A stretch of DNA of 34,208 nucleotides from a virus. Its lineage: Duplodnaviria; Heunggongvirae; Uroviricota; Caudoviricetes. Below, piece by piece: positions 1 through 34,208 of the stretch (positions within the stretch are counted from its first letter, which is position 1; the number at the start of each line of letters is the position of its first letter). The stretch lies in IMG/VR virus record IMGVR_UViG_2778261511_000013, one strand, 5' to 3'. Both the position numbers and the translations under genes were made by a program. The notes beneath the pieces were generated by a model. It saw nothing but the letters and a program-made list of their open reading frames with translations, was not told the DNA's origin and made no database searches.

Positions 1-705
1 TCATATTAGAACCTCCCCGAGTAAACATTCCCAACGAAATTTCTTCAGTTTATATATTTCTAAATTATCCCTAATTATTCCATCCTGCTTTGCTTTATCG
101 GCCCAACGATTATGAGGATGTACAGTCCCAACTAACTGCCACCCAGCACCTTTTAAAGATGCGCCTGTTTCACTGCTTAGAGTATAGGTAATAATTTTTT
201 CTCCTCCCATCATTTTCCAGATTGTGCTACATCGACTAATCAGAAAGGAGCAAGTTCCTTTTGGAGATTTGTCACTGACACATAATCGTGTAATCTCTGC
301 CGTCACACCATCCATGTACGTTGCAGATACGGGATTTCCAACTATCGCTACACCAACCAATTCATCAGAATCTATGTGGTAGGCAGCTATAGCCCATCTG
401 CCCGAATTCCTTGACGTTGGTCGATGGTGTCGATGATAAATAGAAACAAATTCATTTGCTTTTTTTATCGTTATAGGTTTTACATATAGTAACTTCGCCA
501 AAATCCACACCTTGTAACATGATGGTAATATCATTACAACAATACAAAACTTATTGATTTTTAACAACCAATTATAATGCCTAACCCCCATAGCACTACT
601 TATCTTGTCTTCAAAAATCAGCTCGCATCCTGCACAGTTCAGCGCATTACGTTGTAGATCTGTGTTCTGGTCATTTGTTGACACACGTACATAGCCAATA
701 AGCAT
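1..705 (-). CDS. chimeric ORF: invertase N-terminus (~36 codons) fused in frame to an unrelated domain with GNAT-acyltransferase-like motifs (possible Mom-like modification enzyme or toxin)
   Basis: Open frame from ATG at 705 (SD CAGGGAG 8 nt upstream) to TGA at 3..1. Residues MLIGYVRVSTNDQNTDLQRNAL...IFEDK match the Hin/Gin/Pin serine-recombinase N-terminus, then similarity stops. Downstream ...ELVGVAIVG...RLCV..KSPKGTCSFLISRC...TYTLSSETGASLKGAGWQLVG resembles GNAT motifs. AT-rich linker at about 480-600. Confidence 0.4.
   Translation of the reverse strand: MLIGYVRVSTNDQNTDLQRNALNCAGCELIFEDKISSAMGVRHYNWLLKINKFCIVVMILPSCYKVWILAKLLYVKPITIKKANEFVSIYHRHHRPTSRNSGRWAIAAYHIDSDELVGVAIVGNPVSATYMDGVTAEITRLCVSDKSPKGTCSFLISRCSTIWKMMGGEKIITYTLSSETGASLKGAGWQLVGTVHPHNRWADKAKQDGIIRDNLEIYKLKKFRWECLLGEVLI
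598..705 (-). pseudogene. DNA invertase (Hin/Gin/Pin-family serine recombinase) N-terminal remnant; catalytic core and HTH absent
   Basis: Only about 36 aa including the YVRVST motif with the nucleophilic Ser are retained; no recombinase sequence follows. Confidence 0.6.
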
Positions 706-759
706 GGTAGATCTCCCTGACAAAAGCAGGGATGATGCCATTTGCTCGTTATTTCTACA

Positions 760-785
760 TTTTCATAAACGTTGGTTTGGGAGAA
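760..785. repeat. invertase crossover site (hix/gix-like 26-bp dyad), one boundary of the invertible tail-fibre segment
   Basis: TTTTCATAAACG-TT-GGTTTGGGAGAA; 20/26 identical to the reverse complement of the site at 2591-2616; resembles hixL TTCTTGAAAACCAAGGTTTTTGATAA as I recall it. Confidence 0.65.
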
Positions 786-1238
786 GGTTCGGCATTACCC
801 GTTGGTGTGCCTGTTCCGTGGCCTTCCGCCACTCCGCCAACAGGCTGGCTAAAATGCAATGGTGCGGCTTTTTCTGCTGAAGAATACCCGGAACTGGCAA
901 AGGTTTATCCGACAAATAAATTGCCTGATTTACGCGGTGAATTTATTCGTGGCTGGGATGACGGACGTGGAGTGGATGCCGGGCGACAATTATTATCTTC
1001 ACAGGGGGATGCAATAAGAAATATTGAGGGATTCGCAGATGGCGGAATCGGTATGTCTTTTGATGCAATCAGAGGGGCTTTTTACGATGCAGGAACACGA
1101 TCAGCGAGAATGCCGAATAACACAACTACTATAGACAAAACCGATGACCTTGGATTCGACGCCTCTCGTGTCGTGCCAACAGCTAATGAAAACCGTCCAC
1201 GTAACATCGCCTTTAATTATATTGTGAGGGCTGCATAA
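786..1238 (+). CDS. alternate tail-fibre C-terminal (variable) cassette, silent in the current orientation
   Basis: Frame is continuous through the crossover site (..NVGLGE|GSALPVGVPVPWP..); contains ..GWLKCNGAAFSAEEYPELAKVYP.., typical of Mu S / P2 H-type fibre C-termini; no independent start or SD; stop overlaps the Tfa start (TAATG at 1236-1240). Confidence 0.6.
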   Translation, partial: GSALPVGVPVPWPSATPPTGWLKCNGAAFSAEEYPELAKVYPTNKLPDLRGEFIRGWDDGRGVDAGRQLLSSQGDAIRNIEGFADGGIGMSFDAIRGAFYDAGTRSARMPNNTTTIDKTDDLGFDASRVVPTANENRPRNIAFNYIVRAA

Positions 1239-1831
1239 TGAAACCTGTTTTTGATGAAAATGGGCTGGCTACAGTGCCGGGTGATATGCGTTGTTTTTAT
1301 TATGATGCAGTAACGTCTGAATATACGGGCTGGTCTGATGAATATATTAATACTGGCGTAAGTATGCCCGCCTGTTCCACTGGTATTGACCCGGGCGAAT
1401 ACATTCCGGGGAAAGTGGCAGTATTTACGGGTAAGGGATGGAGCCATGAAGAAGACCACCGCAATAAGACTGTTTACTCAATCGAAAATGGCGCAGCTGT
1501 TACAGTGGATTATATCGGTGCCATCAAAGACGGTTATGTCACGATTTCAGCGTTAACGCCATACGATAAATGGGATGGTGAGAAATGGGTGACAGACACT
1601 GAGGCACAACACAGTGCCGCAGTAGACGCGGCAGAAGCACAGCGCCAGTCACTGATTGATGCAGCAATGGCTTCCATTAGTCTGATTCAGCTGAAATTAC
1701 AGGCCGGGCGGAAACTGACGCAGGCAGAAACAACCCGGCTTAACGCTGTGCTGGATTATATTGACGCGGTGACGGCAACAGATACCAGCACAGCGCCGGA
1801 CGTCATCTGGCCTGAACTGCCGGAGGCGTAG
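1238..1831 (+). CDS. tail fibre assembly protein (Tfa) for the alternate fibre cassette
   Basis: 197 aa; C-terminal ..LNAVLDYIDAVTATDTSTAPDVIWPELPEA matches the Tfa family signature; follows the fibre cassette. Confidence 0.75.
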   Translation: MKPVFDENGLATVPGDMRCFYYDAVTSEYTGWSDEYINTGVSMPACSTGIDPGEYIPGKVAVFTGKGWSHEEDHRNKTVYSIENGAAVTVDYIGAIKDGYVTISALTPYDKWDGEKWVTDTEAQHSAAVDAAEAQRQSLIDAAMASISLIQLKLQAGRKLTQAETTRLNAVLDYIDAVTATDTSTAPDVIWPELPEA

Positions 1832-2243
1832 GCCATTCAATATCTGGCGCACCGGAAGTATCGACCAGTTCCAGTGCGTCCAGATAATCCAGCCACAAAT
1901 TATATTGCGCCAGTTCCTCACCTTTCAGGCGACCAATCGCCGCTTTACCAGGCCATTGCTTACTGTTTATGTATTCGTTGACCTGATTAATCAATTGCTG
2001 CTTTTCCAGTTCGGCTGCGGCAATTTGTTCCTCATGAGTTGGCGGTGGAATATCAATCCATGCAGGCATTCCGTCGATGACACCTCTGTATTTTCCTTCT
2101 GGTGCTTCCTTCATAAATTCGGCGGCAACAGTGTCGTCAATTTCGATTCCATCATCGGGCCATTCACCGGATTCCTGATAAGCGATTTTAAGCTCCACAG
2201 GGAAAAACGCATTTTTATCGGCACTGAAAATATATTTCTGCAT
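1803..2243 (-). CDS. tail fibre assembly protein (Tfa) for the expressed fibre
   Basis: 146 aa; C-terminus ..YNLWLDYLDALELVDTSGAPDIEWPTPP is Tfa-like; convergent with the + strand Tfa as in Mu G and e14 P segments. Confidence 0.75.
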   Translation of the reverse strand: MQKYIFSADKNAFFPVELKIAYQESGEWPDDGIEIDDTVAAEFMKEAPEGKYRGVIDGMPAWIDIPPPTHEEQIAAAELEKQQLINQVNEYINSKQWPGKAAIGRLKGEELAQYNLWLDYLDALELVDTSGAPDIEWPTPPAVQAR

Positions 2244-2245
2244 TT

Positions 2246-2959
2246 CTACCGTCCTATCGAAATATAACTGAATCTGTATTGCTGTGAGATATCACTGGTT
2301 GCCACACGCCACGCTGAATTACTGATATGTTCAAAATTTACAGACAAAACCTGCGGGGCAGGATTCGACGGGTCTGACTGAACGGCATCAGACATAACAC
2401 TGACTGAAACCATCGGCTGATTAGGGAATGGTATAGGGAAGTGTCCACTGATAAAGCGGGTCGTGTTTCCTGAAAAAGTGCCAAACTGAACAATATATCC
2501 ACCTGGTAGCCTGAACCATCCCGAACCAGAAGCGAATGCTCCCATATCCGGTATCTGATTATCTCCTGTGCCCACATCCCTTTTCGCCGCTTCTCCTAAA
2601 CCAAGGTTTTCGAGAGCCGTTTTCACCGTGCCATCCGATTTGATATCGCCAAACGGATTCTTGCGGCTCAGGTATTCAACAGCAAACCCCGATCCCAGCA
2701 ATTCAACAAAACCGGGCAGATCACCATTATCAAGCACATCCCGTTGCGTTTTATCACTTACAAACTGGGCCAGAGCTGCAGCAATAAAGCTGGCCTGCCG
2801 AATAACCTTATTGACTTGCGCACTGGAGGCTTTCCCTGCTGTAAATCCAGATAAAAGCGCGGGCAACGCTTCCCATTCCTCCTGCGATATAACATTGGCA
2901 TTTCGATCCGTTGCAAACGCTTTAAAGTCATTTTTCGCCATCAGAGTAATACTCCCCAT
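2246..2959 (-). CDS. tail fibre protein (constant N-terminal part about 2617-2941, variable C-terminal part 2246-2590)
   Basis: 237-aa ORF downstream of the baseplate genes; crossover site lies within the gene at the GLGE motif; likely start is the ATG at 2941 (MAKNDF..), overlapping the upstream stop (TGATG). Confidence 0.65.
2591..2616. repeat. invertase crossover site (hix/gix-like dyad) inside the tail-fibre gene
   Basis: TTCTCCTAAACC-AA-GGTTTTCGAGAG; inverted relative to the 760-785 site; encodes LENLGLGE in the fibre frame. Confidence 0.65.
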
Positions 2960-3621
2960 GCTCCTACATCAAAACCACTGATGAATTCGTTATCCATATC
3001 AAAACCAAAAAATTTTGAGCCTTCCGATGGGGTTTCCACCGAAGGTGTTTCAATGCCACCCGCCCATACCCCGGCGGCTTTTACTGTGAGATACCCCTGT
3101 TTAATTGCCGCAATTAACTCACGCGATACATCTGAAATATCAGTATCAGGAAAGACCCAGACCGATATCGTCATGTCCTGGTTATCGACTATCTGCATTC
3201 GCAGTCCGGATCCTGCTGTTGCCGCGTCAAGAATTGCCGGAAGCGAATCATTCCGTCCGTCCCAGTTATTAATCGCAATCTTCGCTTTAAGGATGACACG
3301 ATAAGTTTCATCGCTGAGGTACATGTATCCGGAATCAGGATCGTATGGCCCCTGCCATACACCCTGATCATATCCAAGCCCGTCGGTATCCCAGCTGAAA
3401 TAGACACCTGAAATAGGCTGGCTGACAACACGGCTACGTCCGATCCACAATCCCAGAATGTCAAGTTGCACACCAACCGCAGAGTCAATATCAAATGCAG
3501 TAATCAGCCCTCTGGTGGCAGCCGCAACATCAATAAGCGGCCGGGTCATCAGATCAACATGTGCAAGAAATTTAGGTTTGGTGGCGTGGTAGTTCGTGAT
3601 TAGTTCGGTGTATTTGCTCAT
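2941..3621 (-). CDS. baseplate/tail protein (P2 gpI / Mu gp48-like)
   Basis: 226 aa between the baseplate J-like gene and the fibre; position and size; overlaps the upstream stop (ATGA at 3618-3621). Confidence 0.5.
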
Positions 3622-4817
3622 GACTCCACCGTTATAACGATATTTTCCGGGGTACAGGACGCAGATTCGTTGTATCTGATATCAATGTTTGATGACGACA
3701 AAGCCCCCGGGGATTTCCCAATCGTCAGTTCCTGAATATCGTAATAGCGTGCATTCCCGCCACTCACCACGCCAAGATTCGCCGGTGAGTAAATGCGACT
3801 TAAAAGGACCGAATCACCAATCATCAGACTATTGATATAGTCGGAAATAGCCTGCTGGATCTGCTGCCCTATCTGTGAGGTATAACCCGTAAAAACTTTT
3901 AATTTAATCCGGGCATAAACAGGCACATCACTGGAACGCGAAAATTTGATTACATGGGGATTGCCGTATTTATCCGGAACCGTAACGGATGTTGTACCGT
4001 GAGTGGCTGTTCCCTGGCCTTTATTCCCTCTGATAGCCTGAGCAATATCCGTCACATCACCGCCATCCACAATTACAGCAACAGAGTGTGGCGGTAACCC
4101 GTTACCGTCCTCCGAACCATTATCGTTTTCATAGAGTTTGTGGCGGGTTACACCGGTAACATTAGAAACAGCACCATTCAGTGCTTCAAATGGGGTTATT
4201 GATGGCAACGCAACACTTTGCGACTGTCGGATACGTAACTCCGCATCAGTTTCTGCCGGAGTGCCCACAGTAGCCGCAGCAGGATTGGTTACCGAAACCC
4301 AGCCACGGGTTGGCGTATTAATTTCAGTGATAGTTCCAGCCAGCGCCGCCACTGCACCACTGACGGAACATGTTGCGGTCACCATCACTGTACCATCCAC
4401 GCCGACCACCACTGAAGCAGGCAAACGCCATATCACATTATTACTGTCTTTCACGCTGCCATTAATGATGGTTGTTCCGGCAGTTCCTGTAAGAAGCAAA
4501 TCAACCGTAGAGTTCGTCGCGCCTTTACGTGAAATACCATTTATTTTCACGTTACTGGTCAGTGCAGCCCCATAGCCAGTTGCTGGTGAAAAACAGTTGT
4601 AGACAGTTATCGCCATATTATTGGCATCATGAATCGCCAGCGCCATCAGAGCCACCATCTGGCCGTCTTTGCTGTCCGGTTCGAGGTAGGCATCACTGCC
4701 ATAAATCTGCTGAAAATAGCTAATCAGGGTGCTGAGTATCGTCTGATAATCAGGCGCACTGATCCCCTCCGCGGTTACCTTTGCAGATAAACCGAGAGAA
4801 TCAAGGTTCAGAGCCAT
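3618..4817 (-). CDS. baseplate J-like protein (P2 gpJ / Mu gp47 family)
   Basis: 399 aa; size, synteny (W-like, J-like, I-like, fibre) and general resemblance to baseplate J. Confidence 0.6.
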   Translation of the reverse strand: MALNLDSLGLSAKVTAEGISAPDYQTILSTLISYFQQIYGSDAYLEPDSKDGQMVALMALAIHDANNMAITVYNCFSPATGYGAALTSNVKINGISRKGATNSTVDLLLTGTAGTTIINGSVKDSNNVIWRLPASVVVGVDGTVMVTATCSVSGAVAALAGTITEINTPTRGWVSVTNPAAATVGTPAETDAELRIRQSQSVALPSITPFEALNGAVSNVTGVTRHKLYENDNGSEDGNGLPPHSVAVIVDGGDVTDIAQAIRGNKGQGTATHGTTSVTVPDKYGNPHVIKFSRSSDVPVYARIKLKVFTGYTSQIGQQIQQAISDYINSLMIGDSVLLSRIYSPANLGVVSGGNARYYDIQELTIGKSPGALSSSNIDIRYNESASCTPENIVITVES

Positions 4818-5170
4818 TACGCCTCCGATGTAACAGTCGTTATTCCATAAAGAGTGTCGATTTCAGCGGAAAACATGACACGTCGGGTCGTGGTATCCAC
4901 CGTCGTATTGAAAGAGAGGATTGATTTAACGCCCTGCGTTTCGAGGATGCGCTTACGGATCGCCAGGTTGTAGGTTTCCGGCTTCTGCTTACCGAGTACG
5001 GACTGGATCCACGGAGTCCCCTCGGTGGTGTCGAGAAACCATTGCCCATACCACAATTCGAATCGCGTTTTTACCGCCTGCGCCACGGCCTCCGGTGAGT
5101 TAATCAGCCAGGTGTCATCACCGCTGCCAAAGGTGTAATCGCCATCGGCGTCTTCACGTCTGTATCGCAT
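4817..5170 (-). CDS. baseplate wedge protein (gp25/W-like)
   Basis: 117 aa immediately upstream of the J-like gene with ATGA overlap; canonical position. Confidence 0.5.
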   Translation of the reverse strand: MRYRREDADGDYTFGSGDDTWLINSPEAVAQAVKTRFELWYGQWFLDTTEGTPWIQSVLGKQKPETYNLAIRKRILETQGVKSILSFNTTVDTTTRRVMFSAEIDTLYGITTVTSEA

Positions 5171-5922
5171 CAGTTTACTCCGTCGGTATTGCTTCCACCG
5201 CGCTGAACACCACCATGAGTGTGCGTATCATCAATTGGCTTGCCGTTAGCCTTCACGCTACCCAAAAACTCAACAGCACCAGTGATTTTTGAAGCCACAC
5301 CAGAAACCACAGACCCCACCATGCCACCCATCCAGGTTAACAGGCCATGAATGGTTACTTTCTCAGAAAAATCAGCCAGAGGGGCAACCACATCAAGACC
5401 ACCCGGAGCGACAATTTTAATTTTCCTGGTATCAGGATTAAGCTCAAAATAGGTGCTGCCGTCATCACTACGCAACTGTGTGGCACTGGTATTAATACCG
5501 CTAATCTTCCTTGCCTGCGACTGGGGACCGACAATACAAAACGCATCCGATAAATCATGCATTCTGTCATCGACCGGCTCCTGTATCCCGCCGCTCTGCC
5601 ACCAGAAATCAATACAACGATCGGCAAAAATCATCAAACATTCATCACCGGCTTTAACTGGGAACGTTAGCGTGCATCCTCCGCCGCGCGGGAATACCAC
5701 TGGCACATCCACCAGCAATGGGTAATTTTGGGTAATGCGGTTGCCGTCATTATCCTTTTCAACCGAACGGATAGCAGGCTGCACAACTGCCGTCACCGCA
5801 TCAGGATCGAATGACTGAATAATGCCAGGCAAGGCGACACGGATCTGGTTCTTTGTTGTTTCCCGTTCAGATTTGAATGTTTCGGCAAGGTCGCCGCTGC
5901 GGGTCTGGTCAGATACGGCCAT
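5170..5922 (-). CDS. baseplate spike/assembly protein (gpV / Mu gp45-like)
   Basis: 250 aa; Gly/Val-rich C-terminal tip region; position before the W-like gene. Confidence 0.5.
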   Translation of the reverse strand: MAVSDQTRSGDLAETFKSERETTKNQIRVALPGIIQSFDPDAVTAVVQPAIRSVEKDNDGNRITQNYPLLVDVPVVFPRGGGCTLTFPVKAGDECLMIFADRCIDFWWQSGGIQEPVDDRMHDLSDAFCIVGPQSQARKISGINTSATQLRSDDGSTYFELNPDTRKIKIVAPGGLDVVAPLADFSEKVTIHGLLTWMGGMVGSVVSGVASKITGAVEFLGSVKANGKPIDDTHTHGGVQRGGSNTDGVN

Positions 5923-5937
5923 TTAGTAGGCTCCAGA

Positions 5938-5968
5938 AAGCAAAAAACCCGCCTGGTGGCGGGTTTGA
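5938..5968 (-). terminator. rho-independent terminator (likely bidirectional) ending the tail moron
   Basis: Minus strand AAACCCGCC-ACCA-GGCGGGTTT followed by TTTTTTG; + strand stem followed by TTTGATTTAT. Confidence 0.7.
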
Positions 5969-5983
5969 TTTATAAGAACTTCA

Positions 5984-6157
5984 CTAACTATCTTTCTTGG
6001 GAAAAGTTGAAGGCTTGTCGTGATAGCTTTCCGTCATAATTTCGATATCCCCGAAAGGTACTCTAGCCATAATCTCTTGCTCATAGTTATCTAGGAAAGA
6101 GACCTCAGGCTCACTTGGTTTAGGTTGTGGTTCATTTTGGTCTTCTGGACAGGACAT
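5984..6157 (-). CDS. small acidic Pro/Glu-rich protein (57 aa), unknown function
   Basis: Translated by hand: MSCPEDQNEPQPKPSEPEVSFLDNYEQEIMARVPFGDIEIMTESYHDKPSTFPKKDS; ATG 2 nt after the upstream stop; missed by the 60-aa ORF cutoff. Confidence 0.45.
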   Translation of the reverse strand: MSCPEDQNEPQPKPSEPEVSFLDNYEQEIMARVPFGDIEIMTESYHDKPSTFPKKDS

Positions 6158-6159
6158 AT

Positions 6160-6690
6160 TCAAACCTTACTTATTAACATGCACGTTACAGAAATAATAA
6201 AAAATACAAATGACATAACCATCCATCGAAACAACTCATTTACAAACGCTGATTTTTCTTTATGGATTTTCTCGATTCTATCAATAGCCCTACCATACAT
6301 TATCAAATGAAATCTGACTGTGTCATCTCTACTACCCCTCAGAAGAAATTCATGTTGTTCAGGTGTTCGATGCACAGGCATTTTGGGAATATTTCTAAGT
6401 TCCCAACATTTCCATAAATAATAAAAACAAAAAACCAAACATACAAAACATGAACATAGACACAATAGAGACAATCTTGCGGATAGACTAGTCTTTAACT
6501 GTTGTCCCAGCTCAAAGGACCCAAAAACGGCTAATAATGCAGAAATCTCAACACCAAGCACAGCAAGAAGAAAATTAGCTTTGTCCTCTAACCGCCTGTA
6601 TGTTGTCTTAACTTCTTCATACCTGTCTCTCGAGTACGACAAAATCGTATCTACTTCAAGGCCAACAGCCTCATTCCTTTGATTGCACAT
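6160..6690 (-). CDS. three-helix inner-membrane protein (176 aa), unknown function; moron cargo
   Basis: Hydrophobic segments FLLAVLGVEISALLAVFGSF, LSLLCLCSCFVCLVFCFYYLW and VMSFVFFIISVTCMLI; markedly AT-rich compared with flanking tail genes. Confidence 0.6.
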   Translation of the reverse strand: MCNQRNEAVGLEVDTILSYSRDRYEEVKTTYRRLEDKANFLLAVLGVEISALLAVFGSFELGQQLKTSLSARLSLLCLCSCFVCLVFCFYYLWKCWELRNIPKMPVHRTPEQHEFLLRGSRDDTVRFHLIMYGRAIDRIEKIHKEKSAFVNELFRWMVMSFVFFIISVTCMLISKV

Positions 6691-6696
6691 ATTGTA

Positions 6697-7050
6697 TTAA
6701 TCGTCAACCTTCTTACAAGGAAACGAACCTATGATTCTCGGCGCATCCATGCTGTTCTGCAGTAGTTGGACATTCAAGAAACGCGTTTCGGTACCCGGAC
6801 GGCGAATGAACTCGAAACCGTAATTGTTACCGTCTTTGGCTGGCATAAGCCCCATATCCGCCTTCATTCCATTACCGTTGCCGAGCGTTTTGATTTTCTG
6901 GGAGGTAACTGTCTCACCATTAATCCTGAACAATGAATCAGGAATCAACTCTAATTTGTAGCCACCACACTGAAGCGTGACACCGCCAGGATTCGCAGCA
7001 AATGCGAACCCCGGAAGGAAACAGAGTCCAATAACAATCCACTTTTTCAC
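6697..7050 (-). CDS. secreted/periplasmic small protein (117 aa) with cleavable signal peptide, unknown function
   Basis: GTG start with strong SD (GAGGTAGGA); N-terminus (M)KKWIVIGLCFLPGFAFA|ANP has an AxA signal-peptidase I site; two Cys in the mature part. Confidence 0.55.
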   Translation of the reverse strand: MKKWIVIGLCFLPGFAFAANPGGVTLQCGGYKLELIPDSLFRINGETVTSQKIKTLGNGNGMKADMGLMPAKDGNNYGFEFIRRPGTETRFLNVQLLQNSMDAPRIIGSFPCKKVDD

Positions 7051-8117
7051 TATCCTACCTCACGCTGTAAAGACGACGCCGAACGAAGATCCGCCGCACC
7101 GCGCGCTTCGCACATCATATCCATGTACCACGCCTGGCCCCTTGTGTCGCCAGTGTACATAATCCCGCGCACAATATAAACGCCATCCGTTGCGATGCTG
7201 GCAGGCTGCGATATGGTGCCGCTTAGCGTAATATTTCCGTCCGTGTTCTGGTCGGTGATCTGCCCACCAGCCATAGCGATATCGTTGTTCGACAACGCGG
7301 TGCGATATACGGAAGCCTGATCCAGTTGAATGAGCCCATTAACCCGGATGTTCGGATTAATAAGCGCGCGGACGTTTACGCCGTTGCCGATGGTCTGCTG
7401 CGGCATGCCAATAAGCCCGGTAGCGCTGTTGAGCACAATCGCTTCGTGAACATATTCATTATTCACCACCATCTGGCGCTGACCATCCACGAATTGCCAT
7501 GTTGCGCCACATTGCCCGGCTACGTTATCCATTAGATGCCGCGTCATGCCAAAGAGCACCCGCCCCCGGGGGAATACAGTAGCAGGCATTTCAGGCGTCA
7601 GGCCTTCGGTCGCACCTTTGGCTTCGAAGTCTTTCATCAGCGCACGGTTCACATCAGCGACCGTGTAACCGGCAGCCAGCGTCTGTGAGGTTATACTGGT
7701 GGCAAAAGCCAGATCAGTATCTGCTGCCTGAATCAGGACGTAGGAATCAACCGGACTGTCTTTTCCTGTGACCGAGTAGCGAATTTCACCGCTGAAAATC
7801 AGTCCGTAGTTGCGGCCATCTCTCTGGCCCACGTCCGCCGCGTCAACTTCCCGCACGGTCCCTACGTCGCTTGCTGACACCTCCGGCGCGATACCGTCGT
7901 AACCGGCAATCAGACGCACTTTCGAAAATTCCTGCCCGGTGATTCGGTTCACAGTATCTGCCGAGAGGTTATAAATTTTGATAGTCCCTACCCGGGACGC
8001 GCTGCTGATGTTGAACCAGTCGATCGTAAAGGTGACTTTGAAATCACTTAGCTCAATTCCCTGACCGTTCCCGTCCACAAGCTGCAGCTCGAAATGTCTC
8101 ATCCAGTTCTGTGACAT
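7050..8117 (-). CDS. baseplate hub protein (Mu gp44 / P-like)
   Basis: 355 aa; position after the tape measure and small tail proteins. Confidence 0.45.
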   Translation of the reverse strand: MSQNWMRHFELQLVDGNGQGIELSDFKVTFTIDWFNISSASRVGTIKIYNLSADTVNRITGQEFSKVRLIAGYDGIAPEVSASDVGTVREVDAADVGQRDGRNYGLIFSGEIRYSVTGKDSPVDSYVLIQAADTDLAFATSITSQTLAAGYTVADVNRALMKDFEAKGATEGLTPEMPATVFPRGRVLFGMTRHLMDNVAGQCGATWQFVDGQRQMVVNNEYVHEAIVLNSATGLIGMPQQTIGNGVNVRALINPNIRVNGLIQLDQASVYRTALSNNDIAMAGGQITDQNTDGNITLSGTISQPASIATDGVYIVRGIMYTGDTRGQAWYMDMMCEARGAADLRSASSLQREVG

Positions 8118-8119
8118 GC

Positions 8120-8422
8120 TTACTCCGTTGATACCAGTAAATGACTGAGGCCGCCCAGATCAGTTTTCGTGGGATAATCCTGTGTGTTGTCATCGCAGAC
8201 CACCACCAGCTTAAAACCAAGTCCCATACAGGCGTACTGCGCCAGCAGGTCAGCACCAGTGACGAGAGGAATACCGGAGATTACCGGCTCCCCTCTGTCG
8301 TTCTGCAGGTCCATAATCCAGTACAGATCGCGCCATATGATGCTAATCCGCCAGGTAACACCACCCAGGACGATGCTGAACTGCTGGTTGTCCGCTGTCA
8401 GCGGAATTTCCTGAATTGTCAT
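8120..8422 (-). CDS. tail protein (100 aa)
   Basis: Tightly packed ORF in the tail operon. Confidence 0.4.
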   Translation of the reverse strand: MTIQEIPLTADNQQFSIVLGGVTWRISIIWRDLYWIMDLQNDRGEPVISGIPLVTGADLLAQYACMGLGFKLVVVCDDNTQDYPTKTDLGGLSHLLVSTE

Positions 8423-9009
8423 TAGCCGCCCCCCAGTAATGACGCCACGTTACCCGTGATGCTTTTCAGCAGTGAAGTATCTGGAGGCTTGGTGGTTTTG
8501 TTGCCGCTGTTCTGTACCGCCGACGTGCTAGCCCCTTCCTTCATGTTGGTTTTATCCGCGACGGTAATCTGCTGCGTCCGGGAGATAAGGACCTCCCTCA
8601 GGGTGAGGACGGCGGACAGGACGTTTTCGGTTGTCTTGTCCGTCGTCACTTCCAGCGCCCGGATCAACATGTTGCTGTACAGTCGTTTACCGGTTACCAC
8701 ATCGAAGGGGATACGGCTTTCCTGCAGATCCAGTAGCTCCTGATACGTCTGCTGAGGACTCAGGCCGAGCAGGCTGGTAGCCGTCAGATTACTGGCAAAA
8801 TCCAGCAATGCGCCGCCACCGGCGAAACCAACCTCCATCACCACTTCTGACGGTTTTTTATAGGCATGATCAGCGACAGCGGCCCCAACCTCTACCGGAT
8901 GCTCTGTTATTTCAAGCATATCTGTATGCTTCTCTGAAATAACAACACTGGGAACAATCATTCCTATTTTTCTGCTCTGCTGATGAAAAAGTGTAGAGAG
9001 AATATCCAC
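8422..9009 (-). CDS. tail protein (195 aa)
   Basis: Overlaps neighbouring genes by a few nt; directly downstream of the tape measure. Confidence 0.4.
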   Translation of the reverse strand: MDILSTLFHQQSRKIGMIVPSVVISEKHTDMLEITEHPVEVGAAVADHAYKKPSEVVMEVGFAGGGALLDFASNLTATSLLGLSPQQTYQELLDLQESRIPFDVVTGKRLYSNMLIRALEVTTDKTTENVLSAVLTLREVLISRTQQITVADKTNMKEGASTSAVQNSGNKTTKPPDTSLLKSITGNVASLLGGG

Positions 9010-10997
9010 TAACCCACCCTCACCTGATTACTTCGCATGACCTGAGCATTTGCAGACTGTTGCCGACGTGCAACCTCATTACCGACAGCGTGCGGATCTC
9101 CACCACCGTAAATGTGGTAGGTATTTTGCTGGTTAACCTCTGTCATTTTGCCACTAATTCCCGCCACGGCAGCCTTATTAATCAGCTCTCGAGAATAGAT
9201 ATTTCTTCCATTTTCATGCTGGATAATGCTGCTCATCAATGCTGACATGGTTTGCGGATCGCTCATATTCAGGGCAGCCCGGGGATCCACTCCCAGTCGT
9301 TGCGATACAGCCCTGATATACGCAGTTGTGTTGTTATTATCAGACGCAGGTGCCCAGGTAGAGATAATTTTCTCCACACTGTTTATTCCCCGTCCGGCGT
9401 ACAGCATTAACTGACGAGCAAGAGCCCGTAATCCATCAAAAGCAGTTTCAAATCTGGCAAATCGCCCGCCCGGGCGTTCAAGAGAAGCCCCTGCCTGACC
9501 AGCAAAATTAAGGTTTCCCGGATTGTTATTCCGTTCTCCTCGTTTCGTAGCCTGTGCATATTGTTCCGGCTCATCATCACCAAACCAGCCGCGTACCGTC
9601 CGGCCCACACTGCGGGGATCGAATCCCCAGTGCTCTTTAATCCAGTCGGCAGTACTGTTAGCGCTGTCTGTAACCATCGGCATCGCTGACGGATTTTCGC
9701 TGCCCTGATTAAGTATCTGTTTGCCGATGATGACGGCATCAGCCCAGCGGCCATCTTTGATAGCGTTGAGCAGGTCGGCGATCATGTTCAGCATTTTGCT
9801 GAATTCGCCCATCTGGTCGATGAAGTTGCTGAAATCCCACTTCAGGGACCATGATTTTGGGTCAATATTGAGCAGTTTCGCCAGCGCTTTCGCCAGTTCA
9901 TTAACAGACCCTTTCAGGTCACGAACCATCTTCAGCGCGGCATCGACCTCCGGCTTCCACTTGCCCCAGTCAATCAGGCTGTCGCCGCCTTCCTTCCAGG
10001 TCTGATAGTCCTCCCACAGAAGGGCAATCCCCGCCGCCAGCGCGGTAATGAGACCAATCGGCGACATCCAGAACGTACTGTTCAGAATGCGCAGCGCAAT
10101 CGTCAGCGCGCCAAACAGCGAGATGAGCTCCCGCGTTTGCTTATCCAGCGATTGCCACCAGGTGATAAGGCTGGATGTTCCCTCAATTAGCCTGAAGAAC
10201 AGCCGCCCGATGATGTCTCCGATCGCCAGAATGCCTTTTATGGCTTTCGTCAGGGTCTGCTCGATACGAGGGAAGTTGTCCAGGATATGGCGGCGCAGGG
10301 TGTCCAGCGAACCCGCAAGCCCACCCGCAAGATTAGAGCCGATTTTGTCACGGGCCATGCCTGCCATCGCGCCGAACTCGCGCAGGGAGGTCATGAATTT
10401 GTTGGAGCTTCTGGCCGCCTCGTCAGCATTGAAGCCGATAGCTTTCGCCATTGCGCTGTACTGCCCGGAGAACCCCCCCACACCCCGGCGCATCGCCATA
10501 AGGGTATTTTCGTCAATGCCCAGCATCTGCGCATACTGGTTAGCCCGGTAATACGGCATGCTGCTGAGCTTCTGGCCGACGCCCGTAAAGATAGCGGCCA
10601 TGTCGCGCATGTTACCGCTGGCGTCACGGGTCTGTACCCCCAGACGATTCAGAAATCCCTCCGCCCCGGGGTTATTACGGATAAAACGGGCAAGGCTCTC
10701 CAGTGACCCGCGCGCAGCGTCCACGCTGCCGCCAACCTGCGAAACCGCATAGCCAATAGACTGAATTCCCTGGACTGTCGCGCCGGTGCGCTGTGACGCC
10801 CAGTAAAGATTATCCAGGCCGGAGGCGATCTTAGCCGTGAAGGCCACCACGGACAGCGCAGCTCCTTCAACGGCCAGTCCCATTTTGATGACATTTGCAG
10901 TTGTACCGGCGAGGACAGAACCGAACTTTTTCGCTCCTGCATCATCCACACTGAAGCCAAGCGAGACGAGGAAATCTTTAATAGTTTCAGCGTTCAT
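9009..10997 (-). CDS. tail tape measure protein
   Basis: About 660 aa, Ala/Gly-rich with predicted helical and hydrophobic segments; start MNAETIKD at 10997 overlaps the stop of the frameshifted chaperone extension. Confidence 0.75.
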   Translation of the reverse strand: MNAETIKDFLVSLGFSVDDAGAKKFGSVLAGTTANVIKMGLAVEGAALSVVAFTAKIASGLDNLYWASQRTGATVQGIQSIGYAVSQVGGSVDAARGSLESLARFIRNNPGAEGFLNRLGVQTRDASGNMRDMAAIFTGVGQKLSSMPYYRANQYAQMLGIDENTLMAMRRGVGGFSGQYSAMAKAIGFNADEAARSSNKFMTSLREFGAMAGMARDKIGSNLAGGLAGSLDTLRRHILDNFPRIEQTLTKAIKGILAIGDIIGRLFFRLIEGTSSLITWWQSLDKQTRELISLFGALTIALRILNSTFWMSPIGLITALAAGIALLWEDYQTWKEGGDSLIDWGKWKPEVDAALKMVRDLKGSVNELAKALAKLLNIDPKSWSLKWDFSNFIDQMGEFSKMLNMIADLLNAIKDGRWADAVIIGKQILNQGSENPSAMPMVTDSANSTADWIKEHWGFDPRSVGRTVRGWFGDDEPEQYAQATKRGERNNNPGNLNFAGQAGASLERPGGRFARFETAFDGLRALARQLMLYAGRGINSVEKIISTWAPASDNNNTTAYIRAVSQRLGVDPRAALNMSDPQTMSALMSSIIQHENGRNIYSRELINKAAVAGISGKMTEVNQQNTYHIYGGGDPHAVGNEVARRQQSANAQVMRSNQVRVG

Positions 10998-11232
10998 TAT
11001 CCTCTCTCCATTTCTCAATGCGCCGCTGGTTATCCGCTTTTACCGCCAGATGGTCATTCAAGAGAGCAATGTCATACAAATCGACAGAGCCATCTTTAAG
11101 TGCTGTATAGGGAATTAACCCGGCGTCAACCGGATTGAGAAGGTAGGACAGCCCGTCCGGCAGGCTGTTAAACGTCAGCCCTGTTGCAGGCTCTGCGTCG
11201 TGCTGGTAAGGGGTGTAGGCAAAAAATTTCCC
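10987..11232 (-). CDS. -1 frameshift extension of the tail assembly chaperone (lambda G-T analogue)
   Basis: Tandem slippery heptamers G_GGA_AAT and T_TTT_TTG (minus strand 11232-11220) in the zero frame, 17 codons before the chaperone stop; the -1 frame stays open for about 79 codons and ends with TGA overlapping the tape-measure ATG. Confidence 0.55.
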   Translation of the reverse strand, partial: GKFFAYTPYQHDAEPATGLTFNSLPDGLSYLLNPVDAGLIPYTALKDGSVDLYDIALLNDHLAVKADNQRRIEKWREDNER

Positions 11233-11627
11233 AGCGAATCGGCGACCACCCGCGCCACCAGATGAAGCATGACCAGCAAGTCAATATCATCAAACATCAG
11301 TTCGCCCTGGGTAAATACCGGAACCCATCCGTCCATATGACGCCGCGACACCACCGCAAGACAGGGATGAATAATCGCATCGGTGTCATCTTCGGTCAGG
11401 GAAGACAGTTCCTCAGCGATACGCGGGAGCATGGTTTCAAACACCGGTTTTAACTGCTCGAATTTCACGGTGTCGATTTTGCCGTCAGCAGGCAAACGGG
11501 AGCGAATGCTCCCGAAATCTGACATCATTCCCGCCAGTACCGGCAGAAGTTTGCGGGTCACTTTCAGCTGGTCAAAAACGCTGAGTTTTGCCACGCGATA
11601 TTTCACGCCTTTGATTTCGAATTCCAT
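11175..11627 (-). CDS. tail assembly chaperone (zero-frame product)
   Basis: 150 aa between the tube and tape-measure genes; carries the slippery site near its 3' end. Confidence 0.6.
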   Translation of the reverse strand: MEFEIKGVKYRVAKLSVFDQLKVTRKLLPVLAGMMSDFGSIRSRLPADGKIDTVKFEQLKPVFETMLPRIAEELSSLTEDDTDAIIHPCLAVVSRRHMDGWVPVFTQGELMFDDIDLLVMLHLVARVVADSLGNFLPTPLTSTTQSLQQG

Positions 11628-11630
11628 GCA

Positions 11631-12071
11631 TTAAAACTCCCCGAGAACCTGGTCAATCTTGCCGCAGTCAAACACCCACGGCATCGTATTACCGGTTTTA
11701 GCGTTGGCGTTATCCGGTTGTTTCTGGAACGCAACACTGCGTGCCGTGATGATGTCGCCGCTGACCTTGTTGCGGATCACGATAACGTTATTCCCCCATG
11801 TGGCAGAAGACTGGCTCTGTGCGTTATACGCCAGCGACAATTTTTTATTTGTCGATGATGTCTTCAGAAGGTTAACGGTAATCGTCCCGCTTTTATCTGC
11901 ATGGAGACTGTGCATCACTTCGCCATCAGCACCGATGGTCATGGTGTTTTTAGGACCGCCCATCGCAACCACAATCCCCTCTTCAGAACTTGCAGAACCG
12001 TACCCGAGGTCAATCGAACCGGTCGGGCCGGTCAGCGTCGCAGTGACATCCATAAAAGAATAGGTAGACAT
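11631..12071 (-). CDS. tail tube protein
   Basis: 146 aa directly downstream of the sheath-sized gene. Confidence 0.5.
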   Translation of the reverse strand: MSTYSFMDVTATLTGPTGSIDLGYGSASSEEGIVVAMGGPKNTMTIGADGEVMHSLHADKSGTITVNLLKTSSTNKKLSLAYNAQSQSSATWGNNVIVIRNKVSGDIITARSVAFQKQPDNANAKTGNTMPWVFDCGKIDQVLGEF

Positions 12072-12081
12072 TCACTTCCCC

Positions 12082-13227
12082 TTAGCGAACAACGTTAATC
12101 TGTACGTCAGCGTAATGAACCGCGCCTGCAAGTTTTATTGCAGCCTGAATCACCGGAGCCTTACGGGCTTCACGTTCTGATTGTGCCTGTTCATCCAGCG
12201 GCTGGGCGTATACGTAATAACCTTTGGGCAGCGTGTCACCTGATGACAACTGACCAAGGTCGCCACCGTTCCATACGCCCGGAGCAATCAGTCCATTCTG
12301 AACGGCCTGATCCAGTGATTTTTCAACATTTGATAACAGTCGGGTAATACCGGCTTCAGTCTGGGGAACCTTCGTGGTGCTGGTATAAAGCAGGTTATAG
12401 AGGTTGGTCTGCACATAATTCTGTAACCAGTCCAGGCCGTGGCGTTCATCAAAGAAATCGCCGTTAGCCATCACTCCCTGCTGGAGGATAGCTGTATCAT
12501 TCTGGTAGTACACGAACACATTGCAGTTTTTTGCATCAAGTGCCGATGCCTGGCTGACTGTCAGTGTTTCATACCCGACACCCGGCTCCTGCTTAAACTT
12601 GAGCGTAATCGCGGTATTACTGCCATTGAAATTAACCGTGAATGCCCGGCCAAATGCAGATAACGCAGCGTATTTACTACCCGATGAATATTGAATAAAA
12701 CTGCGTGAATATCCGGCGGTTTTCAGTTTTGATGCCAAATCATCGCTGGATGCAGTCTGCAGGCATTTCTCATCGCTTGTCGTAATCGCCAGAATACGGC
12801 TTACAGAAGAGGATTCGATCGCCGCAGCCACTTTCAGCCAGTCTGCATCCGGAATATCTTCATCGTCTGCAATCCCCAGCCCATACCATGAAGTATAATC
12901 GAGCATGGCATTCACAGCCTGCTCCAGCGTCTCAGGCGTGGCCTGTTCGCTGTCTCCCTTCGTTTTCACCCAACGACCAACAAAAACCTCCTGAGGTTTC
13001 GGTGATTGAGAGAAAAACACCTGCGCAGCCTTATATTCTGGTGATTCCACGCCAAAATCTTTTCCAATATCTTCCGCGGCAGAATAACGGCGAATGCGCT
13101 CACTTACCGGAATGATTGTGGACGGGCCGAGAATGAGTAATGCACCAAAATTTCGCCCTGATGCTGCACGCGGCGACATGATCACATCAACATTAACAAC
13201 GTTTGATACAGGCAAGCCCTGTGCCAT
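12082..13227 (-). CDS. tail sheath protein (putative)
   Basis: 381 aa preceding the tube gene in a tail with J/W/V baseplate genes, which implies a contractile tail. Confidence 0.45.
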
Positions 13228-13230
13228 AGC

Positions 13231-13839
13231 TTAATCTCCGAAAAAGATGACTGGTGCTTCCACCAGCGATTTAATACCGTACTCGCGCACAACCTTCCGG
13301 CGCAGACGCACCGTCATATCGTAGCGGCGGACCCATTGCTGATTAATAAGTTCAGGGAAGGGAGTCAGACCTGTGTAATCGCCAAGAGACAGCCCCAGCG
13401 CATTCAGTGCTGCGTTGTTCTGCGGTACAGATATACCGTCACGAAACCGGGACGCATACACCATCCCCGCCGGACCATAAAACGAAGCCATACACTCAAT
13501 CGTTTCATGCCGCCAGAGCTGAGAGCCATCATCGGTCTGTCTGGTGAATGCCGGACTGTCATCACCTGACCATCCGATAACCCCAAACGCACACCAGTTC
13601 GTTTCAGCCGGTAGCAGTGGCGGTTGCTCTTTCTGCCAGCGCGGACGAACCATCCCGGCAGACAGACCGGAAACGTTACGCATCCACTGGCTTAACAGCC
13701 TGTCGAGCGCTTCGTCATAATCCGGATCGCCACTGGTTGGTATCAGCCATCCGCGCTCTGTGCTGGTGTTATTGCTCAACCGGAATTCCCCCATCAAACG
13801 GCAGCAACTCACAATGCGCCTGAACGAATCCGGCACCAT
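13231..13839 (-). CDS. neck/tail completion protein (putative)
   Basis: 202 aa between head-tail joining genes and the sheath. Confidence 0.35.
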   Translation of the reverse strand: MVPDSFRRIVSCCRLMGEFRLSNNTSTERGWLIPTSGDPDYDEALDRLLSQWMRNVSGLSAGMVRPRWQKEQPPLLPAETNWCAFGVIGWSGDDSPAFTRQTDDGSQLWRHETIECMASFYGPAGMVYASRFRDGISVPQNNAALNALGLSLGDYTGLTPFPELINQQWVRRYDMTVRLRRKVVREYGIKSLVEAPVIFFGD

Positions 13840-14158
13840 ACGCTGTATACGGGTCGACGAAAGTCACACGATAATCACGGCCCTGATACGTCACGATATC
13901 GGCATCACGGCCAGTCTGTCCCTGCGTCAGTCGCTCAGTCGTCACAATCAGAATTGCACCACTGATTACCTGCCCGGCCTGCATACGACGGTTTTCCAGA
14001 GAGCGATCAACAGTTACGACTCCGGCAAACTGCTTTTTAACTTCGCTGTCGCTGCCGATCCCGTCCTCATCCACCGTTTGCACACGGCGTGTTACCCACA
14101 AATTGAAGTCGCAAAAATCGGGGTCAAAAAGCACATCTGTTACATCAAGAGTCGGCAT
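13769..14158 (-). CDS. head-tail joining protein (putative)
   Basis: 129-aa ORF in the head-tail connector region. Confidence 0.35.
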   Translation of the reverse strand: MPTLDVTDVLFDPDFCDFNLWVTRRVQTVDEDGIGSDSEVKKQFAGVVTVDRSLENRRMQAGQVISGAILIVTTERLTQGQTGRDADIVTYQGRDYRVTFVDPYTAYGAGFVQAHCELLPFDGGIPVEQ

Positions 14159-14699
14159 TTTTATCCCTCACAACATGGGTAATCGCTCTGCGATATTGCC
14201 CGGTGTCAATTAATGGTTTCGCCAGTTCGGTTCCCGGGGATTCGCCAGCAGCACGCCGGGCAAGTTCCAGTGTTGCCCCCTTGCGCCCCCGACGAGCCCG
14301 GGCTTCAACAGTACTGTCAGCAAGCGGCGTAAAGCCGGTAATGGTCATGTAACGCCTGACGCCATTAGCCGCCAGTGTTCCGGCACGGTTGAGTGCGCGT
14401 TCTGCTCCCGCAGCATTACCATCAAGTGCAGCCTGCGCCGCGACTTTGAGCTGCGGCACCGTCTGCTCTTCTGCCGATTTAACGCCGGGAACCAGGTGAG
14501 GTCGTGGCGGGATGTTCTGCTCTGGTGAGCCGTATTCGTTGAGGTAACCGATGCCCGCATTACCAAACGGAACATCATCCCGCCTGCTGTCTTCCGAAGG
14601 GATGCCGACCAGCACATCTTTTTTGGTTAACGACCTGAGCGCATCCAGAATGGCCTTAGCGTTATCCACCCTCGTTGTTACACCGCTTTTGAAACTCAT
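14145..14699 (-). CDS. head-tail adaptor / head completion protein (putative)
   Basis: 184 aa; position. Confidence 0.35.
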
Positions 14700-15103
14700 A
14701 GCTGGCGACCACCTGCACCGAACATCGTGATCAACTGATAAAATTCAGCGCCATATCGGGTGTTATTCCAGAAACCTGCATCAGGATTCAGCGTCGCGCT
14801 GGTGTCATAACTGACGCTTACCTTATCCACGGACTTTGAGGACTGAACACCATTGGTTGAACCGCCCGGACCACCAGCCAGCATCGCCCGACTGTCTGCC
14901 GCCCAGAGCGTCATGTAGTGCGCAACGAACAACCCGGCAAAGTACGGAAACAACTTTTTGCCGGTGACGTTTTCGCTCAGCAGTTCATCGGCCAGATTCA
15001 GACGAAACTGGATTTGCGCTTCGGGATATTTGGCAGGGTCAGCAAACTGCGGGAAGTCGCGGCGAAAATCACTTACCGCTGGCAGACTTTGATTCTTTGG
15101 CAT
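14696..15103 (-). CDS. head-tail connector protein (putative)
   Basis: 135 aa; position after the capsid genes. Confidence 0.35.
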
Positions 15104-15290
15104 TTTTTACCTCGTTACGCGCGTCTGTGGCTTTGCCAACGGATACTTCCGCGTGCGCACGAGTGAACCAGTGCGTGGCAACGTCTTCCTCCACAGCATG
15201 ACGGCCTTTAACAAACTCGCGCCGTGAACCGTCGGGAAGCGTGAGCACAAACGGGGTATGTACGTGTATTACTGCATTATTTTTTGCCAT
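15069..15290 (-). CDS. small head-associated protein (73 aa)
   Basis: SD AAGGATGA precedes the ATG at 15290; immediately downstream of the capsid gene and a hairpin. Confidence 0.35.
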
Positions 15291-15331
15291 CGGGTCATCC
15301 TTAATGGCCCCGCCAGGGGGCCATGTGGCTG

Positions 15332-16273
15332 TTAAATGCCATCAACGTACGAAATGGTTTCTTTGTACACTGGCTCAACCGCACCCAGCTTGCCGTAGTA
15401 AGTGACGATCTGATACAGACCGCGATACTGCACCGGCACGCTCTGAAGCGGAACCAGCGGGTAGCGGACGTATTTTTTATCGTTGGTGTACGCAACCATG
15501 CGATCCTTTTTCCCCACACCACGGCCTTTCAGCCATTTAACCGCGCGGATATTCAGCGGAACACCGTTCTGGTGATAGCTGATGGTGTTGGTCTGAAGAT
15601 ACGTCAACAGGGACTGGTTACCCGCAGATGAAACGATGATGCTGGACAACAGAGCAAACTGCTCAGGCGGGATCAGCAAATCACGCGGAACCACAGAGTA
15701 ACCGGAAGCGGCCCACGCATCAGACAGCACCTGGTTAATGCTTGCGCGGATTTCGTCCGGTGTTGAGGTTGCCCACGTTTTGGCAGCGTTGTTGACAGGC
15801 ACGCCGTCCAGGGTAACAAGGCCTTTCAGGTTTAATGCGGAATCGCCAACATATACCTGTTCATCGTTATCCATCTGCCATTTCAGTTGCATACCGTCAT
15901 ACTTCTGCGTATCAATCGGGCGGCCGACCTGCTGAGCAGCCTGCAATTCTATGACCGTCCAGCCAAGTTCCATCCCCCACAGGTTCAGCGGGTTACCGGA
16001 TTTGCCGATATCCACGTTCACGCCAGCAATAGCGGTTGAGTCTTTGCCTACCCAGTTTTTGCCATTCGGATTTGCACCAGTACCCGCAGCGGCGAAGCTG
16101 GTATTCGTCCAGCTGGAAATGTCATCTGCGATAGAGACATCTTCACGCAACTGAATATCGCGGGTCCAGGTGTACCCCACCAGTGGCAGGTTCAGCGTCT
16201 GGTCGAGTCGCTCCAGCTCCCCGATGAGAAAGGCACCAGAGCTGTCAACGGTTGCCTGATCAAAAGTAATCAT
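15332..16273 (-). CDS. major capsid protein (putative)
   Basis: 313 aa following the protease/scaffold and decoration-like genes; followed by a GC hairpin at 15302-15320. Confidence 0.55.
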   Translation of the reverse strand: MITFDQATVDSSGAFLIGELERLDQTLNLPLVGYTWTRDIQLREDVSIADDISSWTNTSFAAAGTGANPNGKNWVGKDSTAIAGVNVDIGKSGNPLNLWGMELGWTVIELQAAQQVGRPIDTQKYDGMQLKWQMDNDEQVYVGDSALNLKGLVTLDGVPVNNAAKTWATSTPDEIRASINQVLSDAWAASGYSVVPRDLLIPPEQFALLSSIIVSSAGNQSLLTYLQTNTISYHQNGVPLNIRAVKWLKGRGVGKKDRMVAYTNDKKYVRYPLVPLQSVPVQYRGLYQIVTYYGKLGAVEPVYKETISYVDGI

Positions 16274-16284
16274 TCGTCTGTTCC

Positions 16285-16791
16285 TTAAATCTTCCAGGAA
16301 ATTTCTGCATTGCCGTCAGCATCACCGGCACCTGTGAATTCAGCGTTGGTCAGCACCACGTTTTTGCCACTGACTGACGTGGACATGAATCCACCCAGCG
16401 GCACTTTGATGGATTCATCAGTGGAGACGACAACGTATACCGGGTCGCCTTTTTTGATGGTGCTGGCATCAAAATCAGAACCGAGATTAACGGTCACGTA
16501 GCCACGCTTCATGGCGTCGCCCGGGAAGTTCTTGCCAGTCCCCACCTGGCGAACCATGTCCGGCTGCGAAGTGGTCGGATAAGGGCGCACGTAGATCCCC
16601 TTCACCTTGTCTGCGGTATCACCATCTGCCAGCGGCACGAAAAAACCGTCATCATCGTATTTACCAGCCAGGCCATAGGCAGCGAAGGCGTTATCGGATT
16701 TAAGGACCACCGGTTCGACGGTTAAGTCCTGCGGGCGAGAGACAGCCCCGGCAATGCCAACAGGCATCCGGTACAGAAATACATTATTCAT
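16285..16791 (-). CDS. head structural/decoration protein (putative)
   Basis: 168 aa between the protease/scaffold and capsid genes. Confidence 0.4.
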   Translation of the reverse strand: MNNVFLYRMPVGIAGAVSRPQDLTVEPVVLKSDNAFAAYGLAGKYDDDGFFVPLADGDTADKVKGIYVRPYPTTSQPDMVRQVGTGKNFPGDAMKRGYVTVNLGSDFDASTIKKGDPVYVVVSTDESIKVPLGGFMSTSVSGKNVVLTNAEFTGAGDADGNAEISWKI

Positions 16792-16794
16792 TTT

Positions 16795-18015
16795 TTACCC
16801 TTTACGGTTTGCCCAGAATTCAGCGTTTTGTTTGTTCAGGGAAGCGATACTGGTCATGCCCATGTTTAGGCGCTGTGCATCGCCGGTGGTGGCGCGGGTG
16901 TTTCGCCCTTTGGCAATCTCAGACACGGCATTAAACGCCATGTCGACCGATTGTTTCGGCAATTTGCGGATATCCGCATCACCGACTATCTGGCGAACCA
17001 GCGTTTTGTCAGCAGAAGCCAGAACCTCGCGTTTGAACGCGGTCGGTTTCATCTTACGGCTCAGATCGATACCCGGAACGATAACTTCGGCACGCCAGGC
17101 TGAGTCACCAGTAATCGTGGTTTCCTCTTCATCGTCCTCGCCGTCACCGGTTGGATTATCGTCAGGCTTATTATCGTTATCGCCCGTCGCATTTCCTTCC
17201 AGCTTAGCCAGCAGGGATTTCAGTAATGTTTTGAGGTCATCATCACTGTCGCCGGTAGGACCTCCGCCCATCTCTGGTGCTTTGTCCGGTAGTGGTTGCT
17301 GCGGGGACAGGTTGATGTTGAGATTAACGCCCTGCGGCAAATCCCCCTCATCTCCTGTAACCGATGCGGGAGCCGACTCCACCAGTTCGTTCATGGTGTC
17401 GGCATCTCCTGTCTTGATGGCTGCACGCATGCGGTTCCACCAGTTTTTCTTTTGATTTGCCATTGTGTCTCTGTCTCCAATTGCACAACGATTTCCGGCT
17501 CTGCCTTTGGGGACAAGAGCCACATGGTTTCCGGTAATATCGACCTGCTCGGCTTTACCTGGCTCGGTCTGCTCATACTCCGCGTCATAGCCGCACGACA
17601 CTTCGCGCAGGCCATCTTCGATAAGCTGAATGGCGCTTTCGTCTTTGACGATAAGGTCAGCCAGCATCAAATCAGACTGCTCACCCGTCCCGCGCCGGAC
17701 ATTCTGGAGGTGCCCGACAGCAAGCTCTTTCCAGTTCTCGGGATTTACCAGCCGCACATTCCCGTTTTCATCTTCAGGATGCAGGATCGTGATGCTCATC
17801 CCTTCGAATGAGGCAAGCGTGGCCGGATGGAATACCTGCTCAGGAGAACGTGTGACGACTATTTCACCGAACTTATCGGGTTTCAGTTTTGGCAGGTCAT
17901 CAGCACCATAGAGCTGCTTACCTGTTCGTCCTATCGGCACGTCTTTGCACAGCAACGAGCCGTCAGCCAGCTGATAGCGGGTTTCCCCCAGCCGGGTATT
18001 GAAAAAATATTTCAT
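16795..18015 (-). CDS. head maturation protease / scaffolding protein (putative fusion)
   Basis: 406 aa; globular N-terminal part followed by a long acidic, low-complexity, helix-prone C-terminal region typical of scaffolds. Confidence 0.45.
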   Translation of the reverse strand: MKYFFNTRLGETRYQLADGSLLCKDVPIGRTGKQLYGADDLPKLKPDKFGEIVVTRSPEQVFHPATLASFEGMSITILHPEDENGNVRLVNPENWKELAVGHLQNVRRGTGEQSDLMLADLIVKDESAIQLIEDGLREVSCGYDAEYEQTEPGKAEQVDITGNHVALVPKGRAGNRCAIGDRDTMANQKKNWWNRMRAAIKTGDADTMNELVESAPASVTGDEGDLPQGVNLNINLSPQQPLPDKAPEMGGGPTGDSDDDLKTLLKSLLAKLEGNATGDNDNKPDDNPTGDGEDDEEETTITGDSAWRAEVIVPGIDLSRKMKPTAFKREVLASADKTLVRQIVGDADIRKLPKQSVDMAFNAVSEIAKGRNTRATTGDAQRLNMGMTSIASLNKQNAEFWANRKG

Positions 18016-18029
18016 GTGTTACCTGCGAT

Positions 18030-18803
18030 TCAGGCGGGATAAGAATGGGAGGAGGGAAAAACGATTTCTTTATAACAGCGACAATTCGGGAGCTCGCCAG
18101 CGTGACCGGTCATGCCATCAAGCGTTGGAGGTTTGCCCCATTCGACAAATTTACCTTCCATTTCCCGATGAGAATGCCTGACGTCACCATCTTCGGCTGT
18201 ACGCCAGATATAACCATTCGAACCAATTGACAGCGCACGTGCCTGATCCAGCGCGCCGGTTGCACGTCCAAGTTCAGTACGGGCAATCAGGTCAGCTCTG
18301 GACTTTGCTATATCACCCGATGCTGCAATTTCTTTAGCAAAATGTTCTGCTCTCCCACCGGTCACAACAGCTTCTATCGCCCGATTCTGGATGTCGTACA
18401 CCCTGTCAGCCGCCTCGAGGGGGAGCGATTTGATGTACTTGACCTGTTCGGCGATGATGGATTGCATCACCTGCCCTGGCGGGGCACTGTTTACCAGATT
18501 GCGTAGCTCACGGCTGATGGTTTTGCTGTGTTTACGCCACTGCTCATCATTCTTGCGCACAATATCGGCGGTAAAGTTTTCCGCGACCTTTGTCGCCCAG
18601 GGGGTGATGATTTCACTGTAGCGTTCCAGCGCCTCAATAATTTCCGTGATACTGTCATTTGAACCATCGTAGTGACCATTTACGATGTCCCCGACCGCCC
18701 GCGCTATCCTGCGTAGGCTGGTTCGATACCGGATTTCCGCCTGACGGTTCCTGCGGTTCGTCATCAGGTTCGCCGATGCCGGGCGGCGCTTCATCTTCGG
18801 CAT
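18030..18803 (-). CDS. head morphogenesis protein (Mu F / SPP1 gp7-like)
   Basis: 257 aa directly downstream of the portal; the ORF overlaps the portal 3' end by about 150 nt, so the true start is uncertain. Confidence 0.5.
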   Translation of the reverse strand: MPKMKRRPASANLMTNRRNRQAEIRYRTSLRRIARAVGDIVNGHYDGSNDSITEIIEALERYSEIITPWATKVAENFTADIVRKNDEQWRKHSKTISRELRNLVNSAPPGQVMQSIIAEQVKYIKSLPLEAADRVYDIQNRAIEAVVTGGRAEHFAKEIAASGDIAKSRADLIARTELGRATGALDQARALSIGSNGYIWRTAEDGDVRHSHREMEGKFVEWGKPPTLDGMTGHAGELPNCRCYKEIVFPSSHSYPA

Positions 18804-20121
18804 TCTCGATGTCCTCGTCGGTAATGGATGCCCCGATGCCGGTTACGTCAGAATTTTCTCGCAAATCAGTCATAGCGGCTTTCAGTGTCATCAGACCATC
18901 ACCCAGCGCTGTACTGATTGCGTTGGTAGTGTTTAACGCCACCGTTGAGCGATCGACATCAGACATTTGCCAGAGCGGGTTAAACTCAAACGTGAAATCG
19001 TCCGGTAGCGGCTTGCCAAGTTCCGAACGATGCATGATGTCCAGTATCCGCCGCACCGGAAGACGTAAACGTCTCTCCTGCAGCGAGCTTACCCGATCGT
19101 AATAGTTGGCAAGGTCTGCATCGCCGGTAGAAAATCCTTTCGGGGACTGTCCGAACAACCGCACCAGTGGGATACCAACAGCGCCACTAATCTGTTCTGC
19201 AAACTGCGAAAGGATGTCATCCAGACCACTGAAGCTGTACTGATGGGTTTCAAACTTATCCCGCGAGTCCATGAGCGTCATGCCTTCATTGCTCTGGAAC
19301 TGTCGAATCAGGTCGATATTCTTCAGCAACGCTTCATACGCAGGACCACCAAGTGCGATAAGCTCGCGTAGCTTCTCCACGCTGTAGGTGCGCAGATGCG
19401 CCTTGTAGACCAGCTGCGCCGCGCCGACAGTAGCGCTGTCGAACGCGGTAAGACGATCCCAGATACGCTCTACAACCGACATTCCCCATTCGTTCTCGGT
19501 CATCTTCTGCTGGAATGGCAGCGTGACGCCATCAAAGCGAATCAGACGACTGTGATGAATGCGCCAGGCAGGAATTCCCGTTGCTGTGGTCACCACATCG
19601 TAAAACTCAGGTTTACCCAGGTCCGGCCCCATATCTTTAATGCGGCGGGTCAGCACTGGGTTAATCATCCAGCGGTCGAGCGGGAGAATGCCCTTAAACT
19701 TGCCTTCTCCAATGGTTTCGAGCCGCAGCGGGGTCATTGGTGCCTGCCCCTCAATCATGATGAAACCCACCGCGCCGCCATAGAGGCGCGACCATTTCAG
19801 CACGTCATTCAGCGCATCCCAGATTTGCAACTCATCCAGTTGTGATTCGAGAATGCCGCGATCTTTTGCATCAATTTCCGAAGTGATGCGAATGCCTTTG
19901 CGGGTCATATCATCTGGGATAGCATCGACCGCTTCGCCGATGATCCAGGACGAACGATAGGACCATTCCACCAGCATGCGGTTACGACTGGTGAAATTAG
20001 CCCGGTAGGTGGATGCTGAGTGCTGGTTAGGTGTCTGCATCCCTACGCGGGCAATAAAATTCTCATAACCATCAGCTGTGGCCTGCGCAGTTCGCCGCAG
20101 GGCTTGTTTGTTTCGTGCCAT
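18655..20121 (-). CDS. portal protein
   Basis: 488 aa immediately after the terminase large subunit (ATGA overlap at 20121); acidic C-terminus. Confidence 0.7.
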   Translation of the reverse strand: MARNKQALRRTAQATADGYENFIARVGMQTPNQHSASTYRANFTSRNRMLVEWSYRSSWIIGEAVDAIPDDMTRKGIRITSEIDAKDRGILESQLDELQIWDALNDVLKWSRLYGGAVGFIMIEGQAPMTPLRLETIGEGKFKGILPLDRWMINPVLTRRIKDMGPDLGKPEFYDVVTTATGIPAWRIHHSRLIRFDGVTLPFQQKMTENEWGMSVVERIWDRLTAFDSATVGAAQLVYKAHLRTYSVEKLRELIALGGPAYEALLKNIDLIRQFQSNEGMTLMDSRDKFETHQYSFSGLDDILSQFAEQISGAVGIPLVRLFGQSPKGFSTGDADLANYYDRVSSLQERRLRLPVRRILDIMHRSELGKPLPDDFTFEFNPLWQMSDVDRSTVALNTTNAISTALGDGLMTLKAAMTDLRENSDVTGIGASITDEDIENAEDEAPPGIGEPDDEPQEPSGGNPVSNQPTQDSAGGRGHRKWSLRWFK

Positions 20122-21743
20122 CAGGCCTGTCTCCCTAGCAGCTCCCAGATGTTCAGGGCTGAATTCATTGGGGCATAGTTGATCATCACCGAGTCGGCAA
20201 GGTTTGGCGATCGGGTTCCATCAGGCTGTTTATCAATAACGATTTTTCCCACACCATTAATGGAATAGGTCGGCTGCGAAAGCTCGATGATGAGTTTATC
20301 TTTGAGTGCCATGCTACTGCTGATTGAGATGATTTCGTCCGGGTTGTAAGCCATACCTTCAACCACGGCGCGCCAGGTATTCTGAAAAAGTTTACGTAAC
20401 CGCCACCAGCTCTGGGCTTTGGCGTTAGCGAAGAAGTCCTTGTTCAGACGTGCGGCTTGCCCGTTGTCCCCGCGAACAGCTTCATCATCTGGATCAAATA
20501 CCGCGCCACTACCTCGAAACGGTGTGGCGAGTATTGACGGTCGACGCGCAACGTTACGCAGTTCGTTGATAGCGCGTGCATCGCCGCGAACGCCAGCGCC
20601 CAGCCCGTCCTCGTCAAAGCGAAACTCTTCGAGGTTGTCCTGTTCGCAAAAACCGAAAACCTTCTCGACGGACTGATAAATGTCACTGCCCACACCGGAC
20701 CATTCCCGCACATTTTCCAGGAGGAAGCCATGACGGGTGGAAAATGCATTTTTGTCCCTGCCTTCGTCGGCGACATCCATCGCGCCAAGTCGTTTGCCTG
20801 TTGGCTGGATACCCAGTTTGATATGTGCATCAACGGCAGCCTGTACCCATTCGGATGGAATCAGGACGCCTTCCGCTGATGCGCTGTAGTTCAGATCAAG
20901 TTCCTGTGCCACCACCACCGGATTATCGATTTTCTCGCATTCCCTGCGATACCACTCTTCATCCTTGCGAGGATCATCCCGCCAGTGGAATGTGAATACC
21001 GGTATCTTCCCGCCATGACGCTTCTGAGCGAACGGGTTCGCCATGCCGTTAACTGAACTCAGGTCAATACGGCAACGCGTCGTTTGTGACAACGCCGCAT
21101 CAATCAGCAGAGGACGCTGAAGGAATGCAGCCTCATCAACCAGATAAAGCGTGGTACGGTCACCACGACCAATATTATCGCCAGCCTCGCCTTTGATAAC
21201 GGCACCAGTTTCAGGAAACTCAACACGCATATATGGCGCGTGCTTCTTCTCGCTCCACGAACCGCGAAACTCTACAGGTAGTGTTTCCACGAACTTGCGC
21301 GCCTTCCAGAACAATGCTTTCGGGTCACCGGTGCTGTCGACGTATTCCTCTTTACGGGAGCCGAAACCGATAACCATTTCTTTGTTGAAGAGACAAAGCG
21401 AGCAGGCCAGTCCGATCGCGGTCCAACTGAGCCCCATTTCACGGGATTTTTCGGTAATACCATTCTCCCTATTGCCCCAGCGTTCCATAATCCAGTGGAT
21501 CCACTCCTCCTGCTTAGGGAAGAGTAAAAACGGAATGGTCACCGGCAGGCCATAATCAATATTACGCGGGTCCGTTGTCATGCCCCAGTCGATGATGAAC
21601 TGAGCCGGGTTGGTTCGGTAAAACTGTTTTAGTGCTGGCAATATTTCAGGGTTCTGGCGAATGCGCTGTAAGCGTTCCATCCGCCATTCAAAAACCATCT
21701 GGTAATCAGGATTTTTAAAATCGAAGGGGAATGGTAACGGCAT
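20121..21743 (-). CDS. terminase large subunit
   Basis: 540 aa; Walker-B-like ..[10 protein letters not shown]..; follows the small subunit. Confidence 0.75.
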
Positions 21744-21745
21744 AC

Positions 21746-22297
21746 TTAGCCCATCATTTTTCTATACGCCTCTGCAGCCTGCTCCGGCGTTAAGTTGGTA
21801 ATTTCTGTTCTGACTGGTCCTCCATCAGCGCCAGTCACTTCATTTTTGACGTTGTCTTTAAACGCCTGAACAGAAACATGACGCCCAAGCAACTCAAGGT
21901 TTTTAACCTTATCAGGCCATTTGATTTTCTTCAGAAGTGCGGCGCTATCTGCGGATACCATCTCCATGACATCCATTCCTGATAGCGTTGTGCGCCATAC
22001 CTTAGGCCAGTCTTTAATGGGTTTTAGATCACCGTTTTGCAGGAGAATGTCGAGCACATCCATCTGGTCGATTTCAATAAGGCGATTAAGTACATATTCT
22101 GCATTAATACCAACAAGATCATTGCGTTGCGCTTTCAGTTCAGCGATTCTGAATTGTATGTCAGGTTTTGACAGGTTTTCGGATGCGGTACGGTTAGCTG
22201 TCTTTGCGCTGTACCCCGCCCGAATAGCCGCTTGCGTGGCGTTTAAATCGATGAGGTACTCGCGACAGAACATTTCTTGCTTGTCGGTGAGTGCCAT
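21746..22297 (-). CDS. terminase small subunit
   Basis: 183 aa with an N-terminal HTH-like region (..[15 protein letters not shown]..), directly upstream of the large subunit. Confidence 0.65.
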
Positions 22298-22316
22298 TGA
22301 TATACCTGAGGAAATT

Positions 22317-22865
22317 ATGAAGTTAGAAGATTTCGCAGCTTATAACCGCCCTCAATCGAAGGTGTCCGATGAGAGGAAATTTCTTGATTACATTCACAGT
22401 CGGAACAGATGGGTTGAGTTTATCAAAAGCATCGATAACGCAAAGCCAGTATCAATTGCCATGAAAAATTCATTCCATAGTCAATGGGTTGAGTCTGGGG
22501 CCTTTATACGTGAAAAGATCAACGACGACTCAATTCTCCTCAAACTATTAACGCTCTTATTGCCAACATATGATGGTGACAGCCTTGTACTTTATCGGGG
22601 GGAAAATAAAGACAGGTTCGATAAAGGGCTCATTGGATTTTGCTGGACAACGGACATTTCAGTCGCCGAGAAGTTTGGTCGTGGATTGAATGCATACAAA
22701 TCACCAGGTTTGCTGTTAAGAGCTGAAGCTCCAGCCTGTTCTATATTAGCTGGCCCCAATGCCCACAGTCGTTATCTTGGTGAAAATGAGTTCACGGTTA
22801 ACCCCTCGCGTCTTTCAAACATAACCGTTATTGAAACCTATCCGGACAACTCTTTTTTCAAATGA
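22317..22865 (+). CDS. AT-rich cargo protein (182 aa), divergent from the terminase; unknown function, weak ADP-ribosyltransferase-like motif pattern
   Basis: ATG at 22317 with SD GAGGAAA; on the opposite strand to all flanking late genes; contains ..LYRGE.., ..CWTTD.. and ..GENEF.. (R / S-T-like / E-x-E); appears AT-rich by eye. Confidence 0.55.
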   Translation: MKLEDFAAYNRPQSKVSDERKFLDYIHSRNRWVEFIKSIDNAKPVSIAMKNSFHSQWVESGAFIREKINDDSILLKLLTLLLPTYDGDSLVLYRGENKDRFDKGLIGFCWTTDISVAEKFGRGLNAYKSPGLLLRAEAPACSILAGPNAHSRYLGENEFTVNPSRLSNITVIETYPDNSFFK

Positions 22866-22997
22866 TGAATAAATAGATGCCCTATACTTCACCCGCCACT
22901 GGTACGCCGTTTCGATGGCCTCCCAGTCCGGTTTTGCCATGAATTTTTCCTCTTAGTGACATTATCGAAGCTCCTTATCAAAGGAGCTTCTGTAATG

Positions 22998-23183
22998 TCA
23001 GTCCCGAACAAACGTAACCTTCGTGTTTGTCGCTCGCCTTACAAGGCGCGCCGCTTCGCGTTGCATTTCATCGATAACTTTTGGCGTCATCGGCTGATGC
23101 GCATATTTACGTTCAATCTCTGCAAAAATCCCGTTCATCGTTTCGCTGTCTGGTGGGATAACTTCAACGTTTAATCGTGCCAT
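22998..23183 (-). CDS. small protein (61 aa), unknown function
   Basis: MARLNVEVIPPDSETMNGIFAEIERKYAHQPMTPKVIDEMQREAARLVRRATNTKVTFVRD; protein-like composition and same strand as the late genes, but no clear SD; a + strand ORF at 22995-23174 with a strong SD overlaps it. Confidence 0.3.
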   Translation of the reverse strand: MARLNVEVIPPDSETMNGIFAEIERKYAHQPMTPKVIDEMQREAARLVRRATNTKVTFVRD

Positions 23184-23442
23184 TAGTTTGTGCTGCCCTG
23201 TTTTTCTCAAAGGTCCTGATATCAGCCTTATCCCTGTTGCACTGTGCTAACGCTGACAACAACGCAACATTCAGGTTAAGGCTGGCTCCCCACGTAAACG
23301 GGTCGGGTAAATCTGGCTGGGGTGTTTCATCCGTCAGACTGGCTGGTAACGGAACGACCGGCACCGACACGTATACCGTTCGCGTATTCGTGCAACCGCT
23401 TAACTGCGCCAGAAGGAACGATACGAACAGCGCAATCATCAT
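23164..23442 (-). CDS. Rz1: o-spanin (Rz1-like outer-membrane lipoprotein)
   Basis: Starts MMIALFVSFLLAQLSGC (lipobox LSGC), Pro-rich; begins inside the 3' end of Rz in another frame and extends beyond it. Confidence 0.6.
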   Translation of the reverse strand: MMIALFVSFLLAQLSGCTNTRTVYVSVPVVPLPASLTDETPQPDLPDPFTWGASLNLNVALLSALAQCNRDKADIRTFEKNRAAQTNGTIKR

Positions 23443-23719
23443 CCGCAACAGCCACTTTGATATCTTCCTGGGTTCTCTGTGACTCCAGTGCGATCTGCTG
23501 TTTTGCATGCTGGTTAGCCTCTATAACTGTATTGATGATTTGCAGAGATTGCAGGACGTTACTGGTAATGGCTGTTGCAGATTCAGCATTTCGTACAGCC
23601 TCATCAGCACGCTCCTTTTCGTGCTGATATTTGCTGTAGTAATGCCCGGCAGACCAGATAAAAGAACCGATGACGGTAACAAAGAAGGCAACAATAACCA
23701 GCTTATATCTCAGCTTCAT
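23327..23719 (-). CDS. Rz: i-spanin (Rz-like), not the lambda allele
   Basis: 130 aa with an N-terminal TM segment (LVIVAFFVTVIGSFIW) and helix-prone periplasmic domain; follows the endolysin. Confidence 0.7.
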   Translation of the reverse strand: MKLRYKLVIVAFFVTVIGSFIWSAGHYYSKYQHEKERADEAVRNAESATAITSNVLQSLQIINTVIEANQHAKQQIALESQRTQEDIKVAVADDDCAVRIVPSGAVKRLHEYANGIRVGAGRSVTSQSDG

Positions 23720-24179
23720 TTACCACCCCACCCGCTTCTTTAAATCGGGCAATCAGGTCACCGATTCTATGTTCATACTGACCGTAACCAGCCCCCGGCA
23801 ACGAAGCCCAGATATTGCTGCAACGGTCGATTGCCTGACGAATATCGCCGCGGTCAATCATCGGTAAAGCGCTACGCTCTTTAATCTGCTGCAGCGCTAC
23901 AGCATCCTGGCTTTCTGGAGAAAAATCTTTCAGGCCAAGTTGCTTGCGGTAGGCATCCCACCAGCGTGAAAGAAGCTGGTAGCGACCGGCTGCTGTTGAT
24001 TTGAGTTTGAGGTTTAGCGTGACAAGTTTGCGAGGGTGATCAGAGTAATCAGTGAATAGCTCTCCGCCTACAATGACGTCATAACCATGATTTCTGGTTT
24101 TCTGCCGTCCGTTATCAGTTCCCTCCGACCACGCCAGCATATCGAGGAACGCCTTACGTTGATTATTGATTTCCACCAT
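23703..24179 (-). CDS. R: endolysin (lambda R-type lytic transglycosylase)
   Basis: 158 aa; [39 protein letters not shown].. matches lambda R as I recall it. Confidence 0.9.
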
Positions 24180-24486
24180 CTTCTACTCCGGCTTTTTTAG
24201 CAGCGAAGCGTTTGATAAGCGAACCAATCGAGTCAGTACCGATGTAGCCGATGAACACGCTCGTTATATAAGCGAGATTGCTATTTAGTCCGGCGAAGTC
24301 GAGAAGGTCACGAATGAACCAGGCGATAATGGCGCACATCGTTGCGTCGATTACTGTTTTTGTAAACGCACCGCCATTATATCTGCCGCGAAGGTACGCC
24401 ATTGCAAACGCAAGGATTGCCCCGATGCCTTGTTCCTTTGCCGCGAGAATGGCGGCTAACAGGTCATGTTTTTCTGGCATCTTCAT
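24163..24486 (-). CDS. S: holin/antiholin (lambda S, class I, dual start)
   Basis: 107 aa; [39 protein letters not shown].. matches lambda S107/S105. Confidence 0.9.
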
Positions 24487-24611
24487 GTCTTACCCACAAT
24501 AAGGGGATTTGCTCTATTTAATTAGGAATAATGTCGATTACTGATAGAACAAATCCAGGCTACTGTGTTTAGTAATCAGATTTGTTCGTGACCGATATGC
24601 ACGGGCAAAAC

Positions 24612-24641
24612 GGCAGGAGGTTGTTAGCGCAGCCTCTTGCC
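24612..24641 (-). terminator. putative rho-independent terminator between the tRNAs and the lysis genes
   Basis: Minus strand GGCAAGAGG-(12 nt)-CCTCCTGCC followed by GTTTTGCC; one mismatch in the stem. Confidence 0.35.
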
Positions 24642-24727
24642 ACCCGCTTTCACGAAGGTCATGCGTAGAATGCCGCAGCGTAACTATCACTGATGAATTC
24701 ATGATAGCCAGTGGCTACGGCTCAGTT

Positions 24728-24804
24728 ATGGTGCTGGTTAACGGACTTGAACCGCTACCCATTCGCTTACAAGGCGACTGCTCTACCATTGGAGCTAAAC
24801 CAGC
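24728..24804 (-). tRNA. tRNA, anticodon UGU by manual fold (tRNA-Thr)
   Basis: GCTGGTT-TA-GCTC-CAATGGTA-GAGC-A-GTCGC-CTTGTAA-GCGAA-TGGGT-AGCGG-TTCAAGT-CCGTT-AACCAGC-A-CCA; perfect 7-bp acceptor stem, good D and T arms, encoded CCA. Confidence 0.7.
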
Positions 24805-24809
24805 ATATT

Positions 24810-24884
24810 TGGCGGGACAGCGTGGACTCGAACCACGATAAGAAGGTTAACAGCCTTCCGTAATGACCTTTATACGACTGACCC
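24810..24884 (-). tRNA. tRNA-like gene, anticodon GUU by manual fold (tRNA-Asn-like), possibly degenerate
   Basis: GGGTCAG..GAAGG-CTGTTAA-CCTTC..CGTGG-TTCGAGT-CCACG-CTGTCCC-G-CCA; good anticodon and T arms, but a T:T mismatch in the acceptor stem and a weak D stem. Confidence 0.45.
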
Positions 24885-24887
24885 AAA

Positions 24888-24930
24888 TAAAAAAAGCCAC
24901 CGTTGCAACTTAAGAGTCACTAACGGCAGC
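24888..24930 (-). terminator. tR'-like terminator downstream of the late promoter
   Basis: Minus strand GCUGCCGUU-(loop)-AACGGUGGC followed by TTTTTTTATTT; long loop, two G-U pairs. Confidence 0.45.
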
Positions 24931-24934
24931 TTAT

Positions 24935-24972
24935 GCGAATAGTGTTGCTCATTTGCTCAATGATGTCAACAC
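24935..24972 (-). promoter_or_regulatory. putative late promoter pR' and Q-utilisation region
   Basis: Minus-strand TTGACA (24969-24964) 17 nt upstream of a weak -10 (AACACT), immediately after the Q stop; canonical lambdoid position. Confidence 0.4.
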
Positions 24973-24975
24973 GTT

Positions 24976-25464
24976 CTATGCTACATGTTTAATTTTCTCT
25001 ACACGTTTCCGGTTTTTAAACGCACTATCCAGAACCGGGTAAATCATAAACAACGAGGCATTGAGGATTTCGTCAACTTCCCGTCGACAGGTTGCGAGCG
25101 ATGGTTTTTGAATGCGCCCGCCGCCCCGGCATAACATCTTGCGAGGTCTTGCGACGCGATGATAGTAAGATGCAATGGCGTGCTTGGAAGAGCCGTGGGC
25201 GTAGTAGCTGAGGAGGATGCCAAAGGCTTTCTTGTCAATGTACATGACGGAATCGACGACCTGAGAAATCAACATTCCATCATCATCATTACACATTGGC
25301 CTTGTCATAACTCTTCCCGGCTCTACGCTCTCCATGAACTTAGCTATTACGCTGCTCATGCGCTTTTCCAGACGACCTGAATAAACCCATGCGCCCCACA
25401 GTTCAAGCCAGCCATTCAGCCACTCGTGCTGTTCTTTGGTGAGGTTTAGTTCTCTTATGCCCAC
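24976..25464 (-). CDS. late antiterminator Q (non-lambda allele)
   Basis: 162 aa at the end of the nin region, directly before the pR'/tR' pair; Cys-containing C-terminal region. Confidence 0.65.
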
Positions 25465-26126
25465 GCGCCTTCTCCCTGTACCTGAATCAATGTGAGATTT
25501 CCGCAGAACACTGCCCCAGTATCGATATACATCTGGTTGGCAAATTTGAGTGGTTTCACTGCTGGCGTATGACCAAAGATAAACGTGTCCGCGCCTTTAA
25601 TTTCTTTAACGATCCCGTCTTGTGAGTTGCTGATTCGTTCGCGGTTCCAGATTACCTGCTGATGATCAACTGGCTTTCCAAATTCGTATTCGTCACAAGG
25701 ATAATCGGCGTGGCAGATGACATATTTTTTACCTTTGCTCACCAGTTCGATGATTAACGGAAGTTCTTCTGCTTTATGGGCAAGAGCTTTAGCCAGAATT
25801 TCTTTGTCGTAATCGAGATTAAAGAACCAGCCACCGCCATTAAGCAGCCAGTGATTAACGTTTCCACGCTCTGATAAGCCATCAATCATCATTTGCTCAT
25901 GGTTTCCACGTACAGCTCTGAACCAGGGGAATGTGATTAATTCCAGGCATTCAACGTTCTCTGCACCACGATCAACCAAATCGCCCACCGAGATAAGCAG
26001 GTCTTTTTTGTTGTCGAATCCAATCGTATCCAGTTTGTTCATCAGGTTCGTGTAGCATCCGTGCAGATCGCCAACTACCCAAATATTTCGGTATTTGCTG
26101 CCATCAATTCTTTCGTAGATATTCAT
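25455..26126 (-). CDS. Ser/Thr protein phosphatase (lambda PP / NinI)
   Basis: [44 protein letters not shown]; metallophosphatase motifs GDxHG, GDxxDRG, GNHE; matches lambda phosphatase. Confidence 0.9.
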
Positions 26127-26734
26127 GCAGCCTCACTTCTGCTGTTTCGCAGTTTTTTAAGTTTCTGTTGATACTCCGCCTTGATGGCCCTGCACTCTTC
26201 GACAGTCCAGCGATGGCGGTTATGGTTTGATTCGATTTCGTCTACTGCTTCCTGCCCGATGCGGTTAATCAGTTCGACGCGATACGGAACGAGATTTCCG
26301 CTTTTGTGCTGGTTGCACACCACGCATTGCTTGTGAATATTGCGTTCATCAAATCGGAGTTGAGGCGCCGCAGCAGTTGTCCGGTAATGCCCGGCATCCC
26401 ACTGAGCAGACGTGAGCGTTCCGCACGAGATACATGGTAAGTCGCGGTCTCTTTCTCTGATGAAGGCGTTTACGGCTTGTTGGGCTTGTTTAATCCAGTA
26501 ACTGCGGGGCTTTAAGGCGAGTTTTCGAATCTTAAGTTTATCTTTCTGTTTCTGCTCCTCTCGTCGTCGTTTCTTCTCTGCTGCCTTTTCCGCTTTTTCG
26601 CGTTCTTTGCTTCGTCGTTCGAGTGCTATCTTGGTTCCACACTCTGGAGAGCACCACCACTGATTGGCGAATGCAGGGTGAAACCATTCCCGACATTCAT
26701 CGTTTTTACATCGTCTTCGCGCTGGTTTAGCCAT
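26123..26734 (-). CDS. ninG: NinG (Rap) recombination-associated protein
   Basis: 203 aa; Cys-rich N-terminus ..[25 protein letters not shown]..; matches lambda NinG as recalled; position. Confidence 0.8.
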
Positions 26735-26897
26735 CGTCTTCTTCCTCGTGCATCGAGCTATTCGGATCGCTCATCAGTTCTGCGCAGCAGTGCTCACACA
26801 CGTGAACTTCCAGCACATGCAGCTTCTGACCGCAGTTAGCGCACGTTAAAGCTCGCTCGACACTTCCTTGTTCGTAACTTCGATTTTGGTCAATCAC
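26727..26897 (-). CDS. ninF: NinF zinc-ribbon protein
   Basis: Hand translation ..[45 protein letters not shown]; GTG start overlapping the NinE stop (GTGA); missed by the 60-aa cutoff. Confidence 0.7.
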
Positions 26898-27076
26898 CTT
26901 GTTTTCCTCGCACGTTCTCTAAGCCACCGGATATCCCACAGGTGAGCCGTGTAATTGAAGGTTTTTACGTCAGATTCTTTTGGGATTGGCTTGCGTTTAT
27001 TTCTGGAGCGTTTCGTTGGAAGGTATTTGCAGTTTTCACAGATTATGTCGGTGATACTTCGTCGCTGTCTCGCCAC
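26894..27076 (-). CDS. ninE: NinE
   Basis: 60 aa; ..[30 protein letters not shown].. matches lambda NinE as recalled. Confidence 0.7.
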
Positions 27077-27216
27077 ACGTCCTCCTTTTCCTGAGGTAGT
27101 GGTAACACCCCTGTTGGTGTTCTTTCACACCGGAGACACCATCGATTCCAGTAAGGCTGTCCTGGTCGAAAGCGATCGTCTTCCTTTCGCTCTCCACATC
27201 GATAACAGTGCTTCAT
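27043..27216 (-). CDS. NinD-like small zinc-ribbon protein
   Basis: 57 aa from ATG at 27216 (ATGA overlap with the MTase stop); [16 protein letters not shown] has two CxxC pairs. Confidence 0.5.
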
Positions 27217-27803
27217 GCGATCACCATTTTGCATGGTTTAATCGCCATGCCGGGAGCCAGTTCAAAATCGGAGTCGCACTGATTTCCCCACATATCCCAC
27301 CCGGTCACTTTGTCGCGGCTAAATAACTCACAGCGCGGCACGTCGCCAAGCAACTTAGCTAACATGTCTCTTACGATCGGTGGTTTTGCACTGTGCTCCA
27401 TTCTCGGTGCGGTAAAGTGCTGGCATATTGAAGCGTCCATTCTCTCAGGTAACCGCCCTCGAACGGCAAACAAGCAATCCTCGCTATTTGCCCGGGTCAT
27501 ATGCCCCATTCCGATCGCACTGTTGCCTTTGTGCTTATTGGTTTTGTGCCAAGTAAAGCCTTTCATAGTCATCAACCTGAATCCCCACGCCTCAATTACC
27601 TTTAGCGCTTCGGCTGGCTGTGTCGGCACCCACCACATCGCTAACAAGCAAGATTCTGGATCCGCTAAATCCCATACTGGCAGTCGGCAAATGTCCTGAA
27701 CATTCATAACATCGTATTTATGTCCAGCACCGCGATTGCCATCGTTGGCTTTGTCGCGATATTGCCAAGGCGGATCTGCGTAAATAAGTTGGTATTTGTT
27801 CAT
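27213..27803 (-). CDS. orphan DNA N6-adenine methyltransferase (DPPW motif; MT-A70/Dam-like)
   Basis: 196 aa; N-terminal ..[10 protein letters not shown].. is the catalytic motif IV of N6-adenine MTases; no adjacent restriction endonuclease; occupies the ninC position. Confidence 0.75.
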
Positions 27804-28240
27804 TCAGTTTTATCTCCCCATCTCGCTTTCCACTCCAGAGCCAGTCGCGCTTCGTCTGACCACTTAACGCCACGCTCTGTACCGAATGCCTGTATAAGCT
27901 CTAATAGCTCCGCAAATTCGCCTACACGCATCCTGCTGGTTGACTGGCCTATTACCACAAAGCCATTCCCGGCAAGGTTAGGAACAACATCCTGCTGCTT
28001 TAATGCTGCGGTAAACACACACTTCCAGCTTTCTGCATCCAGCCAGCGACCATGCCATTCAACCTGACGGGAGACGTCACCTAAGCAGGCCCATAGCTTC
28101 CTGTTTTGGTCTAAGCTGCGGTTGCGTTCCTGAATGGTTACTACGATTGGTTTGGTTGGGTCTGGAAGGATTTGCTGTACTGCGTGAATAGCGTTTTGCT
28201 GATGTGCTGGAGATCGAATTTCAAAGGTTAGTTTTTTCAT
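27800..28240 (-). CDS. ninB: NinB (Orf-family recombination mediator)
   Basis: 146 aa from MKKLTFEIRSPAHQQNAIHAVQQILPDPTKP.., matching lambda NinB as recalled. Confidence 0.8.
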   Translation of the reverse strand: MKKLTFEIRSPAHQQNAIHAVQQILPDPTKPIVVTIQERNRSLDQNRKLWACLGDVSRQVEWHGRWLDAESWKCVFTAALKQQDVVPNLAGNGFVVIGQSTSRMRVGEFAELLELIQAFGTERGVKWSDEARLALEWKARWGDKTE

Positions 28241-28257
28241 GACTTCCCTCTCCCCCA

Positions 28258-28287
28258 AATAAAAAGGCCTGCGATTACCAGCAGGCC
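28258..28287 (-). terminator. tR2-like rho-independent terminator between the replication genes and the nin region
   Basis: Minus strand GGCCTGC-TGGTAATC-GCAGGCC followed by TTTTTATTT. Confidence 0.6.
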
Positions 28288-28313
28288 TGTTATTAGCTCA
28301 GTAATGTAGATGG

Positions 28314-29690
28314 TCATACGTCAGCCCCTTGTGCATATCGCCTGCCACGTGCAGCGGGTGCATTTGATGTTGTGCAAATCTGTCTGGCTTCATCCTGGTC
28401 ACATGCAACAAAGTGTCCGTTACAGAACCGCTGGTAAACCGTACCAAGCGAGCCAAAACGGTTTTTTGTCACAATGATTTCAGCAAATGGCGCGGCGCTA
28501 CTGTTCTCGTCATATACCGCTTCCCTATAGAGCATGATGATTGAGTCTGCGTCCTGTTCAATGCTTCCTGAATCACGCAAATCTGCGTTTGTCGGGCGTT
28601 TGTTTGGTCGCTTCTCAACATCGCGTGAAAGCTGACTCAGGGAGATAACAGGCGTTTTCAGGTCTTTCGCCATCGCCTTCAGGCTTCCTGAGATGTGAGC
28701 AATTGCGAGGTCGTTGCGATCTGCTTTCGGCTTCTCAATCAGGCCAAGATAATCCGCCATGATGAGTGACAGGTTTGGATTTTCCTGTTTGTGCCGTTCT
28801 GCGATTGAGCGTATTTCTTCGACCGATAACCGCGAGGCATCGACTACCCATACATCCAAATCTGCAAGCTGACTCATGCCGTTAGCAACGCGCGCCCAGC
28901 CTTCGTCATCCATCGATGCAGGATTTCGCAGCACGCTAACCGACATCCTCCCGGCGTTGGCAATACTTCGCTCTGCAATCTGCAATGCGCTCATTTCCAT
29001 CGAGAAAATCAATACTCCGCGCCGGACGTCAGAACCAGGAATAACACGACTTGCAACGCCTTCGGCAATCTTCAGCGCCAGTTCGGTTTTCCCCATACCA
29101 GGACGAGCAGCGATTATCACCAGGTCTTCCGCGTTCATCCCTCCGGTGATGGCATCAAGTTCTTCGATTCCGGTCTTCAGGGTATCTGACTCTTCTCCGT
29201 TCCTCAGACGCCTGTCAAGCGTGTCAGTGTAGTCGGTGATGATTTCCCCTAACCGTACAGGTTTTACCTCGTCACGTGGCTTTCTGATGGCTGAAAGACG
29301 CTTTACCAGCTCGTCCATCGCCTGACTCGATGTATCGATGGTTCCGTTCTGAATTGGTTCACGCATTTCATCCATGATTTCCAGCACCAGGCGGCGGTGA
29401 TAGTTATCCGCGACCATTCCGGCATATCCCTTCAGGTTTGCGGCACTCGGGCAGTTTTTGCTGGTCATCAGGATTGACGTGAAATGCTCCTCTCCGCACG
29501 CCTCGGCAACCATCAGCGCGTCGATTAGGTTTCTGTTTCTCGCCTGCTTGCGGATAACCTCGAAGGCTTTCCGGTAGAGCGGAATTGAAAACGCTTCCGG
29601 CTCCAGCGTTGCCAGAACGTCGCTGGCGGTTGGTGTTAATCCACCAATCAGCAGGCCACCGATAACGCTCGCTTCGATATCCTGTTTCAT
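28314..29690 (-). CDS. DnaB-family replicative helicase (P22 gp12-type)
   Basis: 458 aa; Walker A ..[12 protein letters not shown].., RecA-like C-terminal domain; follows the O-like initiator. Confidence 0.8.
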
Positions 29691-30508
29691 GCAATCCCCC
29701 TGTCTGCAAACTTCCCTTCCCGTACCCCCGTTAACGAGTCATCCCTCAGCAGGTAATCAAAATCGGCCGTCCAGCCCGTGTCGTTGTCTCCGAAGTAAAA
29801 CGGCTTGGCCTGATGCACAAACGCCCTGACATACGCTCTGAAACCGTCCACGTTTGGCGTTTTCAGTTGCGGAATGATTTTCTTCAGGCGGCGTTTTCGT
29901 TTCTCGTTGACCGCAACAGCGTGTGGAAGTCTGTCACCGACTTCGGTGTTGTAGGCGTTCAGGAAGGATTCGTAGTCGATTCGTTCTGCCTTGCGACGTT
30001 CAGGTTTAACCTGCCAATCGCCGCCCCCGTTAGGGGGTAAGGGGGTATTTGTATTTATTGTCTTTTGTATATTGTCTTTTGTGTTTAGCTGACTTGGCTT
30101 ATACCCATTAGCCGACTTGGCTAATGTTTTATTAGCTGTTTTAGCTAATGTTAAGCTGTCCTGGCTAATCCACTGAGAAACCACCTTGTTCACTCCGATT
30201 TTCACGCCATCAGCAATGAGGAATTTACGCTCAATAAGCTGGCGCTTGGCAGCGCAAACATGAGTGTGATGAATACCTGTCATGGCTGCTATCTGCGTGT
30301 TTGTGAGTCGATCCATCGGCTTATTGAATCCGTATGTCTTGCGCATGATAGCGAGCATCACCTTCAACTGCCGGACGGTTAAATCAGCCATCAGCAGACT
30401 GTCGGTAATCTCGTTAGCAACGCGCATGAAACCATCTTCGGTATCTGCCACGCGATGCTCCACGACCTCCAGTTGAGGCCTGTAATCAGCTAACTTAACG
30501 ACGCCCAT
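29687..30508 (-). CDS. replication initiator (lambda O / P22 gp18-like) with internal origin
   Basis: 273 aa; N-terminal O-like HTH region; ori iterons and AT-rich tract lie inside the coding sequence (repeat [15 protein letters not shown] in the protein). Confidence 0.7.
30046..30171. repeat. replication origin: four about 20-bp iterons (30085-30171) plus adjacent AT-rich tract (30046-30085)
   Basis: TTAGCTGACTTGGCTTATAC / TTAGCCGACTTGGCTAATGT / TTAGCTGTTTTAGCTAATGT / TAAGCTGTCCTGGCTAATCC, then TATTTGTATTTATTGTCTTTTGTATATTGTCTTTTG; same layout as ori-lambda. Confidence 0.75.
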
Positions 30509-30656
30509 GTTTCACTCCTGCTTTGGCTAGTCTGTAAACACCAACAAGGCGCTCTGCGAACGCCCTATTATTTGCTGCGGCTACCACTAATCCCTCAGGT
30601 GAATCAGGGTGTCGAATCTCTTCTTTTTCCTGGTATTTCTTACGACGTTTTGTCAT
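30489..30656 (-). CDS. small basic protein (55 aa) between cII and the O-like gene
   Basis: ATG at 30656 with SD AGGAG 6 nt upstream; [53 protein letters not shown]; 3' end overlaps the O-like start. Confidence 0.4.
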
Positions 30657-30690
30657 AATTACTCCTGTGGATTGATCCAGTCTTTCTACA

Positions 30691-30972
30691 TCAGGCCTCG
30701 AAGAATTCGCCGTTCTTCGGGGCTTTTTCTTTTGTCAGGTAATCGGCAAGCCGCTTAGTCAATTCAGCCATTTCATCGTCTTCGATTCCGTATTCCAGAA
30801 CAGCAAGCATCATGCTTACCTGCGAGAAGAAACCATTCTTCCATCGGCTTACCTGATATTCAGGAACCCCCATTGCTCGAGCGAATGTCTTCTGCCCCAT
30901 CAGTGCCAGTTTGTTCAGCAAGGCTGACTCGATGCGAGCCGCTTTCTTGCTTTTAGTTGCAATAGTACCCAT
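30691..30972 (-). CDS. cII: CII-like transcriptional activator
   Basis: 93 aa; ..ARIESALLNKLALMG..QVSRWK..FSQVSMMLAVLEYG.. parallels lambda CII; position after cro/nutR. Confidence 0.75.
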   Translation of the reverse strand: MGTIATKSKKAARIESALLNKLALMGQKTFARAMGVPEYQVSRWKNGFFSQVSMMLAVLEYGIEDDEMAELTKRLADYLTKEKAPKNGEFFEA

Positions 30973-31048
30973 AGATAATTTCCTTAATAATTAGATAGAG
31001 TTGGCTTCGCAAAGAAACGCAAAACCATAGAGATTTGTTTCTGGTAAT

Positions 31049-31080
31049 GCCCTTTTTCAGGGCGGGGATGTGTAAGAGCG
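31049..31080 (-). promoter_or_regulatory. nutR (boxA CGCTCTTAC + boxB GCCCTGAAAAAGGGC)
   Basis: Minus strand reads CGCTCTTACACATCCCCGCCCTGAAAAAGGGC just downstream of cro; near-identical to lambda nutR as recalled. Confidence 0.85.
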
Positions 31081-31088
31081 TTAATAAC

Positions 31089-31319
31089 TTAAGCGGACAT
31101 TAATTCAGGCCAGATGCTTTCCCAATCAACCGGATGAAGGTCTTTGCGAGTCACTTCACCATTGCTGAACTTCTCAATCAGAACACAAAGTGCTGCGCCC
31201 AATTCATGATTACGGCTAAGTGCTTTCCTCAAATAGCCGATAGAAGTTCCGCACTTGGTGGCAAATTCTCTCTGCTCTTCCAGTGAAAGGGAGTTCAGAT
31301 ACAAGCGGAGTTCTTCCAT
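31089..31319 (-). CDS. cro: Cro-like repressor (HTH)
   Basis: 76 aa; SD GGAAGGAG; divergent from cI across the operator region; ..CGTSIGYLRKALS.. HTH-like. Confidence 0.7.
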   Translation of the reverse strand: MEELRLYLNSLSLEEQREFATKCGTSIGYLRKALSRNHELGAALCVLIEKFSNGEVTRKDLHPVDWESIWPELMSA

Positions 31320-31329
31320 TTGCTATCTC

Positions 31330-31427
31330 CTTCCCGTTGTTGAATAAGATGAGTTTACCTGTAGGTAAAAAGCAAATCAATACCCATAGGTTATTTACCG
31401 GCAGGTAATCAAAGATAGAATTAAATC
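31330..31427. promoter_or_regulatory. oR/pR/pRM region: three 16-bp operator dyads TTTACCnnnnGGTAAA and divergent promoters
   Basis: Operators at 31354-31369 (TTTACCTGTAGGTAAA), about 31378-31393 (ATACCCATAGGTTAT) and 31394-31409 (TTTACCGGCAGGTAAT); pR -35 TTGATT / -10 TAAACT on the minus strand; pRM -10 TAGAAT (31416-31421) 6 nt before the cI ATG (leaderless-like). Confidence 0.65.
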
Positions 31428-32114
31428 ATGGATAAATACGAACAAAGACGACTAAGGCTGATAGAGATAAGAGACCGATTCTGTAATGGAAAGGCCTCAG
31501 AGTTGGCTCGTCGAATAGAAAGGGAACCATCATACGTTTCCAGAATGCTGTATCCGGAAGGAAAAAGCGGAAAAAAACGCATTGCTGACGATATGATGGA
31601 ACTAATTGAAAAATCTTTTAATCTCCCACGCGGATGGATGGACATGCTTGCAGATGGTAAAGCTGGAGCTACGGACCATCTTGAGTTTGCGGGTAACGTT
31701 CGTGCGGGTTTTGTTCCGGTAATTGGTGAAGCCGTTTTGGGAGTTGATGGCTCAGTGGATATGATTGAATTCAGATCCGGTTGGTTAAGCATCTACAGCG
31801 GCGATAAAGATGCTTACGGTCTGAAGGTTAAGGGTGACAGCATGTGGCCAAGGATTCAGTCAGGAGAATATGTTGTTATTGAACCAAATACGCCAGTACA
31901 TCCAGGTGATGAAGTCTTTGTAAGGACCAAAGACGGTCACAACATGATAAAGATCATGAACAAAACAAGAGACGGTGATTATCAGTTTAGTAGCATAAAC
32001 AGTGATCACCGCCCAATCACTCTTCCTGTTGAAGAAGTTGATAAAATGCATTTTGTTTCAGCTATTGTGAAACACACCAGGTACGTAGACCAGGACGATC
32101 TGCCAAAAGTTTGA
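31428..32114 (+). CDS. cI: CI-type prophage repressor (HTH + LexA/S24 autocleavage domain), not lambda immunity
   Basis: 228 aa; C-terminal ..GDSMWP..(S).. and ..GDEVFVRTKDGHNMIKI.. (Ser-Lys dyad domain); divergent to cro across the operators. Confidence 0.8.
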   Translation: MDKYEQRRLRLIEIRDRFCNGKASELARRIEREPSYVSRMLYPEGKSGKKRIADDMMELIEKSFNLPRGWMDMLADGKAGATDHLEFAGNVRAGFVPVIGEAVLGVDGSVDMIEFRSGWLSIYSGDKDAYGLKVKGDSMWPRIQSGEYVVIEPNTPVHPGDEVFVRTKDGHNMIKIMNKTRDGDYQFSSINSDHRPITLPVEEVDKMHFVSAIVKHTRYVDQDDLPKV

Positions 32115-32128
32115 GGATAAAGCAGCAA

Positions 32129-32425
32129 ATGTTTATACCCGGCATAGTAGTCGCTGTTGTAATCATCTGCTTCATATGGGCAAAGTTATCTCCTGTAAGC
32201 TCTAAGCATACAGCTGAACTCATGAGGAAGAAGAATCTTATACATGAGGCAGAATCGATAATTAAAAAGTTCAAAGGCATGTCATACGACGACATGTCAT
32301 CAGAGCAGATTGCTATGTATAAATGCGCCATTGAGCGCCTTGACTACTTAAACGGACTCAAACCAAAACACACCCCAGTAGAATCAAAATTGCCGCAATG
32401 GCCAAGCAATCCAAATAGCTTCTGA
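32129..32425 (+). CDS. small single-pass membrane protein in the cI operon (rex/sie position), unknown function
   Basis: ATG at 32129 with SD GAGGA; MFIPGIVVAVVIICFIWAKL.. N-terminal TM then a charged about 75-aa domain; followed by a terminator. Confidence 0.55.
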   Translation: MFIPGIVVAVVIICFIWAKLSPVSSKHTAELMRKKNLIHEAESIIKKFKGMSYDDMSSEQIAMYKCAIERLDYLNGLKPKHTPVESKLPQWPSNPNSF

Positions 32426-32435
32426 CATCTCCTTT

Positions 32436-32460
32436 CAGCCCGCAAAGCGGGCTTTTTTAT
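32436..32460 (+). terminator. rho-independent terminator ending the cI operon
   Basis: CAGCCCGC-AAA-GCGGGCT followed by TTTTTTAT. Confidence 0.8.
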
Positions 32461-32477
32461 ATCAATAAAAAAATTAA

Positions 32478-32600
32478 TTACCTGAAAATTCAAGCAGGTA
32501 AACTCTCACATCAATTTTATTTACCCATGGGTATAGACATGAGTTTTACCTGTAGGTATATTTTAAGCCATCAGAAGGACGCACTGACCACCATGAAGGT
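32478..32600. promoter_or_regulatory. oL/pL region with operator dyads
   Basis: TTTACCCATGGGTATA (32520-32535) and TTTACCTGTAGGTATA (32545-32560), plus a degenerate TTACCTG..CAGGTAA element at 32478-32501; immediately upstream of nutL and N. Confidence 0.55.
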
Positions 32601-32602
32601 GA

Positions 32603-32633
32603 CGCTCTTAAAAATTAAGCCCTGAAGAAGGGC
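32603..32633 (+). promoter_or_regulatory. nutL (boxA CGCTCTTA + boxB GCCCTGAAGAAGGGC)
   Basis: Matches lambda nutL as recalled; correct position upstream of N. Confidence 0.85.
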
Positions 32634-32805
32634 AGCATTCAAAGCAGAAGGCTTTGGGGTGTGGTGAAGGGTTCATGGATGGGAATATGTCGCACGTAAA
32701 GCGGCGAGGCCTGCGGAACTATTGCCGAATTGAAGTCGGCCGAAGCAGGTCGAAATGGGTCTCCCACCTACCACACCACCAAAGCTAACTGACAGGAGAA
32801 TCCAG

Positions 32806-33132
32806 ATGGATGCACAAACACGCCGCCGCGAACGTCGCGCAGAGAAACAGGCTCAATGGAAAGCAGCAAATCCCCTGTTGGTTGGGGTAAGCGCAAAACC
32901 AGTTAACCGCCCTATTCTCTCGCTGAATCGCAAACCGAAATCACGAGTAGAAAGCGCACTGAATCCGATAGACCTTACAGTGCTGGCTGAATACCACGAA
33001 CAGATTGAAAGCAACCTGCAACGTATTGAGCGCAAGAATCAGCGCACATGGTACAGCAAGCCACGCAGTGAAATGGGTGTGACTTGTGTTGGTCGCCAGA
33101 AAATGAAATTAGGCAGCAAACCACTTATTTGA
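32806..33132 (+). CDS. N: antiterminator N (lambda-type)
   Basis: MDAQTRRRERRAEKQAQWKAANPLLVGVSAKPVNRPILSLNRKPKSRVESALNPIDLTVLAEYH.. matches lambda N including the Arg-rich motif; the ORF-track start at 32755 is an upstream extension. Confidence 0.9.
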   Translation: MDAQTRRRERRAEKQAQWKAANPLLVGVSAKPVNRPILSLNRKPKSRVESALNPIDLTVLAEYHEQIESNLQRIERKNQRTWYSKPRSEMGVTCVGRQKMKLGSKPLI

Positions 33133-33140
33133 GGTGATAT

Positions 33141-33227
33141 ATGGAAGAAGAATTTGAAGAGTTCGAAGAGCATCCTCAGGATGTGATGGAACAATACCAG
33201 GACTATCCGTATGACTACGACTATTGA
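33141..33227 (+). CDS. tiny acidic ORF (28 aa), MEEEFEEFEEHPQDVMEQYQDYPYDYDY
   Basis: ATG 8 nt after the N stop with SD GAGGTGA; extremely acidic and aromatic; may correspond to the small ORF annotated downstream of N in lambda. Confidence 0.4.
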   Translation: MEEEFEEFEEHPQDVMEQYQDYPYDYDY

Positions 33228-33299
33228 TAAAAATCAATGGTGTGGACAATACGAACGACGGCAATGATTTCCAGAGAACTTGGTAAACAGAACAACAAG

Positions 33300-33325
33300 G
33301 CTGCCTGATGGCAGCTTTTATTTTT
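33300..33325 (+). terminator. tL1-like rho-independent terminator
   Basis: GCTGCC-TGAT-GGCAGC followed by TTTTATTTTT. Confidence 0.75.
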
Positions 33326-33444
33326 GCCATAAAAAACAGAATAAACACTGCTCTGTGTATTCATTCCAACGAGTGAATACACGGAGCAATGTCGCTCGTA
33401 ACTAAACAGGAGCCGACTTGTTCTGATTATTGGAAATCTTCTTT

Positions 33445-33472
33445 GCCCTCCAGTGTGAGGGCGATTTTTTAT
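33445..33472 (+). terminator. second rho-independent terminator before ea10
   Basis: GCCCTC-CAGTGT-GAGGGC followed by GATTTTTTAT. Confidence 0.7.
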
Positions 33473-33490
33473 CTATGAGGATATGAATAG

Positions 33491-33859
33491 ATGTCAAACA
33501 TCAAAAAATACATCATTGATTACGACTGGAAAGCATCAATAGAAATTGAAATCGACCATAACGTAATGACAGAGGAAAAACTTCACCAGATTAATAATTT
33601 CTGGTCAGACTCTGAATACCGACTCAATAAACACGGCTCTGTATTAAATGCTGTATTAATCATGCTGGCGCAACATGCTCTGCTTATAGCAATTTCAAGC
33701 GACTTAAATGCATATGGTGTTGTGTGTGAGTTCGACTGGAATGATGGAAATGGTCAGGAAGGATGGCCTCCAATGGATGGTAGCGAAGGAATAAGAATTA
33801 CCGATATCGATACATCAGGAATATTTGATTCAGATGATATGACTATCAAAGCCGCCTGA
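33491..33859 (+). CDS. ea10: Ea10-like early protein
   Basis: 122 aa, same length and position (N-side of cIII) as lambda ea10; SD GAGGA. Confidence 0.55.
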   Translation: MSNIKKYIIDYDWKASIEIEIDHNVMTEEKLHQINNFWSDSEYRLNKHGSVLNAVLIMLAQHALLIAISSDLNAYGVVCEFDWNDGNGQEGWPPMDGSEGIRITDIDTSGIFDSDDMTIKAA

Positions 33860-33931
33860 GCGCAGCGTTACCGCATACCAATAACGCTTCACTCGAGGCG
33901 TTTTTCGTTATGTATAAATAAGGAGCACACC

Positions 33932-34096
33932 ATGCAATATGCCATTGCAGGGTGGCCTGTTGCTGGCTGCCCTTCCGAATCTTTACTTGAACGAATCACC
34001 CGTAAATTACGTGACGGATGGAAACGCCTTATCGACATACTTAATCAGCCAGGAGTCCCAAAGAATGGATCAAACACTTATGGCTATCCAGACTAA
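33932..34096 (+). CDS. cIII: CIII (FtsH inhibitor)
   Basis: 54 aa by hand translation: MQYAIAGWPVAGCPSESLLERITRKLRDGWKRLIDILNQPGVPKNGSNTYGYPD; SD AAGGAG; matches lambda CIII as recalled. Confidence 0.8.
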   Translation: MQYAIAGWPVAGCPSESLLERITRKLRDGWKRLIDILNQPGVPKNGSNTYGYPD

Positions 34097-34208
34097 ATTC
34101 ACTATCGCCACTTTTATTGGCGATGAAAAGATGTTTCGTGAAGCCGTCGACGCTTATAAAAAATGGATATTAATGCTGAAACTGAGATCAAGCAAAAGCA
34201 TTCACTAA
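34065..34208 (+). CDS. kil: Kil (host-killing / FtsZ inhibitor)
   Basis: 47 aa MDQTLMAIQTKFTIATFIGDEKMFREAVDAYKKWILMLKLRSSKSIH overlapping the cIII 3' end, as in lambda; stop at the window edge. Confidence 0.65.
   Translation: MDQTLMAIQTKFTIATFIGDEKMFREAVDAYKKWILMLKLRSSKSIH

Follow-up and report, generated by a model that had tools for sequence, protein, structure and literature searches.

The first 2,959 positions of the window (the whole 34,208-nucleotide stretch of viral DNA analysed) would make up the cargo end of a contractile-tailed (SfV/Mu-type) lambdoid prophage. They read as a classical Gin/Pin-type host-range switch, in which two inverted 26-bp hix sites would serve a constant tail-fibre N-terminus and two alternative C-termini with their chaperones (Table 1). 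A preliminary description had recognised here an invertible unit like the G segment of Mu, and the anatomy it gave is correct. Next to the switch lies what remains of a pin invertase gene, which, as was also described, runs in frame through an AT-rich stretch into a GNAT-like domain.

Table 1. Features of the tail-fibre switch and of the adjoining cassette, in window coordinates
Feature	Position	Strand	Sequence or support
XF1762-family (Mom-like) GNAT gene, native 166-aa form	1..501	-	TTG 501-499, stop 3-1
AT-rich leader of the cassette, the "linker" of the long ORF	502..598	-	alignable with DNA upstream of the stand-alone homologues L008-L010
Remnant of the pin DNA-invertase gene, 36 codons	599..705	-	pinE homology; ATG 705-703
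Candidate Fis-dependent recombinational enhancer in the pin stub	621..684	-	two G-N13-C cores
pin 5' untranslated and promoter region, hix site to start codon	706..759	-	conserved with intact pinE loci
Crossover site, hix/gix-type, invertase-proximal	760-785		TTTTCATAAACGTTGGTTTGGGAGAA; central dinucleotide TT
Silent alternative tail-fibre C-terminus, Phage Tail Collar type	773..1238	+	Pfam Collar, E 4e-15
Silent tail-fibre assembly chaperone, 197 aa, of the Collar cassette	1238..1831	+	Pfam Caudo_TAP, E 1e-26
Tail-fibre assembly chaperone, currently expressed, 146 aa	1803..2243	-	Pfam Caudo_TAP, E 1e-34
Tail-fibre gene, currently expressed, 237 aa	2246..2959	-	Pfam Gp53-like_C, E 2e-8
Variable gp53-like C-terminus of the 237-aa gene, inside the invertible segment	2603-2246	-	
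Crossover site, hix/gix-type, within the tail-fibre gene	2591-2616		TTCTCCTAAACCAAGGTTTTCGAGAG; central dinucleotide AA
Constant N-terminus of the 237-aa gene	2959-2604	-	ORF and GLGE junction
Partner gene, 344-aa membrane-anchored protein	just left of the window		start overlaps the GNAT stop (ATGA)

The crossover sites were recovered by a consensus-pattern search of the whole window with up to three mismatches allowed. The pattern TTMTCNNAAACCNNGGTTTNNGAKAA matches at the two 26-bp sites and nowhere else in the 34 kb, and 100 shuffles gave an expectation of zero matches. A generic repeat finder run on the window reported neither site, because its seed exceeds their longest exact match. The two lie in inverted orientation, as their central dinucleotides are TT and AA; the invertase-proximal site aligns with Mu gixR, and each encodes N(L/V)GLGE, the shared context that had been proposed for both crossovers. 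Consensus, inverted orientation and compatible cores are all present, as in segments of the Gin/Hin/Pin/Cin type. Simulated inversion, again as in such segments, swaps the in-frame fibre C-termini together with their cognate chaperones (each cassette carries its own Caudo_TAP assembly gene): the silent Collar-type C-terminus becomes fused in frame to the constant N-terminus, giving a product of 273 aa instead of 237 aa.

The neighbouring invertase gene is a stub. Small serine recombinases of the invertase type (Pfam Resolvase plus HTH_7) total about 185-190 aa, and the stub falls short of a complete enzyme, with its catalytic domain of about 140 aa including the E-helix and its C-terminal HTH. 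Nucleotide homology to pinE stops at position 599, after pin codon 36: against the intact pinE of strain LWY24 there are two mismatches over the first 107 nt, and past 599 the sequences are unrelated. In the open reading frame 1-741(-) the Pfam Resolvase match is confined to residues 15-50, corresponding to profile positions 2-45 of 145, and tblastn with PinE found no other invertase-like sequence in any frame of the window. The earlier estimate of about 36 surviving N-terminal codons is thus accurate, and such a remnant cannot encode an active recombinase. The hix sites and entire segment are 98.7% identical to those of a pinE-bearing prophage.

Of the cis-acting machinery all would survive: the two hix sites, the promoter region of pin and, from the gene itself, the first ~85 nt, in which this family carries its Fis enhancer. 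The region between hix site and start codon is also partly conserved with Mu gixR-gin. A scan of positions 1-900 for consensus sigma-70 promoters and terminators, 706..759 and the leader 502..598 included, returned none at threshold. The enhancer of known invertase systems spans 65 bp, holds two Fis sites and lies about 100 bp from hixL, "within the invertase gene" (PMC3798978). The stub appears to retain the region where Gin and Hin carry theirs, and it holds just two 15-mers of the form G-N13-C, GTGTCAACAAATGAC at 684-670 and GTGCAGGATGCGAGC at 635-621. Their centres are 49 bp apart, the proximal one about 95 bp from the hix centre, and both cores fall within blocks conserved with the 5' end of Mu gin; we infer that they are candidate Fis sites. 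A full-text literature search for the hin enhancer sequence yielded no relevant paper.

Beyond codon 36, an AT-rich cassette of two genes, acquired horizontally, would have taken the place of the 3' four-fifths of pin; its GC content is 0.26-0.38 against about 0.5 in the flanks. Among 5426 complete E. coli genomes, six carry the cassette, every one of them with this same pin'-GNAT junction at 99.7-99.8% identity, and the fused protein is indexed in 612 sample blocks; the junction is confirmed not to be an artefact. Is the continuous frame also a functional fusion? Of the fusion as first described, the in-frame continuity stands. The joining of pin to GNAT is probably incidental, a by-product of the cassette having replaced the 3' part of pin, because the GNAT gene keeps its own Shine-Dalgarno sequence and TTG start and natural E. 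coli variants break the fusion while sparing GNAT. The leader (GC about 0.34-0.37) contains a conserved block, TTGTTAAAAA...TTTTGTAT, a Shine-Dalgarno sequence, AAGGTG, at 513-508 and a G5 run at 589-585. Leader and Shine-Dalgarno sequence are conserved between the fused GNAT and its 166-aa stand-alone homologues, which begin MAK... at the position matching L81 in the window. In one natural isolate a 1-bp deletion in the G5 run splits pin' from the XF1762 gene, and in another IS26 has inserted about 25 bp before the TTG; both isolates retain unbroken ORFs for GNAT and partner. The long ORF would arise because the cassette leader, by chance, lacks stops in the pin frame. The GNAT is most likely translated, or also translated, as a 166-aa protein that starts at the TTG behind its own Shine-Dalgarno sequence, with translational coupling to the partner predicted from the ATGA overlap.

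An alternative, unlikely but with several observations behind it, is that the chimera is itself the functional product, Pin(1-36), a 44-residue linker and GNAT being made as one 234-aa protein that would place GNAT under the pin promoter and ribosome binding site or provide it with a hydrophobic N-terminal tag. The leader is stop-free in the pin frame only, over 44 AT-rich codons, and the two in-frame stops of its relatives are missing, one of them (TAA or TGA) being replaced by TGG at 507-505, a hint that translation may run through the long ORF and could even be favoured. The native start has been weakened, to TTG, the scan found no terminator between pin' and GNAT, and the 234-aa form is annotated by PGAP and widespread in E. 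coli. However, the Shine-Dalgarno sequence and start position are those of the 166-aa homologues, a Pin fragment without most of its catalytic domain, E-helix and HTH cannot fold as a domain, and the frameshift and IS26 alleles leave GNAT and its partner intact. An alignment of the few cluster members listed has three variants in the 80-aa stub plus linker and one in the 166-aa GNAT. Public labels of the 234-aa ORF vary among "recombinase", "resolvase" and "XF1762 family protein".

With pin truncated, the switch had been thought probably locked unless an invertase acted in trans. A first comparison, among the six complete junction genomes, found mosaic segments at ~88% identity beside a junction at 99.8%, and was resolved with further loci. 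In two pairs of genomes, all four encoding the truncated fusion, the segment is exactly inverted and 100% identical in reverse complement, over 1863 bp between L109 and L110 and over 1842 bp between L102 and L004. The flanks in both pairs are colinear and identical or near-identical, the left ones identical over 2.5 kb, and the end-points of both inversions fall inside the two hix sites. This comparison, between genomes other than that of the window's own strain, shows that the segment inverts in nature despite the truncated invertase, so that the idea of a locked switch is overturned and its caveat of a trans-acting invertase upheld. The flipping is presumably supplied by invertases borrowed from other prophages: a homologue of the lost portion of pin is present in 4697 of the 5426 complete genomes (~87%), and for the e14 segment inversion in trans has been shown, by PinQ from prophage Qin (PMC12529663). 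The segment would be unable to flip alone, and Pin-family invertases from other prophages in the same cell would flip it. The e14 P segment with PinE is otherwise closely comparable, the stub being near-identical to pinE, but here the resident invertase is destroyed, which would make trans-action obligatory rather than optional.

A locked switch, whose opposite orientations derive from homologous exchange among related prophages with the invertase still whole and not from flipping once it was truncated, is very improbable. The prophage family is highly mosaic, and the disparity between segments and junction in the six genomes would suit such exchange; but two independent pairs with a fully identical, inverted segment bounded by the hix sites could come from homologous recombination only through two crossovers, twice independently and without a single substitution. 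Moreover, every cis element is intact, trans-acting Pin homologues are found in most genomes, and trans-inversion between prophages has been demonstrated.

The closest relatives of the cassette stand alone as 166-aa genes and occupy other slots in phages (between S and V in P2-like phages, beside the integrase gene, and beside icd), each followed by a gene of 336-349 aa with a 4-bp overlap. The partner is present in all junction-bearing genomes, in metagenomic relatives and in nine of nine close XF1762 genome loci, from Pseudomonadota, Bacteroidota and Desulfobacterota, where it adjoins the GNAT gene every time. Cassette-bearing prophages occupy two different attachment sites, argW-intS and torS/torT. 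In sequenced phages there is no close copy, the best match being 62% identical and in a Vibrio element, and a search for an ancestral arrangement of intact invertase plus XF1762 found none. Together with the low GC content, these data show the cassette to be of foreign origin. Since the same cassette occurs away from any invertase, its position next to one would point to a shared cargo slot and not to a link in function.

The partner is a feature derived in this analysis, namely an overlapping gene of ~340 aa whose product ends in a two-helix membrane hairpin. Its AF2 model (pLDDT 85.9) has a fold resembling the Lon N-terminal/PUA-like domain (Foldseek E 1e-4) together with Ig-like domains, giving a predicted architecture of PUA-like/Lon-N-like domain, beta-sandwich and C-terminal two-helix membrane anchor, and the protein matches phrog_30351 end to end. 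Genes near the pair encode OLD-like ATPase, HNH, HEPN/Toprim, E2/ThiF and integrase proteins, a neighbourhood of the kind usual in defence islands and mobile elements. In PADLOC-DB 2.0 the partner has no match and the GNAT only a spurious one to SduA (E 0.0097). In Shewanella and Polaribacter the pair is closely followed by a gene for a small serine recombinase. A general association of the pair with recombinases was considered and rejected, there being none near the other seven close loci.

The domain downstream of the stub is a GNAT, as had been proposed, and not a member of a non-GNAT family: it scores 169 bits against NCBIfam NF045478 (XF1762; cut-off 50) over model positions 2-143 of 143. 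The closest known families to the pair are XF1762 and PHROG 1384 / PHROG 30351; the GNAT is a full-length, high-scoring XF1762 member with 57-82% identity to 166-aa members, and among the alleles seen this E. coli one alone is attached to the stub of an invertase. No paper that mentions the family was found in a literature search for "XF1762".

A Mom-like role had been called possible. Mom of Mu (PDB 8bv8), a methylcarbamoylase/glycyl-transferase, is a GNAT that transfers glycine from Gly-tRNA(Gly) onto N6 of adenine in double-stranded DNA, a tRNA-dependent DNA chemistry solved only recently. The GNAT fold is present in the cassette protein, and H23, R72 and S85, invariant in its family, align with Mom H58, R111 and S124; in Mom, R111 and S124 are essential and H58A drastically cuts activity (PMC13219725). 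This link is drawn from fold comparison and from Pfam and PHROG profiles. Pfam Mom (PF25680) gives 23.3-24.6 bits, below the gathering cut-off of 27.1, over profile positions 2-132 of 202, a direct HMM alignment reaches only 1.9 bits, and a profile search of PDB sequences retrieved chance matches and not Mom. Mom also needs an HTH-like insertion (residues ~175-209) and a D149/R151 pair (PMC13219725). In place of that 35-residue DNA-binding insertion the GNAT model has one short helix (131-140), and there is no clear equivalent of the pair: facing Mom 149-151, by manual inspection and not computed alignment, the GNAT has S-S-E-T, in which an invariant E stands instead of R. The protein is an XF1762-family, Mom-like GNAT whose relationship to Mom is remote.

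The other role that had been suggested, a translation-targeting toxin of a TacT/AtaT-like toxin-antitoxin pair, would fit the size, the GNAT fold and the position in prophage cargo. It is most improbable, as no antitoxin gene adjoins the GNAT in any genomic context examined, no toxin family is matched in Pfam, NCBIfam or PADLOC, and the conserved neighbour is the 344-aa membrane-anchored protein. A sequencing or assembly error concealing a full-length invertase, to which only the G5 homopolymer in the linker could point and in favour of which we count nothing, is refuted by the identical junction in six complete genomes and many drafts, by the tblastn search, by the pinE breakpoint and by the homology of the downstream DNA to an unrelated cassette from other taxa, and can practically be dismissed.

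The arrangement in Mu, in which an invertible segment is followed by gin, com and mom, has the same order and strand logic: a segment with two fibre C-termini, each with its chaperone, the 5' end of the invertase gene beside gix/hix, and a Mom-type GNAT at the genome end, the crossover site and invertase 5' region aligning with the window. The differences are that here the invertase is reduced to 36 codons and com is absent, that the GNAT, of the XF1762 family, has 166 aa where Mom has 241 aa and is without the HTH-like insertion essential to Mom, and that a 344-aa membrane-anchored partner, absent from Mu, is coupled to it.

Taken as a whole, an account in which a cassette truncated pin, the cis elements were retained, flipping is provided in trans, the fusion is incidental and the cargo is Mom-like has in our estimate a probability of about three in four. 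Our best guess from genomic context is that the cassette would be a conflict or defence module, the GNAT using a Mom-like acyl or aminoacyl transfer on a nucleic acid or other target and the membrane-anchored partner serving as reader or effector. A more specific proposal is tentative and, we think, rather doubtful: that the pair is a previously undescribed two-gene conflict system, which several phyla have in defence islands and which phages carry as cargo, and in which the GNAT, as a Mom-type acyl or aminoacyl transferase, would mark nucleic acid and the partner would read the mark, or its absence, and act at the membrane; in E. coli its insertion would have cut the invertase just beyond the enhancer, leaving a switch that survives only by borrowing invertases from prophages in the same cell.

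The present analysis corrects the public annotation of the 234-aa ORF, and the pair, uncharacterised and shared across phyla, is a candidate for a new mechanism of nucleic-acid modification or defence. For switches of the Gin/Pin type the locus may be regarded as a natural experiment, in which the recombinase is lost, the cis elements are kept and flipping persists in the wild. Obligate flipping in trans would fit the recent evidence for Pin enzymes acting across prophages, and the host-range variation of one prophage would thus depend on the invertases of its neighbours.

The tail-fibre region of the window is a textbook invertible unit. A search of the whole 34-kb window with the hix/gix consensus pattern (≤3 mismatches) finds matches at 760-785 and 2591-2616 only, and zero are expected in shuffled sequence. 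With TT and AA as central dinucleotides, they lie in inverted orientation, as the preliminary description had proposed for two 26-bp hix/gix-like dyads bracketing the fibre unit. A generic repeat finder run on the window did not report them, because its seed is longer than the exact runs within the sites. Two convergent fibre cassettes lie between them (see table). N(L/V)GLGE is encoded at both sites, bearing out the claim that crossover falls in the same GLGE codon context in both cassettes, and inversion in silico puts the constant fibre N-terminus in frame with the alternative C-terminus (273 aa versus 237 aa).

Locations of features in the window and in compared loci from other genomes (L-handles)
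Feature	Location	Strand	Remarks
Silent Collar-type fibre C-terminus and 197-aa assembly chaperone	between hix sites	+	
Expressed gp53-like C-terminus and 146-aa chaperone	between hix sites	-	
tRNA-Thr(TGT) and tRNA-Asn(GTT)	24729-24884	-	upstream of lysis region
Lambda cIII thermoregulator RNA element	33919-33977	+	88.5 bits, near right end
1-bp deletion in leader G5 run (window 589-585)	L099:3758-4035		E. coli GCA_023236665.1; pin stub becomes a 59-aa ORF
IS26 end ~25 bp upstream of GNAT TTG	L100:1-125		E. coli GCA_003830995.1; junction at ~window 525
Partner gene, 344 aa, AT-rich	L002:6970-8004	-	overlaps GNAT stop (ATGA)

Only the beginning of a pinE-like invertase gene remains beside this unit. 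Within the long ORF at 1-741(-), the Resolvase catalytic domain is matched over profile positions 2-45 of 145 only. From the promoter region through the start codon (705-703) to the end of codon 36, the window differs from the intact pinE locus of strain LWY24 by 2 mismatches; similarity is gone from 598 on, in agreement with the earlier estimate of about 36 remaining N-terminal codons. No further PinE-like sequence is found by tblastn with PinE in any frame of the window. Of 5426 complete E. coli genomes, 6 share, at 99.7-99.8% identity, the junction between this pin stub and the XF1762-family GNAT gene that follows. Index entries for the fused protein come from 612 sample blocks, exclusively E. 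coli; the junction is therefore real. This recurrence rules out a sequencing artefact behind the truncated invertase and, with the tblastn result, disposes of a full-length invertase hidden by a sequencing-error frameshift.

Could the long ORF encode a meaningful fusion protein? The 44-codon AT-rich leader between stub and GNAT is open in the pin frame only, two in-frame stops found in relatives' leaders are missing here, and the GNAT start codon is a weak TTG, all of which count against an independent GNAT. On the other side, the MAK... start of stand-alone homologues corresponds exactly to window codon L81 (TTG at 501-499), and the leader is conserved with theirs, including the Shine-Dalgarno sequence AAGGTG six nucleotides upstream of the TTG. 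The long ORF is interrupted in two natural E. coli alleles, both with an intact 166-aa GNAT and partner gene. One, a 1-bp deletion that may be genuine or a sequencing error in the homopolymer, splits the GNAT from the pin stub, and this GNAT is annotated as the 166-aa WP_250147808.1; in the other, IS26 has taken the place of the stub and most of the leader, with Shine-Dalgarno, GNAT and partner kept. The fusion is probably incidental, to judge from these alleles and the conserved start, and some read-through product is possible. The in-frame continuation of the truncated invertase into the GNAT thus stands as an open leader, but probably not as a meaningful fusion, since the GNAT keeps its own initiation signals and the alleles uncouple the two parts.

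Residues 87-238 of the long ORF form a full-length member of NCBIfam XF1762 (E 5e-50), confirming a GNAT-like domain after the linker. A Mom-like identity, also suggested before, holds in part. The region matches PHROG 1384, "Mom-like DNA modification protein" (E 2e-38), and H23, R72 and S85, invariant in the XF1762 family, align with Mom H58, R111 and S124 by two alignment methods. Mom moves glycine from Gly-tRNA(Gly) onto adenine N6 in DNA; R111 and S124 are essential to it, and H58A causes a drastic drop in activity (PMC13219725). However, the Pfam Mom model scores slightly under its cut-off, the 166-aa protein is without Mom's essential HTH-like insertion, and the D149/R151 pair is not evident. 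On these alignments the GNAT is Mom-like, yet not a Mom.

The GNAT gene does not come alone. In all junction-bearing genomes a 344-aa gene, located just left of window position 1, begins across the GNAT stop. It matches phrog_30351, a family of unknown function, and invariably accompanies XF1762-family genes in the various phyla. In its predicted model (pLDDT 85.9) the N-terminal domain resembles Lon-N/PUA-like folds (Foldseek E 1e-4); beta-sandwich domains are also present, and two membrane helices lie at the C-terminus. The whole cassette stretch is AT-rich (GC 0.26-0.38). Its closest relatives are stand-alone 166-aa genes (73-82% identity), each followed by an overlapping 336-349-aa gene, in phage cargo slots between S and V of P2-like phages, beside an integrase or beside icd. 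In the species-representative genomes scanned, the two genes stand side by side at 9/9 close loci, in taxa ranging from Enterobacter to Polaribacter, Pedobacter and Desulfoluna, and the partner is absent beside more distant Mom-like genes. Clustered at 50% identity, the partner family comprises 582 representatives, and almost all share the ~340-aa architecture. PADLOC matches neither protein; in other taxa the pair frequently lies near genes of defence islands (OLD-like ATPase, HNH, HEPN/Toprim, E2/ThiF), and integrases also occur. What replaced the invertase is a two-gene cassette, not a domain.

Small serine recombinases lie directly downstream of the pair in Shewanella algae (L012:6974-7546, 190 aa) and Polaribacter glomeratus (L013:6669-7352, 227 aa). 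None was found near the remaining close XF1762-partner loci, so the association is probably a coincidence of mobile-element context. In a metagenomic relative (L010:2-481), ~420 bp without an invertase separate the cassette from the 3' end of icd, the e14 attachment locus, which lies upstream of it.

Does the switch still flip? It had been thought probably locked unless an invertase acts in trans. The identical fused protein is encoded at ten more loci. Among these, one pair, L109 and L110, is distinguished by an exact 1863-bp inversion and another, L102 and L004, by an exact 1842-bp inversion. The inverted stretches in both pairs are 100% identical as reverse complements, each inversion begins and ends within the hix sites, and the left flanks are identical over ~2.5 kb. 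Given exact inversions between genomes with truncated invertases, the earlier proviso of an invertase in trans is the case that applies: as read from these comparisons, the switch is not locked. Both hix sites are intact, and the other cis elements, a candidate enhancer among them, are retained as well. Mu gin shares conserved blocks with the first 85 nt of pin, a stretch that holds the stub's only two G-N13-C cores. These cores are spaced 49 bp apart, ~95 bp from the centre of the hix site, and pin breaks off 22 bp past the distal one. The published Fis enhancer is 65 bp long and lies ~100 bp from hixL, inside the invertase gene (PMC3798978); the geometry here matches it, making the stub a candidate enhancer. 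Homologues of the deleted part of pin occur in 4697/5426 E. coli genomes (median two per genome), and the Pin enzyme of one prophage inverts another prophage's segment (PMC12529663). In strain LH10-b-1, whose genome bears the junction, an adjacent prophage remnant carries an intact 190-aa invertase (L105:1665-2237, Resolvase and HTH_7) ~2.3 kb from the truncated one, a candidate for a ready trans-acting source.

Taken in full, the window represents a lambdoid prophage whose tail is contractile, and the tRNA genes and the cIII thermoregulator element confirm its lambdoid regulatory backbone. Two ORFs of 176 and 117 aa at 6160-7050(-), between the spike and baseplate genes, lack any Pfam match; at this position related prophages have other genes (DUF2335, DUF4282, other hypotheticals), and this difference in gene content suggests a second variable cargo slot. 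The junction is identical at two chromosomal sites, argW-intS (L004) and torT/torS (L002, L003, L005, L006), beside invertible segments that diverge to ~88% identity, a pattern that indicates spread by recombination among related prophages. The region mirrors the Mu layout of G segment, gin, com and mom. Unlike in Mu, the cassette is also found without any invertase nearby, and its adjacency here therefore reflects a slot for cargo genes at the prophage's fibre/att end. The region is a known type of switch in a new variant, joined to an uncharacterised Mom-related gene pair.

Follow-up and report, generated by a model that had tools for sequence, protein, structure and literature searches.

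A patchwork lambda-family prophage of Escherichia coli with particle genes probably of the SEN34-type contractile-tailed group

The window analysed here, a 34,208-nt stretch of viral DNA, joins lambda-like control genes to the genes of a tailed particle, which raises the question of where its parts come from and whether they belong to one phage. The reading that we favour, at a probability of about 0.9, is that of a patchwork lambda-family temperate prophage of E. coli, the particle genes of which are of the SEN34-type contractile-tailed group and not of phage Mu. The phage is placed in the lambda supercluster. Read in reverse, the window stretches from kil as far as the right end of the virion gene set, with the recombination and integration genes outside (Table 1). 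The gene order is canonical for lambdoid phages, the late-operon ORFs are intact throughout, and the window has nut sites, operators, iterons, terminators, tRNA genes and a cIII thermometer.

A local blastn search with lambda (NC_001416) aligned 5,334 nt (15.6% of the window, 93.2% identity) as seven strong discrete blocks and one weak cII match. The remainder had no lambda match, and lambda coverage of the tiles at 1-22000 was 0%. Tile by tile, the identity to lambda is thus not uniformly low, and the "highly mosaic lambdoid genome" of the first-pass annotation is borne out by discrete lambda blocks with those of other donors between them. Near-identity to lambda had been claimed for N, nutL, nutR, cIII, kil, ea10, NinB/E/F/G, the phosphatase, S and R; it holds for most of them (amino acid identities: cIII 100%, ea10 and kil 99%, S, NinB and NinG 98%, NinI 97%, NinF 96%, NinE 93%, N 92%, R 91%) but not for N, at 85.6% of nucleotides, nor for the hybrid R. 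The operators, cI, cro, replication genes, Q, Rz/Rz1 and morphogenetic genes do differ from lambda as stated: there was no tblastn match in lambda for cI, cro, Q or any virion gene from the tail fibre to TerL, and the O-like initiator (42% over half its length) and cII (49%) are distant. The control genes appear to be stitched from several known phages, each non-lambda block having a known donor type. Block identities, with boundaries mapped, are 94-99% for lambda/mEp043/HK544, ~90-93% for Sf6, 87% for SfV and 93-98% for 611R5, these names denoting the nearest database relatives searched, not demonstrated parents.

At the early-left end, N is the HK544/mEp043 allele (98.0% nt and 99% aa to HK544 vs 85.6% and 92% to lambda) and keeps the lambda arginine-rich N-terminus. 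The nutL sequence is one that we take to be the lambda nutL, the region aligning to lambda; boxA and boxB of both nut sites are exact lambda sequences. Between N and ea10, where ral and sieB had been called missing and two terminators remaining, both terminators were found (that at 33443-33464 corresponds to a site annotated as lambda tL2a-like in Sf6) and sieB is absent, but ral persists as a remnant, with 40 nt of its 5' end and ~58 nt of its 3' end kept on either side of a 103-nt deletion. HK544 likewise has the order N-orf28-ral without sieB. The proposed heteroimmunity of cI/cro is confirmed as being of mEp043 type (98.7% nt over 30647-32669), with no lambda tblastn match. Exact TACC-N4-GGTA sites occur four times in the window vs 0.25 expected, all within OR and OL; a degenerate third OR operator may lie between the two OR palindromes, as judged by inspection and homology only. 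The replication block (28286-30846) is 96.7% identical to HK544. Its description as P22-type fits the architecture of O-like initiator plus DnaB-like helicase, the latter 90% identical to its P22 counterpart, but the initiator reaches only 51%, and the nearest donor type is HK544/HK97.

The nin genes from ninI to ninD are 95.6-97.3% identical to lambda in nucleotides (84-98% aa). The ninH gene is cleanly absent, lambda 43044-43232 having no counterpart in the window, and the ninC position holds an MT-A70 methyltransferase gene instead, the best phage nucleotide match of which is just 74% (Erwinia phage vB_EhrS_59). Q, correctly described as non-lambda, is of Q21 type and matches solved Q21 chains over all 162 residues (6JNX_P, 1.9e-109; 6P18_P, 6e-109). 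Homology and inspection place PR' (TTGACA at 24969-24964), qut and tR' (a stem plus T-run at about 24929-24885) at approximate positions. Both tRNA genes lie downstream of tR'; in Sf6, a Q21-type Q is likewise followed by tR' and a tRNA-Asn/Thr pair, annotated there as "similar to phage 21".

In the lysis cassette, S is 97-100% identical to lambda in each 60-nt bin, whereas R combines a lambda-type 5' third with an SfV-type remainder. Along sliding identity and runs of informative lambda/SfV sites, 38 of 40 are lambda-type at 24183-24057 and 55 of 72 SfV-type at 24054-23690; therefore, the mosaic junction that had been placed between R and Rz lies inside R, near 24057/24054. Rz and Rz1, rightly called non-lambda, have no lambda match and are 84% and 74% identical to SfV proteins (87% nt over 23237-24161); their genes overlap in a LysB/LysC-like layout, making this an SfV-type spanin pair. 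As a separate observation, the previously unannotated antisense gene adjoining terS, with its predicted ADP-ribosyltransferase fold, is the best side lead of this analysis.

The SfV-type spanins and 3' part of R bear on the reading of the element as an SfV-like phage, i.e., a lambdoid backbone with a Mu-type contractile tail. The tail is indeed predicted to be contractile, since the sheath matches solved sheaths of XM1 (7KH1, 1.9e-40) and Pam3 (8HDR, 1.2e-23), and SEN34, a plaque-forming phage with a lambda-like genome, is a myovirus by electron microscopy (PMC5261728). The "Mu-like" part of the claim fell: the virion module is colinear with that of Salmonella phage SEN34, and its identity to E. 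coli phage vB_EcoM-611R5 is 93-98%. None of the ~30 virion ORFs is truncated, and their identity to the SEN34 counterparts is 62-96% (68-90% for the wedge and spike genes at 2941-5922, which are 98-100% identical to 611R5; 62-92% for the hub region and tape measure at 6697-11018; 69-96% for the head genes at 13769-18803). SEN34 covers 52% of the window in nucleotides, SfV 3.1%, confined to the fibre tip and lysis genes, and Mu 0.3%. In tblastn against Mu and SfV at E up to 10, the sheath, tube, tape-measure, hub, wedge, portal and capsid found no credible match, the only exceptions being TerL against Mu gp28 (29% over 220 aa, E 0.001) and the fibre tip against SfV orf21 (49%). Apart from a Mu-F domain in one head protein, the Pfam families (DUF3383, KPP10_Orf10, E217_GP41, Pam3_gp18, Dit_like and DUF2612 in the tail) are not the Mu set, and Pfam family searches found no homologue of the Mu N DNA-circulation protein. 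A low-GC insert occupies a variable slot of the baseplate cluster, used likewise in eight E. coli genomes. It matched phrog_18554 (function not known, 5.3e-60) and weakly PycTM, with no Pfam or NCBIfam match, and none of 50,697 phage records matched it in nucleotides; membrane helices are predicted for its 176-aa protein.

The only Mu-like items, namely what is left of a dead Gin/Pin gene, the invertible segment of the fibre and a Mom-like gene, lie at the left end and in Mu order. In ORF 1-705, a Gin/Pin-type serine invertase is reduced to its first 36 codons (87% aa identity with Mu Gin, over 39 aa) and continues in frame into a complete XF1762-family/Mom-like domain (about 483-28; NCBIfam NF045478 XF1762_fam, 5.6e-50, model positions 2-143 of 143; phrog_1384 Mom-like, 1.7e-38; Pfam matches to the N-terminus of Resolvase and, weakly, to Mom). 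An internal start may lie at 534-532, which is consistent with the family N-terminus. The same junction occurs in six E. coli chromosomes, and PGAP annotates the 705-nt gene. The crossover pattern has just two matches in the window, inverted relative to each other (chance expectation 0); between these 19-nt sites the segment is inverted relative to 611R5, the match over 1197-2609 having the opposite orientation to its flanks. The fibre joins a constant N-terminus (2959-2610; 69% identical to the SEN34 fibre) to a variable C-terminus within this segment, and the silent cassette Sv' is 45-59% identical to the fibre tips of 611R5 and CP101920. These items would favour an SfV-like phage, but in view of the tail results above that reading is very improbable.

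Two further readings concern the integrity of the element. A misjoining of separate lambdoid and myovirus prophages during assembly might be suspected because the relatives switch abruptly at about 21934-23237 (the 611R5 match stops inside terS, at 21934) and because the closest isolated phages, of 611R5 type, have a non-lambdoid early region. However, over 6696-27066 the window is colinear at 97.5% with a complete E. coli chromosome, CP101920, and therefore the same nin-Q-lysis-terS-virion join exists independently; more than 12 other complete genomes cover 78-85% of 10000-34208, and SEN34 itself joins lambdoid early genes to this virion module. An assembly chimera is thus extremely improbable. 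Some decay is evident from the truncated invertase and the ral deletion and, together with the loss of ninH and the position of the same left-end sequence in a heavily degraded prophage of strain PK8568, might indicate a prophage that no longer forms particles. Against this, the three lesions hit non-essential accessory functions only, the genes for lysis, Q, replication and immunity are undamaged, and the full-length virion genes resemble those of a plaque-forming phage; we regard a defective element as unlikely, while giving it some weight.

Table 1. Features of the 34,208-nt window.
Feature	Position	Strand	Basis or remark
Gin/Pin-XF1762 fusion ORF	1-705	-	invertase codons at 705-598
Left crossover site, pix/gix-like	767-785	-	TTCTCCCAAACCAACGTTT
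Alternative fibre C-terminal cassette Sv'	786-1238	+	silent; Pfam Collar (phage tail collar domain) 3.9e-15
Alternative fibre assembly protein Tfa'	1238-1831	+	Caudo_TAP 1.4e-26; 95% aa 611R5
Tail-fibre assembly protein, expressed orientation	1803-2243	-	Caudo_TAP 1.2e-34; 99% aa 611R5
Tail fibre	2246-2959	-	Gp53-like_C
Right crossover site	2591-2609	+	TTCTCCTAAACCAAGGTTT
Baseplate gene	2941-3621	-	DUF2612
Wedge gene	3618-4817	-	Baseplate_J
117-aa wedge protein	4817-5170	-	
Central spike	5170-5922	-	Pfam; GpV apex motif
Low-GC (40%) insert, 59 aa + 176 aa	5984-6690	-	composition
117-aa protein, hub region	6697-7050	-	
Baseplate hub	7050-8117	-	E217_GP41 (weak); phrog_196 baseplate hub 2e-88
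Plug	8120-8422	-	Pam3_gp18
Dit-like protein	8422-9009	-	Dit_like
Tape measure	9009-11018	-	PhageMin_Tail
Tail assembly chaperone	11175-11627	-	Phage_TAC_15
Tail tube	11631-12071	-	KPP10_Orf10 4.8e-60
Tail sheath	12082-13227	-	DUF3383 5.2e-101; phrog_205 tail sheath
Neck/tail terminator	13231-13839	-	Phage_tail_terminator_9
Head-completion/head genes	within 13769-18803	-	incl. 129 aa, 184 aa, DUF4054, 73 aa
Major capsid	15332-16273	-	Major_capside 6.6e-88
Cement protein	16285-16791	-	XM1_gp53/Phage_cement
DUF2213 protein	16795-18015	-	DUF2213
Head morphogenesis protein	18030-18803	-	Phage_Mu_F 2e-17
Portal	18655-20121	-	Phage_portal_3 3.6e-105
TerL	20121-21743	-	95% aa SEN34
TerS	21746-22297	-	66% aa 611R5, 99% CP101920; Terminase_2 6.1e-40 in the terminase genes
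Antisense 182-aa gene	22317-22865	+	divergent from terS; predicted ADP-ribosyltransferase fold
70-aa ORF	22998-23210	-	
Rz1-like lipoprotein	23164-23508	-	lipobox LSGC
Rz-like protein	23327-23719	-	
Endolysin R, hybrid	23703-24179	-	91% aa lambda R, 93% SfV R
Lambda block: S, most of R, orf-64 region	23728-24727		lambda 45944-44945; 93.7% nt
Holin S, lambda type	24163-24486	-	98% aa lambda S
tRNA-Thr(TGT)	24729-24804	-	ARAGORN, Rfam
tRNA-Asn(GTT)	24810-24884	-	ARAGORN, Rfam
PR', qut, tR'	24885-24975	-	alignment to Sf6 region annotated phage-21-like
Q, Q21 type, 162 aa	24976-25464	-	PF06530 8.8e-25
ninI phosphatase, lambda type	25455-26126	-	
Lambda block: ninI	25462-26117		97.3% nt
ninG, lambda type	26123-26734	-	
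Lambda block: ninG/F/E/D	26123-27218		95.6% nt
ninF, lambda type	26727-26897	-	
ninE, lambda type	26894-27076	-	
ninD, lambda type	27043-27234	-	
Adenine methyltransferase, ninC position	27213-27803	-	MT-A70 2.2e-25; PADLOC MTase_II 2.5e-70
ninB, lambda type	27800-28258	-	98.6% nt, 98% aa lambda
Lambda block: ninB	27800-28317		98.6% nt
tR2-like terminator	28265-28288		terminator scan; just upstream of ninB
DnaB-like helicase	28314-29690	-	99% aa HK544, 90% P22 gp12
O-like initiator	29687-30508	-	Phage_rep_O; 98% aa HK544, 51% P22 gp18, 42% lambda O
Four ori iterons	30087-30169		inside initiator gene
53-aa ORF	30495-30656	-	HK97 gp53-like
cII	30691-30972	-	100% aa mEp043
oop-type terminator	30693-30725	opposite cII	terminator scan
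nutR	31049-31080	-	boxA CGCTCTTA, boxB GCCCTGAAAAAGGGC
cro	31089-31319	-	99% aa mEp043
OR operators	31356-31367, 31396-31407	.	TACC-N4-GGTA palindromes
cI repressor	31428-32114	+	100% aa mEp043; Peptidase_S24 (S24 peptidase domain)
104-aa ORF co-transcribed with cI	32111-32425	+	95% aa mEp043
Terminator after cI and 104-aa ORF	32437-32453	+	terminator scan
OL operators	32522-32533, 32547-32558	+	within 32480-32633
PL-like promoter	32534-32562	+	
Lambda block: nutL, N	32569-33107		85.6% nt
nutL	32604-32633	+	CGCTCTTAAAAATTAAGCCCTGAAGAAGGGC
N antiterminator, 107 aa	32807-33132	+	ATG at 32807
Lambda block: orf28/ral 5'	33116-33266		94.7% nt
orf28	33142-33228	+	three-way alignment, lambda and HK544
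ral remnant	33212-33308	+	same alignment; frame shifted
Lambda block: ral 3', ea10, cIII, kil	33243-34208		lambda 34152-33187; 98.0% nt
Two intrinsic terminators, leftward operon	33297-33318, 33443-33464	+	terminator scan
ea10, lambda type	33491-33859	+	
cIII thermoregulator RNA	33919-33977	+	RF01804, 88.5 bits
cIII, lambda type	33932-34096	+	
kil, lambda type	34065-34208	+	

On homology to characterised parts, the element would operate as follows. A repressor of mEp043 specificity would bind the TACC-N4-GGTA operators of OR and OL; on induction, N, with its lambda arginine-rich motif, would act at the lambda-identical nutL and nutR. The HK97/HK544-type initiator may bind the four iterons in its own gene and load the phage DnaB-like helicase, while the Q21-type antiterminator would load at PR' and take RNA polymerase past tR' and the two tRNA genes. 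Transcription would then proceed through lambda-type S, hybrid R and the SfV-type overlapped spanins, cross the antisense accessory gene and its bidirectional terminator, and continue from terS to the tail fibre. The fibre tip lies in a Gin/Pin-type invertible segment; as the segment's own invertase is destroyed, switching would depend on one provided in trans.

The mosaic itself would have arisen, as is usual, by recombination between lambdoid prophages in the same host. Crossovers probably fell in part in shared homologous sequence, namely within R, in the oop region at the 3' end of cII and in the nutL region; donor matches overlap at 30647-30846 (HK544 and mEp043) and 32560-32669 (lambda, HK544, Sf6 and mEp043). 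The differences in the nin region are clean whole-gene indels. Junctions inside functional cassettes, as first proposed, do exist, the R/Rz placement aside, and they are normal for lambdoid phages. Calling the lambdoid/myovirus combination uncommon was overstated: a search of 5,426 complete E. coli genomes found 309 with at least 80% of the virion module's 10.8-kb core. The SEN34 particle-gene group is already described, and the element is an ordinary lambda-family patchwork.

Read in reverse, the window follows the canonical lambdoid map: kil-cIII-ea10-(ral remnant)-N, cI and cro-cII-O-helicase-nin-Q-tRNAs, then S-R-Rz/Rz1-terS-terL-portal-head-neck-sheath-tube-tape measure, and finally baseplate-fibre-(invertible segment)-invertase stump-Mom-like gene. 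Missing from this order are the genes for recombination and integration, which lie beyond the right edge. Between about 1800 and 31300 the minus strand carries nearly all long ORFs, and from 31428 onwards they are on the plus strand; the GC skew is negative throughout, and stop codons are present at both ends. The window was compared by local blastn and tblastn with lambda, P22, SfV, Mu, SEN34, vB_EcoM-611R5, mEp043, HK544, Sf6 and two E. coli prophage regions. In total, 5334 nt (15.6%) align to lambda at 93.2% by blastn, as seven discrete blocks of 151-1096 nt with 85.6-98.6% identity, which are shared substrate for recombination with lambda; every 2-kb tile over 1-22000 had zero lambda coverage. 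The gene order overall is that of lambda, and S, the 5' part of R, ninI/G/F/E/D, ninB, the nut sites, orf28, ea10, cIII with its thermometer and kil are shared at 94-100%, whereas the remaining 84% (virion genes, Q, Rz/Rz1, O/P, cI/cro/operators, rex, sieB, ninC and ninH) has no lambda match. The first-pass annotation had named the lambda-type blocks correctly, since the blocks align, boxA-boxB of the nut sites is exact (CGCTCTTA precedes each boxB) and Rfam recognises the lambda cIII thermoregulator; the tile-by-tile identity was thus not uniformly low.

Coordinates of the blocks and features, with the closest match or family of each
Feature	Position	Strand	Match or description
Invertase stump fused to Mom-like domain	1-705	-	about 38% GC; fusion junction at 598/599
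19-nt pix/gix-like crossover site	767-785	-	inverted relative to the other site
19-nt pix/gix-like crossover site	2591-2609	+	inverted relative to the other site
Segment inverted with respect to its flanks	1197-2609		compared with 611R5
Virion module	2590-21934		93-97.6% nt to vB_EcoM-611R5, 606R2, 683R1 and MS20659 prophage
Low-GC gene pair	5984-6690	-	40% GC; 59 aa and 176-aa predicted membrane protein
Sheath; tube; chaperone; terminator			DUF3383; KPP10_Orf10; Phage_TAC_15; Phage_tail_terminator_9 (Pfam)
Baseplate and spike proteins			Dit_like; Pam3_gp18 plug; E217_GP41 hub (weak); GpV-apex-motif spike; Baseplate_J; DUF2612 (Pfam)
Portal and head proteins			Phage_portal_3; Mu-F domain protein; DUF2213; E217/Pam3/XM1-type cement protein; PF09950 capsid (Pfam)
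terS	21746-22297	-	611R5-type match ends inside, at 21934
Stem-loop	about 22968-22991		perfect 10-bp stem, GAAGCTCCTT-ATCA-AAGGAGCTTC
S and most of R	23728-24727		93.7% to lambda (blastn)
tRNA-Thr(TGT) and tRNA-Asn(GTT)	24729-24884	-	directly downstream of late terminator tR'
ninI	25462-26117		97.3% to lambda (blastn)
ninG/F/E/D	26123-27218		95.6% to lambda (blastn)
MT-A70 adenine methyltransferase	27213-27803	-	in place of ninC
ninB	27800-28317		98.6% to lambda (blastn)
Replication module	28286-30846		96.7% nt to HK544
Four ori iterons	30087-30169		within the initiator gene (Phage_rep_O)
Donor overlap, cII 3' end/oop region	30647-30846		HK544 and mEp043 both match
cII-cro-cI-orf-OL	30647-32669		98.7% nt to mEp043
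boxB of nutR	31049-31063		exact lambda boxB
cro	31089-31319	-	divergent from cI
cI	31428-32114	+	divergent from cro
Donor overlap, nutL region	32560-32669		matches from four phages
nutL and N	32569-33107		85.6% to lambda (blastn)
boxB of nutL	32619-32633		exact lambda boxB
orf28 and ral 5'	33116-33266		94.7% to lambda (blastn)
ral remnant	33212-33308	+	frameshift leaves an 18-codon ORF
ral 3', ea10, cIII, kil	33243-34208		98.0% to lambda (blastn)

The immunity region is heteroimmune with respect to lambda, as had been proposed, and can now be assigned to the mEp043 type: cI and cII are 100% identical to the mEp043 proteins, Cro is 99% identical, and the product of the small gene that follows cI 95%. 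Palindromes of the form TACC-N4-GGTA occur only in OR and OL, flanking cI (4 sites against 0.25 expected); another operator pattern, TTACC-N5-GGTAW, gave only chance-level matches and was discarded in favour of the N4 spacing. N had been described as near-identical to lambda. The protein is 92% identical to lambda N, but at the nucleotide level the identity to lambda is as low as 85.6%, and the gene is instead the HK544/mEp043 allele at 98%. The same annotation considered ral and sieB missing, with two terminators left behind. Both terminators and the absence of sieB stood, whereas ral is present as a remnant: a three-way alignment showed that its first 40 nt and last approximately 58 nt are kept around a 103-nt internal frameshifting deletion. 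The lambda blastn matches on either side of this deletion overlap by 24 nt (33243-33266), a hint in the sequence that short similar stretches may have flanked the deleted part of ral. The absence of sieB need not be a deletion scar, because HK544, to which the N-orf28-ral stretch is 98% identical, likewise carries N-orf28-ral without sieB.

Replication genes had been called P22-type, and this holds for the architecture, in which a phage DnaB-family helicase stands in place of lambda P. The closest relative, however, is of the HK97/HK544 type: the helicase is 99% identical to that of HK544 and 90% to P22 gp12, and the initiator is 98% identical to that of HK544, only 51% to P22 gp18 and 42% to lambda O. 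The matches to different donors overlap at the cII/oop and nutL junctions, which is the trace that recombination in conserved linker sequence would be expected to leave. mEp043, HK544/HK97 and Sf6/21 represent the donor types of the regulatory blocks; all have non-contractile tails and unrelated virion modules, and none has this combination of blocks. While the parts and their order are read directly from the DNA, we infer the circuit that they would form (repression, antitermination, replication, late operon) from their near-identity to characterised parts.

In the nin region, ninH is cleanly absent and ninC is replaced by the MT-A70 methyltransferase gene, for which the closest phage sequence, from Erwinia phage vB_EhrS_59, is only 74% identical at the nucleotide level; this is an unusual allele for an E. 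coli nin region. The expectation of a non-lambda Q was right. The protein belongs to PF06530 and matches the solved Q21 structures 6P18/6JNX over all 162 residues (E about 1e-109), and the gene is followed by a TTGACA promoter, the tR' stem-loop, tRNA-Asn and tRNA-Thr, as in Sf6, where a contiguous S-tRNA-Q-ninI arrangement, annotated as phage-21-like, matches at 92.9%. Both tRNAs would be transcribed only once Q21 antitermination has occurred. S, R, Rz/Rz1 and then terS through to the fibre are all on the minus strand. In agreement with the non-lambda Rz/Rz1 noted previously, the spanins are of the SfV type (84% and 74% aa); the two overlap, Rz carrying a TM helix and Rz1 an LSGC lipobox. The junction had been placed between R and Rz, which is not its position: among sites that differ between lambda and SfV in R, 38 of 40 are lambda-type over 24183-24057, and 55 of 72 are SfV-type over 24054-23690, so that the crossover lies within R, at about codon 42.

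A further correction concerns the tail, which had been described as contractile and Mu-like. The virion module is colinear with genes 2-26 of Salmonella phage SEN34 at 76-85% nucleotide identity by blastn (71-86% per 2-kb tile over 2700-21800), and 27 consecutive virion proteins are 62-96% identical to those of SEN34 with the order kept (tblastn). The sheath matches the solved sheaths of XM1 and Pam3, and the tail is therefore taken to be contractile, the electron microscopy being that of SEN34 only. A relationship of the module to Mu or SfV was rejected. When E values of up to 10 were allowed in tblastn, TerL (29% over 220 aa to Mu gp28, E 0.001) and the fibre tip (SfV orf21) alone among the virion proteins had matches in these phages, and blastn gave nothing credible. 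Sheath and tube would correspond to gpL and gpM of Mu (orf11/orf12 of SfV); in neither phage did the sheath have a tblastn match below E=1, and the sole match of the tube (E 0.36) fell in an unrelated region of SfV. With the Mu baseplate set (DNA-circulation protein N, P, gp45, gp46, gp47, gp48) the phage shares the generic Baseplate_J domain alone, and its proteins had no match in Mu 26208-31458; the Pfam families of sheath and tube differ. At the nucleotide level, coverage of the window is 0.3% for Mu and 3.1% for SfV, the SfV share being confined to the lysis genes and the fibre tip. SfV thus shares with this phage the idea of lambdoid control of a contractile tail, together with Rz/Rz1 and R, but its virion proteins are unrelated in sequence. 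A contractile tail is not enough to call a phage Mu-like, tempting as that label was; the general interpretation of a mosaic lambdoid phage with a myovirus virion was right.

This combination has already been described, as SEN34 was published as genetically lambda-like, a myovirus by electron microscopy and the prototype of a new lambda-like cluster (PMC5261728). SEN34 (Brunovirus SEN34) likewise joins lambdoid early genes to the same colinear virion module, but its immunity, Q and lysis genes differ, its replication is of the lambda P type, it has no invertible fibre segment, and it carries other genes in the variable baseplate slot. It aligns to 52.0% of the window at 80.5%, about 42% overall, an approximate figure as the window is part of a genome. 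By the ICTV convention, phages of one genus are at least about 70% identical in nucleotide sequence across the full genome; on this approximate estimate the phage would fall outside a genus shared with SEN34. The arrangement had been considered uncommon, which is an overstatement, as 309 of 5426 complete E. coli genomes (about 6%) carry at least 80% of 11000-21800 at high identity. A search for literature on SEN34 as a lambda supercluster and on the vB_EcoM-6xxR phages found only PMC5261728 and a table entry in PMC12945033.

The nearest virion modules are those of vB_EcoM-611R5, 606R2, 683R1 and a prophage of strain MS20659. This group shares with the window the invertible fibre segment, in the opposite orientation, and its crossover sites, but its early region is non-lambdoid (DNA polymerase, VapE, DEAD helicase), and its terS 5' end, spanins, holin and Q are unlike those of the window. 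Since the match stops inside terS and the module is joined there to a non-lambdoid early region, the exchange boundary lies within terS. Judged by these comparisons, the module evidently moves as a unit. An artificial joining of unrelated sequences during assembly could also produce such a mosaic; this was excluded, because a complete chromosome spans the same joins. The prophage at thrW/proA of E. coli QA-1986 630 (NZ_CP101920, hereafter CP101920) is colinear at 97.5% over 6696-27066, from the virion and terS through the gene with the predicted ADP-ribosyltransferase (ART) fold, SfV-type spanins, R, S, tRNAs and Q21 to ninI/G/F/E, and so runs across the nin-Q-lysis-terS-virion joins. It differs from the window in cI (714 nt) and cro (201 nt), both of lambda size, in having sieB, in its ninB region, fibre tips and baseplate-slot genes, and in an IS66 after its invertase remnant. 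Among complete E. coli genomes, coverage of 10000-34208 reaches 85% at most.

The left end parallels S-U-U'-S'-gin-(com)-mom of Mu, with fibre, assembly protein, inverted alternative assembly protein plus fibre tip, invertase and Mom-like gene in this order. The Sv/Tfa and Sv'/Tfa' cassettes are opposed, and the segment is bounded by the inverted crossover sites, which were located through BLAST breakpoints and then a pattern search, an inverted-repeat finder with default seed having missed them. Its inversion relative to 611R5 shows directly that the segment flips in this lineage. Gene by gene, the Mom-like gene of the Mu arrangement is present, and the Gin/Pin-type invertase survives as a 36-codon N-terminal stump (87% aa identity with Mu Gin across 39 aa) that continues in frame into an entire XF1762-family/Mom-like domain. 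The fusion junction is common to six E. coli chromosomes, in which PGAP annotates one 234-aa protein. When the Mom-like protein was searched against the Mu genome by tblastn (E<1e-3), Mu Mom was not matched, and family profiles alone recognise the protein; a PADLOC assignment to SduA (E 0.005) was dropped as too weak. Din-family invertases can act in trans. As the cognate invertase is destroyed, the switch would be frozen here unless such an enzyme, e.g., Pin of e14, were supplied in trans.

Among the accessory genes, the plus-strand 182-aa gene with the predicted ART fold (22317-22865) is separated from the terS start by 20 nt and runs antisense to the late operon. It matched no Pfam, NCBIfam or PADLOC family, and its own family, phrog_30882, comprises 49 clusters, all labelled 'hypothetical'. 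An AlphaFold model built from 38 homologues reached a pLDDT of 92.2, and R94, S/T111 and E156 are invariant in the family. Members adjoin a Terminase_2-type terS in otherwise unrelated enterobacterial prophages, including one of Pantoea whose head module differs and in which the homologue occupies the same position. Pfam run on all 38 members and a profile search of PDB sequences gave no match to known ARTs, and the ART idea, supported by fold comparison, therefore stays at the level of the fold. Tentatively, and at somewhat less than even odds, the gene may be the founding member of a family of phage ADP-ribosyltransferases that is so far unannotated. If so, its antisense orientation could give it a role in the lysogen, whether in defence, in conversion or as an anti-defence enzyme. 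The stem-loop between this gene and a convergent 70-aa ORF is, by its sequence, likely a bidirectional terminator. The late transcript would have to cross both the convergent accessory gene and this stem-loop, and the Q-modified polymerase would be expected to read through, as at other accessory genes in lambdoid late operons.

The low-GC gene pair is inserted at a variable position of the baseplate cluster, with the hub genes on one side and the spike on the other. A search of 50,697 phage records, distant mode included, gave no nucleotide match to the insert (5966-6696), which 8 of the 5426 complete E. coli genomes carry, at 100% in strain MS20659, inside its 611R5-type prophage. An assignment of the 176-aa protein to PycTM (PADLOC, E about 3e-4) was dropped as too weak. 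Together with the ART-fold gene and the Mom-like/XF1762 fusion, this membrane-protein insert is the accessory material likeliest to repay experiments.

The mosaic itself is nothing categorically new but a new combination of a known, published and fairly common kind. Its value as a discovery is small, modular mosaicism of lambdoid phages being textbook knowledge and the lambdoid phage with a SEN34-type myovirus virion both published and found in about 6% of genomes. Its practical value is that of a coordinate-level example, with junctions in conserved sequence (R, cII/oop, nutL), clean replacements of whole genes in nin, and one virion module common to lambdoid and non-lambdoid, polymerase-encoding early regions.

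Follow-up and report, generated by a model that had tools for sequence, protein, structure and literature searches.

A two-gene membrane-protein cassette in a variable cargo slot of the baseplate operon of an Escherichia coli prophage, a candidate phage-defence or toxin-like module

We find that positions 5970-6698 of the 34,208-nucleotide stretch of viral DNA analysed here (the window) are a two-gene accessory cassette lodged in a hypervariable cargo slot. The phage is an E. coli prophage which joins a SEN34-like myovirus tail module to lambdoid regulation, and its slot is bounded upstream by a conserved gene for a secreted protein and downstream by a conserved terminator, placed ahead of the spike gene. 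The cassette, which was acquired horizontally, encodes on the minus strand a three-helix inner-membrane protein of 176 aa, distantly PycTM-like, and an acidic tail peptide of 57 aa, and sequence comparisons suggest that this pair most probably serves in phage defence or acts as a toxin-like unit.

An earlier note on this DNA had described three small minus-strand ORFs between the hub and spike genes as a single AT-rich unit ending in its own terminator. The three ORFs are indeed present: the gene for a Sec-secreted protein of 117 aa (6697-7050), whose GTG start overlaps the stop of the hub gene; the 176-aa gene (6160-6690), which starts 6 nt past the end of the 117-aa gene; and the 57-aa gene (5984-6157). 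Their flanks are, upstream, the baseplate hub gene (7050-8117, minus strand; phrog_196, E 2e-88; Pfam E217_GP41) and, downstream, the membrane-puncturing spike gene (5170-5922, minus strand; Pfam spike N-terminal domain, E 2e-44, and a GpV Apex motif). The AT-richness claimed for the 176-aa and 57-aa genes was borne out by calculation, since the cassette has 36.9% GC against 49.6% for the whole window, the lowest value among all 729-bp stretches of the window (0.03% quantile), and windowed GC is 0.34-0.37 at 6100-6600 versus about 0.5 in the flanks.

The unit nevertheless comprises two genes and not three. The 117-aa gene has a near-normal GC content (46.9%), and in blastn comparisons homology with phages carrying other cargos resumes at 6699-6710, that is at its stop codon, which leaves this gene outside the insert. 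On the other side the breakpoints fall at 5922-5969 of the window, and the homology, which resumes at 5965-5969 or below, takes in the terminator. The proposal of an AT-rich accessory insert, variable among related phages, is therefore upheld for the two remaining genes, at whose edges the breakpoints lie. Being an insert between conserved genes with a deviant base composition, the cassette shares these two properties with a moron; a virion structural protein would be present in all related tails and neither secreted nor embedded in a membrane, which is not what we observe here.

The 117-aa gene itself belongs to the conserved backbone of the tail module and is coupled to the hub gene, which it adjoins in every related phage examined, whatever the type of cargo. 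Its product matches phrog_3443 (E 1e-46) and has 284 relatives in viral contigs; a relative with 95% identity bears the PGAP name "STY1065/STY2022 family phage-derived protein". The secreted character predicted for it is correct: a typical Sec signal peptide (MKKWIVIGLCFLPGFAFA/ANPG) can be read directly from the sequence, and this protein therefore cannot be assembled into virions in the cytoplasm. Searches of Pfam, NCBIfam and PADLOC gave no match for either the 117-aa or the 57-aa protein.

The strong terminator that had been assigned to the insert (Rho-independent, 5938-5968, minus strand) is real as a structure, with a hairpin and T-run at 5966-5945, a 9 bp stem containing 6 GC pairs, and an energy of -20.1 kcal/mol (z = -2.5), but it is not the insert's own. 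It is kept in 79 of 79 aligned related sequences irrespective of cargo, three of seven stem pairs display compensatory double changes, and, as said, homology with other-cargo phages includes it. We thus reject a cassette-owned terminator; the element is a conserved feature of the slot and backbone, and forms the downstream edge of the slot.

The late antiterminator Q of the same prophage (24976-25464, minus strand; Pfam Phage_antitermQ, E 9e-25) is followed on the same strand by the holin, endolysin and terminase genes. A scan for promoters returned 5 promoter-like sites where 4.4 are expected by chance, and none stands out; one candidate, TTGTAA-N16-TACAAT at 6718-6691, was dropped because it abuts the ATG of the 176-aa gene, is not conserved in Salmonella and comes from a scan at chance level. 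As no cassette promoter can be identified, expression may be confined to late lytic growth, and the position inside the late operon, close behind the preceding gene and with Q and the lysis genes upstream on the same strand, would suit a role in the lytic cycle itself. The pair would then be made from the Q-dependent late transcript only and would modulate the membrane late in infection, for instance by adjusting the timing of lysis, excluding secondary infection or preventing the loss of progeny on debris. We consider this role quite improbable, however: the phage already possesses a complete set of holin, endolysin and Rz-like cassette elsewhere, some family members lie antisense to late operons or in non-phage loci, and a conserved terminator directly behind the slot makes more sense if slot transcription takes place at times when the late genes have to be silent.

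What the slot contains varies greatly from one phage to the next. Across 78 loci in IMG/VR viral contigs its length ranges from 321 to 2355 bp, so that it is never empty, and its cargos are of many unrelated types, including a YafO-family toxin pair and cargos in antisense orientation. Among ten representative cargo proteins, none matches a PADLOC model and only three reach a curated Pfam threshold. The 176-aa and 57-aa genes are found together in only 12 of these 78 related loci. The cassette is also retained in a degraded Salmonella prophage, and RefSeq annotates neither of its two genes in E. coli ECONIH2 and IAI1. Of the window, only about 2590-21928 is collinear with the ECONIH2 prophage, so that this window does not contain the SIR2 and TIR genes found in ECONIH2.

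We think that the 57-aa ORF is a real gene and the coupled partner of the membrane protein, as comparison of the related sequences suggests. Translational coupling of a tiny acidic ORF 2 nt downstream had been proposed in the earlier note, and it holds up well: the ATG at 6157, 2 nt past the TGA of the 176-aa gene, is conserved, a Shine-Dalgarno-like AAGG is embedded in the last codons of the 176-aa gene, and copies of the pair that share 41-52% identity occupy the same slot and retain a gap of 1-2 nt. In each of the 12 slot loci with the membrane gene a peptide gene is present as well, even in the two that represent a deeply divergent subfamily with a ..KVVTESYQPP peptide of its own. The 57-aa protein matches phrog_18231 (E 2e-6), its relatives at 36-67% identity conserve the motif VPFGD..TES[YF], and its dN/dS of 0.18 indicates purifying selection.

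The same arrangement persists among relatives in phage slots and in accessory regions. All 12 unfused relatives that were examined are followed by a small ORF, even at identities as low as about 18%, and 11 of these ORFs carry a recognisable shared motif. The tail motif of the family (a Pro-rich part followed by h-x-h-[TL]-E-[SY]-[YFL] and a Lys-rich end) comes in one of two forms, as a separate coupled peptide of 38-66 aa or as an extension of the membrane protein at its C-terminus; several distant relatives are natural fusions of the second kind, with the motif carried there on a disordered linker. A programmed frameshift joining the two ORFs was considered and rejected, because both spacing and relative frame vary among relatives: junctions include 2-nt and 1-nt gaps, ATGA overlaps, gaps of 5-10 nt and small ORFs in frame after the stop, and each small ORF examined has its own Shine-Dalgarno-like sequence at the junction.

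A toxin-first, tightly coupled pair with a hydrophilic partner of 38-66 aa recalls the layout of SpoIISA/SpoIISB, and one may ask if the cassette is a plain toxin-antitoxin or addiction module, in which a toxin in the membrane and its small, labile antitoxin stabilise the prophage or the cassette itself with no dedicated anti-phage role. The toxin pair of the YafO family in the same slot of other phages and the survival of the cassette in the degraded Salmonella prophage would agree with this idea, as would the appearance of SpoIISA as the second-best match in a profile search of the PDB, albeit a non-significant one (E 0.24). We nevertheless hold it to be improbable. Single-chain natural fusions are hard to square with differential stability of toxin and antitoxin, and no Pfam match to SpoIISA/SpoIISB was obtained for the window protein or for 37 family members.

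Three hydrophobic helices are visible in the sequence of the 176-aa protein and in its AlphaFold2 model, in agreement with the three-TM membrane protein first suggested. The model (pLDDT 80, with 80-82 over the models made) places helices at residues 10-58, 69-97, 110-118 and 121-175, with a helical stalk between TM2 and TM3. The protein matches phrog_18554 (E 5e-60), and a dN/dS of 0.10 in comparison with Salmonella indicates purifying selection on its gene. A profile search gave 37 relatives, and a second one in a set of 5.8 billion proteins had few further relatives among the matches listed; tblastn of the protein found no match among 50,697 phage records and 72,556 plasmids. Members of the family are about 165-190 aa long, with three helices, an N-terminal helix of the type ..Y.K..YEE...R..RLEDK and an invariant Lys ahead of TM3. 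In fold searches the only matches were long helical bundles of a generic type, and weak Pfam matches to DUF3611, DUF6796, 8xMP and Frag1 were dismissed as sub-threshold and due to hydrophobic helices only.

The insert had been singled out as the leading candidate for an undescribed system in the window, with none of its proteins recognised, and it is true that those of the cassette fall in no curated family. The membrane protein is nonetheless weakly and repeatedly similar to PycTM of the Pycsar system. Residues 24-104 match the PADLOC PycTM models with E-values of 2.6e-4 to 1.5e-3, and nine of the 37 family members match these models (PDLC02363-5; best E 2.2e-5) and essentially nothing else. 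The similarity is weak, covering about one third of the model and in part transmembrane segments. Like the Pycsar effectors, the protein is a small multi-pass membrane protein; it does not reach the curated threshold of PF18967, the Pfam family of PycTM. A fresh Pfam scan of the window protein and six homologues found no PF18967 match even at E<=10, and none was found at 0.01 among the 37 members, whereas faint precomputed PF18967 matches are on record in both close and distant members. PADLOC recognises no system at the cassette, and no cyclase (PycC) is found near it in the window, nor in any of the 14 contexts of family members that we looked at.

A PycTM-like protein carried by a phage, with no cyclase in any context examined, could in principle be an anti-defence decoy, a subunit that poisons or titrates membrane effectors of the Pycsar type in the host. 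We find this very hard to believe, given that it resembles genuine PycTM too little to be expected to co-assemble with it, that the same two-gene module is present in chromosomal accessory islands away from phages, and that the conserved peptide partner would be left unexplained.

The cassette belongs to a small family of modules, found both in phage slots and in bacterial accessory regions. Distant relatives (17-29% identity) at other prophage positions and in accessory regions resembling defence islands have a motif-bearing mini-ORF downstream, and this mini-ORF was present as well in two further relatives looked up as a test of the prediction. The neighbours of distant members include a Type ISP restriction enzyme, a UvrD-like helicase, a JetD-like protein, RelA/SpoT with Panacea, and an SLFN/AlbA_2 protein; this argument from defence islands is based on a handful of contexts. 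A Pseudomonas P2-like prophage carries the module in antisense orientation between gpS and gpV, just upstream of gpV.

This last position bears on another possibility, evoked by the earlier comparison with P22 sieA, namely a non-lethal superinfection exclusion in which an inner-membrane protein tuned by the peptide blocks incoming phage DNA at the cytoplasmic membrane without killing. HK97 gp15, P22 SieA and T4 Imm act at that membrane on incoming DNA and the cell survives, and several known Sie genes are morons of a comparable kind. In favour of this, the protein is small and sits in the inner membrane, its gene is part of an AT-rich insert in a temperate phage's tail operon, and the insert adjoins the spike gene and the gene of a conserved periplasmic protein; the family member next to gpV is placed similarly. 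We regard exclusion of this type as unlikely all the same. Pfam, PHROGs annotations, NCBIfam and the PDB yielded no match to a described Sie family (SieA, SieB, Imm, gp15); the family is also present in chromosomal accessory regions outside phages; and the one family signal it gives is that of a pore-forming effector. The context and the weak link to PycTM, as read from sequence, favour an effector with its regulator over an arrangement resembling sieA.

Our preferred reading, put forward tentatively and at slightly below even chances, is that the pair is a latent membrane effector of the PycTM type regulated by the tail peptide, and serves as an abortive defence carried by the prophage. The membrane protein would be a latent membrane-permeabilising effector that works without a cyclase, and the tail peptide its regulator in cis or in trans, either as an inhibitory pin or as an antitoxin-like partner supplied 1:1 through coupling. 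Phage infection, or loss of a labile peptide, would release the effector; the membrane would then depolarise, the cycle of the superinfecting phage would be aborted and the population of lysogens protected. The predicted topology counts against this reading: with the N-terminus inside and the C-terminus outside, a fused tail would be periplasmic, yet the split peptide lacks a signal sequence, and one simple model with a cytoplasmic antitoxin cannot account for both forms. In the lysogen, low-level transcription of the slot could take place while the conserved terminator keeps it from the spike and baseplate genes, and during lytic growth polymerase modified by Q would read through this terminator.

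If the cassette does protect lysogens, it would be a minimal two-part membrane effector system lacking a nucleotide-signalling enzyme, and would mean that effectors of the PycTM type are able to respond to another trigger. With tail peptides that are split in some members and fused in others, the family itself provides a way to dissect how these effectors stay inactive. The slot, with its fixed secreted-protein gene, variable cargo and conserved terminator, is a ready site at which to mine prophage cargo; pipelines that rely on called genes will miss the two genes described here, since these are missing from the RefSeq annotation of ECONIH2 and IAI1.

How does the cassette compare with known systems? 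In SpoIISA/SpoIISB of Bacillus subtilis, a three-TM membrane toxin is directly followed by a hydrophilic partner of about 56 aa, so that gene layout and sizes match our pair, but in SpoIISA all three TM helices lie at the N-terminus, ahead of a globular cytoplasmic domain, whereas the 176-aa protein has its stalk between TM2 and TM3. The exclusion proteins HK97 gp15, P22 SieA and T4 Imm are small inner-membrane proteins encoded by compositionally foreign inserts in structural operons, and share with the cassette this kind of protein, this kind of insert and a temperate phage as carrier; the family described here differs in being found outside phages too and in having an obligatory peptide partner.

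PycTM is described as a pore-forming effector of abortive infection and is reported to kill by membrane disruption (PMC11224242). It resembles the family in size (about 160-180 aa), in being a multi-pass inner-membrane protein and in its charged N-terminal helix leading into TM1, whereas our family has no adjacent PycC cyclase and stays below the Pfam threshold, and its conserved tail, as a peptide or as a fusion, is not a described feature of Pycsar. As for the slot, it is reminiscent of the accessory and defence hotspots of the temperate phages P2 and P4 (Rousset et al. 2022, PMC9122126) in that a fixed site between conserved genes holds many mutually unrelated cargos across related phages. 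It differs from them in phage lineage and in position, being situated within the baseplate operon, between the hub-adjacent secreted-protein gene and the spike, with a universally conserved terminator as its downstream edge. It is possible, though we are more doubtful than confident on this point, that the whole amounts to an undescribed, cyclase-independent immune or exclusion module, in which a PycTM-like three-helix effector would be gated by a tail motif acting in cis or in trans and would travel as exchangeable cargo in terminator-capped slots of baseplate operons and in bacterial accessory islands.

Between the baseplate hub gene (7050-8117, minus strand; phrog_196, E 2e-88) and the spike gene (5170-5922, minus strand; spike N-terminal domain, E 2e-44), ORF calls, the GC profile and hairpin folding bear out the three ORFs, AT-rich stretch and terminator hairpin of the earlier note. 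All lie on the minus strand: a 117-aa ORF (6697-7050) that starts at a GTG overlapping the stop codon of the hub gene, a 176-aa ORF (6160-6690), a 57-aa ORF (5984-6157) whose ATG lies 2 nt past the TGA of the 176-aa gene, and a hairpin with a T-run (5966-5945, in the feature 5938-5968; 9-bp stem, -20.1 kcal/mol, z = -2.5). The replaceable unit nevertheless consists of two genes and not, as had been proposed, of three. vB_EcoM-689R2, Yersinia phage YP3, Salmonella phage SEN34 and E. coli NRZ96606 keep the hub, 117-aa and spike genes with different cargo between, and pairwise blastn against such relatives places the breakpoints at 6699-6710 (the stop codon of the 117-aa gene) and 5922-5969; the cassette therefore spans about 5970-6698, exactly the 176-aa and 57-aa genes. 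Its GC content is 36.9% (46.9% for the 117-aa gene and 49.6% for the whole window), with a drop to 0.34-0.37 over 6100-6600 in the windowed profile, and it is the lowest-GC among all 729-bp stretches of the window. The window is E. coli prophage: the region of the earlier note is 100% identical in strain ECONIH2 and 99.6% in IAI1, and among 5,426 complete E. coli genomes 8 have it in full.

Scanning IMG/VR with the 117-aa protein as query gave 284 relatives, and 80 loci were kept; the 117-aa and spike genes were both located in 78, on which the slot statistics rest. The spacing of these two genes varies between 321 and 2355 bp, and the cargo in this slot belongs to many unrelated groups. One group (loci L047/L048) encodes a 138-aa toxin of the YafO family (Pfam E 4e-17) and, upstream of it, a 192-aa partner that is not a known YafN-type antitoxin; others are a DUF2335 membrane protein, proteins of Rha/Bro type and several unknowns, and some cargos stand on the opposite strand. 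A 170-177-aa cargo with an RNNLFH motif (Rx4H, HEPN-like), seen in vB_EcoM-689R2 (locus L001, 2484-2996, minus strand) and in the slot of L052, had no match in Pfam or PADLOC, and 0 of 10 representative slot cargo proteins matched PADLOC.

The hairpin does not belong to the cassette, as the earlier note had it. It falls inside sequence common to the window, 689R2 and SEN34 (blastn), and a GC hairpin with a T-run lies directly 5' of the spike ribosome-binding site in 79/79 aligned sequences, across which the sequence upstream of it is unrelated. Three of the seven stem pairs show compensatory double changes in this alignment, so that the terminator counts as a conserved boundary of the slot. 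It stands mid-way in the late tail operon.

The 117-aa gene is a backbone gene, universal in this tail lineage. Its product bears a classical Sec signal peptide, with two cysteines also conserved (in the Salmonella orthologue the signal-peptide sequence differs and is still typical), and, being exported, is unlikely to be part of the virion. Its PHROG match is phrog_3443 (unknown function), a 95% identical relative is named "STY1065/STY2022 family phage-derived protein" by PGAP, and a PDB sequence search was negative. In two viral contigs (L091/L093) a distant 121-aa paralogue, with a signal peptide and the segments ..RFKCGDDKF.. and ..YKTCTKM, fills the slot itself, which hints at diversification of a periplasmic function.

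The membrane gene occupies 12 of the 78 slots, and the peptide gene is present in all 12. Same-slot homologues of the 176-aa protein in other phages (41-52% identity) are each followed, after 1-2 nt, by a 56-57-aa ORF, and the small proteins of close relatives (36-67% identity) have VPFG..TES[FY] in common; two of the 12 loci represent a deeply divergent subfamily with a 65-aa peptide ending in ..KVVTESYQPPLSKKGK. Both genes are under purifying selection, with dN/dS values of 0.10 (176-aa gene) and 0.18 (57-aa gene) against a 90% identical Salmonella copy. RefSeq/PGAP calls no gene over their equivalents in ECONIH2 (L006, 1485-2260) and IAI1 (L005, 2985-3760), where a locus-tag gap spans them. 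The Salmonella copy (L011/L013, beside pncB) is retained in a degraded prophage in which the integrase-to-RecT region runs almost straight into the 115-aa gene, followed by the cassette and tail genes, and sopE lies at the far end; its protein is listed in over 1,200 assembly index blocks.

The same pairing extends to distant relatives. Searched by profile, 1.84 billion representative proteins yielded only 37 relatives of the 176-aa protein at E<=1e-3, mostly 157-190 aa long and 17-23% identical, which have in common an N-terminal Y.K..YEE...R..RLEDK helix and a Lys preceding the last hydrophobic helix. In every unfused relative with a readable locus a small ORF (38-66 aa) lies directly 3' of the membrane gene, with a 4-nt overlap, a gap of 1-2 or 5-10 nt, or in frame shortly past the stop; when the loci of P0035 and P0046 were looked up as a prediction test, it was present in both. 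All but one of these ORFs carry a recognisable version of the tail motif, the peptides ending ..QIVTESYDKPLPK (P0024), ..VEVCLESFSKKD (P0023), ..LGVSLESLESL (P0026), ..PPPTTEYVEKSDK and variants (P0030, P0060, P0050 and a Pseudomonas copy) and ..RVPVNEDYTPPIKK (P0035). Frameshifting between the two ORFs is disfavoured, since spacing and frame vary among relatives, and we favour translational coupling. In several members (e.g. P0033, P0047, P0054, P0040) the membrane protein itself carries the motif, fused at its C-terminus behind a 40-70-aa low-complexity linker, whereas P0026, closely related to these, has it on a separate gene. Such fusion and fission inside one subfamily is strong evidence for action of the peptide on, or together with, the membrane protein.

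AlphaFold2 models of the 176-aa protein (pLDDT 80) and of the fusion P0054 (pLDDT 82, core >90) are confident and show an elongated bundle with one hydrophobic end, built of three long helices and a short one; the fused tail is modelled as a disordered linker with a short helix at its end. Structure searches returned generic helical bundles only. Charge distribution and the models (family alignment, P0033, P0047, P0054) predict the N-terminus inside and the C-terminus outside, and the fused tail would then be periplasmic.

The reading that we favour is that the 176-aa protein would be a latent membrane-permeabilising effector, gated by the tail motif, and that the prophage would carry the module for abortive infection or exclusion. 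The data show the cassette and its slot, the family, the linkage of the two genes and purifying selection; we infer toxicity, a regulatory role for the peptide, the trigger and expression in the lysogen. A rival would have it block DNA entry without killing the cell. Two observations fit the gated effector poorly: a promoter scan of the locus identified none for the cassette, and the split peptide has no export signal, yet the fused tail is predicted to be periplasmic. A dynamic or non-spanning third helix could, speculatively, reconcile the two forms. As to transcription, the window has a Q antiterminator gene (24976-25464, minus strand), and the same strand carries the holin, endolysin, Rz-like and terminase genes after it; by analogy with lambdoid phages, Q-modified polymerase would pass through the slot terminator in lytic growth, and in the lysogen the terminator would halt any transcription starting in the slot. 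A late role in the lytic cycle is a further alternative to the gated effector.

Outside the slot, one member adjoins a Type ISP restriction enzyme, a UvrD-like helicase, DUF4760 and a JetD-like protein; others lie in a mobile-element region with RelA/SpoT and Panacea-domain genes, close to the lysis/immunity region of another prophage, at a prophage edge, and near an IS200-type transposase, a methyltransferase and an SLFN/AlbA_2 protein. In a P2-like prophage of Pseudomonas luteola (NZ_CP044087.1; L113, 4998-5662, plus strand) a member lies antisense between gpS and gpV, and its 41-aa peptide carries ..PPPPPPPTEYVRKDK.. These neighbours fit accessory, defence or toxin-antitoxin cargo, not structural genes. 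The P. luteola copy stands again just upstream of a spike gene, though the tail lineage is unrelated.

Elsewhere in the window, a 246-aa ORF (1-741, minus strand) stops exactly where the window begins, matches Resolvase-N and Mom-like Pfam families weakly and adjoins oppositely oriented tail-fibre and assembly ORFs (732-2243); this neighbourhood resembles an invertible host-range segment. An MT-A70 family DNA methyltransferase (27213-27803, minus strand) lies in a nin-like region near NinG and a Ser/Thr phosphatase. In the early region of the ECONIH2 prophage, SIR2-family and TIR-domain genes (L030, 33766-35268 and 37474-38208) flank a DNA polymerase gene, outside the part collinear with the window, which has a different lambdoid early region there.

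The cassette is a putative membrane-effector module, and its two-gene or fused family was not found as a described one in PADLOC 2023, Pfam, NCBIfam or the searchable literature; nor did the membrane protein match Pfam, NCBIfam or PDB significantly. In gene layout it is like SpoIISA/SpoIISB, and a plain addiction module of that kind is another rival, but the PDB profile match to SpoIISA is not significant (E 0.24). PADLOC's three models of PycTM, the membrane effector of Pycsar, match residues 24-104 of the 176-aa protein (E 2.6e-4 to 1.5e-3) and 9 of the 37 family members (best E 2.2e-5), almost no other model matching, and faint precomputed PF18967 (PycTM) matches occur on both close and distant members. 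There is no cyclase gene near any member in the contexts examined, and by the tests for membership the family falls outside Pycsar. It would therefore be, at best, a distant, cyclase-less relative of PycTM, which is reported to work by membrane breach (PMC11224242); an anti-Pycsar decoy is one more rival reading of the module. As for the slot, cargo hotspots are known from temperate phages (e.g. PMC9122126), and this is a new example, with an unusually clear terminator-capped architecture within a baseplate operon.

What the first reader, a model, noticed from the sequence alone, without database searches (positions are those of the whole stretch)
10987..11232. Programmed -1 frameshift in the tail assembly chaperone using tandem slippery heptamers
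GGGAAATTTTTTG on the minus strand (11232-11220) places G_GGA_AAT and T_TTT_TTG in the zero frame 17 codons before the chaperone stop. The -1 frame is then open for about 79 codons with no Met and terminates on a TGA that overlaps the tape-measure ATG, the geometry of lambda G/G-T. The doubled slippery motif is unusual.
Basis: seen in the sequence. Interest (0 to 1): 0.5.

Follow-up and report, generated by a model that had tools for sequence, protein, structure and literature searches.

The report
Tail chaperone -1 frameshift site
This prophage makes a second, longer tail-assembly chaperone by letting ribosomes slip back one base on a conserved 13-base slippery run, which is the well-known lambda G/GT trick in a phage group where public annotation mostly misses it.

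Summary
On the minus strand, a 150-aa tail assembly chaperone (11627-11175, Pfam Phage_TAC_15) lies between the tail tube gene and the tape-measure gene. Its zero frame reads CTG GGA AAT TTT TTG (11234-11220). That gives three overlapping in-frame slippery heptamers, not two: G_GGA_AAT, A_AAT_TTT and T_TTT_TTG. The -1 frame then runs 79 codons to a TGA at 10989-10987 and encodes Pfam DUF6889. In 71 unique homologues, the four motif codons almost never change, while other conserved columns vary freely at synonymous sites. The -1 frame stays open in 70 of 72 genome loci and shows coding periodicity. About half the loci have no possible start codon in that frame. No conserved downstream RNA structure was found. 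Distant relatives (Burkholderia, Ralstonia, Acinetobacter, Providencia) keep the same layout, usually with an NNT_TTT core. GenBank already annotates the joined product in Klebsiella phage Mulock and Burkholderia phage Magia. RefSeq instead calls a separate "DUF6889 family protein" starting on CTG. Verdict: an ordinary new member of a known kind, with a mildly interesting composite slippery tract.

The parts
11175..11627 (-). Zero-frame tail assembly chaperone (G-like, TAC-N), 150 aa plus a TGA stop at 11177-11175.
   Evidence: ORF and translation. Pfam Phage_TAC_15, E=7e-31. phrog_1688 'tail assembly chaperone', E=6e-65. The AF2 model is folded up to about residue 135 and disordered over 136-150.
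11220..11232 (-). Composite slippery tract G_GGA_AAT_TTT_TTG. It contains three overlapping in-phase heptamers: G_GGA_AAT (11232-11226), A_AAT_TTT (11229-11223) and T_TTT_TTG (11226-11220).
   Evidence: Sequence and phase. Codon use in 71 unique homologues: GGA 67/71, AAT 68/68, TTT 70/70, TTG 65/66. Other conserved columns have normalised synonymous entropy of 0.5-1.0. The tract is identical in all 84 close loci and in most of 72 genome loci.
10987..11226 (-). The -1 frame extension (T-like part of the fusion): 79 sense codons plus TGA at 10989-10987. The predicted fusion is 213 aa.
   Evidence: Translation. The extension is 78-84 codons and ends ...KWREDNER* in 70 of 72 loci. Codon-position entropy is 0.74/0.61/1.41. 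A natural in-frame T7 allele, P0032, is exactly 213 aa.
10996..11112 (-). DUF6889 domain inside the -1 extension.
   Evidence: Pfam PF21829, E=1.3e-20, residues 41-79 of the 81-aa -1 translation. phrog_4364, E=2e-23.
11178..11219 (-). Dual-coded stretch after the slip site. It encodes the zero-frame C-terminal tail (PTPLTSTTQSLQQG) and the -1-frame linker (AYTPYQHDAEPATG).
   Evidence: The variation pattern follows the -1 frame (0.84/0.71/1.19), so the zero-frame tail is not constrained as protein. The zero-frame tail has pLDDT of about 35.
11281..11283 (-). TGA in the -1 frame. This is the upstream limit of the interval in which a -1 shift can be productive.
11245..11252 (-). G-rich, weakly Shine-Dalgarno-like stretch CGGGTGGT (codons R126, V127 and the first two bases of V128), 12-19 nt upstream of the tract. 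It is a possible upstream stimulator, not an established one.
   Evidence: Mean anti-SD duplex energy is about -5 kcal/mol against a gene background of -0.5 +/- 1.3. Codon use is unusual: CGG 47/64 and GTG 64/71. Observed energy is -6.5 against -4.2 under synonymous resampling, with a per-sequence tail of about 0.12.
9009..10997 (-). Tape measure protein gene. Its ATG is at 10997-10995, with GGAGAGAGG at 11009-11001 as ribosome binding site. It overlaps the -1 ORF by 11 nt.
   Evidence: ORF in the same frame as 9009..11018. phrog_2276 'tail length tape measure protein', E=1.6e-282. Sequence.
11631..12071 (-). Tail tube gene immediately upstream (context).
   Evidence: Pfam KPP10_Orf10 / Phage_Tube_PhiTE, E=5e-60.
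12082..13227 (-). Tail sheath gene (context). It shows this is a contractile-tail (myovirus) module.
   Evidence: Pfam DUF3383, E=5e-101. The homologue is annotated 'tail sheath' in phage SEN34.

Best explanation
This is a programmed -1 ribosomal frameshift of the lambda G/GT (P2 E/E+E') type, in the tail assembly chaperone gene of a Brunovirus/SEN34-like temperate myovirus prophage.

Most ribosomes translate the 150-aa chaperone and stop at 11177-11175. A minority slip back one base on the tract G_GGA_AAU_UUU_UUG (codons 133-136). They continue for 77-79 codons in the -1 frame and make a 213-aa fusion whose C-terminal part is the DUF6889 domain.

By analogy with lambda (inferred, not shown here), the shared N-terminal part coats the tape measure protein. 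The rare C-terminal domain would recruit the tube protein and so set the chaperone:fusion ratio needed for tail assembly.

The tract offers three successive P/A-site registers. Slips in the first two give ...SLGN-FFAYTP.... A slip in the third gives ...SLGNFL-AYTP....

I infer that the middle register, A_AAU_UUU, is the main one. It puts tRNA-Phe in the A site, where it re-pairs cognately from UUU to UUU. It is the core kept in distant relatives, and it is the most stimulable of the three in E. coli reporter data. No downstream RNA structure is required. A weak upstream SD-like element may help.

Shown here: the anatomy, the conservation, the coding status of the -1 frame, and the absence of an independent start. 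Inferred: which register is used, the efficiency, and the assembly role.
For: Position and family:
- The gene lies between tube and tape measure and matches Phage_TAC_15 at 7e-31. The -1 ORF matches DUF6889 at 1e-20 and PHROG families.

Nucleotide-level selection on the tract:
- GGA 67/71, AAT 68/68, TTT 70/70, TTG 65/66.
- Elsewhere in the same alignment, Phe columns are TTC:TTT 39:32, GGA is the rarest Gly codon (6/64 and 7/60), and CTG dominates Leu.
- The tract and 30 nt upstream are 100% identical in four phages that are 78-98% identical overall.

The -1 frame is coding:
- It is 78-84 codons in 70 of 72 loci.
- Third-position entropy is twice that of positions 1 and 2, with invariant residues P, G, D, L, D, N and W.

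No independent start:
- 37 of 72 loci have no ATG, GTG or TTG before the domain, and the starts that do exist are scattered.
- Database gene calls begin at six different residues.

The shift interval is pinned:
- The -1 frame opens only 2-3 codons before GGA in 7 loci (L102, L104, L105, L108, L109, L114, L145). In L148 and L153 a stop lies inside GG(TAA)T or GG(TGA)T, so the slip there must be on the T run.

Deep conservation:
- tblastn hits in 40 phage records all end at residue 134/135.
- Eight relatives at 26-58% identity keep the -1 DUF6889-like ORF, with C_CCT_TTT, G_GGT_TTT, T_TTT_TTT, or G_GGA_AAT with or without A_AAT_TTT.
- Two of them are already annotated as joined frameshift products.

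Precedent from the literature:
- P2 E/E+E' shifts -1 at TTTTTTG without a hairpin (PMC3091744).
- Lambda G/GT has a 30:1 ratio (PMC5009743).
- Related KPP10-type tails have a conserved GTTTTT shift motif (PMC12846349).
- In E. coli with the IS3 pseudoknot, A_AAU_UUU reaches 11.4%, against 1.05% for G_GGA_AAU and 0.77% for U_UUU_UUG (PMC4066793 Table S3).
Against: There is no experimental evidence for the fusion protein in this phage group.

Each of the three heptamers alone is near background in E. coli without a stimulator: 0.07-0.12% against a background of 0.055%. No conserved downstream structure was found. How a useful level of fusion is reached is therefore not explained.

The upstream SD-like signal is weak and confounded by the conserved amino acids R-V-V.

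The amino acids G-N-F-L are themselves conserved, so part of the nucleotide conservation is protein-level. The argument rests on the synonymous positions.

Two loci (L115, L135) have a disrupted -1 ORF.

Fold search of the predicted chaperone found no solved tail assembly chaperone, so family membership rests on sequence profiles only.
Confidence: 0.9

Rival explanations
1. DUF6889 is a separate small gene, translated on its own from a non-canonical start. RefSeq/PGAP annotates it this way: a 54-aa CDS starting at CTG 11151.
For: RefSeq annotates 'DUF6889 family protein' as its own CDS. Many database entries of 46-78 aa exist. About half of the homologous loci contain some ATG, GTG or TTG in the -1 frame near the domain.
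Against: In the window there is no ATG, GTG or TTG in the -1 frame before the domain, and no SD precedes the CTG. 37 of 72 loci lack any start, and the starts that exist are not positionally conserved. -1-frame conservation (FFARTPxQRD...LPDG) begins exactly at the slippery tract, about 25 codons upstream of the annotated start. This model does not explain the frozen synonymous sites of GGA AAT TTT TTG.
Confidence: 0.03
2. The longer product arises mainly by transcriptional slippage. RNA polymerase would add one U on the T6 run, making a U7 mRNA that encodes the same ...GNFFAYTP... fusion.
For: The T run is the most widely kept element: it is present in all but L101 and Bordetella IFTN9. The T7 DNA allele gives exactly the predicted fusion. 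A non-ribosomal mechanism has been proposed for T4-like TAC genes, according to a paper cited in PMC12846349; I did not read that paper.
Against: Six T is shorter than the runs of about 8-9 or more that support efficient slippage by bacterial RNA polymerase (established knowledge, not tested here). The model does not explain near-absolute conservation of the G of the preceding Leu codon (66/71 end in G), of GGA (67/71) and of AAT (68/68). Those bases matter only for tRNA re-pairing. L101 and Bordetella IFTN9 lack the T run but keep G_GGA_AAT and the -1 ORF. Burkholderia relatives have only C_CCT_TTT, with a T4 run.
Confidence: 0.05
3. The tract and the open -1 frame are a chance or relic feature, and only the 150-aa chaperone is functional.
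For: Single in-phase heptamers do occur by chance, at about 0.3% of codons in this window. Isolated heptamers of these three types shift at near-background levels in reporters.
Against: The expected number of heptamers in the 35-codon interval is about 0.1, yet three tandem ones are present. The tract and the -1 ORF are conserved across Enterobacterales and beyond, with coding periodicity.
Confidence: 0.01

Closest known systems
Bacteriophage lambda G / G-T tail assembly chaperone frameshift (Levin 1993; Xu, Hendrix & Duda 2004, 2013, 2014; as summarised in PMC5009743)
   Same: The gene lies between the major tail (tube) gene and the tape measure gene. [quoted passage not shown] The extension has no start of its own and ends a few bases inside the tape-measure gene. 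The first heptamer, G_GGA_AAN, is the lambda heptamer apart from its last base. No stimulatory structure is evident.
   Different: This is a contractile-tail phage. The protein family differs (Phage_TAC_15 / DUF6889, with no detectable sequence match to gpG or gpT). The last base is U rather than G, which in E. coli reporters lowers shifting about 4-fold unstimulated and about 40-fold with a pseudoknot. Two further heptamers follow directly.
Bacteriophage P2 E / E+E' frameshift (Christie et al. 2002, as described in PMC3091744)
   Same: It is a myovirus. The shift is -1 at T_TTT_TTG between the tube and tape-measure genes. There is no downstream hairpin. The products are small (91 and 142 aa in P2; 150 and 213 aa here).
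   Different: No Pfam match to a P2 gpE-type family was found; only Phage_TAC_15 was hit. Here T_TTT_TTG is the last of three registers and is probably not the main one.
Annotated 'tape measure chaperone frameshift product' of Klebsiella phage Mulock (MN098327.1) and Burkholderia phage Magia (MT701587.1)
   Same: These are true homologues, at 58% and 26% identity in the chaperone part. Mulock has the identical GGGAAATTTTTTG tract, and both have the same -1 DUF6889-like extension.
   Different: These are annotations only. The Mulock genome paper does not mention the frameshift. Magia uses C_CCT_TTT. Neither has experimental support that I could find.
Conserved -1 frameshift with GTTTTT motif in TAC genes of Pakpunavirus/Vandenendeviridae and Andersonviridae (PMC12846349)
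   Same: The tail module is related (KPP10-type tube protein). A T-run slippery core sits at the 3' end of TAC-N. The downstream ORF is routinely mis-annotated as a separate hypothetical gene.
   Different: These are different phage families with a simpler motif. I did not test homology of their chaperones to this one.

Membership tests
G/GT-type programmed -1 frameshift in phage tail assembly chaperone genes (Xu et al. 2004) | The gene lies between the major tail/tube gene and the tape measure gene. | tested here: met
   Tube at 12071-11631, chaperone at 11627-11175, tape measure from 10997.
G/GT-type programmed -1 frameshift in phage tail assembly chaperone genes (Xu et al. 2004) | There is a second ORF in the -1 frame that overlaps the 3' end of the first, has no initiation signal of its own, and ends at or in the tape-measure start. 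| tested here: met
   The -1 frame is open over 11280-10990, has no ATG, GTG or TTG before the domain, and overlaps the tape-measure gene by 11 nt.
G/GT-type programmed -1 frameshift in phage tail assembly chaperone genes (Xu et al. 2004) | There is an X_XXY_YYZ slippery heptamer in the zero-frame phase inside the overlap. | tested here: met
   Three are present, at 11232-11220.
G/GT-type programmed -1 frameshift in phage tail assembly chaperone genes (Xu et al. 2004) | The slippery site and the -1 ORF are conserved in diverged homologues. | tested here: met
G/GT-type programmed -1 frameshift in phage tail assembly chaperone genes (Xu et al. 2004) | Both the short and the fused protein are made at a fixed ratio, and both are needed for tail assembly. 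| not testable with these tools
   This needs western blot or MS and genetics.
Pfam Phage_TAC_15 (PF21822), tail assembly chaperone clan | The profile match is above the curated threshold. | tested here: met
   107.8 bits against a cut-off of 22, residues 6-138.
Pfam Phage_TAC_15 (PF21822), tail assembly chaperone clan | The fold resembles a solved tail assembly chaperone. | tested here: inconclusive
   The AF2 model has mean pLDDT 69.9. Foldseek against PDB found no hit with E<1. phmmer against PDB found nothing.
P2 gpE / E+E' family | Sequence homology to gpE. | tested here: not met
   The Pfam scan at E<=0.01 returned only Phage_TAC_15. It works like P2 E/E+E' but is not a member by sequence.
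dnaX / IS911-type stimulated -1 frameshift | A conserved downstream hairpin or pseudoknot lies 5-9 nt after the heptamer. | tested here: not met
   RNAalifold consensus energy is -0.25 kcal/mol with 2 pairs and no covariation across 40 sequences. The single-sequence z-score is -0.67.
dnaX / IS911-type stimulated -1 frameshift | A Shine-Dalgarno-like element lies 6-17 nt upstream. | tested here: inconclusive
   There is a weak G-rich element. Duplex energy is -6.5 against -4.2 kcal/mol under synonymous resampling, with a per-sequence tail of about 0.12.
Programmed transcriptional slippage | A long homopolymer (about 8-9 nt or more) is the only conserved element. | tested here: not met
   The run is T6. 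The flanking G_GGA_AA is also frozen at synonymous sites. Relatives with T4 or no T run keep the -1 ORF.

The most novel reading that the evidence does not exclude
The 13-nt tract G_GGA_AAU_UUU_UUG may be a selected multi-register slippery run rather than one heptamer with accidental neighbours.

Four consecutive tRNAs (Gly, Asn, Phe, Leu) can all re-pair in the -1 frame. Ribosomes would therefore get three successive chances to slip, and the E-site tRNA could also re-pair in the second and third registers. That could explain how a useful fusion:chaperone ratio is reached with three individually weak heptamers and no downstream RNA structure.

If so, it would be a natural, stimulator-independent way of setting frameshift efficiency by adding registers.
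Probability: 0.3. Interest if true: 0.45.

Novelty: new member of a known kind. Interest (0 to 1): 0.3.

Why it matters
The practical value is mainly in annotation.
- Pfam DUF6889 and phrog_4364 ("unknown function"; earlier database names include "NTP pyrophosphohydrolase") are the C-terminal, frameshift-encoded domain of Phage_TAC_15 tail assembly chaperones.
- The 54-aa CTG-initiated CDS that RefSeq places in 315 of 5426 complete E. coli genomes, and in many other Enterobacterales, is almost certainly not a separate gene.
- SEN34, YP3 and the vB_EcoM phages leave the region as an unannotated 177-nt gap.

For recoding biology, the tract is a clean natural test case. It has three overlapping heptamers, each measured as weak in E. 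coli. It is frozen across a whole order of bacteria, and no structure follows it. The two possible products differ by one residue (F or L at position 136), so mass spectrometry can read out which register is used.

Tried and rejected
- **Downstream stimulatory structure.** RNAalifold on 40 diverged sequences (slip site to +130) gave essentially no consensus structure. The window sequence alone folds no better than shuffles, with z = -0.67. A local 8-bp hairpin about 50-70 nt downstream exists in the window, but it is too far away, it is not recovered in the 40-sequence consensus, and it lies in conserved -1 codons (NSLPDGLS).
- **Upstream SD-like stimulator.** It is suggestive only and is kept as a hypothesis.
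- **Fold evidence for the chaperone.** The AF2 model is of moderate quality. Foldseek against PDB and phmmer against PDB found nothing usable.
- **Joint alignment for predicting the fusion structure.** A joint alignment of the natural fusion P0032 with chaperones and DUF6889 proteins (A4) was visibly misaligned, so it was not used. The fusion and the T domain were therefore not modelled.
- **Literature.** Searches for SEN34 plus frameshift and for tandem or overlapping slippery sites in phages found nothing specific. The Mulock genome paper does not mention its annotated frameshift.
- **T-run length polymorphism (phase-variation idea).** All 84 close phage loci have T6, so this was rejected. 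Only one T7 contig and one apparent T5 protein were seen.
- **NCBIfam.** It has no model for any of the three proteins.
- **Limits on reach.** Distant relatives came from tblastn against phage records instead.
Full report
**What is there**

On the minus strand the window carries a contractile-tail module:
- sheath, 13227-12082 (Pfam DUF3383);
- tube, 12071-11631 (KPP10_Orf10);
- a 150-aa ORF, 11627-11175, that matches Pfam Phage_TAC_15 (7e-31) and phrog_1688 "tail assembly chaperone";
- the tape measure gene, with ATG at 10997 and end at 9009 (phrog_2276, 1.6e-282).

The closest phage records are Escherichia phages vB_EcoM-606R2 and relatives (98%), Yersinia phage YP3 (84%) and Salmonella phage SEN34, genus Brunovirus (78%). 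The same region is present in 315 of 5426 complete E. coli genomes.

**Check of the observation**

The zero frame reads CTG GGA AAT TTT TTG at 11234-11220. A third in-phase heptamer, A_AAT_TTT, lies between them.

The -1 frame is closed by a TGA at 11283-11281. It is open from 11280 and runs 79 sense codons from TTT at 11226 to a TGA at 10989-10987.

That TGA is 8 nt downstream of the first base of the tape-measure ATG, so the ORFs overlap by 11 nt (ATGAACGCTGA). It is not an ATGA overlap. From memory, lambda T and H overlap in a similar way.

In-phase heptamers occur at about 0.3% of codons in 27 genes of this window, and they are tandem nowhere else. The 13-mer is unique in the window.

**The -1 frame encodes a real, conserved protein part**

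- Its translation matches Pfam DUF6889 (1.3e-20) and phrog_4364.
- I analysed 72 sequences: the window plus 71 of the 80 genome loci that span Enterobacterales, down to about 46% chaperone identity. In 70 of these 72 the -1 extension is 78-84 codons and ends ...KWREDNER* at the tape-measure start.
- The two exceptions are L115, which has a premature stop, and L135, which is fused to something else.
- Codon-position entropy in the -1 frame is 0.74/0.61/1.41 downstream of the zero-frame stop. Several residues are invariant while their third positions vary.
- In the dual-coded 14-17 codons after the slip site the pattern still follows the -1 frame (0.84/0.71/1.19). The zero-frame tail is therefore not constrained as protein. 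It is also predicted to be disordered, with pLDDT of about 35.

**The tract is under selection at the nucleotide level**

In 71 unique sequences the four codons are GGA 67/71, AAT 68/68, TTT 70/70 and TTG 65/66. The preceding Leu codon ends in G in 66/71.

Elsewhere in the same alignment:
- the two other conserved Phe columns are TTC:TTT 39:32 in one and TTT:TTC 39:32 in the other;
- GGA is the rarest Gly codon (6/64 and 7/60);
- CTG dominates Leu;
- normalised synonymous entropy is typically 0.5-1.0.

All 84 close phage loci have the identical tract with T6.

**There is no independent start**

The window has no ATG, GTG or TTG in the -1 frame before the domain. The same holds for 37 of 72 loci, and the starts that do exist are not conserved in position.

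Database gene calls for this region begin at six different residues. RefSeq starts a 54-aa "DUF6889 family protein" on a CTG at 11151 with no ribosome binding site. SEN34, YP3 and vB_EcoM-606R2 leave a 177-nt gap.

**Where the slip happens**

In 7 loci the -1 frame opens only 2-3 codons before GGA. In L148 (CTC GGT AAT TTT TTT) and L153 (GGT GAT TTT TTG) a -1-frame stop lies inside the first heptamer position, so the slip there must be on the T run. L101 (GGA AAT ATT TTG) keeps only G_GGA_AAT.

tblastn against 50,697 phage records gave 40 hits, and every one ends at residue 134/135, which is the slip site.

Eight relatives at 26-58% identity keep the -1 DUF6889-like ORF:

| Phage | Slippery element |
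|---|---|
| Klebsiella Mulock | identical 13-mer |
| Acinetobacter A785.1 | G_GGA_AAT + A_AAT_TTT |
| Burkholderia Magia and BgManors32 | C_CCT_TTT |
| Ralstonia | G_GGT_TTT + T_TTT_TTC |
| Providencia | T_TTT_TTT |
| Edwardsiella ZHS | only GAT TTT |
| Bordetella IFTN9 | only G_GGA_AAT |

The commonest shared core is NNT_TTT, with the Phe codon UUU in the A site preceded by U. In the window that is the middle heptamer.

This agrees with systematic E. coli measurements (Sharma et al. 2014, PMC4066793 Table S3):

| Heptamer | No stimulator | IS911 stimulators | IS3 pseudoknot |
|---|---|---|---|
| A_AAU_UUU | 0.070% | 0.355% | 11.4% |
| G_GGA_AAU | 0.069% | 0.112% | 1.05% |
| U_UUU_UUG | 0.118% | 0.247% | 0.77% |
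| no motif (background) | 0.055% | – | – |

It also agrees with their rule that cognate A-site re-pairing is what matters most in bacteria. Their genome search did not include any of these three patterns, so it would have missed this family.

**Stimulators**

No conserved downstream structure exists. This is the same situation as in P2 E/E+E' at TTTTTTG (PMC3091744).

A G-rich stretch, CGGGTGGT, lies 12-19 nt upstream. It pairs weakly with the anti-SD, more than expected under synonymous resampling (-6.5 against -4.2 kcal/mol). It also uses unusual codons (CGG 47/64, GTG 64/71). However, the per-sequence significance is poor and the sequences are related. I treat it as a hypothesis.

**Mechanism**

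The best-supported reading is a programmed -1 ribosomal frameshift that produces a 213-aa fusion.
- Registers 1 and 2 give ...SLGNFFAYTP....
- Register 3 gives ...SLGNFLAYTP....

A natural T7 allele (P0032, contig L165) encodes exactly the first product in frame.

The assembly role is inferred from lambda (PMC5009743): the N-terminal part on the tape measure, and the rare C-terminal domain recruiting the tube protein.

The rivals fit the data poorly:
- An independent small gene is contradicted by the lack of a conserved start and by conservation that begins at the tract.
- Transcriptional slippage on T6 would give the same protein, but it does not explain the frozen G_GGA_AA part or the relatives with T4 or no T run.
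- Chance is excluded by the conservation.

**Comparison with what is known, and novelty**

This works like lambda G/GT and P2 E/E+E' and meets every testable defining feature of that class. By sequence it belongs to Phage_TAC_15, not to the gpG or gpE families.

The joined product is already annotated in GenBank for the homologues Mulock and Magia. The Mulock paper does not discuss it.

It is therefore a new member of a known kind. The useful by-products are two:
- DUF6889 is identified as the frameshift-encoded domain of this chaperone family.
- The Enterobacterales branch has fixed a three-register slippery tract whose individual heptamers are weak.

Interest is modest, at 0.3.

Noticed in passing
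L165:1895-1911 (Logan SRR23924998 contig); corresponds to window 11232-11220: One public contig has GGGAAATTTTTTTG (T7 instead of T6). This puts Phage_TAC_15 and DUF6889 in one 213-aa ORF (P0032), exactly the predicted frameshift product. It could be a homopolymer sequencing error or a real fusion-only allele.
   Followed up: partly
protein P0094 (no DNA fetched); corresponds to window ~11220-11232: A 159-aa homologue reads ...SLGNFCPNSLPARRR..., as expected from a T5 run (one T lost). That would put DUF6889 out of reach of a -1 shift. It may be an error or a decaying prophage.
   Followed up: no
window 10987-11151 (minus strand); L164:2000-2164: RefSeq/PGAP annotates a separate 54-aa 'DUF6889 family protein' starting on CTG with no ribosome binding site. 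Older database names for the same peptide are 'NTP pyrophosphohydrolase', for which I saw no basis.
   Followed up: yes
window 11245-11252 (minus strand): Codons R126 and V127 show reduced synonymous variation and use the rare CGG codon (47/64), forming CGGGTGGT 12-19 nt upstream of the slippery tract. It may be an SD-like frameshift stimulator, but the statistics are weak.
   Followed up: partly
window 11202-11219 (minus strand) and homologues: The bases just after the tract are fairly conserved (consensus GCNCGNACTCCC, -1 frame A-R-T-P). The window itself has GCC TAC ACC CCT (A-Y-T-P). I attributed this to the -1 protein and did not test whether it has an RNA-level role.
   Followed up: no
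window 9009-10997 (minus strand): The C-terminal third of the tape measure protein matches PHROG families labelled endolysin or tail injection transglycosylase, and RefSeq names the homologue 'lytic transglycosylase'. It is thus a tape measure with a peptidoglycan-cleaving domain.
   Followed up: no
L135:1552-2331 and L115:1570-1692: Two homologous prophages have a broken -1 ORF. In L135 (Izhakiella australiensis) it runs on for 258 codons into unrelated sequence after ...DGSVDLAD. In L115 (Enterobacter sp. R1(2018)) it stops after 39 codons. Both are probably degraded prophages.
   Followed up: no
window 18030-18803 and 18655-20121 (minus strand): Two long ORFs (257 aa and 488 aa) overlap by about 150 nt in the head-gene region. 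This may be only an upstream start-codon artefact of the ORF list.
   Followed up: no

What the first reader, a model, noticed from the sequence alone, without database searches (positions are those of the whole stretch)
22317..22865. Divergently transcribed AT-rich 182-aa cargo gene between lysis cassette and terminase, with a weak ADP-ribosyltransferase-like motif pattern
This is the only sizeable gene in the late region on the opposite strand, sitting where lambda carries bor. It has a good SD, appears AT-rich, and contains ..VLYRGENK.., ..FCWTTDIS.. and ..LGENEFT.., an Arg / Ser-Thr-like / Glu-x-Glu series in the order used by R-S-E ADP-ribosyltransferases. Spacing between the first two motifs (about 17 aa) is shorter than in classical toxins, so this is a weak hypothesis. 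Such lysogenic-conversion genes are typically toxins, effectors or defence/anti-defence factors.
Basis: partly seen in the sequence, partly recalled or inferred. Interest (0 to 1): 0.7.

Follow-up and report, generated by a model that had tools for sequence, protein, structure and literature searches.

The report
Unannotated ADP-ribosyltransferase-like prophage cargo gene
A small gene that sits backwards between the lysis and DNA-packaging genes of an E. coli prophage (also present in the lab strains B, REL606 and BL21) most likely encodes an enzyme of the ADP-ribosyltransferase toxin/effector class, from a large family that no database has named; its target is unknown.

Summary
The ORF is real: 22317-22865 (+), 182 aa, good Shine-Dalgarno sequence, 42% GC, under purifying selection. 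It is the only opposite-strand gene between the lysis cassette and terS.

No Pfam, NCBIfam, PADLOC or PDB sequence match exists, although the family has about 1000 clusters at 50% identity.

The gene is always solitary, with no immunity gene, signal peptide or delivery domain. It is mobile cargo: a presence/absence cassette (22298-22900) in a slot divergent from Terminase_2 terS, an attC-flanked integron cassette, and next to integrases and restriction genes.

Target, activity and expression are untested, and no σ70 promoter was found. I read it as a new family of a known enzyme kind, probably a phage-host conflict gene. Whether it is defence or anti-defence is open.

The parts
22317..22865 (+). 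182-aa ART-like gene (WP_000762846.1 in E. coli B REL606; annotated as hypothetical protein)
   Evidence: ORF and translation. Identical in REL606, BL21 and E. coli C. PHROG 30882, unknown function. dN/dS 0.13-0.30. AF2 pLDDT 91.6.
22317..22574 (+). N-terminal five-helix domain (residues 1-86). The first ~50 aa are variable; W57, G61, R65, D71, P83, Y85 and G87 are conserved.
   Evidence: DSSP on the model shows helices 3-9, 18-28, 32-40, 47-68 and 71-81.
22575..22862 (+). ART-like beta core (residues 87-182): beta1 90-97, beta2 109-111, helix 114-122, beta3 131-138, beta4 143-145, loop with helix 149-153, beta5 158-161, beta6 167-175
22596..22598 (+). Codon of R94 (Y-R-G-E on beta1), candidate NAD-binding Arg
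   Evidence: R in 90/90, G95 in 89/90 and Y/F93 in 86/90 diverse family members.
22647..22649 (+). Codon of T111 (G-x-x-W-[TS], end of beta2, followed by a helix), candidate 'S' of the R-S-E triad
   Evidence: T in 62 and S in 27 of 90; W110 and G107 in 90/90; strand then helix.
22782..22790 (+). E156-N157-E158, candidate ExE catalytic dyad at the start of beta5
   Evidence: E156 in 88/90 and E158 in 83/90, followed by [YF]-x-V-D. In the closer set A1, E158 is E, Q or H.
22308..22313 (+). Shine-Dalgarno sequence GAGGAA, 5 nt upstream of the ATG
   Evidence: Read directly from the sequence.
22298..22900 (.). Presence/absence cargo cassette (the gene plus short flanks)
   Evidence: Of 5426 complete E. 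coli genomes, 489 match the flanks but only 88 carry the gene. Matches stop at window 22297/22307 on the left and resume at 22901 on the right. Prophages with the same terS carry other small divergent genes here.
21746..22297 (-). Small terminase subunit (Terminase_2), the constant divergent neighbour
   Evidence: Pfam PF03592, E 6e-40. It lies 19-20 bp from the ART start in every enterobacterial prophage locus, even where ART identity is only 43-47%.
22213..22297 (.). First ~85 nt of terS, unusually conserved at nucleotide level (unexplained; possibly a regulatory region or recombination junction for the slot)
   Evidence: Near-invariant columns in alignment A3. Synonymous divergence is 0.00-0.65 in codons 1-28 (mostly 0.1-0.5), against 0.3-1.1 in codons 29-60 for most pairs, excluding the near-identical L028/L030 pair. 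The same 81 bp is 95% identical in P22 as an unannotated fossil.
22901..22940 (-). Fossil 5' end (13 codons, MAKPDWEAIE...) of a different 249-aa small-terminase-like gene, marking the right recombination joint
   Evidence: The 41-aa ORF 22815-22940 matches the start of WP_001118114.1, which precedes a PBSX-type TerL in L046.
22957..23000 (.). Very stable 19-bp hairpin 92 nt downstream of the ART stop, overlapping the stop codon (22998-23000) of the 70-aa late-strand ORF. It has no U-tract.
   Evidence: MFE -27.1 kcal/mol, z = -8.3, 0 of 200 shuffles as good. Not called as a terminator.

Best explanation
The gene encodes a cytoplasmic, stand-alone enzyme of the ADP-ribosyltransferase superfamily, R-[ST]-E clade. 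It has an N-terminal helical domain and a minimal six-stranded ART core.

Proposed chemistry (inferred). R94 (beta1) and T111 (end of beta2) hold NAD+. The E156-x-E158 dyad at beta5 catalyses transfer of ADP-ribose to a macromolecule. Because the motif is ExE, the target is most probably an arginine of a protein.

Proposed role (inferred). It is self-contained mobile cargo, not part of the phage's core programme. In enterobacterial prophages it occupies a variable slot transcribed divergently from terS and antisense to the late operon. It would therefore be made, if at all, outside late lytic transcription, that is in the lysogen or early in infection, and be opposed by the late transcript. 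The same family travels as integron cassettes and next to integrases and restriction genes. I therefore think it is a phage-host conflict gene. My preferred reading is that the enzyme modifies a component of an incoming phage, or a host factor that phage needs, and so protects the lysogen. It needs no immunity protein either because the target is not essential to the host or because the N-terminal domain keeps it inactive until triggered.

Shown here: the gene is real and selected, the fold neighbours, the motif conservation, the solitary state and the mobility.
Inferred: catalysis, arginine specificity, timing of expression, and defence rather than counter-defence.
For: Fold.
- The AF2 model has pLDDT 91.6 and pTM 0.83.
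- All of the top 50 Foldseek PDB hits are ART-fold proteins: TreX (prob 0.94), Tpt1/KptA, Vis, cholera toxin, ExoS, PARP15 and C2-I.
- BFVD neighbours include DarT, ART-PolyVal and MuF/minor-capsid fusion proteins.

Motif.
- R94 is conserved in 90/90 relatives, G95 in 89, G107 and W110 in 90, T/S111 in 89, E156 in 88 and E158 in 83.
- These residues sit on beta1, at the end of beta2 before a helix, and at the start of beta5. That is where ARTs place their catalytic triad (PMC9825190).
- ExE is described as typical of arginine-modifying ARTs (PMC11606950).

Real gene. dN/dS is 0.13-0.30, and there is no hydrophobic segment (max KD19 1.19).

Solitary. No conserved neighbour appears across prophage, satellite, integron and island contexts.

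Mobility and conflict context.
- It is a cassette with sharp ends in E. coli, and the slot holds alternative cargo.
- One homologue is an attC-flanked integron cassette.
- Other homologues lie next to Mrr and HsdM, SLFN_AlbA_2 plus an integrase, P4-type integrases and DUF3800 plus a recombinase.
- An Acb2/Tad1-like gene is next door in a Pantoea prophage.
- Iyer et al. 2022 note that phage ARTs are often encoded near terminase and portal genes.
Against: - I could not inspect a residue-level superposition, so placing R94, T111 and E158 in an NAD cleft rests on secondary-structure position only.
- No sequence method links the family to any curated ART family: Pfam on 90 members, NCBIfam, the PDB profile search, and hhalign against T4 ModB.
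- The canonical S-T-S is replaced by [SAC]-W-[TS].
- In the nearest relatives, position 158 is sometimes Q or H.
- No sigma70-like promoter was found in 21900-23300 by the consensus scan, nor in the 237 bp upstream by a relaxed scan requiring 7 of 12 matches. Expression in the lysogen is therefore unproven.
- E. coli B carries an intact copy, yet it is the classical permissive host for T1-T7 and was lysogenised by lambda DE3 (established knowledge). Any defence must therefore be narrow or the gene silent.
- In several non-enterobacterial phages the homologue lies co-directionally inside late, tail or replication operons. That fits a phage-benefiting role, such as counter-defence or host takeover, as well as it fits defence.
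- No PADLOC model matches.
- Frameshifted and truncated copies exist.
Confidence: 0.5

Rival explanations
1. Counter-defence or host-takeover ART. The enzyme works for the phage or mobile element by ADP-ribosylating and disabling a host immune or housekeeping protein, as AcrIF11 does to Cas8f or T4 Alt/ModA/ModB do to RNA polymerase and other proteins.
Against: Family members also occur in chromosomal integron cassettes and next to Mrr, HsdM and Schlafen-like genes, which is more typical of defence cargo. There is no aca-type regulator next to it. In enterobacterial prophages the gene is antisense to the late operon, not in the early region. There is no sequence similarity to AcrIF11 or to Alt/Mod.
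Confidence: 0.2
2. ART-fold NAD+ glycohydrolase. The protein depletes NAD+ when triggered (abortive infection) rather than transferring ADP-ribose to a target.
Against: A conserved ExE dyad plus Arg and Ser/Thr is the transferase signature. The best fold matches are transferases. An unregulated NADase without immunity would be toxic, yet the gene is stably kept in E. coli B and C.
Confidence: 0.1
3. Small-molecule-modifying ART. The enzyme inactivates an antibiotic or toxin by ADP-ribosylation, like Arr acting on rifamycins. That would explain why it needs no immunity gene and why it occurs as an integron cassette.
Against: Arr scores lower than many protein-targeting ARTs. The R-S-ExE signature is typical of macromolecule modifiers. 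Most occurrences are in phages and prophages, where antibiotic resistance cargo is uncommon.
Confidence: 0.07
4. Classical lysogenic-conversion toxin or effector aimed at a eukaryotic host, like cholera, diphtheria or ArtAB toxins or the effector EspJ.
For: It is a prophage-borne ART-like gene in the slot where lambda carries bor. CT, LT, DT, C3 and ExoS are among the fold neighbours.
Against: There is no signal peptide or hydrophobic segment, no B-subunit or secretion partner nearby, and no delivery domain. The gene occurs in lab strains B and C and in environmental Pantoea, Methylomonas and metagenomes, including integron cassettes.
Confidence: 0.04
5. Not an enzyme. The protein is either an ART-like fold used only for binding (a pseudo-enzyme) or a small alpha/beta domain whose ART resemblance is fortuitous.
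Against: The hit lists are almost exclusively ARTs from many different clades. Exactly the three triad positions are the most conserved polar residues in a family with only 12% mean column identity.
Confidence: 0.09

Closest known systems
TreX / Tre1 (T6SS Rhs-delivered minimal R-S-ExE ADP-ribosyltransferase toxins)
   Different: TreX and Tre1 are C-terminal toxin domains of secreted polymorphic toxins, and each is always paired with an immunity gene (TriX, Tri1). The window's protein is free-standing, has its own N-terminal helical domain, has no immunity or delivery partner, and shows no detectable sequence similarity.
C3-like / Vis / ART2.2 arginine- or asparagine-specific mono-ARTs (R-S-E clade)
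   Different: Those enzymes are ~200-250-aa secreted proteins with a canonical S-T-S and a much longer R-to-S spacing. Here the protein is 182 aa, the spacing is 17 aa, the motif is [SAC]-W-[TS], and there is no signal peptide.
AcrIF11 (phage/plasmid anti-CRISPR mono-ART)
   Different: There is no sequence similarity and no adjacent aca regulator. E. coli B has no type I-F system (my own knowledge, not tested here). The aligned part is only 60 residues.
T4 Alt / ModA / ModB (phage R-S-E ARTs that retarget host machinery)
   Same: Phage-encoded cytoplasmic ARTs without immunity proteins; R-S-E type.
   Different: hhalign of the family profile against T4 ModB gave probability 0.6%, which is no relationship (the ModB sequence was verified). 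Alt and Mod belong to virulent phages and are expressed early or packaged. This gene is antisense to the late operon of a temperate phage.
Lambda bor (positional analogue)
   Same: An opposite-strand gene between Rz and the packaging genes of a lambdoid prophage. This is the classical place for a lysogen-expressed moron (established knowledge; layout).
   Different: Bor is a lipoprotein. This protein has no signal or lipobox sequence and an unrelated fold.
Arr (rifampin ADP-ribosyltransferase, integron cassette)
   Different: The match is weaker than to protein-targeting ARTs, the conserved residues differ, and Arr is not phage-associated.

Membership tests
ADP-ribosyltransferase superfamily, R-[ST]-E clade | Split beta-sheet ART fold (beta1-beta2-alpha-beta3-beta4-ARTT loop-beta5-beta6) | tested here: met
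ADP-ribosyltransferase superfamily, R-[ST]-E clade | Conserved Arg on beta1, preceded by an aromatic residue | tested here: met
   R94 in 90/90 and Y/F93 in 86/90, within strand 90-97.
ADP-ribosyltransferase superfamily, R-[ST]-E clade | Ser/Thr (S-T-S motif) at the end of beta2, followed by a helix | tested here: inconclusive
   T/S111 is conserved in 89/90 at the end of strand 109-111, before helix 114-122. However, the motif is [SAC]-W-[TS] rather than S-T-S, and I could not check side-chain placement in the cleft.
ADP-ribosyltransferase superfamily, R-[ST]-E clade | [QE]-x-E at the start of beta5, after the ARTT loop | tested here: met
   E156 in 88/90 and E158 in 83/90, with strand 158-161 and a conserved loop G-P-x-x-H-S-x-[YW]-L-G before it. 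Position 158 is Q or H in some close relatives.
ADP-ribosyltransferase superfamily, R-[ST]-E clade | Match to a curated ART sequence family (Pfam, NCBIfam) or to an ART of known structure by sequence | tested here: not met
   No Pfam hit for the protein or for any of 90 relatives. No NCBIfam hit. PDB phmmer and profile searches gave nothing real. hhalign against ModB gave 0.6%. None of 80 database relatives carries a Pfam domain.
ADP-ribosyltransferase superfamily, R-[ST]-E clade | NAD+ binding and ADP-ribosyl transfer | not testable with these tools
   Needs biochemistry, or at least a ligand-aware model.
ART toxin-immunity / toxin-antitoxin systems (Tre1-Tri1, TreX-TriX, DarTG, ParST, CmdTAC) | Adjacent cognate immunity or antitoxin gene | tested here: not met
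   No conserved neighbour appears in more than 20 distinct contexts. In an integron it is a single-ORF cassette. No Macro, ARH or NADAR family is among the 25 Pfam families listed for the window's proteins; 8 further families were not shown.
ART toxin-immunity / toxin-antitoxin systems (Tre1-Tri1, TreX-TriX, DarTG, ParST, CmdTAC) | Delivery module or secretion signal (for polymorphic toxins) | tested here: not met
   The protein is a free-standing 182 aa with no hydrophobic N-terminus (max KD19 1.19).
Known anti-phage defence systems (PADLOC-DB v2) | Match to a defence-system protein model | tested here: not met
   The only hit is a chance-level one to RT_UG26, E 0.024.
AcrIF11-type anti-CRISPR ARTs | Sequence homology to AcrIF11 and an adjacent aca regulator | tested here: not met
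Lambda Bor-type lysogenic-conversion lipoprotein | Opposite-strand gene between the lysis and packaging genes | tested here: met
   Layout. This is positional analogy only.
Lambda Bor-type lysogenic-conversion lipoprotein | Lipoprotein signal peptide / Bor homology | tested here: not met
   The N-terminus is hydrophilic (mean KD -1.3 over the first 20 aa), and there is no Pfam hit.

The most novel reading that the evidence does not exclude
This is the founding member, sitting in E. coli B, REL606 and BL21, of a widespread family of immunity-less single-gene ADP-ribosyltransferases (about 1000 clusters at 50% identity). The family moves between prophage moron slots, satellites, defence islands and integron cassettes. 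It would constitute a new stand-alone anti-phage system, or the reverse, a broadly used anti-immunity system, whose N-terminal helical domain gates a minimal R-S-ExE core.
Probability: 0.3. Interest if true: 0.75.

Novelty: new member of a known kind. Interest (0 to 1): 0.55.

Why it matters
If the prediction holds, a large family that is currently labelled 'hypothetical protein' in every database tried here would join the ADP-ribosyltransferases. That enzyme class sits at the centre of toxin biology and phage-bacterium conflict.

Unlike the bacterial ART toxins it most resembles, this one is solitary: it has no immunity partner and no delivery domain. That implies either a very specific, non-lethal target or built-in regulation, and either would be new information about how ARTs are used.

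It is easy to test. The gene is present, intact, in E. coli B, REL606 and BL21. Close prophages with and without the cassette exist naturally.

The work also defines a cargo slot divergent from Terminase_2 terS genes, where other unknown small genes sit.

Tried and rejected
Sequence routes to a name all failed:
- Pfam at E<=10 and Pfam on 90 relatives;
- NCBIfam and PADLOC;
- PHROGs, which gave only an unknown-function family;
- PDB phmmer and profile searches, whose only 'hits' were repetitive helical protein A constructs matching the N-terminal region and are spurious;
- tblastn against 50,697 phage records;
- hhalign of the family profile against T4 ModB, 0.6%;
- a second profile search for Pfam-annotated distant relatives, which found none.

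Other dead ends:
- The afdb50 fold library was unavailable.
- I looked for a partner or immunity gene. The 142-aa gene downstream in Pantoea, the 122-aa gene upstream in Methylomonas, and the 70-aa late-strand ORF 22998-23210 (61 aa as annotated by RefSeq) have no Pfam match and are not conserved with the gene.
- I looked for a promoter and terminator. There was none by the consensus scan, and none at a relaxed threshold of 7 of 12 matches in the 237 bp upstream.
- I considered the antisense-shadow idea and rejected it.
- I searched the literature for the accession and for prophage, moron or integron ARTs and found nothing on this family. The CmdT ART of Vassallo et al. is a different, three-gene system.

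Full report
**The observation**

The ORF is exactly as described. The ATG is at 22317 and the stop at 22863-22865, giving 182 aa on the + strand. GAGG lies 5 nt before the start, and a 19-bp gap separates the start from the divergent small-terminase gene (21746-22297, -).

Its neighbours, all on the - strand, are:
- to the right: a Q antiterminator, two tRNAs, holin, lysozyme, Rz, LysC and a 70-aa ORF;
- to the left: terS (Terminase_2), TerL and the portal.

The window is a lambdoid prophage (N, CII, O, DnaB, NinB/G, Q) with a myovirus-type tail.

The only other + strand genes in the late region (732-1831) are the alternate arm of an invertible tail-fibre segment.

The ORF has 42.4% GC against 49.6% for the window, in the lowest 7% of equal-sized windows. 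The three motifs and their numbering (R94, T111/T112, E156/E158) are correct.

**It is a real gene**

- The complementary strand has only 55- and 41-aa ORFs.
- dN/dS against homologues of 72-97% identity is 0.13-0.41.
- A profile of 41 homologues finds 1008 clusters (50% identity representatives) at E<=1e-3 and 679 at E<=1e-10.
- AlphaFold gives pLDDT 91.6 and pTM 0.83.

**What the protein is**

No sequence method names it:
- Pfam, NCBIfam, PADLOC and PDB sequence searches give nothing.
- PHROGs returns an unknown-function family.
- None of 90 diverse relatives or 80 further database relatives carries any Pfam domain.
- A family profile against PDB sequences gives only spurious helical-repeat hits.

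Structure gives a consistent answer. The model has five N-terminal helices (3-81) followed by beta 90-97, a short helix, beta 109-111, helix 114-122, beta 131-138, beta 143-145, a loop with helix 149-153, beta 158-161 and beta 167-175.
- Foldseek against the PDB returns ART-fold proteins in all of its top 50: TreX (prob 0.94), Tpt1/KptA, Vis, cholera toxin, ExoS, PARP15, C2-I, TreTu and PARP13. None has E<1e-3.
- Viral-structure neighbours include DarT, ART-PolyVal and MuF/minor-capsid fusion proteins.

The scores are modest, so the fold search cannot choose a clade. The conservation pattern can. Across 90 relatives with only 12% mean column identity, the best-conserved positions are:
- R94 (90/90), G95 (89), G107 and W110 (90);
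- T/S111 (89), A117 (89);
- E156 (88) and E158 (83).

These fall on beta1, at the end of beta2 just before a helix, and at the start of beta5. These are the three places where ARTs carry their catalytic triad (PMC9825190). The pattern reads [YF]-R-G-E ... G-x-x-W-[TS] ... E-x-E-[YF]-x-V-D, which is the R-[ST]-E clade with an ExE dyad.

TreX is a ~130-aa minimal toxin described as R-S-ExE, in which both Glu residues are required. ExE is described there as typical of arginine-modifying ARTs (PMC11606950).

Caveats:
- I could not obtain a residue-level superposition.
- S-T-S is replaced by [SAC]-W-[TS].
- In the nearest relatives, position 158 can be Q or H.
- hhalign against T4 ModB found nothing.

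**Where it lives**

The sequence is 100% identical in E. coli B REL606, BL21 and derivatives, and in a strain named E. coli C. There it is annotated as hypothetical protein WP_000762846.1, inside the (in REL606, truncated) prophage next to ybhC.

Of 5426 complete E. coli genomes, 489 match the flanks but only about 88-91 carry the gene. Matches stop at the terS start codon (22297/22307) and resume at 22901, so 22298-22900 is a presence/absence cassette.
- Prophages with 97-98% identical terS carry instead a 78-aa or 72-aa unrelated gene in the same divergent position.
- The right joint is marked by a fossil. The 41-aa ORF 22815-22940 begins with the first 13 codons of a different 249-aa small-terminase-like gene, which in other prophages precedes a PBSX-type TerL.

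The gene sits 19-20 bp from, and divergent to, a Terminase_2 terS in Klebsiella, in two Pantoea lineages and in several IMG/VR prophages. This holds even where the protein is only 43-47% identical and where the TerL, portal and lysis genes are different.

Elsewhere the family appears:
- next to P4-type integrases and AlpA in satellite-like elements;
- co-directionally after TerL, between tail genes of a GTA-like phage, or between the replication and lysis modules of high-GC phages;
- between Mrr and a type I methylase;
- near a Schlafen-like gene and an integrase;
- beside DUF3800 and a serine recombinase;
- as a single-ORF integron cassette bounded by attC sites (CCTAAC...GTTAGGC), downstream of an IntI-like integrase.

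No neighbour is conserved in any of these contexts. The protein has no hydrophobic segment. No Macro, ARH or NADAR family is among the Pfam families listed for the prophage (8 families were not shown).

**How it most likely works**

Shown: the gene is selected, solitary and mobile; its predicted fold is ART-like; and the R, S/T and ExE positions are nearly invariant.

Inferred: it binds NAD+ and transfers ADP-ribose to a macromolecule, probably a protein arginine, in the bacterial cytoplasm. Because it never travels with an immunity gene, either its target is not essential to the carrier or its variable N-terminal helical region keeps it off until triggered.

In enterobacterial prophages it lies antisense inside the late operon, and no terminator is predicted between the lysis genes and terS. 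Late transcription should therefore oppose it, and any expression would come in the lysogen or early in infection.

The company it keeps (integron cassettes, restriction genes, integrase-proximal hot spots, moron slots) points to phage-host conflict. I lean towards defence of the carrier. The counter-defence reading (AcrIF11-like, Alt/Mod-like) is not excluded. It is favoured by the co-directional phage contexts and by the Acb2/Tad1-like neighbour in one Pantoea prophage.

Against a broad defence role:
- E. coli B, which has an intact copy, is the classical host of T1-T7 and accepted lambda DE3 (established knowledge).
- I found no sigma70-like promoter in the 237 bp upstream, even at a relaxed threshold.
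- Frameshifted or truncated copies occur.

NADase, small-molecule (Arr-like), eukaryote-directed toxin and pseudo-enzyme readings are listed as rivals with lower weight.

**Comparison with what is known**

The protein works most like the minimal R-S-ExE toxins TreX and Tre1 and like the C3/Vis/ART2.2 group. It is not a member of their families by any sequence criterion, and it lacks their delivery and immunity context. Positionally it is the analogue of lambda bor, without any relationship to Bor.

I found nothing on this family in the accession and keyword literature searches I ran. The survey of viral NAD/ADPr systems notes only in general terms that phage ARTs are often encoded near terminase and portal genes (PMC9503650).

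**Verdict**

This is best filed as a new, unannotated family within a known enzyme superfamily, with unknown target and role. Interest is moderate: it is a well-defined, easily testable lead in a standard laboratory strain, not a new kind of system.

Noticed in passing
window 22213-22297; L043 (P22, AF217253) 2501-2581: The first ~85 nt of the Terminase_2 terS gene are almost invariant at nucleotide level across prophages whose terS proteins are otherwise only 60-80% identical. Synonymous divergence is 0.00-0.65 in codons 1-28 (mostly 0.1-0.5), against 0.3-1.1 in codons 29-60 for most pairs. The same 81 bp survive at 95% identity in phage P22 as an unannotated fossil between ORF80 and ORF201, although P22 uses a different terS (gene 3). 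This could be a recombination junction, a regulatory region for the divergent slot, or a packaging-related site. It remains unexplained.
   Followed up: partly
L043 (P22) about 2620-2880, + strand in locus orientation: Next to that fossil, P22 has an unannotated divergent ORF (MSDIEQKIAHLEDIIEKMQLDAH..., about 87 aa from the ATG, preceded by AAAGGAG). So P22 seems to keep the 'slot plus cargo' arrangement without the terminase gene.
   Followed up: no
L044 3123-3359 and L045 3121-3339 (E. coli prophages with 97-98% identical terS): The same divergent slot holds other small genes of unknown function (78 aa and 72 aa) in place of the ART-like gene. The slot is a cargo exchange site.
   Followed up: partly
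window 22815-22940 (-), especially 22901-22940: The 41-aa ORF overlapping the 3' end of the gene is not a gene. Its first 13 codons are the start of a different 249-aa small-terminase-like protein (WP_001118114.1) found upstream of a PBSX-type TerL in other prophages, which makes it a recombination scar.
   Followed up: yes
L049 3900-8000 (metagenome contig; homologue at 5001-5498): This is a chromosomal integron: an IntI-like integrase diverges from an array of at least 9 small cassettes, each bounded by attC-like inverted repeats (CCTAACAATTCATTCAAGCCGA ... TCGGCTTAATTCAGGCGTTAGGC). One cassette is a 38%-identical homologue of the window's protein.
   Followed up: yes
window 22957-23000: A near-perfect 19-bp hairpin (-27.1 kcal/mol, z = -8.3) overlaps the stop codon (22998-23000) of the 70-aa late-strand ORF and lies 92 nt downstream of the ART-like gene. 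It has no U-tract and its function is unknown.
   Followed up: partly
window 1-2959: This looks like an invertible tail-fibre segment. It has a Collar-domain fibre tip plus an assembly protein on the + strand (732-1831), facing an assembly protein plus fibre C-terminus on the - strand (1803-2959). The adjacent ORF 1-741 (-) combines a short Resolvase N-terminal match with a Mom-family match, which suggests a truncated or rearranged invertase.
   Followed up: partly
L001 (REL606) 6965-9601 compared with window 23164-24486: In E. coli B REL606 the prophage is deleted to the right of LysC. Holin, lysozyme and most of Rz are missing, and early-region genes, xis and int follow directly. The ART-like gene, terS and TerL remain 100% identical.
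   Followed up: partly
L032 5001-5524; L041 5001-5548; proteins P0231 and P0014: Frameshifted or truncated copies of the gene occur in some viral contigs and E. coli genomes, so it is dispensable and sometimes decaying.
   Followed up: no
L008 6638-6919 (Pantoea prophage): An Acb2/Tad1-hairpin family gene (an anti-CBASS/anti-Thoeris sponge family) occupies the position between the ART-like gene and the lysis cassette, on the late strand.
   Followed up: no
window 24729-24884 (-): tRNA-Thr(TGT) and tRNA-Asn(GTT) genes lie between the Q antiterminator and the holin gene, as in related E. coli prophages.
   Followed up: yes

Follow-up and report, generated by a model that had tools for sequence, protein, structure and literature searches.

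The tRNA-Asn and tRNA-Thr genes behind the late terminator of a phage 21-type regulatory cassette: candidate replacements for host tRNAs

Why does a temperate phage place two tRNA genes between its late promoter and its lysis genes, and what are they for? The question is raised by a stretch of 34,208 nucleotides from a tailed phage of the class Caudoviricetes (IMG/VR record IMGVR_UViG_2778261511_000013), referred to here in its full length as the window. On the minus strand, the antiterminator gene Q is followed by the late promoter pR', the terminator tR', a tRNA-Asn(GUU) gene, a tRNA-Thr(UGU) gene and the holin gene S. An earlier inspection of the letters, the sequence-only reading, had listed these elements and all of them are present; it gave the UGU tRNA before the GUU tRNA, an order that is reversed on the late transcript because the genes lie on the minus strand, so that Asn comes first and Thr second. 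The region is a late regulatory cassette of the phage 21 type into which a portable module of two tRNA genes has been inserted, right behind the terminator. As a sequence feature, the late-control region with its tRNA pair is already known: annotation goes back to the Sf6 genome of 2004, and the arrangement is traced to phage 21. The function of the pair is the matter considered below.

The Q gene (24976–25464, minus strand) specifies a product of 162 amino acids that agrees with Q21 (PDB 6JNX chain P; 6P18) in every residue (100% identity, full length) and matches the Pfam family Phage_antitermQ with 87 bits. Next to it lies the late promoter pR'21 (24941–24969, minus strand), which was read from the sequence and numbered from the published C residues of the Q21 binding element, or QBE (PMC6606751). 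It consists of a -35 element TTGACA (24969–24964), a 17-nt spacer and a weak -10 element AACACT (24946–24941). The QBE (24946–24959, minus strand) is a direct repeat of TGAGCA, at 24959–24954 and 24951–24946, the two units being 8 bp apart. The subsites recognized by Q21 have been defined by structure and mutation, and their C residues lie at -21 and -13 (PMC6606751); those in the window are identical and carry the two C residues at the published positions. The same numbering sets the transcription start at an A at position 24934 (minus strand). Positions +2 to +7 read TAAGCT (within 24928–24934, minus strand), probably a sigma-dependent pause element, as judged from the -10-like pattern of A2 and T6, which is conserved between 21-type and Sf6-type leaders.

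The terminator tR' (24889–24930, minus strand) is formed by a 35-nt hairpin (24930–24896) and seven U residues (24895–24889). The hairpin has a folding energy of -20.2 kcal/mol and a z of -6.1, none of 200 shuffled sequences being as stable, and it carries the tR' annotation in Sf6 too. The terminated leader measures ∼45 nt, and tR' ends 3 nt ahead of tRNA-Asn. With a Q that is 100% Q21 and the published QBE repeats in place, the pR'/tR' unit that had been suspected here is the authentic unit of phage 21. A generic promoter and terminator scan called neither element: pR' escaped the sigma-70 rules because only three of the six -10 positions match the consensus, and tR' because its loop and stem exceed the limits of the scan. 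As these rules are too narrow for a weak -10 and a long hairpin, the two misses do not count as absence. Between tR' and the tRNAs, the scan showed no promoter-like site.

The tRNA-Asn(GUU) gene (24810–24884, minus strand) is 75 nt long, with an encoded CCA end and G73; the tRNA-Thr(UGU) gene (24729–24804, minus strand) is 76 nt long, with an encoded CCA end and A73. ARAGORN calls both, with the anticodons UGU and GUU that had been derived by a manual fold, and Rfam family RF00005 (gathering score 29) matches both, at 55.3 bits (E 5e-11) for Asn and 61.5 bits (E 1e-12) for Thr. PGAP, which uses tRNAscan-SE, annotates the two genes in identical E. coli prophages. The sole extra match of Rfam across the whole window is the lambda cIII thermoregulator.

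The GUU gene had been suspected of being a pseudo-tRNA or a decoy on account of a T:T mismatch in its acceptor stem. The mismatch is real and corresponds to U4:U69; a second one, U13:U22, is also present. These two mismatches, the decayed tRNA genes of some cassette copies and the remark in the PARIS study that effectors might be bound non-productively by viral tRNAs (PMC12409363) are what speaks for a molecule acting outside translation, for instance as a sink for a nuclease or a synthetase. However, the remainder of the molecule is intact. The cloverleaf is the minimum-energy fold of the sequence alone, and U8, A14, A15:U48, G18G19, U33, A37, U54U55C56 and A58 are all kept. By the identity rules of E. 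coli AsnRS and ThrRS, which were used for the two tRNAs, G34, U35, U36 and the discriminator G73 are all in place, next to the encoded CCA. Moreover, the U:U pair is standard in the family: it occupies 4:69 in ∼111 of the 122 tRNA-Asn copies sampled, and only five copies with another combination exist in all of IMG/VR. Scans of IMG/VR for non-U4 and for non-U69 copies revealed no copy in which 4:69 is repaired to a Watson-Crick pair, and the matches with A69 were all unrelated coding sequence and were discarded; these scans rule out that U4:U69 is a private mutation or a mark of decay. Diversity of tRNA-Asn is low and changes fall mostly at loop positions 20, 59 and 60, which vary in functional tRNAs, and this distribution counts against a pseudo-tRNA or decoy. 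The window copy is 100% identical to those of Sf6 and HK446. Furthermore, the tRNA-Thr of Bas32 has been shown to act by replacement and not by competitive inhibition (10.64898/2026.07.10.737580). A decoy is thus highly improbable, and tRNA-Asn with its U4:U69 pair is expected to be aminoacylated.

The UGU gene had been described as well formed. This is correct for its cloverleaf, again the minimum-energy fold of the sequence alone, but the molecule contains a G27:A43 mismatch and a C in place of A14. All the other tertiary nucleotides are kept; the D loop reads CAAUGGUA, which can be taken as C14 or as an A displaced by one, and position 14 varies between C and U among homologues. The identity elements G1-C72, C2-G71, G35 and U36 are present. 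Among homologues, two base pairs have changed independently and in a compensatory manner (G5-C68 to U5-A68 in five loci, A49-U65 to G49-C65 in one), and wobble intermediates occur as well, which speaks for selection on the structure. The gene is 100% identical to the single Thr(UGU) gene of HK446. In the explanation favoured here, both molecules would be functional elongator tRNAs, enlarging the AAC/AAU and ACA decoding pools at the time when late proteins are produced.

The tRNA pair is followed by a lambda-type lysis-gene leader (24487–24728, minus strand), near-identical to the lambda sequence upstream of S, and by the first late gene, the holin gene S of lambda S107/S105 type (24163–24486, minus strand), an open reading frame with a lambda-family holin annotation in an identical E. 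coli prophage. A second terminator had been proposed in front of S. A hairpin does exist at 24641–24612, but it is the hairpin of the lambda S leader: its z of -1.6, with 11 of 200 shuffles as stable, makes it indistinguishable from what composition yields, whereas the whole 242-nt leader has a z of -5.3. An intrinsic terminator is understood here as a stable, G+C-rich hairpin followed directly by at least five to six U residues; in the 24641–24607 region a G intervenes and only four U residues follow, then GCCCG. In the predicted fold these U residues make up an internal loop within a longer helix, and the stem has accumulated uncompensated changes relative to lambda, both in the window and in Sf6. 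The generic terminator scan did not call the hairpin, and the proposal of a terminator at this point is abandoned. In another part of the window, an AT-rich open reading frame (22317–22865) yields no function in Pfam, PHROGs or PADLOC.

The arrangement of Asn and Thr genes in the late leader is present in 283 of 5426 complete E. coli genomes (∼5%). It is annotated in Sf6 as 'similar to phage 21' and has been described for SfI, ST64T and phage 21. Among 120 related loci in IMG/VR, the tR' hairpin is located directly 5' of the tRNA cassette in most, and cassettes in a lambdoid context start 3 nt past the T-tract of the late-leader terminator. This placement is independent of the type of Q upstream: 40 loci have the 21 type, 48 the Sf6 type and ∼17 a lambda tR'. 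Two stand-alone tRNA-Asn copies (L015 and L088) sit elsewhere, and a few cassettes harbour a glyT-like tRNA-Gly(UCC) together with a tRNA-Thr that is a phage/host chimera or decayed.

Several phages offer close parallels. The late region of phage 21, known from the Q21 structures 6JNX and 6P18, has the same Q (100%), the same QBE positions and a short leader terminator, and comparison of this segment revealed no difference; elsewhere the window prophage is a different mosaic, with structural genes of myovirus type that resemble those of vB_EcoM and SEN34 phages. In Sf6, the region of genes 59–60 contains the same tR' hairpin, tRNA-Asn, tRNA-Thr and lambda-type S leader, at 97% identity over 446 nt, and its record (AF547987; Casjens et al. 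2004) has annotations for the promoter, the qut site, the terminator and the two tRNAs. The Sf6 Q is 86% identical, with the changes H95R and R127N at DNA-contact residues, and the promoter repeats read TTAGCCAT twice, compared with TGAGCA twice in the window. HK446 shares tRNA-Thr, tRNA-Asn and the downstream S leader in identical form but differs upstream, where a lambda-type Q, pR', 6S leader and tR' are found. The preprint on this phage speaks of one tRNA (10.64898/2026.07.10.737580); ARAGORN finds Asn as well, a gene that was overlooked in that study. The cassette region of BTP1 is 97% identical to that of the window.

Stx phages such as 933W use the same slot: ileZ, argN and argO lie between Q/pR' and stx. 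These tRNA genes, reportedly the subject of work by Schmidt et al. in 1997, have other anticodons and correspond to the rare codons AUA, AGA/AGG and CGA, codon supply being the usual explanation. For the window, the same explanation would hold that the tRNAs boost the decoding of ACA and AAU/AAC in the late burst and that defence nucleases are irrelevant. Compensation for codon usage had also been suggested by the sequence-only reading, and it depends on the reference chosen. The late genes contain 11.9 ACA and 24.5 AAT codons per 1000, 3 to 5 times the values of host ribosomal/EF genes (3.7 and 4.8), but ordinary K-12 genes equal them (10.6 and 24.1). Usage in the late genes of HK446 is similar. 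On the host side, tRNA-Thr(UGU) is supplied by one gene, thrU, which would favour codon supply, while K-12 encodes tRNA-Asn four times, which counts against it. In SfI an ACA excess relative to Shigella has been reported, although the authors saw no bias that could account for tRNA-Asn (PMC3636060). Two further observations weigh against codon supply as the whole answer: the cassette precedes unrelated sets of late genes (myovirus-type in the window, HK97-like in HK446, P22-like in Sf6 and BTP1), and supplying the Thr(UGU) of E. coli itself did not rescue from OLD, in contrast to the phage tRNA (10.64898/2026.07.10.737580). As the only function of the pair, codon supply appears rather unlikely.

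A role in the lysogen has also been put forward: the OLD preprint suggests for HK446 that the tRNA makes up for a host tRNA gene that the integrating prophage has damaged (10.64898/2026.07.10.737580). The attP of HK446 does lie in thrW, and in lysogen cultures of BTP1 the tRNA genes belong to the highly expressed loci (PMC7067206), an observation that fits working tRNAs, agrees with such a role and implies that expression may not be strictly Q-dependent; BTP1 is induced spontaneously at a high rate. However, thrW encodes Thr(CGU) and not Thr(UGU), and tRNA-Asn is unconnected to the attachment site. In addition, integration normally restores the tRNA gene from its copy in attP, and the cassette is found in combination with differing Q, integrase and late modules. 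The genes lie behind tR' without a promoter of their own, which makes them members of the late unit and argues against housekeeping in the lysogen, an explanation that is hardly to be credited.

A different picture is suggested by the anticodons themselves, as both match host tRNAs that are hit by defence tRNases: Thr(UGU) by OLD, AriB and HepS, and Asn(GUU) by AriB. The OLD protein of P2 depletes host Thr(UGU), and plasmid-borne tRNA-Thr(UGU) of HK446 restored plaquing of the OLD-sensitive phages HK97, HK542 and Bas34; resistance to cleavage by OLD has been demonstrated for the tRNA-Thr of Bas32 only (10.64898/2026.07.10.737580). Host Lys(UUU), Thr(UGU) and Asn(GUU) are the main targets of the PARIS effector AriB, which cuts at 40|41, and in tRNA-Lys the substitution U39A abolishes, A41C inhibits and U16C impairs cleavage (PMC12409363). 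Thr(UGU) is also a secondary target of HepS. At positions 16, 39 and 41, the window tRNA-Thr has A, G and G against U, U and A in the host, and the window tRNA-Asn A, C and U against U, U and C. In the region cut by OLD, after nucleotides 27–29, host tRNA-Thr reads ACU and the window tRNA reads GUC, with the G27:A43 mismatch. The phage tRNAs are ∼66% identical to their host counterparts over the whole length, so that differences at 16, 39 and 41 are to be expected and are not specific evidence of nuclease escape; those at 27–29 are likewise weak evidence.

Phage tRNAs of the proposed kind are those of T5 against PARIS and those of Bas32, T4 and HK446 against OLD; among these, the PARIS-evading tRNAs of T5 offer a comparison. 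Two of the three anticodons are common to T5 and the window; the T5 tRNA-Thr and the window tRNA-Thr share G39-C40 and a GU(U/C)GC 5' strand of the anticodon stem; there are substitutions at 39 and 41, on either side of the AriB cut, and position 16 is no longer U. In other respects the systems diverge: the overall sequences are unrelated, tRNA-Lys is absent from the window cassette, and T5 is a lytic phage with an array of more than 20 tRNA genes under their own promoters, whereas the window represents a temperate phage with two genes under Q control.

Taken together, it appears probable, if by no means assured, that the two tRNAs are Q-dependent late replacements whose sequences escape defence tRNases such as P2 OLD and PARIS-type AriB. 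RNA polymerase would start at pR' (24934) and, without Q, stop at tR' after ∼45 nt. Accumulated Q21 would then bind the TGAGCA repeats, load onto the paused polymerase and allow read-through of tR', in line with the general mode of action of Q proteins, namely termination in their absence and read-through in their presence (10.1101/651190). Expression of the tRNAs in the window prophage is, on this basis, presumably Q-dependent. Host tRNA-processing enzymes would cut the tRNAs from the late transcript, CCA being already encoded. The main advantage would lie in evading tRNA-cutting nucleases of rival prophages or satellites that destroy the host counterparts, and a greater supply for ACA codons would be a secondary benefit.

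A number of observations temper this proposal of nuclease-resistant replacements. The variant cassette that combines a host-like 3' part of tRNA-Thr with a glyT-like tRNA-Gly is expected to be nuclease-sensitive and speaks against nuclease escape. No tRNA-Lys(UUU), the chief target of AriB, was found in the 120 cassettes, and hence the pair alone should not defeat the PARIS system that has been studied. The tRNA-Thr of HK446 rescued neither lambda nor the toxicity of OLD; HK446 also possesses a protein inhibitor, Oad2, and the authors of the preprint doubt that the tRNA has an anti-OLD role (10.64898/2026.07.10.737580). Resistance of the window tRNAs to AriB, and with it the link to PARIS, is an inference only. 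Literature searches on lambdoid Asn/Thr tRNAs and PARIS led to the genome paper of SfI and the preprint on OLD and to nothing else, and no paper found in this way links the pair to PARIS.

A broader hypothesis can be advanced tentatively, with the odds rather against it: the Asn-Thr unit may serve temperate lambdoid phages as a portable cassette for counter-defence, directed against TOPRIM tRNases, namely the OLD of P2 prophages and the PARIS of P4-type satellites. U4:U69, G27:A43, the non-A14 residue and the changes at 16, 39 and 41 would then be determinants of escape, not defects, and the position behind tR' would time the supply of nuclease-proof substitutes for two targeted tRNAs to the period of late protein synthesis.

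As a sequence feature the cassette is ordinary; its current value lies in the question why phages carry tRNAs, for which it provides a test case. The set is minimal, with two genes in temperate phages under a well-understood switch; one member, Thr, is reported to counter P2 OLD, and both match PARIS targets. Should both tRNAs prove to resist nucleases, tRNA-based immune evasion would be a matter not only of large lytic phages (T5 and T4, for example) but also of common prophages, and mismatches in the acceptor and anticodon stems of phage tRNAs would no longer be signs of decay.

The late region of the window lies entirely on the minus strand and runs in the order Q, promoter, hairpin with U-tract, tRNA-Asn, tRNA-Thr, a 242-nt leader and the holin gene S. 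In the whole 34-kb window ARAGORN calls just two tRNA genes, tRNA-Asn(GUU) at 24884..24810 (-) and tRNA-Thr(UGU) at 24804..24729 (-), which score 55.3 and 61.5 bits, respectively, against Rfam RF00005 (gathering score 29 bits). They are preceded on the 5' side by a Q-type ORF of 162 aa (25464..24976, -) and followed on the 3' side by lambda-type S, R and Rz (24486..23327, -). The promoter, U-tract hairpin, two tRNA(-like) genes and further hairpin described in a sequence-only reading are all present; the order given there, Thr before Asn, is however that of the plus strand, and the transcript has Asn first. It is highly probable that these are genuine tRNAs inside the phage 21 late cassette.

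Judged by its sequence, the promoter/terminator unit is that of phage 21. Along its full 162 residues, the Q product matches the Q21 protein of PDB 6JNX and 6P18 with 100% identity. The Q21 binding element (QBE) consists of two direct TGAGCA repeats between -35 and -10, with C residues at -21 and -13 (Shi et al., PMC6606751), and in the window a -35 TTGACA (24969..24964, -) is followed by matching TGAGCA repeats at 24959..24954 and 24951..24946 (-). As the published C positions fix the numbering, +1 is the A at 24934 (-) and the -10 is AACACT, a weak element that explains why a generic promoter scan called no promoter at this site. A 35-nt hairpin followed by seven U begins at +5 (-20.2 kcal/mol, z = -6.1; 0/200 shuffles fold as well), so that the terminated leader would measure only ~45 nt; tRNA-Asn starts at +51, 3 nt past the U-tract. 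The late promoter and leader terminator (pR' and tR') proposed earlier are thus substantiated. In general, such Q cassettes show the textbook behaviour of stopping at tR' without Q and reading through with Q (10.1101/651190). The generic scan of the window detected no promoter-like site between the terminator and the tRNAs, and we infer that both genes belong to the Q-dependent late transcript.

The Q of phage Sf6 (L001 968-1493) is 86% identical to the window's Q21 (24941-25464): the first 94 residues are the same and the changes group in the part that binds DNA; among them are H95R and R127N, at residues reported to contact QBE bases. The Sf6 promoter has changed in parallel, with two copies of TTAGCCAT where the window has two of TGAGCA, a pattern that resembles a switch of specificity inside the Q21 family.

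Both tRNA genes encode CCA, and the cloverleaf is the minimum free energy fold of each tRNA alone. tRNA-Asn contains two mismatches, U13:U22 and U4:U69, the latter being the T:T acceptor mismatch already recognized in the GUU tRNA. The evidence speaks against the suggestion that this gene is a pseudo-tRNA or decoy: it keeps U8, A14, A15:U48, G18G19, U33, A37, U54U55C56, A58 and G53-C61, together with G34, U35, U36 and discriminator G73, the set that specifies Asn identity in E. coli. The copies in the window, Sf6 and HK446 align as identical; 4:69 is U:U in ~111 of ~122 sampled tRNA-Asn copies, and the other differences among them fall mostly at position 20 of the D loop and positions 59 and 60 of the T loop. 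Scans of all IMG/VR for non-U4/non-U69 copies returned five in total, two with C69, two with G69 and one with G4, and no copy with a Watson-Crick-repaired 4:69. Near-fixation of U:U and the absence of repaired copies there indicate a long-standing normal state of a conserved gene, not a recent lesion.

tRNA-Thr shows a G27:A43 mismatch and a D loop, CAAUGGUA, with C in place of the usual A14, a position occupied by U in some homologues. Compensatory double changes among the homologues, from G5-C68 to U5-A68 in five loci and from A49-U65 to G49-C65 in one, offer direct evidence of selection on the fold. The tRNA-Thr of HK446, identical to that of the window with the same C14 and G27:A43, reportedly functions in rescue assays even so.

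The 242-nt S-proximal leader (24487-24728, -) is almost identical to lambda and predicted to be unusually structured relative to shuffled controls (z = -5.3). A hairpin is indeed found here, at 24641..24612 (-), and aligns as lambda sequence, but its proposed role as a second terminator before S is not supported, as it lacks the attributes of an intrinsic terminator. The lambda stem is perfect (GGCAGGAGG/CCTCCTGCC); one stem position is A in the window and T in Sf6, uncompensated. A G and then only four U follow, the fold is unexceptional (z = -1.6; 11/200 shuffles fold as well), and the U run is predicted to form an internal loop of a longer helix.

This arrangement is already known and common. 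The Sf6 GenBank record marks promoter, qut site, tR', tRNA-Asn and tRNA-Thr under the label 'similar to phage 21', and tandem Asn(GUU) and Thr(UGU) genes 3' of Q have been described in SfI, with one or both in Sf6, ST64T, PS3 and phage 21 (PMC3636060). The 489-nt Q-to-S interval has megablast matches in 176 phage records, and 283 of 5426 complete E. coli genomes contain at least 80% of it, both tRNAs being annotated there by PGAP. The finding is real and correctly located, yet not new; of the three points of interpretation two fail, the pseudo-tRNA or decoy and the second terminator. RNA-seq of Salmonella BTP1 lysogens ranks both tRNA genes with the strongly expressed loci of the prophage, with the lytic operon starting directly after (PMC7067206); this region of BTP1 and its counterpart in the window are 97% identical. 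These data show that the tRNAs are expressed, terminator read-through in lysogens and the frequent spontaneous induction of BTP1 not being separable.

Among 120 IMG/VR loci retrieved by the Asn anticodon arm, lambdoid-context cassettes start 3 nt past the leader-terminator T-tract, two stand-alone Asn copies (L015, L088) being located elsewhere. Upstream, 40 loci have a 21-type QBE, 48 have Sf6-type repeats and ~17 have lambda tR', the remainder being of other types. In an alignment of the window, HK446, lambda and Sf6, HK446 has lambda Q, pR', 6S leader and tR'; the Asn-Thr pair sits right behind the tR' T-tract, replacing ~165 nt of lambda sequence, and lambda homology resumes immediately past the tRNA-Thr CCA and extends to S. 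The comparison identifies the pair as a mobile cassette coupled to the late terminator. The two HK446 genes, at 35097-35252 (JQ086372), are the only tRNA genes that ARAGORN finds in that genome and are not annotated in GenBank.

True tRNA decay is seen in a minority cassette type. This variant cassette, in L107 (also L096, L097 and L109) ~80-235 nt downstream of where the Asn gene starts, comprises Asn, Thr and Gly(UCC): its Thr gene is phage-type over nt 1-26 and matches E. coli thrU with 100% identity over nt 27-76, while the Gly gene matches host glyT at 74/75 positions. The chimeric Thr occurs in seven loci with a broken anticodon stem and is not called by ARAGORN. Such sequences suggest that the cassette once recombined with host tRNA genes and then decayed. 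In L015 and L088 the same tRNA-Asn stands alone between its own terminators, with U4:U69 and a slightly different T loop, in unrelated, non-lambdoid-looking contexts. In L090 the second gene, directly after tRNA-Asn, has given way to a tRNA-like sequence with Thr-type acceptor ends and a different anticodon arm (CCUUCCUAAGAAGG), which ARAGORN does not call.

Codon supply is a weak explanation for the pair. ACA and AAT reach 11.9 and 24.5 per 1000 codons in the window's late genes, 3 to 5 times the frequencies in ribosomal/EF genes (3.7 and 4.8), and HK446 late genes are alike; however, ordinary K-12 genes have matching values (10.6 and 24.1), and the same cassette precedes late modules of myovirus, HK97-like and P22-like type. 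Escape from tRNases appears to fit better. The P2 tRNase OLD depletes host Thr(UGU), Gly(UCC), fMet, Val(UAC) and Pro(UGG), cutting after nt 27-29; expressed HK446 Thr(UGU), a single gene with the window's sequence, lets the OLD-sensitive phages HK97, HK542 and Bas34 form plaques again, whereas E. coli's own Thr(UGU) does not (preprint 10.64898/2026.07.10.737580). The same tRNA rescues neither lambda nor OLD toxicity, and HK446, which also carries a protein inhibitor, is called a single-tRNA phage in that preprint, whereas ARAGORN adds tRNA-Asn. Its authors favour a lysogeny-related role, which fits poorly with the position behind tR' and with the anticodon, UGU, whereas the HK446 attachment site lies in thrW, a CGU tRNA.

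AriB, the PARIS tRNase, cuts between nt 40 and 41, beside a common U36-A-A-U39 motif, in host Lys(UUU) and Thr(UGU) and, with lower efficiency, in Asn(GUU); cleavage of tRNA-Lys is abolished by U39A, inhibited by A41C and impaired by U16C, and T5 Lys, Thr and Asn tRNAs together neutralize PARIS (PMC12409363). The window pair corresponds exactly to two AriB targets, Thr(UGU) and Asn(GUU). Positions 16/39/41 are U/U/A in host thrU and A/G/G in the window's Thr, and U/U/C in host asnT and A/C/U in its Asn, although phage and host tRNAs are only ~66% identical overall and single-position changes are expected by default. T5 tRNA-Thr shares G39-C40 with the window's Thr. None of the 120 loci has a tRNA-Lys, the main AriB target, with the pair. 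HepS of Gifsy-1 also cuts Thr tRNAs, with Thr(UGU) as a secondary target (PMC13043305). Escape from tRNases is moderately likely to be the main benefit of tRNA-Thr; that it is also the main benefit of tRNA-Asn, and that the pair is aimed at PARIS, is a more doubtful proposition.

Elsewhere in the window, an ORF of 182 aa on the opposite strand (22317-22865, +), between the lysis genes and the small terminase, has a G+C content of 42% (window, 50%). Its match is to phrog_30882, of unknown function; Pfam and PADLOC give no hit, and by eye it contains a candidate YRG...WTT...ENE pattern reminiscent of ADP-ribosyltransferase R-S/T-E motifs. At 33919-33977 (+), Rfam Lambda_thermo, the cIII thermoregulator (88.5 bits), confirms a lambda-type early left operon at the window end.

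The Asn-Thr late-leader cassette of common temperate phages may be a counter to prophage- and satellite-borne tRNases, a hypothesis for which the Thr member has preprint-level experimental support (10.64898/2026.07.10.737580).

Follow-up and report, generated by a model that had tools for sequence, protein, structure and literature searches.

A solitary N6-adenine methyltransferase of the MT-A70 family was found in the nin region of a lambdoid prophage, between ninB and ninD and in the place of ninC. The window (the whole stretch of viral DNA analyzed, 34,208 nucleotides; IMG/VR record IMGVR_UViG_2778261511_000013) encodes what is, judging from sequence and predicted structure, very probably an active orphan MT-A70 adenine methyltransferase. 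With a probability of roughly 0.55, we consider it a solitary, lytic, Dam-like GATC DNA methyltransferase. The gene and its junctions are as follows.

27213 to 27803, minus strand: gene for an MT-A70 family (beta-class) N6-adenine methyltransferase of 196 amino acids (ORF, Pfam, PHROG, and AF2).
27765 to 27776, minus strand: DPPW, catalytic motif IV, residues 10 to 13 (GAT CCG CCT TGG), read from the sequence.
27800 to 27803, minus strand: ATGA overlap of the ninB TGA stop and the methyltransferase ATG start (sequence).
27213 to 27216, minus strand: ATGA overlap of the methyltransferase TGA stop and the ninD ATG start (sequence).
27814 to 27819, minus strand: GGGGAG, a Shine-Dalgarno-like element 10 nt before the methyltransferase ATG, within the 3' end of ninB.
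27800 to 28240, minus strand: ninB (Orf recombination mediator), the upstream coupled gene (Pfam NinB PF05772, E=2e-54).
27043 to 27216, minus strand: ninD, the downstream coupled gene (Pfam NinD PF17466, E=1e-39).

The 196-residue ORF is intact, with an ATG start and a TGA stop. An earlier note on this DNA had described it as a DPPW-motif adenine methyltransferase, translationally coupled between ninB and a ninD-like gene, and both statements hold: PF05063 matches over its full length with DPPW at residues 10 to 13, and an ATGA overlap is present at either junction. The gene that the note called ninD-like is a genuine ninD, as its PF17466 match indicates. Because the Pfam NinD domain covers residues 7 to 63 of a longer ORF, the true start is placed at 27216, and NinD is 57 amino acids long in the PGAP annotation of an identical E. 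coli locus. PGAP also calls both 4-nt overlaps at that locus, and the one between ninB and the methyltransferase gene is annotated in a Cronobacter ortholog as well. The GGGGAG element belongs to DNA shared with lambda, in which it precedes ninC (blastn); ninB is 98.6% identical to its lambda counterpart (blastn). After ninD, the gene order is NinE, NinF, NinG, a NinI-type phosphatase, and Q (Pfam).

Assignment to the MT-A70 family is far beyond chance. The PF05063 profile is matched at positions 1 to 172 of 172 (E=2.2e-25; 90 bits, against a cut-off of 23.9), PHROG 359 ("DNA methyltransferase") is matched at E=4e-107, and the PADLOC model MTase_II (Type II methyltransferase) at E=2.5e-70. The Pfam search gave no match of the methyltransferase to PF05869, the phage Dam family of the T1, VT2, and 434 type, and no NCBIfam model matched it. 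Across 54 aligned homologs, D10, P11, and W13 do not vary, P12 is at least 90% conserved, and invariance extends to S138, K140, and P141, to E159, F161, and R163, and to W172 and G173. All of these family-invariant residues are present in the window protein; the catalytic motifs are intact. D10 aligns with the catalytic D209 of Tetrahymena MTA1, and the conserved HS-KP and ELF-R/WGN elements at residues 137 to 175 align with MTA1 and METTL3. The beta order is permuted, with DPPW near the N terminus and the AdoMet-binding elements C-terminal of it. The AF2 model of the protein has a mean pLDDT of 80.5 and a pTM of 0.82, with pLDDT below 50 only at residues 95 to 103 and the last three residues. 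Its best PDB matches by Foldseek are METTL3 (E=7e-13; TM, 0.68), MTA1, and METTL4, and the predicted fold is a METTL3-like Rossmann fold. Neither the ORF, the invariant residues, nor the model shows any sign of a disrupted enzyme.

The methyltransferase has no cognate endonuclease in the window, as the earlier note had stated. It is flanked by nin genes, and PADLOC found no restriction-enzyme family among the 47 ORFs scanned in the 34-kb window; the search covers this window, and the int-side end of the prophage falls outside it. The PADLOC matches "mad8" and "PtuB" were considered as defense genes and rejected, being generic matches to the DnaB-type helicase and to the HNH region of NinG. Many prophage methyltransferases are silent in methylomes, and the gene could in principle be a remnant without activity, or the modification part of a restriction-modification system that has been split. 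We consider this very improbable, since the ORF is full length, keeps every family-invariant residue, and is 96 to 100% conserved in many genomes, and since an endonuclease is neither adjacent nor detectable in the window.

The early region of the window, which adjoins a contractile-tail late region, is lambdoid, comprising a CI-like repressor, CII, O, the DnaB-type helicase, the nin genes, Q, and the lysis genes. Comparison with lambda (blastn) found homology at 26123 to 27218 and 27800 to 28317 only, with 95.6 to 98.6% identity. Two further features bear on the origin and expression of the gene.

27219 to 27799, no strand assigned: cassette without a lambda counterpart, in place of ninC (blastn against lambda).
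28265 to 28288, minus strand: tR2-like intrinsic terminator upstream of ninB (scan; 8-bp stem, 6 GC pairs, T-rich tail TTTTATTT).

Homology to lambda ends at 27218 and resumes at 27800, so that the cassette is a gene-for-gene replacement of ninC whose break-points coincide with the start/stop overlaps. In a closely related E. coli prophage, other genes fill the slot following ninB. The terminator-like hairpin lies at the position of lambda tR2, where phage 434 has an annotated terminator, and a sequence scan found no promoter-like site before the methyltransferase gene on its strand. Transcription of the lambda nin region is delayed-early and N-dependent. With a tR2-like terminator upstream, the methyltransferase gene would therefore belong to the antitermination-dependent part of the pR operon, and from this anatomy we infer that it should be a delayed-early, N-dependent lytic function. 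In a lysogen it is probably silent, because it lies behind the tR2-like terminator in a repressed pR operon.

We propose that a solitary SAM-dependent MT-A70 methyltransferase (beta-class, circularly permuted) entered a lambdoid prophage as a ninC-replacing cassette. The gene, with no promoter of its own, would be transcribed from pR after N-mediated read-through of the tR2-like terminator and translated by coupling to ninB, and its product would be made as a delayed-early lytic function rather than a lysogen function. The protein is most likely a homodimer that needs no partner subunit; enzymes of the beta class are believed to require dimerization for activity. It would most likely methylate the adenine of GATC in DNA, as Dam does, and may complete GATC methylation of the fast-replicating phage DNA ahead of packaging. 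Full methylation would protect that DNA from GATC-targeting, methylation-sensitive restriction and would release it from hemimethylation-dependent processes of the host (SeqA and MutH). The anti-restriction or epigenetic function that the earlier note had suggested is plausible. A GATC methyltransferase in a Dam+ host looks redundant. For phage DNA that replicates rapidly, host Dam is limiting, and lambda DNA carries only partial Dam methylation.

The protein has an existing RefSeq annotation; family, gene slot, and orphan status are each of a known kind. In E. coli RefSeq genomes, identical DNA carries the label "MT-A70 family methyltransferase" (WP_021560741.1); the literature searched makes no mention of WP_021560741. 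Of 5,426 complete E. coli genomes, 39 carry the gene at 95% identity or more, with the order NinB-methyltransferase-NinD in every match listed; strain 2014C-4587 is one of the carriers. A Cronobacter sakazakii ortholog (92% identity) is flanked by NinB and NinE and has the same overlaps, and homologs of 70 to 92% identity are widespread in Enterobacterales. A whole-library search returned 12,524 representatives of 50%-identity clusters at E<=1e-3. The phage homologs found by tblastn include those of Erwinia phage vB_EhrS_59 (82.5%), epsilon15 (78%), Stx2a phages (64%), and HK639 (45%). By MAFFT alignment, the identity of the window protein is 77% to the epsilon15 protein, 62% to the Stx2a enzyme, 50% to HK639 gp35, 46% to BZS1 p32, and 43% to the Tn1549 enzyme. 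Two gene contexts separate cleanly among 80 related IMG/VR loci: a subclade of about 81% identity and above lies directly after NinB or a NinB-like DUF1367 protein in nin regions, and a subclade of 74 to 79% identity is epsilon15-like, adjoining an integrase gene with a PerC-like gene upstream.

The expectation of a GATC target comes from characterized relatives. PhiBZS1_p32 of Serratia phage BZS1, expressed by itself in a dam- host, made plasmid DNA resistant to MboI and sensitive to DpnI (PMC7556043) and left HinfI and Hin1II sites cleavable (PMC7556043). M.EfaBMDam of Tn1549 is GATC-specific according to what PMC7556043 cites of it. M.EcoGV of E. coli O104:H4 is, by second-hand accounts, listed as GATC-specific and said to methylate GATC in vivo when overproduced alone. 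Gong et al. 2023 describe M.EcoGV as highly similar to the Stx2-phage enzyme (PMC10810198) and consider that its GATC result may be an overexpression artifact (PMC10810198). The three GATC-characterized enzymes span the whole of a neighbor-joining tree of 70 cluster representatives. The window protein falls inside it, in a branch common to the Stx2a enzyme, and its identity to the three, 43 to 62%, is modest and argues against carrying the specificity over. GATC methylation is the parsimonious expectation because the characterized enzymes bracket the window protein in the tree; the bracket is weak, most of the branches and of the family being uncharacterized. Also against GATC, the purified Stx2-phage relative had hardly any activity in vitro toward unmethylated GATC DNA, and the loop at about residues 88 to 103, which has low confidence in the AF2 model, differs from that of the Stx2 enzyme. 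On these comparisons, the balance tips slightly toward GATC in DNA as the main substrate.

The density of GATC within the gene (5 sites in 591 bp, versus 2.5 per kb in the flanks) was considered as a hint of specificity or autoregulation and was set aside, as the enrichment is not consistent from homolog to homolog, with none in Tn1549.

The enzyme might instead be a DNA adenine methyltransferase of different or very relaxed specificity, giving broad anti-restriction cover in the manner of Hia5, M.EcoGII, or PhiOS31_p25, and we hold this to be a tentative possibility. Nonspecific phage adenine methyltransferases are known from comparable accessory positions, the Stx2-phage MT-A70 enzyme alone shows weak, nonspecific use of SAM on DNA and RNA, and in the 196-residue window protein a separate target-recognition domain is not obvious and the loop at residues 95 to 103 is poorly modeled. 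However, the nonspecific enzymes known so far come from other families (Hia5 is a Dam-related DPPY enzyme and M.EcoGII is another beta-class enzyme), whereas the prokaryotic MT-A70 members tested alone in vivo all gave GATC, and BZS1 p32 spared the HinfI and Hin1II sites. The methylome literature searched yielded nothing usable on bacterial MT-A70 enzymes with non-GATC motifs.

The earlier note had proposed comparing the methylomes of a lysogen and a cured strain. A new methylated motif is probably not to be expected in that comparison, whatever the truth about the enzyme. Forde et al. were unable to tell the activity of Dam from that of its homologs, and GATC activity in the lysogen would be masked by host Dam. 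A lysogen methylome would probably be uninformative here because the gene would be silent and a GATC mark would be hidden by that of the host.

A different substrate is suggested by the work of Gong, Chakraborty and Koudelka (2023), who studied M.EcoPA8orf6770P, a near-identical Stx2a-phage protein to M.EcoGV (PMC10810198). On its own, M.EcoPA8orf6770P had almost no activity in vitro toward unmethylated GATC DNA (PMC10810198). It binds PNB-2, which the upstream gene encodes, in a 1:1 complex (PMC10810198) that favors 16S rRNA and 30S subunits over DNA by more than 13-fold (PMC10810198) and raises spontaneous induction (PMC10810198). The RNA specificity is conferred by PNB-2 (PMC10810198), and a follow-up preprint links the rRNA-methylating activity to protection of ribosomes from Stx. 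By analogy, the window protein could act on RNA, as the catalytic subunit of an enzyme that forms m6A in 16S rRNA and tunes translation or prophage induction. Its 62 to 64% identity to the Stx2-phage catalytic subunit, the preference of that enzyme for rRNA when joined by PNB-2, and the nearest solved structures, which are METTL3-type writers of m6A in RNA or DNA, are consistent with such a role. We nevertheless consider it unlikely: the protein that confers RNA specificity is absent from the window and from beside the gene in the 80 loci, the Stx-type tail proposed to bind it has been swapped for an unrelated, shorter one, and the function is tied to protection from Stx, yet stx is absent here.

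These absences were established as follows. PNB-2 was defined by means of the published terminator, which was found verbatim in Stx2 phage F039. A tblastn search with the Stx2 and HK639 PNB-2 proteins (HK639 gp37 is 54% identical to the F039 protein) found no homolog in the window. PNB-2 adjoins the methyltransferase gene in 0 of the 80 related IMG/VR loci, and the only match among them is a weak one of 33% identity, located about 2.6 kb upstream (locus L038). The published gp7/gp6 terminator of phiPA8 is missing from phage phi345, the upstream ORF of which retains only the last residues of PNB-2. BZS1 p34 was considered as a PNB-2 homolog and rejected. The Stx-type C-terminal tail, the last 27 or so amino acids, was linked by its authors to PNB-2 binding (PMC10810198); the window protein diverges from it after WGNQC...PG, ending in an unrelated tail that is shorter, by 12 residues in one count and by 20 in another. 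Between Q and the holin gene, the position searched for stx, the window has only tRNA-Thr and tRNA-Asn. The window thus lacks what defines the rRNA-methylating holoenzyme and has the features of a stand-alone enzyme.

MT-A70 enzymes often require a second subunit, and the coupled neighbor NinB, an ssDNA-binding recombination mediator, might serve as a targeting partner that directs methylation to recombination or replication intermediates. In about 18 IMG/VR loci the methyltransferase (81 to 99% identical) follows directly after NinB or DUF1367, an order that holds even where NinB is only 40 to 55% identical and that recurs in Erwinia phage 59 and in Cronobacter. What follows ninB is not fixed, however: this generic slot is filled by ninC in lambda, by an unrelated Dam gene in 434, and by other genes in a close relative, and the epsilon15-like subclade (74 to 79% identical) lies near int without NinB. 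Conserved gene order is explanation enough, and a targeting partnership with NinB appears quite improbable. We likewise doubt a broader version, in which the nin-region, PNB-2-less enzyme would not be Dam-like but an m6A writer for another substrate, such as RNA or single-stranded intermediates of replication and recombination, with NinB perhaps replacing PNB-2 as the recruiter.

The earlier note had further suggested an interaction of the methyltransferase with a Mom-like candidate at the left end, by analogy with phage Mu, in which mom requires GATC methylation upstream of its promoter. The similarity of the left-end protein to Mom is weak: the ORF at 1 to 741 (minus strand) encodes an XF1762-family protein (NCBIfam, E=5e-50), and its Pfam Mom score of 23.3 bits lies below the cut-off of 27.1. 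It is in frame with the first 50 or so residues of a pin/gin-type invertase remnant, and just two GATC sites, 53 bp apart and within this remnant, lie upstream of it. Were the enzyme GATC-specific, host Dam would already supply the mark, and the cassette is also found in prophages whose late regions differ considerably. The suggested interaction is not supported, and a role for the methyltransferase in regulating the left-end gene through Dam-type methylation seems extremely improbable.

By itself, the finding of a solitary MT-A70 methyltransferase in this slot carries little weight, as it concerns an ordinary gene in a well-populated family. Its wider use is of modest value on two counts. The work of 2023 raised the question of whether the small phage MT-A70 enzymes are Dam-like DNA methyltransferases or partner-dependent rRNA methyltransferases, and the subclade that lacks both partner and Stx is a natural control for it. 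With regard to the turnover of genes in a slot, the occurrence of MT-A70, PF05869 Dam, and NinC in a single lambdoid position is a clean example of non-orthologous displacement.

The closest phage homologs of the window protein are epsilon15 NP_848237 and the "6N-adenine methylase" of Erwinia phage vB_EhrS_59. The Erwinia phage gene follows a NinB-like gene in a nin region, as in the window, whereas in epsilon15 the gene lies close to int, downstream of a PerC-like gene. M.EcoPA8orf6770P (phiPA8 gp5) and M.EcoGV, the latter an enzyme of Stx2a phages reportedly treated by Fang et al. in 2012, are likewise prophage-borne orphan MT-A70 enzymes with an N-terminal DPPW, of similar size and with 62% identity over 187 residues. 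In contrast to the window gene, which lies in the nin region with neither PNB-2 nor stx, the Stx2 gene adjoins int in the early-left operon with the PNB-2 gene upstream. PhiBZS1_p32 and M.EfaBMDam belong to the same prokaryotic MT-A70 subgroup as the window protein, but their genes lie next to int or in a conjugative transposon, and enzymes of the BZS1/HK639 type differ from the window protein by an insertion of 24 residues in the loop that follows the W-x-K motif. METTL3-METTL14 and the ciliate MTA1-MTA9 have the fold and catalytic motif in common with the phage methyltransferase at about 22% identity; they are heterodimers with accessory domains that act on mRNA or on ApT in DNA, whereas the phage protein is a bare catalytic domain.

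The remaining comparisons concern the slot itself. Lambda NinC occupies exactly the same slot but is a PAPS-reductase-like protein of 290 amino acids. Phage 434 carries an orphan methyltransferase gene between ninB and ninE, with 4-nt overlaps as in the window; it is of the PF05869 Dam type (E=1.5e-64) and unrelated in sequence to the window protein, and is thus a functional analogue by non-orthologous displacement. The presence of this unrelated Dam-family gene in the same slot offers, by analogy, some backing for a Dam-like job at the DNA level. M.EcoVT2Dam, a phage-borne methyltransferase listed as GATC-specific (PMC7556043), is tentatively grouped here with the phage Dam-type methyltransferases as a further analogue.

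PNB-2, the partner subunit that directs the MT-A70 enzyme of Stx2 phages to 16S rRNA, was described in a 2023 preprint as forming with its methyltransferase a pair unique to Stx2 phages. Contrary to this description, the pair is present also in the non-Stx phage HK639 (locus L004, 1903-3151), whose gp37 shares 54% identity with the Stx2-phage PNB-2 protein and is encoded upstream of the MT-A70 gene of that phage, at a distance of two genes. In Stx2 phage F039 (L006, 1860-2921), the PNB-2 gene is frameshifted, and in phage phi345 PNB-2 is reduced to its last ~15 residues. A Dcm-type cytosine methyltransferase was found a few genes downstream of the MT-A70 gene in several nin regions (Erwinia phage 59, L012 at 4368-5432; IMG/VR loci L025 and L041), so that a single operon holds two orphan methyltransferases in some relatives.

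Enterobacterial phages are known to avoid GATC, and the GATC depletion of the window fits this pattern. Trinucleotide frequencies predict 188 GATC sites and the window has 89 (ratio, 0.47), a strong under-representation that is second only to that of CTAG (0.24). The methyltransferase gene at 27213-27803 contains 5 sites in 591 bp, a density of 8.5 per kb; elsewhere in the window, the density is 2.5 per kb. Of the five sites in the gene, one falls within the DPPW codons, and another lies within the Shine-Dalgarno-like GGTGATC directly ahead of ninD. When sites were compared across homologs, the enrichment was also found in the MT-A70 genes of Cronobacter, Erwinia, and HK639 and was absent from those of epsilon15, Stx2, and Tn1549.

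Two further features lie in the right half of the window:

24729-24884 (-), tRNA-Thr(TGT) and tRNA-Asn(GTT), between the Q antiterminator and the holin
28314-29690 (-), replication module with a lambda O-type initiator and a DnaB-type replicative helicase

Whereas Stx phages carry tRNAs plus stx between Q and holin, the window has tRNAs at that position and no stx gene. In lambda, O is paired with P; here, lambda P is absent and the O-type initiator is paired with the DnaB-type helicase. The PADLOC "mad8" match of this helicase is weak and generic (E = 8e-8) and provides no evidence of a defense system.

The left end contains the following:

1-741 (-), chimeric ORF of 246 aa, resolvase/pin-type invertase N-terminus plus XF1762-family part
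732-1831 (+), tail-collar-domain ORF and tail-fiber-assembly ORF
1803-2959 (-), tail-fiber-assembly ORF and gp53-like fiber ORF, facing the plus-strand pair

The ORF at 1-741, which the earlier note had called Mom-like, has only subthreshold similarity to Pfam Mom. It is a chimera, with residues 15 to 50 matching a resolvase/pin-type invertase at its N-terminus and residues 87 to 238 corresponding to an XF1762-family protein (NCBIfam, E = 5e-50); related E. coli prophages carry an intact pinE, rather than the chimeric ORF, at the corresponding position. The layout of 732-2959 resembles an invertible tail-fiber segment of the Mu/P1 type, which may be frozen because the invertase is truncated. 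In Mu, it is mom that adjoins the invertible tail-fiber segment, and in the window this position is occupied by the ORF at 1-741.
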